This document shows, one piece after another, positions 1 through 64,000 of a DNA stretch of 64,000 bases. The notes below the pieces were generated by a model. It worked only from the letters and a program-made list of their open reading frames with translations, had not been told where the DNA came from and made no database searches. The position numbers and the translations under genes are program-made. Source of the stretch: Euglena gracilis (Eukaryota); assembly GCA_039621445.1 (NCBI GenBank), contig CP154954.1, positions 34,445,737-34,509,736 on the forward strand, written 5' to 3'. How positions within the stretch are numbered: the stretch's first letter is position 1; each line of letters opens with the position of its first letter.

Positions 1-339
1 AAGGATTTGTCTCAGAGCAAAGCTGTGGGCACTGTGTGTGCCTATATGTTCGTGTGCTGTGTTGTGTTGTGTTGTGTTGTGTTGTGTTGTGTTGTGTTGT
101 GTTTGTGTTGCGTTGTGCTGCGTTGTTCTGTGTGTGTGTGTGTTTCTGTTTGTACGTTGTGTGTATGTGTGCACACGTGTGCGTGCGTGCGAGGGTGTAT
201 GCACGGACAGGGTGTCACCAGAAATTGATTGCAGTGATGCCACCACAAACCTGGGCAAAACAGTGGTGACCAAGTTGGAAGTAGACCTATCCCAACCTCA
301 GCAACGGTCGGCTGCAAAGAGGGAACATGGCCGTCCCGG

Positions 340-3300
340 GCAGGGGGACCTCCGGGCTGCGGCGAACACTGCCCAGCCGGACCCACTCCGCCTCCGGGAG
401 CTCCCACGGCTGGGCCGCCTGGCGCATCACCGGCAGGCTGGCGGGCCACTGCGGGTGCACGCCGAAGTCGAACACCCCCACGGGCACGATGGGCCGGGGG
501 CAGGGGCGGCGCACTGTTGTGACCCGGATATCACAACCCCCTGCCAGGACATTAAAATCAGAGGTGCACGCCCCCCCCTGATGGAATCGCAAAAAGCAAA
601 TCACGGAAAAAATATCATCGTGAAATATCATTGTGTGGCAATTTTTTTTGTTATTCAGTGTGAACCATCATTTTCCCAAAAAATTCGTCCAAAATGCAAA
701 AATTTTCGGCGCAAGCGCCAGAAGGAAAATTTTGATGTTTTGGGGGGTCCCGGGTGATCCACCCCTTGGCAGGGGGGTCAGGTGGGGGTGTCCCCCGGTC
801 CAGCAGGGGGTACACCCCGCACCTTCACCTTGAACGCCCTCCTTTTTTCGAACCCTGCCTTGCCCTCAGTGATACTCAAAGTGATGGCTGGACCTGCGTT
901 GCCGCCACCCCTGGGTTGCCCTCACGCCGGTGCGTCCCGCGGTGCCACTTGTCGTTGAGCGGCATCCTCAGGCTTCCCGTGGCAGTCCGCCATTCATGCC
1001 TGACACCATTTGCAGTCAATGGTTTCTCGCAAAAAAAAAGCAAAAAATGTGCATGCAACGCACACAAATGTGCACATGTATGTATGAAGCTCTCTGTGTA
1101 CAGAGCAGAAGATGTACCCTCCGACAGATTGCCACTTGAAAGGTTGACCATTGCTGGGGACTTTGACAACTTCTGACAATTACTGGTTGGCTGGCAATCA
1201 GCGACCAGCATGGGTAATCATTTGTCCTCCATAAGGTTATTATTCGAAAAATTGGTTAAAACCTGGGAGGGGATGGGGGGGGGGCTATTTTTGGGGGCTA
1301 TTCTTGGAGGTTTTGCGTCGAAAAAATGCATTTGAGCGTTTACAGCAAACCAAAAAAAATATTGATTGAAACCCCCCAGTGTTACATCACCGTGTAAAAT
1401 GGAACTGCTCAAGCTCAAGCTTTCCGTGGGGGGTCCGGCCGGCTGAGGGATGGCTGGTACCCGAAAACGGGCAAGCAACCCCAAATCCAGCTGGGTTGGA
1501 ATTTCCAACCAAATATTTGAGGTGAAACACCCCAAACCCCTCGAAAATACCACTTTGCGCCATTCTGTCCAAGTTCCAAAGTTTACGGTGCTTTGTGCCG
1601 AAAGCCATTTTATCCCAGTCCCAACTTTATTTCAGTGAACCCGCGGGGGTCCAAAGCCCAGATGGGACCTCCTGCTGGAAAAAAAAAACTCTAGCTGGCT
1701 GGACCCCCCGGGGGGGGGGTGTCCTCTCCGGCCGAAGGAAACCCCTGCCTGCCTGCCTGCCTGTCAGCATGCAACCCCCAAGCACAGCGTGGCGAACGGC
1801 CGGAAAGGCGGAGGCAAGGCGGCCATGGCGGGCCGGGCGGCGCGCACGGCGGTGATGTCGAACACGACGTTCCACAGCTCCGCCGGGGGCGGGGGCGGCA
1901 CGCGGCCCGTCGGGTCGGCCATCACCGCCAGCAGGTTGGCCGAGAGACCGGCCAGCGGGCCCCACGGCCCCTGCGACGCGGCGTTCAGGACGTCCGAGGC
2001 AGGCGCCGGGCCGGTGCGCATGGGGGCACCCCCCCCTCCCGGCCGTCACGGTGCAATGTGGTGTACTGGGGGTATCGGGGCATCGGGGCGGGGCCTGGCC
2101 CACCGTCTTGAGGCGCACCACGTGGGCGCGCTCCGTGTCGACGTGGATGTCGGGCCACACGCAATGGAAGCTGGTCTTGGCGCCGACGAGAGGTATATGC
2201 TTTTTGGAGTATGCGTCCATGCGCACACCTGTGCACATATTGTGTGTATGCATGTGTGTATGCATGTGTGTGTGTGTGTTTCAGTATGGGGTACACCATT
2301 CCGAAGGCAAGTTTGCGGCGCCAGAGCCCCTCGCCGGCCGGGGCAGTCCTTCTCCTTGCTCCAGCCGCTGCCGGTGAAGAGCAACAGCCGCAGCGGCCGC
2401 AGGCACGGGAACATGTCCAGCAGGATGCGGGCCCGGAACCGCCAGAACGCAAACTCGTCCCCGGGGACCGCCTGCCCACCAAGCGGGGGAGGGGGGGGGC
2501 GGAAGGTGGGGGCGACGCCTCCCGGGATGGCAATGCGTTGATGCCGGGGCCGTCGATGCACATCGGGGATGGCTTTGGGGTGGCGTGCAGAAGACAATGG
2601 ACCTTTGGGGTTGGGGGCGTGGACATCGGACGACGTCCTTCAGATCAAGCTTTGATATAAGGGCAGGTGGGAGGCCCCCCCCCCTTGGTCGGGGGAACAC
2701 CCCCAACTGAACCCCGAACACCTCCCCCCCCCCACCCTTTCTCCCCCCATAGGGGTTCCCTGGAGGGAACTAGGCTCAACCCGAGGAAAAATCGAAACTC
2801 CAAAATGATCAGCAGTGGTTCCGGTGATAATGGGTGTTTGGGGGTGGGGAACCCAGCTGACCTGGTCCCGGGGGCTGGTCGTACGCTTTGGCACCCCCCC
2901 AGTTCCTGGCATTGAGGCAATCTGGCCCCGAAAACCACGCCCCCCCCACCCCGATTTATGCTGAAAAATCGCCAAAATTTTGCTGTTCGGGGGTGTTGAG
3001 CAGCGGTGGTTCCGGTATATGCCCCAAAAACTGTCAGTTATGCAAAAAAAATCGATTTTTGGACCCAAATTTGCCCTGGCCAGCCCAAATCCAACTCATT
3101 TTTGCCAATTTTTTTACGCCAAAAACCCATCACCATCCAGCTGCCCAAAGGACAGCTGGAAAATAAGTAAAATTCGACGATGGGGGGGGAGGGGGTCCGG
3201 GGCTGGAAAAAGGCTGCTGGCTGGCAGCACCCCCCCCCGGGGGGGATGGGGTGCCCTTTGGCTTAAGAGACGCCCTGGGGGGGGTCTGCAGCCCAGTTGG

Positions 3301-4680
3301 GAGTGCTGGCAGGAAAAAAGGTGCTGGCTCGCCGGACCCCCTGCCAGGGGTAGGTTGGGTCCGGTTTGAGAAATTCCCTGATTTAGAACTCACTCAACTC
3401 ACCGATGATGGTGATGTTCAAAATAAAGGTTGCCCAAGGTGTCCTTTGCCACTTTCCAAGCTGTTCTGCGGCCCATTGGACAGGCTCACCGCGGTAAACC
3501 ACGGTGAGTGTGCCGACCGTCTTTCCTTTCCGTCTGAGCAGGGGGACCCGCGGCGGCGTTGTGCAACAGCTCGTTGGGGGGCTGGGCCAGGGGCTCCCCC
3601 TGATGCGCCGGGCTTCACTGACATGCCGTTCCAGCGGGCCCTCAGCCGCCCAAACCGTTCCCCCACAACGTGTGAAGCTGCAGGAATGCCCGCCTCCCGG
3701 CCGACTGGTCAAAAAAGAACACCCAGTTCGGGCTCTTGGGAGGGTTCCCATGAAAATAGCAACACGGTAATTGACTTTTGGGACATTGTGCAATATTGCA
3801 CATGATGTCTTTGAATGTCTGCACCTCGAAGGCGATGAAAAAAATTTTCTCTGCATTCTCTCTGGTGAACAAAAAATAGCTTCTTTTGGCAAAAAAATTG
3901 TCGATGAACATTTTGGGGGATTCACACCTTGCCTTGGTGACATGACAATCCGCACCACCTGTTGGAACGGAGGCCCTGCTGGGCACACTGCGGAGCAAGC
4001 AGGTCGATGTCCTCCGTGTACGGGTGGCGCCACCGCTGCGTGTCGCGGCATCGGTCCCTCCCCCCGTCCCACCGGCAGGGAGGCAGGGATTGCATGGCGC
4101 TGCGGTGGGCAGTGCAGGGTGTGGCGCTCCACCAGCGTGAGTGGTCGCCCAGCGCGGTGGCACGCCGCTGGCCCCAGGGCTGCTCACCGGGCCTTGCCAA
4201 AGGGGGGGGGGGCGTGCCCATGGCAGAGTGCTTCCCTGCCCCCCAGGGGGAGGAAAGCAACCTGGAGCCTCAAAAAAAAAAACGCGACACAAAAAAAAAC
4301 AGAAAAAAAACACAAATAAACGCAAATAAACACAAAAAAATCACAAGTTGCATGTAAAATGCTTCAGGAGCTCCTCTAAAACGTGGAATTATTCCAAAAC
4401 CGGAAACGTTTTCCCAGCAACAATCGGGAATCACCAGGAGAAAAAAAGACTTTTTGTGTTAAAAAACACAAAAAGAAACACACAAAACACACACACACAC
4501 CAAAATTGAAAAATGCAAAAAAACCCACATTTGACCCCCCCCCAGTGTGGACCCCTGCCCACACCTTGGGCAGGCCTGGCCACAGCCTCACAGAGGGTGG
4601 GGGCCAGCTCGTCAGGGACCTTCAGCTTGCCGGTCGGGGTGAGGAAGTCCCAGCCGCCCATGAGGCTCGAATGGGTCAGC
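340..4680 (-). CDS. Exons encoding an archaeo-eukaryotic primase (AEP/PrimPol-like) domain
   Basis: Exons 4680-4582, 4169-4111, 4025-~3985, ~3585-3550, 2471-2340, 2178-2101, 1994-1839, 977-917 and 495-~340 give LTHSSLMGG..GKLKVPDE..CEAVAACHRAGRPLTLVERHTLHYPYTEDIDL..PPNELL..FWRFRARILLDMFP..TGSGWSKEKDCPKTSFHCVWPDIHVD..WNVVFDITAVRAGSLRMPLNDKW..EGRPIVPVGVF. This has AEP motif I (DxD), motif II (SxH), a candidate motif III Asp and the LRMP..K motif. Confidence 0.8.
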
Positions 4681-7600
4681 CTGCAGGGGGACCGGGGAAC
4701 AAAGGGCAGGGCAGAGGCGGTGGTGGGCGGAAAACAGCTGCAGGTTGCAGCTGTTTTAACAGCAATGGGCAGAAAGCCATTTTCTCAACAAGCAAATCTT
4801 GGTTCAAACGGGGATCAGGGTGTTGCTCAAAGACTCTCTGGGGGGTCCAGCTCAGAGGCTTGGAAAATGGAAAAAGGCTGCTGGCTGACCCCCCCCACCA
4901 GACCCGGGGTCAAACTGGGTAAACCATCCCCCAAATAACCCCCCCCCCCATTGGGGTCTGACTTCGAAAAAAAAATAATACCCCCCAATCTGCGACTGCA
5001 TTTGAAAATAAGAATTCACGGCAATAAATGACCAAAAATGAGTTTCTGTGGTCTGGCCTCCAAAAAAACATCAATTTTTTTGGCAAAAAAATGCAGAAAA
5101 TGACCAAAAAGGTTGGTTTTGGGTGTAATTTGGGGTCTTATGGATTTTCGAATAATAATCCAAGGCCCAAGCCAGGGGGGTTTTCCAAAAAAAACCGAAA
5201 CTCCAAAAAAAAAAGACTTAAAAACCTGCTAATCCATTTTTTTTGACCCCAAATAATCCCTGGTCAGCCCAATCCGACCTATTTTTGCCCATTTAACCCC
5301 ATTTTTTTGCACCTAAAATCCATAACTGTCCAGCCGCCTTCGGGTGGCTGCAAACTAAATAAAACATCGATGGGGGGGCTAGAAAAAGGTTGCTGGCTGG
5401 CTGGACCCTGTGGTCAAATTTTCTTAAGCAACGCCCTGAATAGGGATACTAATTCAAAAAAAAGGGCGCCACCTTGATGATACCCCAAGCAGAATGCAGA
5501 CATCCACCGAGAGCTGTCAGGTAGCCAACCAAGCGTCGATCCACGGGACGGGGATGGGGTTGCCTCAAGACTCCGGCCACCGATGCCACGTTGGGGGCAG
5601 CCCCCCTGGCCCAGTCCTTCTCCGCGTGGTCGCAGGCGCACGACCGGATCGCCCGCAGGGGCCGCTGGGTGGCGGCGTCGAAGGAGGCCAGGAAGGCGCT
5701 GTGGGGCGCGGCGGGCAGCGGGGCGCCCCCCGGGGTGGGGCACGGCGCCTCCCCGGGCCTCTGGCCATCCTGAGCTGACAATTTGTTTCAAAAAATAACT
5801 TCTGGGGGAAATTTGTTGAGCTCTGACTTCCATTTTATTGAAAAACGCTTGGACGATACTACGAACACGAATATACCAAAAAAAACAGGTGCGTAATTGC
5901 ACCAACAATGGAACACCAAAATCCCCCTGAATGAGATCCTGGCAAACCCAATAGAATATCAACTGAAACTCTCCCAACACCCACAAAAACGTTTTTTTTT
6001 TCACAACCCTCCTTTTAAAAAAAACTTCCAGGTGCGACTTTGTCCGAACCACACACACCCCTACACCACTGCCCAACGTCAGTGGAGCGCCGTGGTTGGG
6101 GGCCACCGTTGCCGAAGCGGCCCCCAGCGCCGGGGCAGCCGTGGAGGACGTGGCGGCGGCGGGGACGGGGGCGGTGGGCCGGGGCTGTTGATGGGCTGGC
6201 AGCGGCAGGAGGGCGGGGGGCTGGAAGTGTTGGGGCACGCCGCTGGGGGCAGGGCCGGGTGGGGAGGGGGGCAGGTGGGGGAGGCCGGCGAGCTGAAGCC
6301 AGGGGGAGGGAATTTGCAGCAAGGCTCTTCAAAATAAGCAATGCACAAAATGCAAAAAAATGCAGGTTTCATGCAAATTCCTTTAGGGGCTCCCCGTGGC
6401 TGTACACTTCTCCACTGGAGAGGACTTTTAAAATATTTACCTGCTCCAACAATGCAACACCAAAAGAAAATGTGGGTGCAAACTGCAAAACTACATTGGT
6501 TGTTTCACCAAATTGCATCCGCTTATCTTTGATTTGCAACTACTACTGAGGTGAATTAGGTCCAAAAACGTGAGGTATTGCAGCTTCCAGTTGTCTGAAA
6601 GTGGAGAAATTTTCCTGTGTTGCCTGCACAAATGCCCAGAAAAAATACGGAAAATATGCAAAAAATGCACAAAATGCGAGTTTTCAACTTTTTCTTTACC
6701 TTGCAAAAAAGGTGCAATTTTCAAGATTTGGATTATGCAAAAAAAATTGCAAAGTATGCAACTTGCATATCCCCCCTTGCTGAAGCGTCACAGTCAACCA
6801 GATGGGGGGGGATCCAGGGACTGCGAAAAGCATTTGATTCCGATTCTCTCCCAATTCCTCTGCTGGTTTTTTGGGGCCGTCAGCGAAGTATCAACAAATC
6901 ACAAAAGAAAGAGCGAGGCTGGCCTTCCTTCTGCATTGTCAACTGTGGGTGTCGGCGCTGGTGGGCATTTGTTGCAGAAACCCAGCCGCCCTTGCCGAAC
7001 GCCGTTGCCGGTTCACTGCATTCGCAACGATTATGCACATGGCGATCCCACAGATTGCGGAACTGACCGCCCGGACCATCCCATGTTGGTGTGGAGTTGA
7101 CAAGAAAGCGGCGAGGCAACCTCCCGGGCGGTGGCGGTGCCTTGCCAGGCGGAACCCCCACTATCTGGTCCAATCTATTACTCCCCTTCCCTTTTGTCAG
7201 GCGTGTTTGAGAACCTCTAAAGCACAACCAGTGTCCAGAGGGTGGACACTTTTTTTTCTTCAATTTTACTTAACAGTCTTTTTTTGGCTCCTTGGTCGAG
7301 GTGCTAAATCGGGGAGGGGTATTTGACCTGCCCCTCTATGGCGGCAATATGCCATATTTGCTTACGGTGGATTTGAGTGGGTCGATTTCGGAGGCACTGC
7401 TCTCTCACCCCTCCGTCCGACATGGTCGGGAGCATGGGAATGGAGGAATGGGCTCAGAGGAGAGGAACCCGGCGAAAAGCAACGGCCAACGCATCCAGCC
7501 CTGGCTGACAAAGCTCGGGACCAGAGGCAGGGGCAGGGGAACAGGGATGGGGGCCCTCTCAACAGGAGGGGGGGGGCATATCCTGCGTGCCACAATTCCT

Positions 7601-10322
7601 CGTTCAGGGTTTTAATTCTGGGATATATCGGACATGAGGTGACTTTAAAAAAAAATGCTGGAGGAATCTTACTCCAGCCATCCAGGCATCTTTGTCTGTT
7701 GGTTAATGGTAATGGCCGGGTTTGTTGCGACTCATTCTCCAAAAAATGTCCAAGATAAAGAAGCAGTGCACCAAACTTGGGGCATTTTCTTTGCGTGAAG
7801 GGCAAACCAATGTGCAACAGCCACAAAACAAGTCTGTACAGAAGAAACTGGAAAAAAAATAATACCAGAAAAACCCCAAGGAAAAATAAGGGCTGAAAAT
7901 TCCTTTTATTGGAAATACCCCTGTGGAATTCATCAAATGCATGTAATTTCCGCAACAACAAAAAACCGGTTGGCAGAACCAGCTCCACCATGGCAATGAC
8001 CCTTTCAGAACTGTTCTTTGGGATGTTTTCCAAAATAGCAGATTTTGGTTGCTGCTTCTTGGCAATCTGTTTGCGCGGAACCAGGGCGGATCAGGAAGCC
8101 CCGAAACCCTATGGGTAGCATAGGTGCGGGGTGTAACGCCTCACCAGGCCTTCCTGTGCAGCCTTGACCTCTCCAGATCTTCATTTGTGCTTGTCCTGCT
8201 GAATGGCTAGCATGATTTTGTTACCCTCAAAAATTCAGTACGCCTTTGTTTTTATATTTATGTTCACTTTCATAAACCAAACAATTTAGGTCACCAAGAT
8301 CCAAATTGACTCATCAAGCAGTGCTGAACCCCAAACCCCTGCCCGACCCCTGTGGGGTGGCCCTCCCCTGCTGCCGAACTATGCCGAAGGGCATTGCTCT
8401 TCCCTCTTCCATCCTGACTTCCATCGTTCTTCCCTGGGCAGAGTCCTTGGCAGGGGCATATAGACGGGCCGGGGGTTAAACGGGGGCTGTGAGACTGCGC
8501 AGGGCCGGGCGGGCGGGGCCACGAGGCTGGCGGCCACGGGCGGCGCGGCCAGCGGCGGGCAAGGCCACTTCCTCCGGGGTTGATTTGTGCATGCCGATGA
8601 TTCGGAACCTCTGTTCCTCGAAAGCGACAGGTGCCTGCTACGAGGTGCCCGCGCGCACACACGTGTGTGTGTGTGTGCGCGCGCGCGCGTGTGTGTGCGT
8701 GCGAGGTGACCAGGGCTGTCCGGGAAAGCCTGGGGGCTTCCCCCCACTGCCTGTGGGCTGGGCGGGGGCAGCACGGGGGGCCCCTGCTCCGGCCGCCGTG
8801 GAGGACGTGGCGGTGGTGGCGGCGGCGGGGGTGGGCCGGGGCTGCAGCCAGTCCGGCATCGGCAGGAGCGCTGCGGGCGGCGGAGGCGAGGGCACGCCGG
8901 GCCCAGGGCCGGGGGGGGGGGTGGACCCCCCCCTGTCATGTGGACGGCCCCGCCCCCGCGAGCTGGTTTAGGCTGCCGGTGGCACACCAGTGGGACAAGG
9001 CTTGGGCCGCACGGTTGGGGGGGGGGGAAGCCCGGCCCTGGCGGACGCCCACTGGGGCGGGGCCGGCAGGGCGGACAGCAGCCTGGCCCGGAGCCAGGGA
9101 GGGAGGAAGGGAGGAAGGGGCTCCCCGGCACGGCAGTGGACAGCCCCCCACCCCCCTTGGTGCTGTGCATGACAAATGCCTGGGGGGAGCAACCGAGGCG
9201 CCGCCACCACCGGACCGGGGCCGGGACCAGAGGCCTCCTCGGGGGGAGGGTCGCCCTCCCTGGACGGTGCCTGTGCGAGGAGGTGGGCGGCATATCCCGC
9301 GTGCCACAATACTTCGTTCAAGGATTTTAATTCTGGGTGGACAAAGATACCTGGAGGACCGGAGTAAGATTCCTCCAGCATTTTTATTCTTCTTCAAAAA
9401 TCACCTCATATCCAAGGTGTCCATTGGTTAATTAATGGTGGGGACCAGGTTTGTAGCGTATTCTCCAAAACAAGTCCAAGACAAAGAAGCATTGCACCAA
9501 GCTTGGGAGCTATTCTTTTTGCGTGAAGGGCAAACTCATGTAAACAAAATCACATCTGTACAGAATGTACCAAACCCAAGGAGAAATAATCATCAGGAGC
9601 TGAAAAAAAATTGTTTTTATTGAAAATACTCCCTGTGAAATTAATTGCACATATATGCATATTTTCCACAACAACAAACAACAGCATTTTTGCCACAGAG
9701 CTTATGAGTTAAGGCGTTTTTGGGAGGATTCCACTTCAGTGGCTGGAATATCAGAATCCCTTGTTGGCTCAGCATCGAGGGGGGGGGATAAATGGCATTT
9801 CCAGGACCTCACATAATGAATATCCCAAATGAGTGTGCCGAACTGTGGTAAAAAAAAATGCAGATTTCTTTGGGGTTTGGCTTGTTTTCCACGTGGAAGT
9901 GTGGAAGTGAAAGTGGATTGGGAGCCTTCCAGATCCACCGTATCAAAATGGGAGACAACTCAAATAAAACAAAATGTTGCATTTGACAAAAACACAAAAA
10001 AATCACATATTTCTTGCCCGTAACCTTTTTCCCCTGCGTTTTGCCCGAGCGTTTGCCATCTGGGGTAAGAAAAAGACTTAAAGACCTATCCCAAAGGGCA
10101 TCGTCTTCCCTGGGCAGAGTCCTCGGCAGGGGCACAGAGACGGACCGGGGGTTGCGCGGGGGCTGCAGGACTGCGCAGGGCCGGGTGGGCGGGGCCACAG
10201 GGCCGGCGGCCACGGGCGGCGCGGCCAGCGGCGGGCAAGGCCACTTCCTCCGGGGTTGATTTGTGCATGCCGATGATTCGGAACCTCTGTTCCTCAAAAA
10301 GTGACAGGTGCCTACGAGGTGC

Positions 10323-10389
<67 letters not shown>

Positions 10390-10402
10390 GTGTGTGTTGT
10401 GC

Positions 10403-10465
<63 letters not shown>

Positions 10466-13400
10466 TGGGTGTGTGGGTGTGTGTGCGTGCGAGGTGACCA
10501 GGGCTGTCCGGGAAAGCCTGGGGGCCCCCCACTGCCTGTGGGCTGGGCGGGGGCAGCACGGGGGGCCCCTGCTCCGGCCGCCGTGGAGGACGTGGCGGTG
10601 GCGGCGGTGGGGGTGGGCCGGGGCTGCAGCCAGTCCGGCATCGGCAGGAGCGCTGCGGGCGGCGGAGGCGAGGGCACGCCGGGCCCAGGGCCGGGGAGGG
10701 GGGGGGTGGACCCCCCCCTGTCATGTGGACGGCCCCGCCCCCGCGAGCTGGTTTAGGCTGCCGGTGGCACACCAGTGGGACAAGGCTTGGGCCGCACGGT
10801 TGGGGGGGGGGGAAGCCCGGCCCTGGCGGACGCCCACTGGGGCGGGGCCGGCAGGGCGGACAGCAGCCTGGCCCGGAGCCAGGGAGAGAGGAAGGGGTTC
10901 CCCGGCACGGCAGTGGAAACCCCACCCCCCTTGGTGCTGTGCATGACAAATGCCTGGGGGGAGCAACCGAGGCGCCGCCACCACCGGACCGGGGCCGGGA
11001 CCAGAGGCCTCCTCGGGGGGAGGGTCGCCCTCCCTGGACGGTGCCCGCGCCGTGGCCGAGGAGAGGGACCGGGCCTGCGGCGGGGGCTTCGGCGCGGCGC
11101 GGGGTGGTGGCGCCGCTTCCTCTGCCGGCGCCGGCAGTTCCGCTTCCGGGCGCGTTGTGGGCGGGCGTCCCCACACAGGGACCCCGCAACGCGCTGCATG
11201 TCAATGGCAATGATGCCACGACAATGGCCAACAACCTTCCCCTTCCTGGCGGATGCCAGGAAGGAAGATGCCAGTCCCAACTGTTACAAATATTATTATC
11301 ACCATTTCTACTAATAAAAAAACATGATTACTATTTTAACTATTGCTACTATCATCACTATTTATTGTGGTCAGAAAGCTTTCACTGCCAAAACTGCTTC
11401 ATACAAAAAAAATCATCCTTGGGAGTCCCCTGCAAAATATGATTCTTTTTGGTTTGAACAATATTATGTTTGGGCAACGGCTAACTGCCTGGTTGCGGGA
11501 GGGGTCACTTGCGCAGGAGAAACCTCTCGAGCTGTCCACCCACCCACCCACCCAGGAAGAGTGCAGGTCATGCAAGGCTGGAGGGGCATGGGATGGGAAC
11601 GGCCGGGTGGGGACGTTGAGGCGGCGTTGGGCGGCAGGGCCAGGTTGGCGTAGAGCCAGGGGTGGGGGTCGGTGGGGGATGACGGCACGGCCTCGGGGGT
11701 CCCTTGGGGGTCATGCAAAGGGGAAAAGGAATACCGCCACATCAGACGTGCCAGGAATCCTGCGGCGGAGGGGCTTTCAGAAACTGCCGGTGTGGGTGTC
11801 AACCCATGCTGGGAAAGCGATGGGGGGGAAAAAACCTCCACATTCCCATCAACGGCGAGGTGCGATGATGCGGGAGTGAGGGTGGAGTCCGTCCAGAAAT
11901 GAGTGCAGCTAACATTCGAGGAAGACATGCAGAGTTGCCCTGGCACAGCATCACCAATGACAATTCCATGATGGAGGATGAGGCGGATCAAGCCCAGGGG
12001 CTCTGGTCTCCTGACTCGAAGGGGTAGCTGTGCCAGAGCTTCTCACCTTGGAGGTGGTTGCAGCAGGGCCTGAGCTGCCTGTGCAGGGAGGAATCAGTAA
12101 AAACACTGGTTTCTTGGGGAGGTGGCCATAAGAACAAATAGAAGATTATTCATCACCTGCGACAAACCCAGCTTCCCACCCACCCATTGATGTGCACTCA
12201 TCCACCGGCAGCGTTACAGTAGGAGGATGCACCGTAGAAGGAGTCTTTCGAGCCTCCTTGAACCACCTCGAACGACATTCGAGGAGGCTCTCGAGCCTCC
12301 TCAAATGTCGTCCAAGGCCATTCAAGGAGGCTCGAAAACCTCCTCAAATGTCGTTCGAGGAGGCTCAAAATCTTTCTTGAATGTCATTCGACAGGGCCAA
12401 GAAAACTTTCCGGTTGGTGGAAATTTTTGTTCAGGGGTTTTATTCCGGAATATTTCGGGTTATTCTGGAGTATTCCGGAATTTATTCCGGGTATTCCAAT
12501 GACTTTTTGCAGAGAAATGACTCAAGAAAATTTCCTGTGCACCTTCCCAGTCTTCAGGAATTCACCTAAATTTGTTGGTTGCCCAGCCTCACCAGTTGGT
12601 CGTCCCTGCACCGAAAAAAATGCAGCAATCAGATCAATACTGTTAATTTTGAACCGCAATTTAATCAACAAAATCGTGACCAAACAGGCTTCTTTTTACC
12701 AACCCCCAAGGGGTGCCTTGTGTTATGGGGTGCCTGCCCTATAGCAGGCACCCCCCCCAGACATTCATTTAGTGTGGTTCACAAAAGACGTGTGAACCAC
12801 AAATTTTTTTCTGGTGTCCACAGGTGAACCACAAATTTTTTTTTGGTGTCCACAGGTGAACCACAAAAATTTTTTTGGCGTCCATAGGTGAACCACAAAA
12901 ATTTTTGTGGTGTCCACAAAAAAATTTGTTGTCCACAAAAATTGATTGAGGATCGAAAAAAAAATTTACACCTAAAAGCGGATTGATCTTTAGACACCTC
13001 AACCACATTCTGAGCCTTGGCCCCGGTTCAATCCACGAGGTGTGGCAGTTGGAATTGGACAGATTGCTATCGAGAGTTCTCAAGCAGACATGCTCTATAG
13101 ACAACTTACCCAACAAGTATACCATCAAAAAGTTAAGTACTGGCGTCGATGAAGCGGAATTCCGCTTCATGGAAGCAGAAACACGCGACATTATCGTGGG
13201 GCTTTGGCATGGCTGTGGACATTAGGAGCGTTCTGGGGCATTGTGGGATGTCAGTTGAGTGCCTCAGTGCCTGAAAAAGTGCCTGAAAAATCGGCAATGC
13301 CATGTGCTTTGTTTTGAGGTAGGAGCCGGAAAGCCACTTCATTGCTGTGGTGTCAGATCTTCAACTTGACCATTCAATGAAAGACCACATTCAGTATAGT

Positions 13401-16400
13401 TTTTCATTCAGAAGGGTAAATGTCAGCCTCATTCTGGTTTTTGCAATTTGGCAATACGAGATAATTAAAAGGTATTATGTCAGCCTGAGGAAGCGGATAA
13501 CCGCTTCATATTTGCTCTGCTTTTTTTTGCAGGTTTTACGCCAATGTCATGTCGAAATGTCCTTCCAAGTGAAGCACGGGGAAGTGAACAGAAGGTGTGT
13601 ATCGTTTCGCCTGTTCTACCTTTCGTAACTCGTGCAATTGTCTCCACGTGGTTTGACGTATTTGCATTATGCACTTGGATAATGACATTCAATTTCTGTT
13701 CAGTTTGTCCAGTTTTTGTTATCTTCATAAATATTAACGTCCTTCGTTGTTATTGGGATTGGAATATCGTTTGGTGATCATTGTTGATCATTTCAATTCA
13801 TACCATTTTTTTACGGATTCTTTCAAAGCGGTTTTACGCTTCCTTTTTGGTGTGCAAACATTATGCATATTTTTTACATTACATTCTGTATAATTCATTG
13901 CGTTCAGTTTTCGTTGCACATCTCCTGCTTTTGAAGCGGAATGCAATATTTACCGCTTCCATTTTATAATTTTTCTGTTTCGTTCCTTCGGGGCCTACGG
14001 CAGCAGAAACAACGCTTGTTTTTGTCGGTTCCTCCTGTTCATGTATTTCTTGATTGGTTTTGTTGATTTTACCAGAATTCGAAAGTAAATTGGCCTTCTC
14101 AGGTCTGTTTTCGACTGTATAGGTCTCCTTTACTGTGAGCCAAACGTCCACCGGAATTGGCCAAAATCAGAACCTCTTCAAAAAAAATCGAAAAATATGA
14201 CCCTTTTTTGGAAGTGGTTTCCCGCTTCCTCTTCCGTTTTTAGAGCACCAGAATTGTAGGTCGACTTACGCCGCCTGAGTCAAACATGTTCAAAGAAGAT
14301 TGCTTCATTGCTGTTGATGAGAAAGAAAATGATGCAAATGTCAGCAGGCGTTGGAAATTTTTTGGTGTCCACATGTGAACCACAAACATTACTTTGGTGT
14401 CCACAGGTGAACCACAAAAAAATTTTGGTGTCCACAAGTGAACCACAAAAAATTTTTTGGTGTCCACAGGTGAACCACAAAAATTTTTGTGGTGTCCACA
14501 GTGAACCACAAAATGACAACCTTGGTGTACCACACTAAATGAATGTCTCCCCCCCCCGTCAGCTTTGCTAGTGCCTTGCCGACCAAGCCGATCCTCTATT
14601 GAAAATGGTCATTTTCGGCCCTCTGGCGTCTTCGGTGCCGGGGGCGTTATGCTAGAGCACTGAACCCCTCCTCCCAAATAACAGTTGCAGGGGGAAAGCC
14701 GAGAGAGATTTCTCCAAATGACTTTGCCCCCCCCTTCACAAAAAAAAGTGAAAAATGGCGCTTCTTTTTTGGAAAAGCAGGAGTGGGTAGGACCCACTGC
14801 TACCCATTTCTTAAAGACCCCGGGGGGGGGGGTCCAGCCTCCGGCTGGCAAAAAGGCTGCTGGAAGGAAATGAGCTGCTGGCTGGACCCCCCGGGGAAAA
14901 TGGGGGGGGTCTGGGACTTGTGGGGGCTGGGCTAGGCCAGGGTTCGATATAAGGACAGGTGGGGGGGGGTGGTCCGGACCCCCCCGCTGCGGGCCAGGAG
15001 GGGGGGGGGGGGGGGGGACACCCCCCCCACCTAAACAGGTGCGCGGTCAGGGTTGCCGAATTTTCGGCCCGGCGCGAAGCGCCGGGCCGAAAATTTTTGA
15101 CCCCCCAAAACGACCAAAAGTGCCATTTTGGGCACTTTTTGGGCAAAAATGTACCAAAAATGCAAAAAATTTTCGGCGCGAAGCGCCGGAGGAAAAAATT
15201 GACCCTTTTTGGGGGGGGGTCAATTTTTGCCCCCGAGGGTCGGTCCGGACCCCCCTGGCAGGTGGGGGGGGTGGTCCGGACCCCCCCCTGCGGGCCAGGA
15301 GGGGGGGGGGTGGGGGGGGGACACCCCCCCCACCTAAACCATGTACGCCCTCCTTATATCGAACCCTGGGCTAGGCTGGGTCGATGAAAAACAAAAAAAA
15401 TTCTGAAAATTCTTCGCCATTTTCGACATTTTGCTGGATGGAGATCAAGGCTGGATCGGGACTGAAGGAACAGCCTAATAATTAATGAAAAAATGCAGGG
15501 ATAGGTGAGCTGGGCAGCCCATTTGGCTGGCCAGCCGGCGGCCGGCTGGCCCGGTTCCGGCCGGGCTAGATACAACTTTATTTCACTCGACCCCCCCCCC
15601 CCCGGGGGCTGCCAGCCCGAATTTGGGCTGCTGGCTGGATTTGAGCTGCTGGCTGGCTGGACCCCCCCCCAGGGGATAGGGTCCCCTCGTAAGAAAACTG
15701 CTGGGCGCATCTCGCACTGGAGCGTTTTTTCTTTGTCGGCGTGCGCAAATGCGCACATGGACGAAGAAAATCAAATGAAGCGTGGGAGTGTATTGCATCA
15801 TGTGGCCCGCTGACCACAGGGATTTTCAAGCTAGCAGACACATCCATTTTCAGCCAATGAACTGTGCCTTATTTTTTGGACTATTGAAAATACTGGGCGT
15901 GAAGGGCACTTCCAAACTCGCCGAACGAAGCATTAAATTATATCACAACTAATAAAAAAATAAACACCATTTGACAACGAATAGCTTTTAGGAAAGTGGT
16001 CAGGCGGTCTGTCAATGGTTTTGATAATAACTTCGCAAGGGGCGGGGCCAGAAAGATCGGCCCATTAACTTTGCAGGGGGCAAAATTATTTGAGCGATTT
16101 GGTTCATTCACCCCAAAATCCGACCCCCCCTGGGTAAAAAAATGTCCTACCCCCCTGACTGCCAAGCACCCTCCCCCCAGGGGGACCCTGAAAAAAACCC
16201 ACAACCTTTTGGAAAACATAAGAACATCCTTCTCATAGCAAAACAGGACTAAATGATTGAGTGTGCCTGATGCCAGCTGCACTTTTTGCTGCAGAAGAGT
16301 GGGAGTTTTGCCTTCCCTCACTTATTTTTGGCCACTTTTTGCCATTTTTGTTGCCTTTGAAGTCAAAAGTAGCAAAACGTGGCCCAAAATGGCCTGAAAG

Positions 16401-17339
16401 TGGCCAAAATGGGTAAACATGGCCAAAGCTCACTTCATCTGCTGAAGGCAAGAGCGTTCTCTGGGCAGCGGCCACATGGCGAGGTGCCAGAGGAAAATAC
16501 GACGTGTGCGAGGAGAACTGACGGCGAAATGGGTGAACAGTGGTCGGAATGAGACCAGGAATGTTTTCATTCAAATCAGCAAGAGCGGTCAAAAATCGTC
16601 AAAAAAAAGCAGCAAAAAAAATGTGGCCAAAAGCAACAAAAAGTGCCACAAGTCTGCAAAAATGGCCCAATGCAGACAAAAGCATCGTGCCACAAGTGGA
16701 CAAAAGTGGCCAAAAGCACACAAAACCATCAAAAAATGGAAGAAAGTCGGCAAAAATGCCCAAGAAGCAGCAACGACCCAACAAAGGTGGTCAAAAGCAG
16801 TCCAAAGTTGCAAAAAAAAACTGGCCAAAAGTCGGAAGGTGGCCAAGAGCAGACAACAGCATAATAAAAAAAAACAGCAAGATGTCAGTAAAACTGGCCA
16901 AAAGCAGCAAAAAGCAACCAAAAGTCGGCAAAATGGCCAAAGGCAGTCAAAAAAAATGGCAAAAAATGGCAATTAAGTGACCACAATCAGTTGATAGCAG
17001 TAGAAGCAGCCTAAAAGTGGCAAAAGATGGCCAAAAGGACCAAAGGCTGCCTAAAAGGCCAAAAAGTGGGCAAAAGTGACCAAAAGCACCTGGAAGCTGC
17101 CAAAATGGCTAAAGTGGCCAGAAAAGGCTGAAACGCCCAAAAGTGGGCAAAATAGGTAAAAATAACAAAAAAAATGAGCAAACATGCTTAAAATTGTGCA
17201 TTGTATGGCTGTGATGTGCGCTCATTTTTTGTTGTGTTTCCCCCACCTGTGACCGACTACTTGCCAACCAGGGCCAACTGTGGCACCAAAATGGGAGTCG
17301 CCATAAATGCCTGGTTGTGTGTGTGTGTGTGTGTGTGTT

Positions 17340-17384
<45 letters not shown>

Positions 17385-20300
17385 ATGTGTGGGTGGGTGG
17401 GTGGGTGGGTGGGTGGGTGGGGGGGGTGGTGGGGGGTGGGGTAGATTGGGGAGTTAACGTAGGAAGAGGCTCAAGCTCGAACGTTCGAGCTCGAGCTTTA
17501 AGCCTTTTTGAGCCCCCCCCCCCTCAGGGGGCTTAAAAAACCTCCTCGAACCACCTCGAACGACATTCGAGGAGTCTTCCGAGTCTCCTCAAATGTGCTT
17601 GAGGAGGTTCGCAAGCTCCAGAGCCTCCTCCTACGTACACACATGGGGGTGCTTTGGGGCCCTCTGTGAAAAGTTGCCTACAAAACAACTGGCACAACAA
17701 AGGGGATTTGCACACACAGGACATATGTATTCAGGGTCCTCCGAACAGTTGCGTACAAAGGGGCATCGGCAACAAATGGGGTTTGAAATTAGTTGAATAT
17801 GTATGTATATATATATGTATATATATACATATATACATATATATACATACATATATATATACATATATATATATAATATATATATATATGGCAGCTGGAG
17901 TTTACTTCCCCCCCCGGGGGTCCAAATAAAGACTCCAGGGGGGGGGGGTCAGAAGTTTTTTTTGCGTTAATGATGGAGTAGGGTTAGGTGCGCGCATTCG
18001 GCCTAACCCTGACCCTAACTTGTACACCTAACACCCGTCTATAAGTTAGGCCTAACCTTAGGCCTAACTTGCTCACCTAACCCTGTTCCATCCTTAATGC
18101 AAAAAAAACTATTTTGACCCCCTCTTGTCTTTACGTGGACCCCCCCGGGGGGGCAAGTAAAATCTAGCTGCCATGTATATATATATATATGTTTTATATA
18201 TATACATACATACACACACAGATATATATATATATATATATATATTTGGAGTTTCATGGTCCAATGTTCGAGGTGGTTCCAGGTGGCTCCAGGAGACTCT
18301 TGAGCCTCCTCGAACGACCTCGAATGCAGGGGCAATAAAAAATCCTGAATAAACCGGAAATAAACTGGAATAGAAATTGTCAGAATATCCAGAATATTCC
18401 GGAATTTCCGTGAAAAAGCGCAGTGGAAAGTATGAAACATTTTCATGTAAAGGTGGCTTTTTGCGCTTTATTTGACTGCCAACGCTCCATTAAAGGTGGC
18501 CAAAAAAAGCTGCCAGAAGTGAATCTGACAGGAGATTCGGGTTCCACCATTCATAGGGTTTGGACAGCCCTGGGGTATTCCGGTTGGAAAAAAATCTCTC
18601 TGGCACTTCGCACCGATCTGAAAACGGGTTTTAACCTTTTTTCTTGCTAATCTTGTTCCAAAAATGCCAGGTTTCTGGGATCAGCTGGTGCGAAACTGGG
18701 AAAACCATTCCGCAAACTGGGGTTGCAAGAGTTTCCACTAGAAATTGCACTGCCCAGCTTTGGACTTGCTACAACCCAGCTTCTCAGGGTTTGCAACTCC
18801 TTAAGCAAAGACCTGACCCAAACACACACACACACACACGCACACACACTTGGCTCAGCTTCCAGTGTTTCGGACATGGGCGACCACCCATGATCCTCCT
18901 CACCAGGAAAACAAATTCTTGCATTGTCGTCGCCGCCTGGGTTGCTTGCAGCAGTGGGAATATCGATATACAAAATGTTTTCTCAGGCTGGGCAGATGTA
19001 TAATTTTTAAAAAAAATAATCAACGGGGACAGAAAGAATTTACAGGCCACCACCCACCCACCTACCCGCACGCATACACTCATGCATGCAATACCCACAC
19101 ACATACACTCATGCATATGATACCCACACACATGCCCACACACACACCAAACAAAACAAACACACACCACACAGTAACACTATCACATAACACACCCAGT
19201 GCGGCTTCCTGCACCTCGAAGATGGGCGACCATCGCCCTTCCTCAGCAGGCTCAACAGGGGAGTAAATCGCTGGGGAGGATGGAGCCAGGGGGTCCTCGT
19301 CGTCGTCATCCAGCACCATGATGGGGATGGGTCGCACAGGCTGTGTTCGAGATGCCGGTTGCTGTTGGGAAGAAGAGAGGGATGTAGAAAAACAAGAAAA
19401 GGCTGAGGTGTGCCGGTTGGGCACTGTTCAGCAGCCGCAGAGCACTCGTGCACACAGCTCAAGGCTCACAGGCACACAGGTCAACAAGACAGAGATTCAC
19501 ATGCGTCCGCATGAGTGGTTTAGTGCTTTGATACCTAAATACCATTTTTTTGGATTTGGTGGATGGCACGGACTTATACAGGACACGCCTGAGAATGCTG
19601 CCGAAGGAACGTATCGATGGAGGCACGGGATGCGCCGTGATCCCCAGAGTCTGAATCCGAGTCCGATGCTGCACACAGCCTTTGTCGCCCTGCAGGCACC
19701 CCTGGGGGTCTGGCTGCAGACTTTTTCCACCTCATTCCAGGTTTCCCATTGAGTGCGGTTGGGGTAAAAAATCTTCAAATTCCAAATTCTTCTCAACCCC
19801 AACCCAAACCCTCACCCTCACCCAACTTCGGTCCACATGCAGTTCATTTTGCTGGGAAAACCACGGAAATCAAGGGAATGGGGGGGGAGCTAACTATGCA
19901 TATCCTTTGTGCCGGGCAGGGGTTGTGCTAGAAACATCTTCCTCATCACATACTTATTATCATCCTTACCACATCACTTATCCGTGCTTGGGGGGAGATG
20001 GCTGTTGCCGATGCAATTGATTCTGACCCTCCCCCCAAAAAGGTGTTGTGGTCGAGATCATGATTGCCGCTTCGTCGTGGCGGGTGGAGTGTGTTCTCTC
20101 CTGCGCTGCCACCTGCCACACGGCGAAAGGGTATGTGGCACGGACGCTCCTGCGTCCAGTGTCCCCGGCCACCCATTCAGGTTGACCGTGGACCCCCAAA
20201 GGCATACAGCTGCCACGGACGGGATGTGAACGGGTGAGGCGGGGGCACCGGCTGCTCGGCGGCCGCCACCGTGCTTTCGATGTTGGCGAGGGTGGTGAGG

Positions 20301-23300
20301 GAAAGCACCTGCACCCAGCGCGGCTCCACGCACCGCGGCCGAGGGCCTCGCCGAGAGGGGGGGGGCTCAAGGGGCCAACCTCCTTCCCGTCCCATCACAG
20401 TTGCCGCCTAGGGCCCAAAATGGAACTTTGGCATTCCTCAAAAGCTCGCTTGCTTGCCCATCATTGATGTGGATGAGCAAATCCATAAGAACCCCCCCCT
20501 GCCATAATTGCCCCCGGGGTGCCCCAGACCACGCGTGCCAAAACTGGACTGGGAGGAGGGCCCCGAGCATGAGTGGTAAAGGTCCGCGTACTTCGCCCAC
20601 GGCCGCAGACAGGAGCAGGCCAGCGCTGCTGGCAGGCACGGGCGATGGCACCCACCACGCCCCCCTCCCCACTGCTGTCCGCCCCTGTCCACCCCCTACC
20701 CCTGGAGCCGGGCCTGGCCTCCAGGCCGGGGGCGAAGAGGGAGGCGTAGACGGGGTGGGTGTGCACAACGAGGGTGTCCAGCAGGATCCTGATGGGGGGA
20801 GGCAGTCCCATTGAGCCCCCGGGTTGACCCCACCGCCTGGTTTGGTGTTCCCACACAAAATGTTGCCCCGACGTTCTGGATGCACAAGTGCGAGGGGAAT
20901 TTAGGGTTACCGTAAGGAGTAAGGGAATTGATAGGGGAGGCCCCACCCAAGCGAAGTTTTGCGAAAACTTTTCGTAAAACTGCATGTTCTTGATGGGATT
21001 CTGCCGTTGGGGACACCTCGGTCCAACCTTAGACGGCTGGGAACATCCGAGAGATTCCGAAAAAATGCAATTCTGAGACCTTCATACCTTGTGGCATAAT
21101 CAAAACTCTCACATGGATTATTGTCCATTTTCACAGAAATATTCAGGGTAAAGATCCTGGGTCACAAAATCCTAGAAAATGGTCTGGTGCTTCTGTTGTC
21201 ACAGTTATTCTTCCATATTGGACAAAATGCTCTGTAAAGCTTCAAATTAACATTGGAACTTGGCGCTGTACAGGCCAAATGAACACAATTAGCAGGCTTC
21301 CATTTTGGGGTTTCTCCGCATCGGCTCGAATGATAATGTTTTTTTGTTTTAATGTTGATGTTTGTTGTACCTGACAAATTAAAAACAGCCACCCACCTCA
21401 AATAGGCTTTGCCGCAGTGCAAATGGCAGGACACATGGTGGACATGCAGGAGCACCCGGGGGCACACCAGGCCGCCAGGCGCGCCAGGGGGGTGGGGGCC
21501 CCGCGGACGCGCTCCTCCACGAGGGCCACCACCTCCCCGGCCCACTGCGGGGCCAGCGCCCCGCCGGCCTTGGCGACCCGGATGATGGCGGCAGACCGTC
21601 GCGGGGGTTGGGAAGGGAGGCGGGGGCCCAGGCTGGAGGTGACCCCCCCCGCGTGCCCGGGAGTGCCGGGACAGGCAGGCACCCCTCTGCACCTCTCTCT
21701 CCCCCTGGGGTGGGGTCGGGGCCTGCCTGGTTGTGGCCCAGAAAAGTGCCAGAAATGGACTCTTCTGGAATTGCCTTGACTGTGTGCCCAGGCACTTCTG
21801 GCCATAAGCCCAACCCCCCCCCCCAGGTGCAGATCTGGGTGCTTTGGAATGCCTACCCCCACCTCAAAATTCAGCCTGTTGGGGATCCCACCTGCCTGCC
21901 GGGATCAGGCCGTATTTTACCAACCCCGGGGGGAGGGGGGGTCCAGCGTGCCTATGAGTGCCTGCCTGGGCAGGCACTAACCCCCCCCGGGGGGGGGGGT
22001 CGAGTTTCGGCCTGTGCCCAGGCACATTCCTTTGAAAATAGGCCATTTTTGGCTCCCCGGCGACTTCGGCGGCGGGTCTGTGCTAGGGCACTTTTGACCG
22101 TGTGTCCGACCCCCCCCCCCGGGGGGTCGGATTTGGAGTGCCTTGGAGTGCCTGCCCAGGCAGGCACCCCCCCCCCCGGGGTGGGTCGGCACCCGACTAA
22201 AATACAGCCTGGCTGGGATGGCAGGAGGTCCCAACCATCTTAATCACGGCACATGTAAACGAGATGTGTTGATTAACAAAAAAAATCTAACAGGCGCACA
22301 CAGACGATGAGCACACAGACGGCGAGCACAGGTGCTCATCGTCTGTGCGCACTGGTTTCGTTTGGAGGGAACAGAAAAGCAAATTCCCAAACGCCCAAGA
22401 TGAGGTTTCCTGAGCCTCCCCATGCGTGGGGGTAAGCATGTTTTGGGCCGGGCCGGGTTGGACATGACAGGATTTGCTGCGAACCCAGGGGCCAAATCTG
22501 GGAACAAAAATTTGAAAGGACATGCAAGCTGAACCTGCTGAAAGGCCAAAGATCAGCCAAATGTGGTAAATCATCAGGTCAAACAAAGTTGGGGATTCAC
22601 ATTCAAAGAAGAGATAAGCCTTGGGTAGAAAATCATTCACATACCGCCCAAACCCCAGACAAGAGAAATAATGGACAAAGGGGATAATATTTTGATAGCA
22701 CATTGAGCAGATGGATGCTTGTGTGCGTTTGCGTTAAACATTTGTGAGTGTTTGCACGGGAGCACGAAACCGAATCGCATCCAATTGACACCAGGAGACC
22801 AACTGCCTGGCCAGTCTCACATGGATCCGGCCGCCGCAACGCGAAGAGGTCCTGCCGGAAGGCGTCCAGAGAACCCAGCGGCGCGGCCATCACCCCGGGA
22901 AGAGGGTGTGGGGCAACATGGGGCGGGGGAAGAGCTCCGACCCCCCTGGCGGCGCAGAGCAGACCGTCAACGTTGGTTGGGGCAGTCCGGGCAACGGAAT
23001 CGGGGCCACCGCCAAAAAGAGGGATATCTGAGGATGCAGTGGTGCCAGGACCATACCCGGGGCAGGCCAGCCATTTGGGTGGGTGGGCGCTTTCCGTTCC
23101 GAAGGCAAACCAAACCGTCGTCCCGTTTCGACCCATGGCACGCTGTCCCGGGAGCCTCGATTCTCATTTTTGTTGCCTCCAAATGTGCCACAGGGGTAAA
23201 ACTTTTGGGATGTAACAAAAACGGTTGGGTAGTACAGGTTCCTGGTCAAAGAAACAGAGATATGTTTTTGATAGCAAAACGTTATCCACATTGGTTTGTT

Positions 23301-24107
23301 TGGCTGCCTCCCATTCCCGAGTGGGGTTGACCCCCAGCCCCCCCCCCCCCCCTGCATTGTATGCCCCCCTGTAAAAGTGGTGTCCAGGGCGTATGGGCGC
23401 AGCGGAAAGACCAGACGGAGAATGGAGCATCCCCCTGGCACTGGTCCCTTGGCTGGTATTGCGCTGGATCTAAAACGGTTAACGGTGGTGCCCTCCACGC
23501 ACAAGGAGGATTCACCACAGAAGAATTTCAGCTGAAAAATAATACATGTTGAAAATAGAAAAAGGTGGTGGGCAGCGCTCGCCGTCCCCCACCCCAGATA
23601 GATAGCCAGGTTTCCTGCTCAGCCTGGCTTTTTATCTGGAGAATAAATCCATAAATCAAAAATTTGAGAAGACAGAATAAATACAAGAGTGTAAAGGGGC
23701 TGTATGCGTGACCGCCCTCCCAGCACCTCTGAGCTTGAACTACAACTGCATTGGCAAATTCACATCGAAACAATTTGCTATTCTGCTGAGGGAACTCAAC
23801 CATAAAACCAGACATATGAGTTGCATGTACCATGTATGCAATTTTCTGGGAGGGTTGAGAAGCCATCTCTCTCCCTGCCCTTCTTGAGAGACCACAATGC
23901 AACCCTCCTTGGCAAAACGGCTGTGCTGTGAAATCGAGGTGGCGCCGTGTCCGTTGCCTCGTGTCTGTTGGCGAGGGGTGGCGGAGTGCGAGTGCAATTG
24001 GACACCGGATGGCACCTCGCTGCGGGGCCGTCCACGGCGTGGAGAGTGTGGAGGGGCGAATGTGCTGTGAACTGGACAGAGGGTTCGGGTTCGGGCGTCG
24101 CAGGCAT
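340..24107 (-). CDS. Gene A: multi-exon gene encoding an N-terminal CID-like domain, a low-complexity linker and a C-terminal AEP (primase-polymerase)-like domain; 3' end probably runs off the window
   Basis: ATG at 24107 directly follows a pyrimidine tract plus AG (cttctttcttcag-t-ATG, MPATPEPEPSVQ). GC-rich exons splice in frame within the CID part (20250-21600) and the AEP part (340-4680). Linker exons lie near 19200-19330, 18850-18960, 11590-11710, 10100-11180, 8425-9270, 6100-6310 and 5580-5770. Continuity across 12100-18800 is inferred, not proven. Confidence 0.6.
496..916 (-). other. Nonconventional (euglenid-type) intron
   Basis: The 5' end accCAGGGGTGGCG pairs with the 3' end CGCCGCCCCTGccccc. 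There is no GT-AG. Removal gives EG|RPIVP in frame. Confidence 0.8.
978..1838 (-). other. Nonconventional intron
   Basis: The 5' end gccCGGCCCGCCAT pairs with the 3' end ATGGCGGACTGccacg. Removal gives DITAVRA|GSLRMP. Confidence 0.8.
1995..2100 (-). other. Nonconventional intron
   Basis: 5' ggcCAGGC and 3' GCCTGcctcg. Removal gives LKTV|DVLNA. Confidence 0.7.
2179..2339 (-). other. Nonconventional intron
   Basis: The 5' end ggcCGGCGAGGGG pairs (with G-U) with the 3' end CCTCTCGTCGgcgcc. Removal gives KEKDCP|KTSFH. Confidence 0.8.
4026..4110 (-). other. Nonconventional intron with CAC/GTG instead of CAG/CTG
   Basis: The 5' end gccCACCGCAGCG pairs with the 3' end CGCAGCGGTGgcgcc. Removal gives LVERHTLH-Y-PYTEDIDL. 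Confidence 0.7.
4170..4581 (-). other. Nonconventional intron
   Basis: The 5' end ggcCAGGCCTGCCCA pairs with the 3' end TGAGCAGCCCTGgggcc. Removal gives CEAV|AACHR. Confidence 0.8.
7575..11045. repeat. Intragenic tandem duplication (~1.7 kb unit) of exons and introns
   Basis: 8422-9271 is near-identical to 10099-11045 apart from the length of a (GT)n tract. 7575-7960 is a more diverged homologue of 9290-9680. Confidence 0.9.
12759..14548. mobile_element. Non-autonomous DNA transposon (1.79 kb) with 20-bp TIRs and subterminal repeat arrays
   Basis: Perfect TIR AGACATTCATTTAGTGTGGT at both ends, flanked by C8 on the left and C9 on the right (compatible with an 8-bp TSD). Arrays of GGTGTCCACAGGTGAACCACAAAA lie at 12790-12920 and 14363-14512. 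The interior is AT-rich with no intact transposase ORF. Confidence 0.85.
14938..15368. mobile_element. hAT-like MITE (family 1)
   Basis: TIR CAGGGTTCGATATAAGG / CCTTATATCGAACCCTG with a perfect 8-bp TSD GGCTAGGC. It is inserted into a copy of MITE family 2. Confidence 0.92.
16325..17180. repeat. Degenerate ~10-bp periodic minisatellite (GGCCAAAAGT-like)
   Basis: Recurrent GGCCAAAA/GGCAAAA/GCAGCAAAA units, which explain the K-rich ORFs. Confidence 0.7.
17890..18172. mobile_element. Foldback MITE embedded in a (TA)n microsatellite
   Basis: Long imperfect TIRs beginning GGCAGCT, internal GGGTTAGG/CCTAACCC motifs, and (TA)n on both sides. Confidence 0.8.
20250..22900 (-). CDS. Exons encoding a CID/RPR (CTD-interacting domain)-like helical domain
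   Basis: Spliced sequence: LDAFRQDLFALRR..SAAIIRVAKAGGALAPQWAGEVVALVEERVRGAPTPLARLAAW|ILLDTLVVHTHPVYASLFAPGLE|ALACSCLRPWAKYADLYHS|WCVEPRWVQVLSLTTLANIES. It follows the Pcf11/Nrd1/SCAF8 pattern (KLxxxYLLDSIxK..Y...F...L ... L..W...F....L..I). The junctions at introns 20789-21467 (GT-AG), 20628-20719 and 20335-20568 are in frame. Confidence 0.65.
20335..20568 (-). other. Nonconventional intron
   Basis: 5' gctCGGGGCCCTC and 3' GAGGCCCTCGgccgc. Removal gives YHS-W-CVEPRW. Confidence 0.65.
20628..20719 (-). other. Nonconventional intron
   Basis: 5' ggcCAGGCCCGG and 3' CCGTGCCTGccagc. Removal gives PGLE|ALACS. Confidence 0.75.
21906..22211. mobile_element. hAT-like MITE (family 3)
   Basis: TIR CAGGCCGTATTTTA / TAAAATACAGCCTG; TSD GCCGGGAT versus GCTGGGAT (7/8 match). 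Confidence 0.8.
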
Positions 24108-24687
24108 ACTGAAGAAAGAAGTGCAGGCGCTTGGGCGGGTGGATGACAGACAGTTCAGGCACCAAGCGGACTTCCGTCAAATGCATTTGTGCATCTCAAA
24201 ACATTTTTCATTAATTGTGGAATGCGCCATCAATGCAGCAGAGACAGGGACATGAGTAAAGGGCTTGTTTTTGGGCGGCGGCCCACTGTGCGGATCCAGA
24301 GTTCAGCCATCAAACCAATCATTGGGCCAGATTGGAACCAACCCAAAAATCCACCGACCCCGTCCCACTCTCTGACACTCTCTGGCGGCTCTGGGACCCA
24401 GGGGGTCCCAGAGCAGTGGATGCGAGTGGTTCAGGGGGCAAGCCCACTGGCCGTTCGACGCTATGAGTGAAACGTGACAGGTGGGCGCGGGCGGCGAAGG
24501 GGACCGAATAGTACAAGTGAGACACACACGGAAGGAGCAACAGTGCCGGCGTCCCGCCTCGAAAGCCACGATGGTGGACCCCACCCAAGAGCAGGGGGGA
24601 GGGCCTGCCTGTTTGGGTGATAAAACATTTGCGTCCAAAGTGTTTGGGGGTTCCATCCAGATCGGAGGCGGCCCACCGGGCAGGCCG

Positions 24688-40703
<16,016 letters not shown>

Positions 40704-41777
40704 TTCTCTAAACGGGCTATTGGGAAGAAGTACACAATGCCACACCTTGCTCCGTGGCGAAGGCAACGTTGCAAGGCTGACAGGAGTACGCCTGCATAGC
40801 TGAGGCGCTGGAAGCACAGGCAACCGCAATTCCGGGCTGGGCAGGCACACAGGGGCCCTGCGAACGGTGACAAGTCGATGAGGGGGTTCAGTTAACTGTA
40901 TTCCCGTCCCTCTGAAAATCCCCCCTTAATAGAAGTGTGGGGCTGCTACAAAGCGCACGGTCCAAATAAAAGCACACCCCCTGCCACCGAAGGCGGCGGT
41001 CCGCTACAAGCGCACCCCCATTTGCATATAAAATCAAATAAAAGCAAATTGCATATAAAATCTTTAGGAGCTCCCCCGGGATGTACAATTTTTTTCCACT
41101 GGAGAGGAATTAAAAAAATTTGGCTCTGCTGGGGATAATTTTTCATTCCAATAACACAAGCATTTTGTCGACCAAAAACGAAAAAAAATGACAAAAAATT
41201 GACTGGCTTTAAGAGAAAATCGGGGCCAAAACGAAGACTTTTTTCATTGTCAAAATTTTTCCCAAAAATCGCCAAAAAAAACACACACAAAAAGCGCAAA
41301 AAACCCGCAAATTTTGCCAAAATCAAAAAAACGCAAACAAAATGCAAAAAATTCGCATTTGTGTTTTCCCCCCTGCTTTGGAGGGACAACGCAGGAAGGG
41401 CTGAACTTCCAGGGAACTCGATAGGCCACGAACAGGGGGTCCACCGGCCAGCCATTTTGCTAGACACTGGAACAAAGCACTAGCAACAACCCCCAGTAGG
41501 GGGGTCCACGAAGATTTCCATTAACCAAACTTGGACAACCAGCAGTCCAGCCCCCCCCCCCCCCCGGGGGGGTGCTGCGAACCCTCAAACAACAGCCTGG
41601 CCACGACCGACAGCTGTACCCTACCTTACCACCGCCCCTTAAGGAGCCCGGCGTTTTTTCTGTGGCTCTGACGGACAACACAAAAAGGCCAAGTTCAGGG
41701 AATGCACTCGCGAGGTGGCACTGGGGTGTAGGGGGCAGCGGCACTGAACGGAGGTGGCCCCGGTGGCGCGCGGCGGG

Positions 41778-44700
41778 TCAGGCGGCGGGGCAGCTGATCA
41801 GCAGCTCCGGGGGGCAGGCCTCGCTGAAGCACCGGCGGTCCAGTGGGCCGGCAGCGGTGCGGGCAGGCCCGGGCCCGGACGCCTCACCCCGAACCGCCCT
41901 TTCCCTCGTCTGCCTGTCCGGCTGGATGCCCGGCTGCCAACCACACAACTGTTACCAACCCCCTGGGGGGTGGAGTGGGGTCATTTCCACTCTTCCAAAA
42001 ACCAGTCAGTCACCACCCCGGGGTGGGGGGGTCGGCCACTGGAATCCAAGGGAAAATGGACCACAAACGTTAAAAAAAAAAACCAAAATTTTCTCTGGCA
42101 CCTTCAGCGCCAGCGCTGGGTCGCTTGAGCGCTTGTTTGCAAACCTCCCTCTTTGGGGGGGGGGGGTCAGGCCATATTAAAAAAAAAACAGTCCGTCACT
42201 CGCTGGAAAAAAAAACACCGCGCACCCCAGGGGGTCGGCCAGCGACTAAGTGATGGTATGCTGCCAACTCGAACATGCTGCTCTTGCAAGGAAGCCACTG
42301 CGGGGCGTTGGCCCCATTGCAACGTTGATGGCCCCCTTGCCTGGGCACAGGTGCGGTGGTCCGGGGTGTACTCCCCCGGGGAGAAGTGCTGCGCCGCGCT
42401 GAGGACGTGCTGCACCAGCCGGCGCTGCCTGAGCACGGCACGGCGGGCCGGCCCAGAGGGGCACCGGTGGTCTGGTGCGAAAGGCATGCAGGCAGTCATG
42501 CTTCTTCTGAAAATGGTTCATGACACTCATGCCCGGGGGGGTGACTTGACTCATTCATGACTTATTTCTCTCTGTGGATGTTCTGATGCAGTGTCCGGAC
42601 AATTTGCCTGGACGGCATCATGCGCATGCCTGGGTTCGGGCCATCGCAGCGGGCACAGCGCACCGGAACGCTAGCGCCCGCCGGACGATGGAGTGCGACG
42701 CGTTGAAGTGCCGCCGCAGGAAGGCGAGGGGCACCACGTAGGAGGCGCCGTCCCGCCGCGCCGGCTCCCCCGAGGTGAACGACGGGGGGCGGCGGCCACC
42801 GCACACATGAGAGGGGGAACGGCCCGGTGGCCCCCACCGGCCATTTCGCTCAGCAATGAATCGAGACAAGCAGGTGGCCCCCCTCAAAAGACCGGCGCCA
42901 CCAATGTAAAACGCATCAATGTGAAAATTTTGGGCAGGCTGGAAAAAGTCTGCTGGCTGACCCACCACAGGGTCACCCGGCTGGAACTCGGCCCGGCCCG
43001 CGGTTGAACCAGGCACCAAAAAACGAAACTGCAAAAATGTCCAAAAAACTGCCAATTAAAAAAAATCGATACTTTGGCCCGAACTTGCCCTAGCCACCTT
43101 TTCCGACCCATTTTTGCCCATTCTCGGCCCATTTTTCGGTCAACATTTGCACCCCTGTTAGCCGATACCGTCCGGCCGCCCAAAAGGGCGGCTGGAAATA
43201 AATGCATAACTCGTTCAAATCCGTGGCTGGAAAAAGGCTGCTGGCTGACTGGACCCGCCTGGGGGGGGGGTCAAATCTTCTTGAGCAACCCCTGTACCCC
43301 GACCTCGACTGCCCACACCCCCTCCACAACGCCCCGCAATCAAGCTGGCGGTGGGATCCGCAGCGGGTTGGGGTCGACTGTCAGCGTGTTGTGCAGTGGG
43401 GATGTGGGAAGGGTGCTGGTGAGGGCGAAGCAGGACGGCCGCAACCACCTGTGATGGAGAACGGGGACAGCGGTGCGTGTGTGCAAAGATCGTTGTGATT
43501 GGCTACAGCAAAGCTTAAAACTGGTGATTCGACAAGGATTTCTGATGAGCAAGCTCAGCGACAAACATTTCTTTGTGTCTCTCACCCACCATCCAGCGGC
43601 ACCACACGACAAGACATGGGGGGAGTGGATACATCATTTCCCGGACGTAGGCGGCATGCTCGGCGTTGTGGGCCTCCATCGCGTTAAACTGCACCCGGTG
43701 CGTGTTGTGCAGCATGGCGTTGAGGGAGTTCATGATGTGCTGGGAGTAGTACCACGAGTAGCAGTCCCCCGTAGGCCGCGATGGACAGGGCCGTTGGCTG
43801 GTATCAAAATGGTGCAGTAGCCAAGCATTTTACCAGCCACTTGAAAAAAGCCACTGGCCAACCCCCCCCCCCCCGGGAGGGGTTCCGGGGTCCCCCAATG
43901 GGAAAAAATCCCCCAGCGCTGCGCGCCGAGGCGGAAACGAGGGTTTTAATGTGTTTGCATGATTCTGTTCCACAAGAATCCCAAAAATTGCCAAGAATGG
44001 GCATCTTCGGCAGGTTCTGGGGGTCCATAAATTTTTTTAGCGCTTTGTGCCGGTCACTGGAACAATTTTTCACAAGCCAGCCCCCCCGGGGGGGGGGGGC
44101 AGTTGGATTCCCTGGAAAACTTTGGAGCAACCCCTCCCCCAAATGTGAGCAACCGGTTGCTTATATTTGGGTTTACGAGATCAGCTCCAGGGGTTGCTTT
44201 CATTTGGGGGTTGCATAGATTTAAAATTTGCTGATCTGTGCCGTCTTTTTTTTTGGCTGTTTTGATTTAAACCACCTTCATATCATCCGGGCAGGGGTTG
44301 CTGATATTTGGGGTTGCTTATATTTGGGTGTCGGTCGAAAATCGGCCAAAGAGTTGCTTAAATTTGGAGGTTTCTGGTAGCAGGGGGTTGCTTGTATTCG
44401 GGGGGGGGGTGCAGTCAAGCCCCCCCCCCCCAGGGGTACTACTAACCCCAAGCAGAATCCTGGTCTGGAAAGGGGCTCATTTGACTGCCTTTCTGAGATT
44501 TTCGGAGAGAGACTCGGGCAAGTTGACGGCAGGACGACGATGTGGGTCGGGGGATGGGATGGCAGCAAGGATACAATTCAGCCGGGCAAGCCCTCCCTTT
44601 GCTGCCCGTCTCCGATCGCAGCCTGGGCCAGGTCGCCGATGTACGGCAGGCCAAAGGAGAGTGTTTCCCGGTGGTGGGCTGCGTGGGGGCGATGGGAAGG

Positions 44701-46751
44701 GAAGCTCAATGATAATGTGGGTGGGGGGCATCTCCTCGAAGACCACTTGAAAACCTGAATGGCAGCTTTAATCGCAGAGACAAGTTGTTTCATTGCCATG
44801 GATGAAACATTGAGGAAAAGGAGAAGGGGCATTGCAGGGCTCGATACAAGGGCAGGTGGGGAGTCCAGACCCCCCACCCGTGCCAACCCCAAGGGGGACA
44901 CTCCCACCTAAACACAGCGCGGCCGAAGAGGGCCATTTGGCCTGGTGGGAAGCTGAGGGCCAAAAATTTTTGCCTCCCAAAATCGACCCAAAATGCCATT
45001 TTGGGCACTTTTGGGGGGCAAAAACTTGACAAATTTTGCCCAACGATTTCAGCACAAACTCATGGAAAGAAATTTTCGACCTGTTTGGGGGAGGTCCTGG
45101 GGCTGGAACCTCCTTGGGAGGTATGGGGGGTCAAGGAGGGAGGGGAGCTCCACCTCGAACTGTGACACCCTCTTGACATCGAACCCTGGGCAGCGTGCTT
45201 TTCAGCAGAGAAATCCACTGTAAACACATGCCAATACAGACACACCAGAGAACAGCGCGTCGTTGTTATGATGGATGGAGACTGTGGTGCGGTCTGCAAG
45301 GGTCCAGCGAAATGCCACAGGCGAAGGAGGGCCCTGTCAGCTCTGCTCCCTCATACAAAAATGTTCCAGGAAAAGATCAGGGTCCAGTTGCTTTGTGGCC
45401 TGTCCACTCTCCAATGCCCCCACCCCCAATGCCACACCAGAAGTGACGCCAACCAAGTACCAACCTTGGCTGACCGCAGGTGCACACAAGCTCATACAAC
45501 ATACAAAAATAGATACATGCCATTCTGCATCAGACAAGAAGCTTCCGCACAGCCTTTGCGGTGGATGCACAGAGGAGGCTCCAGCAGGCCCTGCGGAAGC
45601 TCCATTACCCACCCTGTTGTGCGGAGGCTGCAGGTCCCCAGGCTCAATGGAGGTTTTGCGGAGCCTCAGTATTCATCACAGGATGATAATAATAAAAATA
45701 TGTATTTCACTCTACTTGTGAAAAATCACCCCCTGTGGGTTTTGCCAGATGACCCAAACAGTCAATCAACTTGTGGGGATCCTCATAACTTGCGGATTCC
45801 CCCCATATTTTTAGTCGAATTGGGCGACCCTTTGGGCTTGCTGAGTACGCTGCACAGGCGTAACAGACGGCCATGGGGGAAGGGCTCAATGAAACCCGAA
45901 CCAAATACCGTTCAATACCCAAAAATACTCCCCGTTGGGAAATCACAAAAAAAACGCATAGGTTCTGAACAAAATTTGAGGCCTGGAGGAAGTTCATGAG
46001 ACTGCACGGAGGCTCCAAATGTCCATGGAGGCTCCACGGGCGAAATGTCCAGCTACCAAATTTGCTGGGGCCAACAGAGGCTGCCCTTGGGTGGCGCTCC
46101 TTCGGGCACCGTCCCCACTGCGGGCTCCCAGTCGGTAAGAAACATCTCGAACCGCTCGTACACGTCGTCCGGGAGGTCGGCCCCAGCACAGATCTCCCCA
46201 ACCCCCAAGCGGTCCGAGGGAGAGTGCTGATCACCCCAAAAATGGCCGGGTGCCCATCCGCCAAATGTTTTTTGGCACGCCAAAGAACGGGGAAAGTGCG
46301 ATTGACACGGGGTGTGTGAAACGGACACGCTGTGTCGTGCGCACTAAACGCCCATAAAACATTTTGGGGTCGGGAAAAATGCGGTTGACACAGGTGTGTC
46401 ATGGACAAGGCGTGTCAAGGACAAGGGGGGGGGGAGGCAGCTGGGCAGGATTTGACATAAACCCTTCCAAAATCCGGGGGGGGGGGCAGGGTTTAACATA
46501 AAGTGGCGGCATTTTGTGGGGGCGTGTCCCCGGAACCAGCATCTCCAGCGACAAGCCCCCAAAAAACCTGACAGGCGGGGGACGGGCGGGGCTGGGTGGA
46601 GCGGTACCACAGCTCCCGGTCCTGGCGCAGGTTGATGATGACGTCGTAGTCCATGAAGACGTAGTAGAGGTAGCCCCCCTGCGGCATCCGCACCGACCGC
46701 CGCATGGCCTCGTCCAACAGCCGGTTCCGGCCCTGCACCAAATGGGAAAGG

Positions 46752-46824
<73 letters not shown>

Positions 46825-48827
46825 ACACACACACACGGGTGCATGCACACAGAAACCGATTCCCACCCTACCTAGCCTCGGGTCTTTTGGGGTGGGGGTT
46901 GCTGCAAACCTCCAGGGCGGTCGTTTGGGGGGTCACAGGTGAAATGATTCTGTTGAGCAGTAATGCTGAAACAGACCCAGATGCTCTGCTGCATCCCCAG
47001 AGCAGCAAACACTGCCCCCCCCCCCCAAGGTCAGGGAAGGTGCAGGACTCCCCCTTGGATTACCACAATCCCCAAACAGGGGCCACGCCTGCGTCCAGGT
47101 GGACTTCGGCAGGTAGATGTCCCCGGACCGGTCGGCGTACGTCAGCCAAATGATGTCGCGCTGAGGGCTGGGGGAGATCGGGGGGTGCATGGGCTGCACC
47201 TTGGGGCCCTGGATCAGGTAGACGAACTTCTTGGGCGGCTCGTCTGGGGAGAGAAAGAGCCTTCCGCCTCTTTCACAGCACGCATGCCTCATCCTGTGGA
47301 ATCCTGGAAACCTTCATTTGTCAAAATGGTTTGGCGGTCTGAAAGAGCTGTCCATCTTTGTCTTGATGCTTAAACTTTCCAATAATTTAGCAGAACACTT
47401 ATTCCTCAATACCCTGGGGATGCGGGCGGGCCTTTGTCCGTGTTGATTGAACGGTCCATTGTGGTTTGAAAAAAACACGGGGTGAAAAAAGAGGGAATGC
47501 TTAATAAGAGAATCACAAAAAAATCCAAACCTGGCTTCTTCTTCTTAAAATTTTGGTCACCTCCTCCAATGGCAAGCCCGCTAGAGCCCCCTTCCGGAAT
47601 GAGGGATTGGCTTTTTGTCCTGGCTGGGGCCGACCCAGCTGAAACGGTCATTTTTTTTCGGGCCCCCAGTGCCGTCGGCGCTGGGAGGGAGGTGCTGTGC
47701 ATCAAGTGCAGAGGGTAATGCCGGGGCACTGCCCACCAAGACCTGACCCTGGGAGCCCCCCCCCCCGCCTGCCTGCCTTGCCCCCCTTCCTGGAAAAAAA
47801 ATCTGGTTCATCGCTCCTTCTCATTCGGGCATTTTTTTCAGGAGCGATAAAATCCAATGTGCAATCAAATAGAATTCCTTTGCTTGTGATTGCCCCCCTC
47901 TACCTACTACTCTTTTCCTCAAATATTCCTCACGATGGCGACAATTTGTGCAGAATGGAAGGCCAAGTTACTGCAACCGTTTCTGTTGGTTCGATTTCTG
48001 ACTTGGGGAACCGGGGAGAGGAAGGAGCAAACCAGGTTCTTCCATCCAGCGCGATGTGTTAAATGAACCCTGTGGTAGTAGCCAGAGGCAAGGGCATGTT
48101 TCAGCTGAGAAGGAGGAGCGTTCACACACACAGACACAACACAACACAACACAACACAACACAACACAACACAACACAACACACACACACACACACATAT
48201 GCACACACACTGCACCCAAACATACCACATGTGTGTGTGCACATACTCATGACACGGAGAGGGCTACCGTACCCAGGGGTACCCACATTTGGGGTCCCAG
48301 AGCACCCATCCAGACTCCTTCAAAATTTGCAGGCTTTATGGCATCCGCATGTTTTTCACACCCGTAGACACTAATCCGGCCGACGCACTCGAATACCTAT
48401 CCCGGGGAACATAATGGGAACCCACAACCGGTTTCCAGCTTAAGGGACAAATGACCGCTTCTTACAGGACCAGGTGACCATACGCATTGGGGGTTGCATG
48501 CACGAATTTGAACCGGTGAAGCACCCCCTTGGCACGGGCGGGGCAGCAGCTGCCGGTCGAACCGACACGGCTGCTGCCCGCCGTACAGGACGCAGCGGCG
48601 CAGGCCCGGGTCCGACGGGGCGAAGGAGAGGGGCAGCTCCGGGTCGTTGAAGGGATGAGCCCCGAGGCCCCTCTCTCTCCCACGACGCCCACCACACCCG
48701 GGGGGGGGGGATGGCAAAATGCTGTCGTGGTCTCCCATGCTCCTGCCAAAACGTGAAAGAGTGTGAGCAAAAGAATGGTTTGCGGCAGGACTGGCCCACG
48801 CACGGCACATTGGGACACGTCCAACCT

Positions 48828-48866
<39 letters not shown>

Positions 48867-51800
48867 CGGGCATGACTAACAGGAACAACAGCATCACACA
48901 GAGGCAGGTGCACACAAGAGAAGAAAACACAACAACCAGAGGGCCCCCGGCACATTGGTACAGTACTGGCAGGGCCGGCGCGCAGTCCCCGGCTGGTCCG
49001 CAGGTCTGGTTCCAGTGACCCGCCACGTCAAACACGCCGACCGTGTCCGCCTGGCCCCACTTCAGGGCGAAGTACGGCCGCCCCCCTTGCTGCCGCGCCG
49101 CGTGCTGCCGCGCAGCTGAGGAGAGGAAGGGGGTGCCCGGGGACAAAGAAAGCAAACTGGTGGTGGTGGTTGGAGTCCGCCCTGGACGCCGCCTCTTTCG
49201 GGCAGTCAACCCGCCTTGAAATGTTTCCAGCAGGGTTTGAGGGAGGAGTGCCACTGTTCAGCCGATGCCATGGCCCTCCCATTCCATTATCGGTGGTCAG
49301 CTCCTGATCAAAGAAAAGCACGGCCAGAGCTCATTTATTTCTCCCTCCTTGTTTGGCCTGGAAAGGGCTGAGGCACCCTTGCCGTCGACACTGCACGGCC
49401 GCTTCGCCCACCCCTCATGCGCGGAAACTCCTTCTTTGGTCACCAATGGCTTCGTTCCGCTTCAGATGTGTCGTGCAAACCTGTGCTCTTCGAAAGCCAA
49501 GCAAGCTATACGAAAGCCCATCAGCCTGGCATTTGTGGGGCCATTGGGGGGTGTGGGCAGGGGAACAGATTCTTGAGCAACCTTCCAATGACGCCGCCTC
49601 ACGCAGCCCCGCTGGGGGGGGGGGGACACACCGGGGGTGGCCAACGACCAGCTGGGGCCCTCCTCGTCGGGGAGGAGCCGGACGGCGGGGACCGTCCGCA
49701 GCCACAGCCCAGCGCGGCTGAGGCGCACCAAGTAGTCCGCCCCAGGCCGCGGGCGACCTTCTGGGGGGGCCGGGGCGGGGGGCGCTGTGCTCATGGCCCG
49801 GGGAAGGTTGGGGGGGGGGGGCAGGGGGCAAACACGGTCTGGCCAGGGCCCTCCTGGGATGCCGGGTAGAAGTTGGGGTCGAACCGGCCAACCCGGGCCA
49901 CCGCGGGCTGCAGCAGGGCGAAGCAGCGCGGCGGCGAGCAGTCCTTTGGGAACGGGCGGCGTTCCCGTGTCTCACTGGGCCGAGGCGTGCGTGTCAGGGA
50001 ACAAAGAGTCGGAGGGCACAAAGACAAACAAAAAAGCAACAAAGACTGCACTGTAACACATTTGGGGGGCGAACCTGGCCGTGCAGGCAGCTTTTGTGCT
50101 CATCAGGCTTTGCTCAAAGACCCCAGGGGTCCACTAGGTAGTCATTTCACTGGCCACAAGGAAAAAGCCACTAGCTAGACCCCCCCCTCCTCCCTGGGGG
50201 GTCTCAGGGTCCCCCCAACTGGGAAAAAAACTCCGACGCACTGTGCGGCGAGGTGGAAATGGAGGTGTCAAAATGCTTTTTGTTTGGCTGATTCTGTTCC
50301 AGAGAATCAAAAAAAAATCAAAATGGGCGATTGGGGCACGTCTTGGGGGTGAAAATTTTTTTCAGCGCTCTGCGATCACTGGGGAAAAAACTCCATTATC
50401 TTGCCCTACTAGCAGCCCCCTCCCCTGGCAAACTTGGACCACTAATTTCCACTCGCAAATTTCGACTAACGGCAATGGCGGGTGCTCATCCCAGTATTCG
50501 CTCATTCACTTTGGAGGAAAGGGAAAAATGCACCCCCTCAAAAAATTTCCCCTGTGGAAAAAATCTGGGTGTGGAGGCTTGCTGTAAGTTAGCCCTGGAG
50601 GACCAAATGATGTGTAGGCAGGGTTCGATATAAGGACAGGTGGGGGGGGGTCCGGACACCCCCCCCCCCTGCGGGCCAGGAGGGGGGGGGTGGGGGGGGA
50701 CACCCCCCCCACCTAAACAGTGGCGCGGTCTGGGTGACCGATTTTCGGCCCGGCGCAAAGCGCCGGGCCAAAAATTTGACATCCAGCGAAATCAAAGCGC
50801 AAGCAGCACATAATGTTTTTTCAGCAGGTCAATGGCAGAAAGTACCAAAAACTCCGGCGCGAAGCGCCGGAGGAAAAAAATTGACCTTTTTGGGGGGGTC
50901 CCGGGTACCCCCCCCCAGGGTCGGTCCGGACCCCGCAGGTGGGGGGGTCAGACCCCCCCCCTCCGGGCCAGGAGGGGGGGGGGGGTGGGGGGGACACCCC
51001 CCCACCTAAACCATGTACGCCCTCCTTATATCGAACCCTGTGTGTAGGTGGATTACACCAACTGTACAAAAATTGAAAAGAAGAAATGTGTTGAAAGAGG
51101 AATGGGGAAAAGACTGCTCGGTCCATAACCCGATTGTGTGCAGCGTTCCGCAGACATACAGTTGCCTGACAGAATTCCTGATTGAGTTCAGACCACAGGC
51201 AACTGCTACATGAACCAAAATTCCAAAGCGGTTTTGCGATGGCACCCGTGCGTCAGGGGGAAAGCCAATGACTGTGGCGAGGAGAAAGCGTGAATTCATT
51301 CAGCCTGCTTCGTGTGGATGTGACGTTGGGGAGGGCATGCTGGGAGACACCGGTCGTTTTTGTTTGAACGCATTCCACCAACCAACTGCCACACACAAAT
51401 GGAGCCCAATGCGCGGGCGGCCTTAAGGTGTGTCGGCCAGAATTTGGTGCGTTCTCCCGTGTGCTGCCACTTTGGCCCGCCGACCAGGCAATGGCGTGGC
51501 CGGGGGCCAGGAGGACTGCCGGGCTGCGGCCCTGGGCCACCAGCTGCTGTTGCTCCCACACCGCGGCGAGGAACTGGGCGAACCCCCCTGTTGCGAGGCA
51601 TCGTTGGACAGGGCGTCGCTTGGCAACGCGGGGGTCCAGCTCAAAGGCTGGACAATTTGGGCTGGCTGGAAAAAGGCTGCTGGCTGATCCCCCCCACAGG
51701 GGCCCCCCAGCTGGAACTGAGTCCCAGTTAGGGTCGAACCGGGTGGCAAAAAAAAAAGCGAAACTTCAAAAACTTCAAAAAAATCTGCCAGTTATGCAAA

Positions 51801-53062
51801 AAAAAATCAGTTTTTTTTTGAAATTTGCCCTGGGCAGCCCAAAATCCGACCCAATTTCGCCCATCTTTGGCCCATCTTTGCACCCCCAGAAAACCAAAAA
51901 TCTGTTACGGTCTGGCCGCCCTTCCTGCAACTGGACAATAATTGAAACTCGTGGACGTTGGGAAGAGGGGTCCGGGGCTGGAAAAAAGCTGCTGGCTGAG
52001 TGGACCCCTCTTCCCCATTTTATGGCCCCACAACGACGCCCTGGGGTGGGCGTCGTTGTGGGGCCATACAGTCCGGTTGTCAAACAGATGACGTTTCTCG
52101 TTTTGGGGGGGGGGTCCAGGTTGTATGGGAAGGCCTCATTTAAAGGGGGGGTCGATCCCCCCATGGCAGTTCGCAACAAGGAAGAATTTGATCTAAAAAT
52201 TGGCGCCATGGGAATACGGGAAGGGATGGGAGTGGGGGGGGGGGGGTTGGACCTCCCCCACCAGGATGGCCCATCACACCCCCACATCCCCTCCACACCC
52301 AGCACCCCAGGGTTTCGGGTAGTCCCATGCAGCCCGGCTGTTCCAACAATTTACAAACATTTTTGCTTTTGAAGCAAGAACCCAGTCACTAAAACCTTGA
52401 GAAAGATACAGTTACGGACCGTCAAAAAAAAGACGCAAAAGCACAAATAAAAGCATACCCCGATTTTGTGCATTCTGGCTGTGTTAAAGCCACAAATTCT
52501 TTTAAACCAACCAAAGATTTTTGAAAATTTTGAGAAAAATACAAAAAAAAATGCAATTTGATAGCCAAATAATAAAATAATAGAAAAAACAAAAAAAATG
52601 GTAATTAGTTCTTTTTTCGCAAACCATTTTTTTAAAAAAAACTTTCAGTTCTTTCTGGGGGAAACAAGAAAGGTCATCTGACAGAAGAAGCAAACAGCAA
52701 CTGTGTTCCCGATCAACACCTGTCAACCAAATTTTATCTTCCAAATGCTCGTCAGAATGAGGCCAAGAACACCAAAGACACGAGGGCAAAATATTCGTGT
52801 TGTACAGTGTTCATTGGTCGAACTGGGGCACGATGAAAAAAAGGGTCCGCTGGTGACTCAGAATGCAGTAGGTCGGAGCACCTGGAGGAAACACTACACT
52901 TTCGTCGAACAGCAGCCACGCCGAGGCGGACGGGTCATATGAGATGGCAGAGTTCCACAGCTCTGCAGGTCCTGCCGAGGCTGCGATCGTTCCCGGAGGC
53001 AAAGCGACCTGCACCATCGACGGTGGATTGTGACAAAAGAAGCGCAAGGGAGGGAATCCCAT
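41778..53062 (-). CDS. Gene C: uncharacterised protein with a GT-A-like (DxD) glycosyltransferase-type region; 5' end uncertain
   Basis: Exons 47243-47089, 46732-46598 and 46193-~46110 splice to KFVYLIQG..DIIWLTYADRSGDIYLPKSTWTQ|GRNRLLDEAMRR..GGYLYYVFMDYDV..S|ICAGADLPDDVYERFEMFLTDWEPAVG. Later exons give QRVAQFD, HHRETLSFGLPYIG, CYSWYYSQHIMNSLN and a final ..ELLISCPAA* (stop 41778). Further exon-like segments lie at 48540-48670, 48940-49110, 49680-49950, 51470-51560 and 52900-53060. Confidence 0.65.
44835..45188. mobile_element. Diverged MITE family 1 copy
   Basis: Ends CAGGGCTCGATACAAG and CTTGACATCGAACCCTG; the TSD is not recognisable. Other relics occur near 545-857 and 2640-2760. Confidence 0.7.
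46194..46597 (-). other. Nonconventional intron
   Basis: 5' accCAGCCCC and 3' GGGGTTGgggag. Removal gives WYRS|ICAG in frame. Confidence 0.6.
50619..51040. mobile_element. hAT-like MITE (family 1)
   Basis: Same 17-bp TIR and similar interior as 14938-15368, with a perfect 8-bp TSD TGTGTAGG. Confidence 0.92.
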
Positions 53063-53575
53063 GAAATGTTGAACTTTGAGAATGAAAAATTCAGGAGGAT
53101 GCCATTATCCAAGAAACCAGAAAAAAAGGCTAACTCCCTTTCAAAATTTTTTTTGTTTATTTACATATTTTTCTTGCTTTGTCTGGCGTCCTTTGCGTCA
53201 ATTGCCAAAAAAAAACGAACGATCGCATGTGGCACCACAAACTGCAAATGGTGGAATTTAAATCCAGGCTGTGCACAGGTGGGTTGCTTGCTCGCTGAGG
53301 GTAACTGCGTGGCTGACAAAAACTGTCAAAGGTGTTCGCTCACAGAAAAAAAAAGATTTTCCAGTTTTCAACCACAGTGATGTGAACCCCATTAAAATTC
53401 TGATTTATAAATGGCAGTTTTGAAATTGTGGGCTCTCAAATTGTGGTTAACTTTTTTTTCACGCATTATCATCCCCATCCATCCTAATAAAAACCCAAAT
53501 CCGCACGTGCTGTGGAGGTGAAAATGGAGAAACTCGGCATGTTCCAGGGTCATTGAATGGGATCCCTGACCTCCG

Positions 53576-53704
53576 TCCCCCCCGGTTTTACGTGTGCCCC
53601 GGGGGACCAGAAATCGAAGGCCAAATGTGTTTATATATATATAAACACATTTGGTAGCCTTAGATTTCTGGTCCCCCGGGGGGCACACGTAAAACCGGGG
53701 GGGG

Positions 53705-53705
<1 letters not shown>
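53576..53705. repeat. Near-perfect palindrome centred on (TA)n
   Basis: CCCGGTTTTACGTGTGCCCC..AAATGTGTTTATATATATATAAACACATTT..GGGGCACACGTAAAACCGGG. Confidence 0.85.
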
Positions 53706-53752
<47 letters not shown>

Positions 53753-55600
53753 GCATGTATGTATATATACACATTCATATATATGTATACATATCCCAAA
53801 GTAAGTGATTTCTCAGTTTCAGCTTTTTTGGGTGTTCAAATAGCACATGTGTTTGAATGCGTGCATGATAGTGGAGAATGACGAAGGGGAGTTTGAGTGA
53901 TGCTGAGCCAGAAGCTGGGTTGGTGCTTTTGAACTATTCAGGCACTGGGGAGGCAGTGGCTGTTCCAATCAGGCGAGTCATGGGCGGTAGGCTGTGGAGC
54001 CTCAGTGACGTTGAAATTGATATTTTTTGAGATCTTGGTCCCATTTTTGGGATTAAATCTTCGGATATAAAGAAATTTATACCAGAATACAAAAATGGAA
54101 CCCCCTGGTGTGTTAGAAGAAAGAGGATCAACTACCCCCTCCTTTGTCAGACCGCCACCCCTGGTCGTTGACTGCGGGTTTCATGAATTTCATTTTTGTG
54201 TTGTTCCCCTTGTTGAACAGAAAGAGGATTTTTGCAAAGAAAAAGATGTGCATTATGTTTGGGGCATTTCAAGGTTGGACACAAAACCAACGCCCAAACC
54301 AACGCCCTGGGTCGGCAAAAAGGTCAATTTTTTGTCTTTTTGAAAAATGCATCATTTTTTCAAAAAGTTTGGAAACAAAATGTTTGCTTTTTTTGGCCTT
54401 GTTCATTTAAACTTGAAATGGCCCCGGGGTCACCACTTCAAACAACCACTTTTTCCCTGCCATTCAATTCGAAAAAGACCACGGAGGGTTGTGGGTCGGA
54501 CACCCCTGTCACCCCTGTCACCAATTGGGTGGGGAATTCTTTTAGCCCTAAACGCCCTCCCCCAAATAGTATGGCACTGCAGCACTATTGGACGGCTGCC
54601 TCCGGCGGCAGGGGGTGCAGCACTATTTCGACCCTTCCGTACTATTAGACTAGATGCCTCTTAGTCCCGGCTAAACACTACAGGCACCCTTTTTGCCCAC
54701 TCAATGTCCGACTCTGAGGCTAGCAAGGTGCACTCCGGTGCCCCCAGCCTGTCGGATTGGGGGGGTGCACTATTGGACGCTCGCTTCATCCGGCGGGGGG
54801 TGCAGCACTATCTGGCCCCAAATGGCAGTACAACCTGTTCCCCTTACATGGCCACATGGGAAACCATGATTTGGCCCCAAAACTGGAAACCGATCGGGGG
54901 TTCCCATTGTGTTCCCCGGGAAAGCTATTTTGATGTGCCGGTCGGATTAGTGCCTACGGGTCAGAAAAACATGCGTTTGTCAGAAAACTATCCAGGTATC
55001 GACAGTTTTGGAGGGGTGGAAGAGGGCCCCAAATGGCCCAACAGGATATTTGGCATTTCACAACTTTTTGGGGCTCAAAAAGGGCCCAAAATTGGCTTAA
55101 AAATGGCCATGTCTCGGGCTCGGCGGAGAGTTATCAGAAAACCAAAATACAGTTTGATGAGGCTTTTAAGTTCTTCTTTTGATGTTTCAAATTTTTTTGA
55201 TTTGCTTCATTTTTGAGAAATGCCATCTCGCAATATTTTGGGACCAAAAGCGGCCCAAAATATTCGAAAAACGCTATTTCTTGGGGCAGGCGGGGAGGCA
55301 AGAACAGCAATGTACAGGTGTGTGATGGGTTCTTTTGATTCCCCATCATTTCTTAAAGATGTGGATCAATCAATTTTTTGCCCCAAAAATAGTTGGCAAA
55401 GTCGGAAACCTGCAAAAAAGACGCTGTTTTGGGTGTAAATTGGCCATACCTTGGGTCTAACTAGAATATGGAGAACATGATAACTGCATTTGAAATTTGT
55501 GACTTTTTTGATGAAATCTATTGTTCACAATTTTCATTGTTCACAAAAAAAAAGGAAGGGGAAATAAAAGAAATGGAAAAGGTGGGAAAATGGAAAAAGG

Positions 55601-55723
55601 AAAAATGAAAGAGGGGAATAAAATATCATCTGAATATTCCACATTTTCAAGTGAATGCAACTTTTGCATTCTCTTGAGAATGTGTAATATTCAGAGGATG
55701 TTTTATTCCCCTCTTTCATTTTT
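55601..55723. repeat. Imperfect AT-rich palindrome at the centre of a larger foldback region
   Basis: AAAATGAAAGAGGGGAATAAAA..TTTTATTCCCCTCTTTCATTTT. Outer inverted matches occur at 55100-55360 versus 56490-56580. Confidence 0.75.
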
Positions 55724-56852
55724 TTATTTTTCTTTTCTCAATTACTCTTTATCTATATTTTTTATGTAATTATTGTATTATATTATTGTATTTTTTACAT
55801 GCCTTTAATTTCAAGCGTGCTGTGCATTCAAACAATTTCTCGGTGCTTTGGTTTTGGCAAAAGTGTCGTCAAATGTCATTTTGAGCAACTCACAACTGAC
55901 AAACAATGGAGGAGCAGCCAATCATGATTTGTATATAATTCATTGGAAATCCAACCAAATGTTTGGATTTTTTTTAGCAAATGGAATGACCTACTCCCCC
56001 AACATAAATTACCCTATATGAAAACTAATTTTGTGTCTAGCCTGATTTACGCCCATTCCACTGGGCCATTCCAATGTAGAACAGGGTCTATCTGCCAGCA
56101 ACAAAAAGAAATTTCAAACTGTGCCGAGTCATCAAATAGGCTCAGTATAATAGAATTCAAGCCCCTGCAACGCCCCATCTAACGATACCTGGTTTTTCTG
56201 GTAACTCGATGGCAAGCTCAAGTTACGCCCCAAATCCCCATCACCGTTTTTTGACGTGGGTTTAATCTTTTTTTGGCGCAAAAAAAATAGCACCAAATGC
56301 CAAATGTCTCCAAAATGAAGCAAAGTCGAGCAAAAAAACGTCATTTTGAAGCCATTAAAATGCCCTATCTAATGGTATTTTGATTTATCCACAACTCCCC
56401 GCTCACCTTTAGAAGCTGCCAGTGCTAACCCCCCAGCAAAATTTCATTTGAAAGTAAATGCCCTGCCTGATGGCAGTTTGATTTCCCCACAATTCCGCCG
56501 AGCCCGAAATATGGCCAATTTGCTGTTTTCGCCATTTTATTGCTCCAAACTTTCTCAAAAATGATGGGGAATCAAAGGAAATGTCCGGCGACCTAAAATA
56601 AAGCACTGGGAACTCCCCACATATCCGTCAATTCATGTTCCATAACTCCCCGCCTGGCCCAAGAAAGGGCCTTTTTGAAACATTTCTGGTCACAAAAAAC
56701 CGCAAAATGCCAACCACATCGGAAAATGAAGCAAAATAAAGGAAAAGATCTGCAGACTGAAATTGAGGCCCTTAAGGCATCCAAATGGAATGGTATTTGT
56801 CTTCCCCGTGACTCCACAGCTTGCCTGGGTGATGACCATTTCTACTACAAAA

Positions 56853-57010
56853 AAGGGGTGGCGGACGCCGGTTCTGTCCAAAACCCGGCGTTCCGGACGC
56901 CGGTTCCGTCCTTCGGACGGAACCGGCGCCCTTCGGACGGTTCCGTCCGAAGGACGGAACCGGCGTCCGGAACGCCGGGTTTTGGACAGAACCGGCGTCC
57001 GCCACCCCTT
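56853..57010. repeat. Perfect long palindrome (~73-bp arms, ~12-nt loop)
   Basis: The arm AAGGGGTGGCGGACGCCGGTTCTGTCC...GGACGGAACCG is repeated as its exact reverse complement. Confidence 0.9.
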
Positions 57011-57012
57011 GT

Positions 57013-57845
57013 TTAAAGCGGCGTTTTAGAGACGCCAGGCTCAGGACAGAACCGGCGTCCCCACCCTTCGGTCAAAGGACACTCCCAGGACCAATCTCCG
57101 ACCACTTATCTGCAATGTCACGCCACTTTGCATTTCATCAAATTCCGGCGATCGCGAGGGTATTTCTGGCTGAGTCAATCGTCCAGGTACAAAGTCACCC
57201 CTCAATCGAAAGCTCTTTTCATCAGACGACTGGCGATCACCACCAAATTCAGCCACGCCGCCTGGAGCTCTTATTTTCCGTCACTGGGAAATCCTAATTT
57301 CACAACTCTGGTGCCCCCTAGGACCCGTCAGGTCGTTGATTCGAAGAGGAAAAACGTTTCTGTAGGGTTTATTCAGCATCTTAAACCAAAAATCACTGAA
57401 AATTGCCACAAATTTCGACTCAGATTCTGGCCGATCCGACGATCGCGAGCGTATCTCGGGCTGCGTGCAAGGTTAGAGTACCAAGTTACCCCTCGATCGA
57501 AAGCTCTTTTCAACAGACGACCAGCGGTGCTCATCAGATCTTTCCACGCTGCACGGTACTCTATTTCCAAATCTGGGCCAATTTTCACCAAATTTGGATA
57601 TCCACCCCAGTGGTCCCCAAATGGCAAAATTCATTGTCCTAGATGGTTGAAACAGTCATACCAGCACCTTAGGGCCACTTTTGGGCACCTTTGGTGACAT
57701 TTTTAGGAATGAAAACCGGACGCCGGGTTTTAGGACAGAACCGGCGTTCCTAACGCCGGGTTTTAGGACAGAACCGGCGTCCGTAAAACCCGTGGGGGGG
57801 GACGCCGGTTCTGTCCTGAACCCGGCGTCTCAAACGCCGGTTTAA
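57013..57845. mobile_element. TIR element bounded by TTAA
   Basis: ~45-bp imperfect TIR (..GGCGTTT..GAGACGCC.GG.TCAGGACAGAACCGGCGTCCCC) with TTAA at both ends, and an internal ~110-bp direct repeat (57145-57260 and 57435-57550). Confidence 0.7.
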
Positions 57846-60800
57846 GGAGCTCTGAGCTGATGGCACCATCAATCAGGGAAAGAGCTCAGCACTGCACAAA
57901 ACTTGGTGAATTGTTGGTTCAGCACATGGTGTGGTCATAATGGCCCACTGCCTACCAGGGCCATATTTTCTTTACCTCACAGAAAACAAGCATTCACTTT
58001 GTTCATTGGTGAGCAGACTCGTCGCTAGCAAAACTAGAAATTTCTTGTGATGCGAGCACCCTGGAACAATATTTTGTGTCTGGGACACGGGGGGGGACGC
58101 GGGGGGGGGACGCGGGGGGGGGACGCGGGCGAGACGCCATTTTTGGGACAGTGAAATTAGGAATTTGCCGTGAGAAAATTTTAGCCAAATTAGGATTCTA
58201 CCACAACAAATTAGGACAAACCCACCCCAAAGCAGGAATCACCCACTGCAAGTTAGGAATCACCCACACCAAATTAGGAATCACCAACCTCAAATTTGCC
58301 TGAAATTAGGAATCAGCCTCCTAAATTGGCTGTCTCGAGAACAAAATTATGGTTCCAAAGTGGGACGCGAGGGGGGGGGACGCGGGGGGGGGGGGACACG
58401 GGGGGACGCGGGGGAGACACCCCCTCTTGTGTGTGTTTCTCTGTGCTGTTTCTCTGTGCTCTGCAACCAAAAAAATTACTCACTGCTGCAAGAGAGTTCT
58501 GCTCCACGTTGACTTTTTATTTTGTGCTTCGCCATGGCCACAACAGAAAAAAATTTTTGCCACCTCCGTGTCTAAAAAAAAAAAAAAAAATTGTAATCCT
58601 TGTCAACAACTGTTAAAACTTTGACAAAGACGAACAAATACAACCAGCCATTTTGTCCACGCCTGATTGTGCCCATCAACTTTGAGACGTTGCATTGCAT
58701 CTGATGCTTTGGAGGAGTTGCCTTGCTGCACAATGACAAGACGAGAATGGAAACCATTTGCTGTGGCACCTTGCAGCGAACAATCAAAAATAACAGAATT
58801 GCATTAATGAAGAATAAGGGAATCGTTTTAATCCATGGGTGGCCAGTGTTCACCAACATTCGACAATCCATATGTGAATATTTGATCTAATCCGCAAAAT
58901 TAATCATTAATAGAATCACTGTGACCTCAATGAAAATTCCATTTGGACACCCGAACTTTTTCCGACTTTCACCGCACCAAAATCATCCAAAACAACTGTT
59001 TCCATAATAAAAATGCCACGACCGGCACTGAAAACACTGTTTCACTGAAAGCACTCTGGCCTTTCAGGCGGAAATTTAAGACCCTCCAGGTCTAATGCCA
59101 AAAAGGATTTTCACATCTGGTGGCCATGTTAAACTTGAATTTGTTGTTCTGATCCTTGCCAACGTCATCCACACCAAATCGGCTGAATTGCCGTCGTGAG
59201 TCTCAAAAATCATCCAACTCTGAATGGTCCCCAATTGAACATCTTGGATGGATATTGATGATAATAATCGCAACAACAAGTTGCAGCTTGGCCTTGCTGC
59301 TTGGTGATTGGGAGACATTCTAATTGGGAAACACCAGCCATCAGGGGGGGGGGCATGCTATTTTCAATTTGCTGATGACATTCATGGAGAAATGATCTTG
59401 ATGACATTTCATGGATGGGTCGTAAACACAACCATCCATGCGAACTGCACTTGAGTTATGGTATCACAATTGCGTCTTGTTTTGAGCCCCCCATTTTCCA
59501 TTGACGGTGCTCCCCCAAGAGAGATGCAATTTGACCCAATGGTGGTCCCCCAAGAGAGGTTCAAAGAAACCCAAAGACCCAAAGAAAAGACCCAAAGAAA
59601 AACATCTCAATTTAATATTTTCAGTTTTTGAGGTAGAGATAGGGTTTTGTGACTTAGACGTCTTGCTCCATTGGAGGCTTGGGGGGGGAGGTCCGGACCC
59701 CCCCCCCCGAAATTTGGGAAAAGGTGGTTCTGGCAACCCAACCAGACTGCCAAACCATGAGAGACTCACCAAAAACCCTAGAAGGGAGTCAAAAAAACAT
59801 CCCTATGAATTTTGTTTGAACACCTCTTCTTTTCCAGAAGTAAAAATAGAACAAAAAAGGTTTTGAACTTCTAGTGGGATGTCAAATTAGTAACTCTTCA
59901 CTCTCTTGGTGCAACTGTCCTCTGCAAGGCAAATCAAGGATGGGATTGCCACAGCAACGCCCATCCGGGGCGAGTTCCTATTATAATTGCAAGTATTGGT
60001 AATGCAAGGGACACTTCATGTTGCAACGCAATGTCAAGCACTTGCTTGAGGGGCAGCAGGACTTCATTTTTTGAGTTTGTCGTGAACCTCAACTGGTTTT
60101 TCAAAAACAACCCAGAAGGACAAGGCAACATAGATGGTCTTCCTTAGGGACTTTGCATTTATGCTTTGAATTTGTATAGACAAGCAGAATGGGGGGTCCA
60201 AACCAGCCAGTTTGAGGCGAGAGAAATGGAACATCAATTTTTTTGGTGAGAAAACTGGGGGGACCTGTGCCTTCCCAAAACATCGTCAAATCATCCTGCC
60301 AACGCAAGCAGACCTTCTATTCTTTGCAAATGGCCAGGCTTCTTCCATTTAAAAAAAATGGGTCTGTAACATTGCAACATTGTGTTACAATGTGTTTTTG
60401 CATTGTAAAACATCAGCAAACACTTTCTAAACATTTCGGGCTCAATCGGGTACTTTGGTGCGTTGTTTGTAGATTTCAATGTTGCAGGCAAACATCCACA
60501 CCCCTACCCGCACCATACACCTCAACACCGTTTGGTGAAACCAACATGGCGTATGTGCTCTTCAACAAATCGAATTTGCAGGTGCTTGGGAAAGGCTGGG
60601 TGGGGAATCAGATGTCCACTTTGGAAACGAAATGAACAATAATAACAAAAGGACCGCAAAAATCCACAAGAGCCACAAGGTTCGCATCCATCCAGAACTG
60701 AAAGGAACAAAGAATGACGCTCGAATGTTTGTTCACCGTTTGGAAGTTCACCAGGGCACAGACTCCGTCCCCCACCCCATTTCATGGCCAACCAAACAAT

Positions 60801-62754
60801 GAAATCCACCAGGGATAATAACAATAACAATAAAATTTGAGATTTCTCAGAAATTTATAAAGAGCCAAGCGAATCTCGCACGAAGTCGATCAATTTCACA
60901 AACGACAAAATTTCACTTTTTTTTTTTGAAAAACACAAAAAAAAGACAAAGACCACTCCTTTGGCAATGCACAAGTTCTCACGAGGCGGTGGTCCCTTGG
61001 TGTGGAAGTAGGATTGCTTATTTCAACCTCCCCCGAAATATGCCAAAAACCAATCCTTGACCATACTTTAAGGACCTCAATTATTTTGAGCTTGGGTTGA
61101 TTTTTTTGAGTTGGTTGAGGTGGATTGGACGCCAGGGGGCTCTTTGCATACTTACAATGCTTTTGACGTTGGCCTTGCAATGAATGCCGGTGTAACAACC
61201 AACTTCTCCATGGTTGATGTTGGTGAAACAACAACATGATGGAGTTGTTGGGAAAAAAATCTTTCTCAAGAAATGTAAGAAAAAAATCATTTGAGAGAAT
61301 AACCGGGACTGAAAGTCGTCCAGTGCTTTTAGTTGTTGCTCCCCCCCTTGACCCACGAGCCCCCACCTCTCACACACCCCGGCTCCCGACTGCCCACCTC
61401 AGCCCAGGTCGTACGCAAGGGACGGCAGGAGGAAAACAAGAATGGACCCATAAACAAAGAATGCATTTCCCCCCTCATTTTTCTCAGTTTCACCCCGTAC
61501 TTGCCAGAACACCACCTTTTCTCTTCATGGAGTCCCGTCGAAAGCGGATTGGTGCCATCACCTTGGTGGCCCGACGGCCCTCCCCACCACCTAAGCCCCA
61601 CCTACAAGAAACCCGTTTCTTTTAGCTGGGTTTCCCAAAAATGGCCCGAGGGGTTTCTTATAGGTGGGGGTTTCTTAAAGGTGGGTTTCAATGTCCGAAA
61701 AAATTTTGAGCCAACAAAAGGCCAAAAGTGGCCAAAAACAGTCAAAAACTTCCCTTTGGCGCCTTTGGCGCCGAAGAAAAATGGGGGGTTTCTTACAGGT
61801 GGTTGTGTTCAAAGTTCCCCGAGGACCCTCGGCCACCGGGGGGGGGGGGGCATTTTGCCGGGCCGAGGGGGTCAGTCCCCCGGGGTCCACCGTGGCGGGC
61901 AGCCGGAATTTCCCAAAGGAAAATTCATTGGTATGGTTCGGCATGCCGTGCCGAGGGGGGTTGGCTGACCAGGGGGGGGGGGTCCCCATTTTGCTGTCCC
62001 GAGGGGGTCCAACCACTAGGGGGGGGGGGATGGCTGCCGAACCTCCTTTGGTGAGACCCGAGATCACCAAGCCCGTCTCTCCGCTCGGGTAGGCACAGAG
62101 TGTTGTCTGCTCGCAGACATTGAATATAAAGTGTTTAAAACAGAAACATTTGCACTTTTGATTAAAACACTGATATTTTTCGGGGCATAGTTTCCCTCCC
62201 CTGCGTTAGTCAAGCGGACAGAGGGCCGGCTTCGATCGGCACCATCTGTCAGACGTGCGGGTTCGATCCCCTGATCGGACCAGCCACGGCATCGCGACGC
62301 TGCCGGGCGTGGTTAGGAATGGCCGCTGTATGGCGGGAAATTCCGATGGTGGGCAAACAGATCGGTGGATCGTCCCACCGTGCCCAACGGGTGAGCGCCG
62401 TAGCCATGTGTTACGGCGGTTGCCTGCCTTGCATCGTAGCATCAACCGGCTTCGGCCTTCAGCTCTACAAGGTAGACAACAGCACCCGTTGGATACAGTG
62501 GTTCGAGACCCTGGTCGGGGATGGAGAACTTCAAGTGCCTCGTACCCCAGGGCTAATGCCCCCCGGCGGAGTGTAGCTCCACGGGCGAGAAAGAGAAATG
62601 GAGATGTCCATTCTGGGCGAGGGCATAGTTTTAAACACATCGCGATTCGCGAAAATGGAGATGCCTAATATGTTGCTAAAAATTCATTTTGGTTGTCCCA
62701 AAAAAAATTTTTGGCTCACCCTCCCCGGGAAAAAAATGTTCCTACACCTATGGC

Positions 62755-63360
62755 GCCCCCCCCCCCCGGAGGGGGCCGTAGGCCAACTAAGTTCACATAT
62801 CGGGATTCCTTCGGGAGCGCGATTTGGCCCTCCTTTTTTTGCACACACAGGGTGATTTTGTTATTTTTGGCGGCGGGTCCGGGGGGGGGGGGGGCGGCAC
62901 CCCCCGGACCCCCCCCTGTTCACTTCAGAACTGAATTGGACATGTTGACTTCCCGGAGGGGGGGGGGTCTAGTGTCGAAGGCGCCAATTTTTTTATTTGA
63001 AAAAGTGCCTTAATCGGTGTGCGCCCGTCGTTCCGGTTTTCGTTTTTTTCCCGAAGCGAACAAGTATGGCCAGGAACACAGAGGGGAGGAGGAGGCCCCC
63101 GGAGGAGGCCGTAGGCCGACTAAGTTCGCATATCGGGGTTCCTTCAGGAGCGCGATTTGGCCCTCCTTATTTTGCACTCACAAGGGGACTTTGTTATTTT
63201 GGGCGGGGGGGTCCGCTGAGGGGCTGCAGCCCCCCCCCCCCCCCCGGAGGAGGCCGTAGGCCGACTAAGTTCGCATATCGGGGTTCCTTCGGGGCCGCGA
63301 TTTTGCCCTCCTTATTTCGCACACACAAGGCGATTTTGTTATTTTGGGCAGGGGGGGTCC
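62755..63360. repeat. Three ~115-bp direct repeats
   Basis: GGCCGTAGGCCRACTAAGTTCRCATATCGGG..CCTTC recurs at ~62773, ~63107 and ~63252. Confidence 0.8.
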
Positions 63361-63802
63361 GCTGTGCGCACGGCGGCCGGAATTAGGATCAGGCAAAAAT
63401 TAATCTGGGTCGCGGAGTGAGTTTTTTCTGCCTCACAGCTGTGCGATCAGGCGTCTGGCAGGTTTTATAAAAGAGCGGTATTACCACCCCCCCCCCTTTA
63501 TTGTCCCCCCCCTTTATTGTCCCTGGGCCCCGGCCGATGGGGGGTTTTTTTGGCCCGGCCAATGAAATTCCTTTGGTACCCCTTTATTGTCCCCCCCCTT
63601 TATTGTCCGGTCGGGCCTCCCGGGGGCAGGTCGGTGGGACAATGAAGGGGGGGGGGGGGTGGTAATCCATTCGGTATTGCTACCGAGCGGTATTTTCATC
63701 CCCCCGGTATAATCGGTATTTTTTGCGCGAATCACGTGGACTTGAACACGGTTTTCACTACCGGTGTACATCATGGACTCTTAACACGGTTTCAACATTG
63801 TG

Positions 63803-63894
63803 TCGTGTTCTGATCCCGCTTTTGTACCAGGAAAACCGGGGGCGCCTTCGGCACCCCCGGTTTTCCTGGTAAAAAAAGCGGGATCAGAACACGA
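63803..63894. repeat. Hairpin with a TTCG-type loop
   Basis: TCGTGTTCTGATCCCGCTTTT..GGAAAACCGGGGG-CGCCTTCGGCA-CCCCCGGTTTTCC..AAAAGCGGGATCAGAACACGA. Confidence 0.85.
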
Positions 63895-64000
63895 AACATC
63901 TTTTAGAACAACACAAGGGATTCCCCCCCCCCAAACAACTCGGAAACACAAGGCATTTGCCCCCCAAAACGACTTGGAAACACAAGGGCGTCCTCGAGTA

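Follow-up and report, generated by a model that had tools for sequence, protein, structure and literature searches.

A CID-like gene and a primase-polymerase-like gene on one strand of a Euglena gracilis contig: probably two neighbours rather than one demonstrated fusion

INTRODUCTION

The CTD-interacting domain (CID) folds as an eight-helix right-handed superhelix with a CTD-binding groove, and its profile match takes up ~120–130 residues. Archaeo-eukaryotic primases (AEPs) are recognized by three motifs in a fixed order, of which motif I is usually preceded by a hydrophobic strand.

Among AEPs of euglenozoan-type hosts, the trypanosomatid PPL proteins, motif I stands at residue 165 in TbPPL1 and at residue 193 in TbPPL2, as given in an excerpt of PMC3898837. 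For E. gracilis itself, an excerpt of PMC11170887 gives GTGTG as the donor consensus and a C-rich tract followed by CAG as an acceptor consensus common to introns and outrons; the longest of 28,337 surveyed introns measured 8.2 kb.

The original prediction for a stretch of 64,000 nt of E. gracilis contig CP154954.1 (the window; coordinates below count from its first letter) joined a CID to an AEP domain in one protein. Literature pairing 'archaeo-eukaryotic primase' with 'CTD-interacting domain' yielded no description of a CID–AEP architecture.

RESULTS

The CID-like gene is transcribed and spliced

Both the CID-like and the AEP-like parts lie on the minus strand. The CID-like gene has the following exons (a slash marks a splice boundary here and below):

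22813..22946, minus strand: exon 1, from contigs; probable spliced-leader acceptor ..GCCGCCAG/G
21467..21586, minus strand: exon 2, 40 codons, GC3 1.0; joints in X1, X2, X3 and X21 reads
20720..20787, minus strand: exon 3, from contig joints
20568..20627, minus strand: exon 4, from contig joints
20246..20333, minus strand: exon 5, closes the putative helical domain; contig joints
20054..20109, minus strand: exon 6, from contig joints
19589..19667, minus strand: exon 7, Ser/Asp-rich; contig joints
19196..19361, minus strand: exon 8, acidic linker; from contigs, frame open

These eight exons, 22946 to 19196, are joined by RNA-run contigs with the same chain in all three contig runs (X1, X2 and X3); each run has one contig crossing the seven introns (790, 755 and 870 nt, respectively), at a depth of 50 in X1 and 30 in X3. 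Each of the seven joints is also spanned by one to four raw RNA reads of X21 (single reads at 20333->20568, 20627->20720 and 21586->22813; two reads at 20787->21467). The exons proposed originally near 21.5 and 20.7 kb are thus real, spliced and expressed.

The transcript 5′-end falls at 22946/22945 in contig pieces, where 25 (X1) and 22 (X3) non-genomic letters precede it; judging from these off-stretch letters on two contigs, they are probably a spliced leader (SL). The first in-frame ATG, at 22890, is 56 nt past the putative SL site and follows a nine-codon uORF from ATG 22919. Given this 5′-end, the gene starts at 22890 and not at ATG 24107, the start first assigned to it.

Among the seven RNA-proven introns two are GT-AG, one is GC-AG and four are nonconventional (minus-strand ends). 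The idea that the motifs of the locus are split by non-GT-AG introns therefore holds only in part; the AEP-like part uses mostly GTGT../CAG junctions.

At the end of exon 8 the reading frame is open after 238 codons plus 1 nt, and the donor, CTGG/GTGTGT, agrees with the GTGTG consensus in the excerpt of PMC11170887. With an open frame and a consensus donor, further exons must lie 3′, none of them identified so far. The donor (phase 1, next letter G) is phase-compatible with acceptors 11702, 4235 and 540. The contigs stop at 19201 (X1, X2) or at 19195 followed by 76 unplaced letters (X3). Gene 1 would accordingly be SL-trans-spliced at 22946, start at ATG 22890, and encode a CID-like N-terminus and an acidic Ser-rich linker, with more exons past 19196.

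Possible CID at the N-terminus

The first five exons may encode an N-terminal domain of ~135 residues, helical-looking and Pcf11-like; this putative CID sits at the extreme N-terminus of the RNA-based exon chain from ATG 22890. N-terminal position, a length of ~135 residues and a disordered acidic Ser-rich region thereafter are shared with the CID proteins Pcf11, Rtt103, RPRD and SCAF4/8 (PF04818). In mid-domain a Leu-Leu-Asp-(Ser/Thr)-hydrophobic helix is followed by an aromatic-x-x-Leu-Phe helix, which we take to be the arrangement of Pcf11-type CIDs. Unlike PF04818 domains, no single exon matched Pfam or PDB sequences: Pfam assigned no family to four of four unspliced ORF pieces or to five of five exon pieces, and exon 2 had just one, unrelated, match among PDB sequences (E 1.1).

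A seven-exon model of the AEP-like gene

The downstream gene was modelled with seven exons:

4565..4680, minus strand: exon 1; Py tract + CAG acceptor 4681, ATG 4661, donor AAG/GTGTGG
3928..4235, minus strand: exon 2; DID, then a Cys/His-rich stretch; in phase with both neighbours via GTGT../CAG
2297..2471, minus strand: exon 3; holds ..FTGSG..
2101..2228, minus strand: exon 4; SFH; the next intron begins GGCCAGG, as do CID introns 1 and 3
1768..1994, minus strand: exon 5; VFD; approximate 3′ boundary
894..999, minus strand: exon 6; LRMP..DK; AG and GT at its ends
287..577, minus strand: last modelled exon; stop TAG 289–287, then CA-rich sequence

The model, 443 codons from 4661 to 287, is self-consistent: exons 4661–4565, 4235–3928, 2471–2297 and 2228–2101 are linked by three in-phase GTGT../CAG junctions and make one frame with the three remaining exons, and GC3 is 0.80–0.93 per exon, set against an intron GC of 0.55. 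Its own in-frame ATG, at 4661, lies 19 nt past acceptor 4681 and is the seventh codon after it; the acceptor (C-rich tract + CAG) fits the intron/outron consensus in the excerpt of PMC11170887. Since 10 of the 443 residues are Met, the chance of such an in-frame ATG in an internal exon is ~15%. Gene 2, of ~443 residues, would most likely begin at acceptor 4681 and ATG 4661.

The share of exact words of 340–4300 found in the runs was 0.26 (X1), 0.15 (X2) and 0.14 (X3), where the model expects ~0.25 at full exon cover; the AEP-like exons were only ~55–60% covered in X2 and X3. Beside a complete CID contig, this low cover suggests that the downstream mRNA is rarer in these two runs. By rough per-exon depth in X1, the CID exons and the exons at 5.7 and 4.1 kb are of the same order.

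AEP-like strings and their reading

The four AEP-like strings named by the original prediction were all found on the minus strand in coding-like exons: DID at 4011, SFH at 2172, VFD at 1865 and LRMP..DK at 971 (residues 108–110, 213–215, 280–282 and 322–329 of the model); a second VFD is at 475. The AEP order, motif I (DxD/E), II (SxH) and III (hD) within ~200 residues, is thus present as strings, with a putative catalytic role. Singly, each string occurs at about chance frequency (observed versus expected: DID, 1 vs 0.40; SFH, 1 vs 3.9; VFD, 2 vs 1.6; LRMP, 1 vs 0.27). In none of 400 Markov-1 simulations did the four strings follow one another in this order inside 3.5 kb, a figure that overstates significance because the strings were picked post hoc and real motif definitions are much looser.

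Order and spacing would suit a divergent AEP/PrimPol-like nucleotidyltransferase devoid of a UL52 zinc finger. As in PrimPol, TbPPL1 and TbPPL2, three acidic/His motif strings follow in AEP order, and DID is of the DxD form seen in TbPPL2 in the excerpt of PMC3898837; there, motif I is at residue 165 or 193 of the TbPPLs, versus 108 here. The UL52-like CHC2 finger, present in both TbPPLs, is lacking from the modelled protein and anywhere below 4500: the regex C..H..C..C gave eight matches in the three minus frames there, none in a coding-like model exon (the search was made inside the window, and an exon past its left edge is possible if TAG 289–287 is spliced out). The residue number of DID is near what we take to be the motif I position of human PrimPol and PRIM1. 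It is also presumably a PriS/PRIM1-like trait, as are the Cys-rich stretch that follows and, ~55–60 residues on, a hydrophobic strand that closes with (S/T)G. A canonical PriS orthologue, by contrast, should have been an easy HMMER find for the DID exon as query, yet the scan returned no such protein; in the model the SG..G.H motif also has its His out of the expected place.

Database searches returned no AEP. Pfam had no AEP match for five of five unspliced ORF pieces, PHROGs no family for eight of eight exon pieces, and PDB sequences no primase for four of four exons (one unrelated match, Pol gamma B, E 0.11). The 91-residue DID exon, scanned by HMMER against 1.84 billion proteins, met no primase, PPL or PrimPol; one match at E <= 0.001 was a nameless 630-residue repeat protein (P0001), aligned to the RW.HP....LL.P stretch around DID. 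Word-indexed searches and ESM Atlas likewise found no AEP. Taken over Pfam, PHROGs, PDB, the HMMER scan and ESM Atlas, the exon-by-exon queries met neither a CID nor an AEP. The power of the AEP searches is low as queries were single exons of 44–102 residues.

It may quite possibly be, though we would not choose this reading, that the downstream gene is real and yet no AEP, the four strings being chance look-alikes in a lineage-specific protein. The single-exon searches just described, with a repeat protein as the lone HMMER match, argue for it, as does the missing finger; the residues ahead of DID are not the hydrophobic strand usual for motif I, and the distances DID–SFH (105 residues) and VFD–LRMP (42 residues) are both presumably longer than typical. 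On the other hand, residue positions 108, 213, 280 and 322 and their order suit an AEP core, the Cys/His-rich stretch after DID and the ..FTGSG.. strand ~60 residues on are presumably those of eukaryotic PriS, the ordered exact strings were absent from all 400 simulations, and PrimPol-like proteins are very divergent.

The interval between the two genes

Several features lie between exon 8 and acceptor 4681:

12571..18573, no strand: high-copy repeats, contig depth tens to thousands
11553..11702, minus strand: candidate exon; first 26 codons GC3 0.96; acceptor AAG/GG in the phase of exon 8
8428..11050, no strand: tandem duplication of a Pro/Ala-rich segment plus CA microsatellite (families D2–D9)
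6059..6326, minus strand: third, diverged Pro/Ala-rich copy; transcribed; all frames GC-rich
5564..5769, minus strand: strong coding-like exon; 60 codons, GC3 ~0.95, no Met, no stop

The two parts are separated by 6 kb of high-copy repeats, whose high depth hides any exons and joints within 12571..18573. The original prediction saw no obvious terminal exon between them; phase-fitting consensus acceptors nevertheless occur at 15287 (a 0.75 C-rich tract + CAG in exon 8 phase, then 22 codons and a stop) and at 12078 (a stop after 42 codons). Candidate exon 11553..11702 is covered in X2 and X21 and almost bare in X1 and X3; the unique bin 11237–11903 has a mean depth of 0.36 in X1, 1.19 in X2 and 0 in X3. 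Cover in X2 and X21 is present in 8569–9235 and 9903–12570 and absent from the putative introns 6568–7234 and 9236–9902; 7235–8568 has none in X2 and only 0.02–0.11 in X21.

The Pro/Ala-rich tandem duplication is recent (84–99% identity between 8428–9276 and 10104–11050). Mismatches between the 6.1-kb and 8.8-kb copies are free of third-position bias (16/61, 13/61 and 12/59 by codon position), and 6326–6060 is free of ATG codons whichever frame is read. An X3 contig lying at and below 6135 runs at least 255 letters further upstream, with letters found nowhere in the window.

The exon beginning at 5769 has several candidate 3′-ends: GG/CCAGG at 5612/5611, GT at 5590, GC at 5564, or the stop TAG 5452–5450, reached by reading through. 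An in-frame join to 4680 is possible via the GC donor 5564 or the GGCCAGG-type 5′ end at 5612, with its CCAGGGGG complementary to CCCCCTG just ahead of 4681; with such a join ATG 4661 would be internal.

DISCUSSION

The locus is probably occupied by at least two co-oriented nuclear genes rather than by one demonstrated fusion. No contig, and none of the 15 joints listed, ties exon 8 to anything downstream; the contig and read comparison spanned 3900–23899 and thus took in the AEP-like gene no further than its exon 2. The downstream gene's own ATG and acceptor, DID at residue 108, the rarer downstream mRNA and a close upstream neighbour suggest separation: further coding-like minus-strand segments lie at 24957–24694 and 27435–27223, the former with ~1.7 kb between it and the CID gene, so that same-strand neighbours this close occur in the window. 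The open frame of exon 8, the join available to exon 5769, the phase fit at 11702, 4235 and 540 and the similar X1 depth may speak against this reading, as may the lack, among the joints and loose ends listed, of SL-joined reads at 4680 and of poly(A) sites, and the absence of profile or database support for either domain in single-exon queries.

One long gene, whose single protein would run from the CID-like N-terminus through a linker rich in acidic residues and in Pro/Ala (exon 8, perhaps 11702–11553 and others, the 6.1-kb segment and 5769–~5600) to the AEP-like domain, appears rather unlikely. It would account for the consensus donor and open frame at 19196, for the lack of both Met and stop in exon 5769–~5600 and its possible in-frame join to 4680, for the want of an ATG in 6326–6060, and for X2/X21 cover that skips the putative introns (save for the X21 trace in 7235–8568); acceptor 11702, in phase and starting with G and a non-T letter, agrees with the X3 piece that reaches 19195. 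Against it stand the lack of a bridge, the near-empty bin over 11702–11553 in X1 and X3 despite CID contig depths of 50 and 30 in these runs, the foreign upstream letters of the X3 contig, the Pro/Ala-rich copies with no third-position bias and the ATG after consensus acceptor 4681; moreover, in-frame solutions are expected by chance because many alternative splice sites were tried. A true CID–AEP fusion in one protein is very improbable in our estimate; in its boldest form exon 8 would be spliced in phase to 4235 across a repeat-filled interval, by an intron of 15 kb versus 8.2 kb for the longest one in the survey excerpt (PMC11170887). We regard it as improbable, too, that gene 1 stops shortly past exon 8 within the repeat block, the Pro/Ala-rich segments with exon 5769 and the AEP-like gene being separate units. 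Acceptor 15287 and a middle region covered in X2/X21 and hardly in X1/X3, unlike the CID exons, favour such an early end; however, repeat depth masks the joints, the 76 extra letters of X3 exceed the ~30 at which a unitig would be expected to break once inside a high-copy repeat, and no start codon was identified for a middle gene.

With two genes as the preferred reading, the locus cautions that an architecture can be manufactured by hand-splicing over 15 kb of repeats. What is solid is the model, backed by RNA, of a euglenid CID-like gene in which conventional and nonconventional introns are mixed; a candidate AEP-like gene that lacks a zinc finger, and for which single-exon searches detected no relatives, is gained as well. 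If true, the fusion would tether a primase-polymerase of euglenids to RNA polymerase II during elongation, serving, e.g., repriming at transcription–replication conflicts; through an AEP that carries a reader of the Pol II CTD, DNA or RNA synthesis would be coupled to transcription in a new way.

Genomic setting and transcript data

The run search and the spliced contigs point to a euglenid-type nuclear genome. GC content of the window was 0.42–0.64 per 2 kb, and repeats were abundant. The two genes considered here, one with features of a Pol II CTD-interacting domain (CID) and one with features of an archaeo-eukaryotic primase (AEP), lie on the minus strand, as do the intervening features discussed. 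Coding-like segments numbered 16 on the minus strand versus 6 on the plus strand, at least four of these six being antisense shadows of minus-strand segments. Further minus-strand segments were seen at 24694–24957, 27223–27435, 39679–39879, 42627–42794, 46574–46738 and 47077–47253, with an FG-repeat-like stretch in the segment at 24.7–24.9 kb; the minus-strand segments suggest a same-strand gene cluster.

Three contig runs (X1, X2 and X3) and the raw RNA run X21 were mapped onto positions 3900–23899 only; the RNA-like nature of the contig runs is a guess, and the raw RNA runs (n = 4) were matched by species label only. Our conclusions rest on the subset of joints, loose ends and pieces listed from this mapping.

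The CID-like gene

In all three contig runs, one contig per run (790, 755 and 870 nt in X1, X2 and X3) linked an identical chain of exons; reads of X21 spanned all seven joints, with one to four reads each, three joints being spanned by one read only.

Exons of the CID-like gene, as linked by contigs of X1–X3
22946/5–22813, minus strand, exon 1
21586–21467, minus strand, exon 2
20787–20720, minus strand, exon 3
20627–20568, minus strand, exon 4
20333–20246, minus strand, exon 5
20109–20054, minus strand, exon 6
19667–19589, minus strand, exon 7
19361–19201 (X1, X2) or 19361–19195 (X3), minus strand, exon 8

By their ends the seven introns were GT-AG (two), GC-AG (one) and nonconventional (four). 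Two of the nonconventional introns start with GGCCAGG, which fits the CCAGG consensus at +3 to +7 of E. gracilis nonconventional introns (PMC11170887). The spliced frame stayed open through 238 codons plus 1 nt, ending at CTGG/GTGTGT, a match to the conventional donor consensus of this species (PMC11170887).

The contigs of X1 and X3 carried 25 and 22 extra 5′ letters, respectively, from off the mapped stretch; we infer a putative spliced leader joined at ..CCAG/G. As the contigs begin at 22946/5 and the first in-frame ATG is at 22890, the ATG at 24107, proposed as the start in the original prediction, lies outside the mature mRNA. The 5′ UTR contains a 9-codon uORF (22919–22890) whose stop overlaps the main ATG (..TGATG..).

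GC3 was 0.62–1.0 per exon and 0.79 overall, with intron GC at 0.55. Residues 1 to ∼135 of the protein presumably resemble a Pcf11-type CID. None of nine single exon or ORF pieces matched any Pfam family; a PDB sequence search with a single exon gave one match, unrelated, and a search for longer homologous proteins with exon 8 found none.

Contigs of X1–X3 match the window up to 22698 and continue with at least 255 letters absent from the whole window; this divergence, along with that of an X3 contig at 6135, may point to paralogues or other partners that are expressed from different places in the genome.

The AEP-like gene

The motif-like strings DID, SFH, VFD and LRMP..DK were present on the minus strand where they had been predicted, at 4011, 2172, 1865 and 971. 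A seven-exon model was built from GC3 and codon scans and from inspection of splice signals, with coordinates set by string search.

Exons of the AEP-like gene model
4680–4565, minus strand, exon 1, ATG at 4661
4235–3928, minus strand, exon 2
2471–2297, minus strand, exon 3
2228–2101, minus strand, exon 4
1994–1768, minus strand, exon 5
999–894, minus strand, exon 6
577–287, minus strand, exon 7

The model forms a single open frame of 443 codons with a TAG stop at 289–287 and GC3 of 0.80–0.93 in each exon; the four strings fall at residues 108, 213, 280 and 322. Junctions 1–3 have GTGT.. donors and CAG acceptors, in phase; intron 4 follows a nonconventional pattern (GGCCAGG at its start, CCTG plus 5 nt at its end), and the final two junctions, 5 and 6, are less certain. 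An additional exon at 3603–3550 and an acceptor at 2518 were dropped: the direct 3928 to 2471 junction is in phase with consensus sites.

We lean slightly towards an AEP as the product of this gene. The exact strings in correct order occurred in none of 400 simulations, a figure that overstates significance since the strings were selected after the fact. Both trypanosome PrimPol-like proteins have a UL52-type zinc finger (PMC3898837), whereas the AEP-like model has none.

Exon-sized queries yielded no AEP, and no family at all, across the searches run. Pfam gave no relevant match for stop-free ORFs and exons of either gene, three weak matches to PBP_N, SpeFL and PDZ_assoc (E 0.83–5.7) being noise; none of eight exon pieces matched in PHROGs, PDB sequences returned no AEP and the ESM Atlas no usable match for either of two queries. 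A word-indexed protein search for longer relatives of the SFH and VFD exons found none, and a metagenome scan with the DID exon produced 264 pattern matches, none confirmed.

The 91-residue DID exon, run in a full HMMER scan against 1.84 billion proteins, likewise retrieved no AEP; its single match was P0001, an unnamed Logan-derived protein of 630 aa (E 1e-4; 38.6 bits in total across the repeats, 30 bits for the best single BLAST piece). This protein is a seven-fold repeat with a unit of ∼70–75 residues (DYLPNG ... RW.HP ... LL.P.YA) and only a weak HicA-like match in Pfam (E 0.007). We regard the match as probably due to chance; still, the alignment covers the RW.HP....LL.P stretch including DID, a caution against taking DID as motif I.

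The region between the two genes

High-copy repeats, reaching contig depths in the thousands, occupy 12.6–18.6 kb. One very abundant repeat, marked by long runs of G/C, is present at 14572–15905, 21900–22250 and 23331–23352 (contig depth in thousands); hundreds of raw reads end there in poly-G or poly-C, and it yields false ‘opposite strand’ and long-skip joints among 15.0–15.4 kb, 21.98 kb and 23.33 kb. Read on the plus strand, 16446–16976 gives a low-complexity array, rich in Lys and Gln and strongly AT-skewed, that resembles a degenerate tandem repeat more than a gene. Five loose-end 30-mers from the mapping were absent from the window at up to four errors; nothing beyond 10-mer seeds of them was seen there.

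Closer to the AEP-like gene we observed a recent tandem duplication, 8428–9276 versus 10104–11050 (84–99% identity, period ∼1.78 kb), of a GC-rich Pro/Ala-coding-like segment, with a long CA/TG microsatellite after each copy. A third copy at 6119–6270 is ∼75% identical by blastn (65% in the ungapped family table). The 6.1-kb copy is transcribed. Where the copies differ, the differences are not concentrated at third codon positions (16/61, 13/61 and 12/59 by codon position), and therefore no protein-level constraint is evident for these predicted Pro/Ala-rich exons.

One gene or two

The original prediction joined both genes into a CID–AEP fusion. Of its observations, the motif strings and the splicing of the CID-like exons held, while the start ATG did not. 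A single reading frame through both parts seems unlikely to us, though the CID-like frame is still open at exon 8 and rough exon depths in X1 are of the same order for both parts. Also, a strongly coding-like exon at 5769 to ∼5600 (GC3 ∼0.95, 60 codons), having neither Met nor stop, could be joined in frame to 4680; this in-frame solution carries little weight because many alternative sites were tried. A candidate exon at 11702–11553 is in phase with exon 8; its cover was near nil in X1 and X3, where the CID-like contig is deepest. Against a single gene, acceptors 15287 and 12078 are in phase with exon 8, and early stops follow each.

No contig, and none of the joints listed, bridges the two parts, a further point against one gene; contigs are unable to demonstrate absence of a link. 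The X3 contig lying on positions up to 6135 continues upstream into at least 255 letters absent from the whole window. Cover of the AEP-like exons was partial, at 0.15 (X2) and 0.14 (X3) of words versus ∼0.25 expected, in runs where the CID-like transcript is complete. Furthermore, the AEP-like part has a consensus acceptor followed by its own ATG, which puts the candidate motif I close to its position in stand-alone AEPs, and co-oriented coding-like segments lie ∼1.7 kb upstream of the CID-like gene. A genuine CID–AEP fusion appears quite improbable, and our assessment of that interpretation leans negative; this part of the E. gracilis genome probably holds two (or three) separate genes.

Follow-up and report, generated by a model that had tools for sequence, protein, structure and literature searches.

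The window, i.e., the whole 64,000-nt stretch of Euglena gracilis DNA that was analyzed here, carries four repeat elements that begin with CAGG, end with CCTG and are bordered by 8-bp target site duplications (TSDs), together with several further repeats (Table 1). No recognizable gene was found in the window, as none of 604 stop-to-stop open reading frames (ORFs; 258 of at least 110 amino acids and 346 of the 511 of 55 to 109 amino acids, with an entropy of at least 3.75) yielded a Pfam match above the cut-off. A lead to the ZIP family reached 21.1 bits against a cut-off of 35.1; the matches it returned were weak (E value of 8e-9 or worse), mostly unnamed and covered little of the query, and the match was taken as low-complexity sequence. 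A sub-threshold Pfam match to Foamy_virus_ENV (14.2 versus a cut-off of 27) was also discarded. Three weak candidates emerged from a GC3 screen of the window, and Rfam and tRNA scans of the same DNA found nothing. Raw RNA reads from three runs, each sampled at approximately 5 to 6%, were mapped to positions 11401-31400, a segment that contains three of the four elements. This segment was nearly silent in RNA, with one unique expressed patch near 23928-24800. The sole RNA-supported joint among those listed, 15000<->23331, was read as a poly-G/poly-C artefact, and a candidate nonconventional donor at 23928, a read-start place, had to be rejected, since it showed 34 complementary matches versus 35 by chance and none was suitably placed. 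The original prediction had also described nonconventional introns within this window; no intron was identified there, with 604 ORFs devoid of Pfam matches above the cut-off and RNA nearly silent on 11401-31400.

Table 1. Repeat elements in the window, with their termini (TIR, terminal inverted repeat) and flanking repeats
Feature	Positions	Strand	Length	Ends	Flanking repeat
1.8-kb repeat	12758..14549	.	1.8 kb	starts CAGAC; left end CAGACATTCATTTAG; right end ...GAATGTCT then C	TSD uninformative because of poly-C flanks on either side
Older family-3 copy, host of the element at 14938..15368	14800..15707	.		decayed	TSD unrecognizable
MITE family 1, copy 1	14938..15368	.	431 bp	CAGGGTTCGATATAAGGA / reverse complement of CAGGGTTCGATATAAGGA	GGCTAGGC at 14930-14937 and 15369-15376 (8/8)
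MITE	21906..22211	.	306 bp	CAGGCCGTATTTTA / CAGGCTGTATTTTA	GCCGGGAT (21898-21905) versus GCTGGGAT (22212-22219), 7/8
MITE family 3	30752..31252	.	501 bp	CAGGGGATTTCTTAAG / CAGGGGCTTTCTTAAG; opens with CAGGGGATTTC	GTCGATCC at 30744-30751 and 31253-31260 (8/8)
Probable fifth CAGG...CCTG element	38942..39432	.	491 bp	TIR 18/20	ACAGGGAC / ATGGGGAC, 6/8
MITE family 1, copy 2	50619..51040	.	422 bp	TIR as in copy 1	TGTGTAGG at 50611-50618 and 51041-51048 (8/8)
CGG...CCG-ended element	57019..57839	.	821 bp	CGG...CCG	GTTTAAAG / GTTTAAGG, 7/8
Non-CAG element	58855..60729	.	1875 bp	AAC...GTT; perfect 9-nt TIR AACATTCGA	perfect 8-bp TSD TGTTCACC

The CAGG start and the CCTG end were present in all four elements, which have TIRs of 14 to 18 nt and sizes of 306 to 501 bp. 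These ends and the 8-bp TSDs, as described in the original prediction, were borne out base for base, the duplication being perfect in three elements and matching at seven of eight positions in the element at 21906-22211. Both family-1 copies (14938-15368 and 50619-51040) have in common a perfect 18-nt TIR beginning with CAGGGTTCG, and the two copies are 80.5% identical to each other across 442 aligned columns. The elements had been called young, a description that is only in part fitting, as it agrees better with the intact duplications of the family-1 pair than with the divergence between its members. Pfam returned no match on ORFs crossing the four elements, and no coding capacity was seen in them.

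We used a strict scan that demanded CAG...CTG ends, a 14-nt TIR with at most 3 mismatches, a flush 8-bp repeat with at most 1 mismatch and an element size of 80 to 3000 bp. The scan returned exactly four matches in the window, namely the elements at 14938-15368, 50619-51040, 30752-31252 and 21906-22211, while 100 dinucleotide-preserving shuffles gave 3 matches in total (0.03 per shuffle). When the flush repeat was set to 6, 7, 9 or 10 bp in the same scan, each setting gave 0 matches, and shifting the 8-bp repeat by 1 to 6 nt from the element ends gave 1, 0, 1, 0, 0 and 0 matches, respectively. CAG..CTG pairs with a 16-nt TIR numbered 41, and the best agreements between their flanking 8-mers were 8, 8, 8, 7 and 6, with a background mode of 2. 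An unrestricted scan for TIRs and TSDs was set aside in favor of the strict one, because palindromic and microsatellite repeats swamped its result and the offset controls were equally high. We regard the four elements as almost certainly being transposons that generate 8-bp TSDs.

The element at 14938-15368 sits within the older family-3 copy, of which positions 7-143 of the family align to 14806-14937 and positions 138-482 to 15366-15688. Deleting this element together with one GGCTAGGC copy renders the sequence collinear with the family-3 paralog, and the paralog can be read as a putative paralogous empty site for the insertion. The DNA word depth (run X1), which does not equal copy number, was approximately 45-60 in unique bins versus 1e5-8e5 in the bins containing elements, and the element families are therefore highly repeated. 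A metagenome scan with the 17-nt family-1 end gave 23 single chance matches, none of which extends past 18-28 nt, and a full-text literature search for the TIR string retrieved no paper. As for the 1.8-kb repeat at 12758-14549, the corresponding end of another copy, located in a DNA contig, reads ...GAATGTCTG, and the RNA signal on this repeat is one-stranded (run X24).

The four elements are non-autonomous cut-and-paste DNA transposons (MITEs) that belong to very high-copy families and are hAT-like, a label taken from TSD length and end motif only. An 8-bp TSD, short TIRs and CAG-type ends are features of Ac/Ds, hobo and Hermes, and the hAT terminal motif is of the YARNG type. The terminal 5 nt are CAGGG in three of the four elements and CAGGC in the element at 21906-22211. 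The hAT target pattern is nTnnnnAn; none of the four element TSDs has both a T at position 2 and an A at position 7, and this combination is present in two of the three perfect 8-nt repeats of published nonconventional introns that are described below. These families are presumably mobilized by a hAT-type transposase. Among the 604 window ORFs, Pfam detected no transposase domain.

The CAG...CTG ends of the elements are of interest in view of the signals that govern nonconventional splicing in euglenids. According to a recent report on knock-in experiments in E. gracilis, nonconventional splicing requires both CAG and CTG, the donor spacer ahead of CAG is 3 nt long and loses its function when changed by +1 or -1, the acceptor spacer past CTG is 5 nt long and tolerates +1, and a purine is preferred as the first base of the downstream exon (PMC12501133). 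It is also reported there that synthetic 50-nt introns, designed on these rules and given 12 paired bases, are spliced, and that CGG-CCG introns are spliceable (PMC12501133), the latter having the same end triplets as the element at 57019-57839. The intron offsets of 3 and 5 nt given in the original prediction agree with these published experiments, and its arithmetic, by which 3+5=8 restores the pre-insertion mRNA, is sound and rests on the measured cut offsets (PMC12501133).

The geometry can be spelled out for an element inserted between two copies of a TSD, T1-T8. Cuts after T5 of the left copy and after T5 of the right copy would leave a message that keeps T1-T8; with CAG...CTG ends, an 8-bp TSD and cut offsets of 3 and 5 nt, what is lost would therefore be the element and precisely one length of the TSD. 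The removal would be scarless at any target because the two offsets sum to 8, the split itself being unconstrained by seamlessness. If the TSD is cut 5|3, the 5' cut lies 3 nt ahead of CAG and the 3' cut 5 nt past CTG in all four elements. The sixth TSD base, T6, which would become the first base of the downstream exon, is a purine in seven of the eight element-orientation cases, and a pyrimidine occurs at this position only in the element at 30752-31252 read on the + strand. In the predicted minimum-energy RNA folds of the four elements on both strands, computed with 12-nt flanks, the terminal C1-G, A2-U and G3-C were paired in all eight cases.

This agreement might be a coincidence, in which case the elements would be ordinary intergenic hAT-like MITEs and the CAG/CTG stem and the 3/5 offsets would reflect only the needs of the splicing machinery, with no evolutionary link between the two. 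In many organisms, hAT elements commonly have CAG ends and 8-bp TSDs, as a coincidence would have it, and among the RNA joints listed, no splice joint was found at the three elements in 11401-31400, a nearly silent region for which approximately 5 to 6% of each run was sampled. Against a coincidence, the match extends to the offset sum as well as to the end triplet. Further evidence bearing on this alternative came from published intron junctions.

For the junctions, we compared the last 5 exon nt plus the first 3 intron nt with the last 5 intron nt plus the first 3 exon nt in the supplement tables of Milanowski et al. 2014 (PMC3935182) and 2016 (PMC4770533), by a hand count in which errors of a few matches are possible. 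Three nonconventional introns from three genera showed junction repeats of 8/8 in this count, each flush to the inverted termini and split 5|3 as the authors drew them: Euglena agilis ACOI 323 gapC intron 4 (repeat GTCCCAAC around CATTACCTTG...CAAGGTATG), Lepocinclis spirogyroides tubB intron 12 (repeat TTCCTAAC around CAGGCC...GGCCTG) and Monomorphina pyrum tubB intron 13 (repeat ATCCCTCC around the 10/10 inverted repeat CATACCTCTG). Since such introns are slidable, the 5|3 split in the tables is the authors' boundary convention. Two of these three perfect cases have CAT...ATG ends, not CAG...CTG. The gapC intron 4 is described as missing in five other strains, and its 'eight nucleotide direct repeats' were remarked on by the authors themselves (PMC4770533); the youth of tubB introns 12 and 13 is suggested by the intact repeat only, each position being shared with another genus in the table.

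The 26 species-by-position entries of the 2014 tables gave a mean of 3.8/8, which falls to 3.5/8 once the two perfect cases are set aside. In a mismatched-pair control, the left 8-mer of entry i was compared with the right 8-mer of entry i+7; this gave a mean of 2.9/8 and a maximum of 6, values that are raised because the consensus is common to both junctions. The check on 8-nt junction repeats that accompanied the original prediction thus had a divided outcome: three introns were perfect, but the 54 older E. agilis rows from 2016 stayed at the control baseline (mean of 2.9/8 versus 2.9/8; best, 6/8). The junction signal comes from a small number of introns whose repeats are intact, and old introns have lost it; this fits what the model predicts, and the old introns give no independent support to it. 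The 2025 report places junction direct repeats in 84.4% of E. agilis introns (PMC12501133).

These counts bear on a coincidence in both directions. That the older introns show no 8-mer signal above baseline in the hand count is what a coincidence would predict; three perfect flush 8-nt introns, however, compare with approximately 0.01 expected in approximately 36 entries at the per-base match rate of approximately 0.36 taken from the control. On this evidence, we consider a mere coincidence unlikely. The three introns also touch on double-strand-break repair (Milanowski et al. 2016), under which the introns would be filler DNA at staggered breaks, their repeats would be footprints of the repair and the MITEs would be unrelated. 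Although this is the authors' own proposal for gapC intron 4, made with reference to intron gains in Daphnia (PMC4770533), the repeat has a constant length of 8 in three introns of three genera and is always flush to the inverted repeats, and the window contains free multi-copy elements of the same geometry, one of which shows a nested insertion. Break repair is accordingly an improbable source of the repeats.

A third alternative reverses the direction: excised intron circles would have been copied back into DNA and spread, and the 'MITEs' would be escaped introns whose movement was not driven by a transposase. The release of nonconventional introns as full-length circular RNAs, stated in a 2024 review (PMC11282704), would supply the circles. 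An excised circle, however, would include 8 additional bases from the junction, and no such bases are shared by the free copies. Moreover, there is an exact 8-bp duplication at four unrelated targets, and the elements end precisely at their inverted repeats, a combination that is characteristic of integration by a DDE transposase. We hold this reversed order of events to be highly improbable.

We return to the reading in which the transposons came first and the introns were derived from them. It is likely that elements of this type seed nonconventional introns. Taken as a whole, the evidence gives us moderate confidence that the four window elements, as hAT-like MITEs, represent the same kind of element that was the source of euglenid nonconventional introns via scarless excision. 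In the proposed mechanism, an element residing within an exon would be transcribed in either orientation, and its inverted ends would pair into a stem that opens with CAG:CTG. The nonconventional splicing system would then make its cuts 3 nt ahead of CAG and 5 nt past CTG, and the removed 3+5 nt would consist of the last bases of one TSD copy and the first bases of the other, so that the pre-insertion message would be restored at any target. We infer that the window families would be spliced when located in exons, and it is plausible that the window copies and their families act as intron sources. The original prediction went further and called these MITEs ready-made seamless introns; their geometry and the three published introns fit this description, but among the RNA joints listed there was no splice joint at the three copies in 11401-31400, and no gene was recognized in the window. 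More tentatively, and as a nearly even call, nonconventional splicing may be an exact RNA-level undoing of hAT-like integration, with the 3- and 5-nt rulers tuned to sum to the 8-bp TSD, in which case any such MITE in any exon or orientation would be scarless from its first generation and the window families would be living members of the source.

The origin and the removal of nonconventional introns have been standing questions since the 1990s, and these introns are reported to make up approximately 70% of the introns of E. agilis (PMC12501133). If the elements are indeed their source, the question of origin would become a genome-wide overlap test, the 3/5 asymmetry of the splicing code would be explained by the demand that its sum equal the TSD, and the abundant 'slidable' introns would be those with decaying TSDs. 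It would also mean that a second, non-spliceosomal route leads from transposon to intron at the scale of whole genomes, and a portable, ready-made scarless intron cassette for Euglena engineering would be a further prediction. If splicing does undo integration at the RNA level, the nonconventional introns of Euglena genomes, which number hundreds of thousands and are mostly 'slidable', would thereby be explained.

A MITE-like origin of these introns is not a new idea. As the original prediction correctly stated, it had already been proposed, having been in print since 2014 (PMC3935182), when, according to the authors, euglenids were still without a known transposable element, and it was repeated in 2018, in 2024 (PMC11282704) and in 2025 (PMC12501133). 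The 2024 review terms CAG/CTG a 'TIR' and the junction repeats 'TSD-like' (PMC11282704). In the openly available full text that was searched, we found neither a statement that 3+5 equals the length of the TSD nor an assignment to hAT, and no free source families were identified there. Euglenid nonconventional introns have CAG at +4..+6, CTG at -8..-6, a stem joining the ends and direct repeats where intron and exon meet, and the window elements, if cut 5|3, would be alike in all of this; they differ in being known here as free repeats.

Comparison with hAT MITEs and Ds shows that the 8-bp TSD, the short TIRs and the CAG-type ends are shared, while no transposase was detected in the window ORFs and no autonomous partner was seen. 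Ds is spliced imperfectly by the spliceosome via cryptic sites and not scarlessly. That maize Ds acts as an intron was reportedly described by Giroux and colleagues in 1994. The non-canonical introns of Amoebophrya are also similar, as they look like MITEs, have inverted and short direct repeats and occur in a protist whose splicing code is unusual (PMC7789003); they differ in that their TSD-like repeats measure 3-5 nt (PMC11282704) and that they belong to another lineage and have other end motifs. A further parallel is provided by the introners found in Micromonas and in Aureococcus (Huff et al. 2016, described in PMC11282704), in which DNA transposons with TIRs and TSDs become introns and the TSD helps to restore the message. 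Those introners are spliceosomal, have 3-nt TSDs and carry one splice site within the element, the other being co-opted from the TSD (PMC11282704). The window elements, in contrast, would rely on non-spliceosomal machinery, with one cut inside each of the two TSD copies.

Within the 20 kb compared with RNA (11401-31400), the sole unique expressed patch lay at 23928-24800, and its RNA reads began sharply at position 23928. Several RNA variants in this patch were concordant with the DNA run and therefore represent allelic or strain differences; neither a Pfam domain nor, on searching, a splice partner was found for the patch. Over 12735-14735, which holds the 1.8-kb repeat, the first mates of RNA run X24 fell nearly all on the plus strand (7-9 vs 0.1-0.5). 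Apparently, one strand of this repeat family is transcribed at some place in the genome. Hundreds of RNA reads were drawn to the long G or C runs listed below, with loose ends of poly-G or poly-C. Reads of this kind also gave rise to an 'opposite strands' RNA joint between 15000 and 23331, which we took to be a sequencing artefact that inflates the depth of the bins concerned.

Repeat fragments, palindromes and homopolymer runs in the window
Feature	Position	Detail
Fragment, families 1 and 3	691-857	right end CCCTG retained
Fragment, families 1 and 3	3216-3277	right end CCCTG retained
Fragment, families 1 and 3	44893-45024	
Near-perfect palindrome	56849-57014	77-nt arms, 99% complementary, 12-nt loop
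Long inverted repeats	33502-34738	arms of ~80 nt; enclose ATGC/TATG microsatellite arrays
Long G or C run	15000-15018	
Long G or C run	15301-15320	
Long G or C run	23331-23352	

Clustered palindromic repeats of the GCGCAAATGCGC type were observed at 25597-28916. DNA contigs from other copies lack 25611-28266, so that a 2.6-kb insertion appears to sit there within another repeat family. The near-perfect palindrome adjoins the CGG...CCG element, with which it has 52 nt in common at 90% identity, and the long inverted repeats contain an inverted CAG...CTG pair at 33586-34096 that is perfect over 16 nt and lacks an 8-bp duplication.

The three fragments look like old broken copies of the two MITE families. 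The inverted repeat of family 1 (14938-14955) resembles one end of a known intron. This likeness may be due to chance, because the 3′ end of that intron did not match the repeat and its orthologues, as tabulated by Milanowski et al. 2016 (PMC4770533, Table S2), differ among themselves; the similarity is to the 5′ end of the nonconventional hsp90 intron 5 of E. agilis strain WA, given in the same table as CAGGGTTCG with TAAGG a few bases later.
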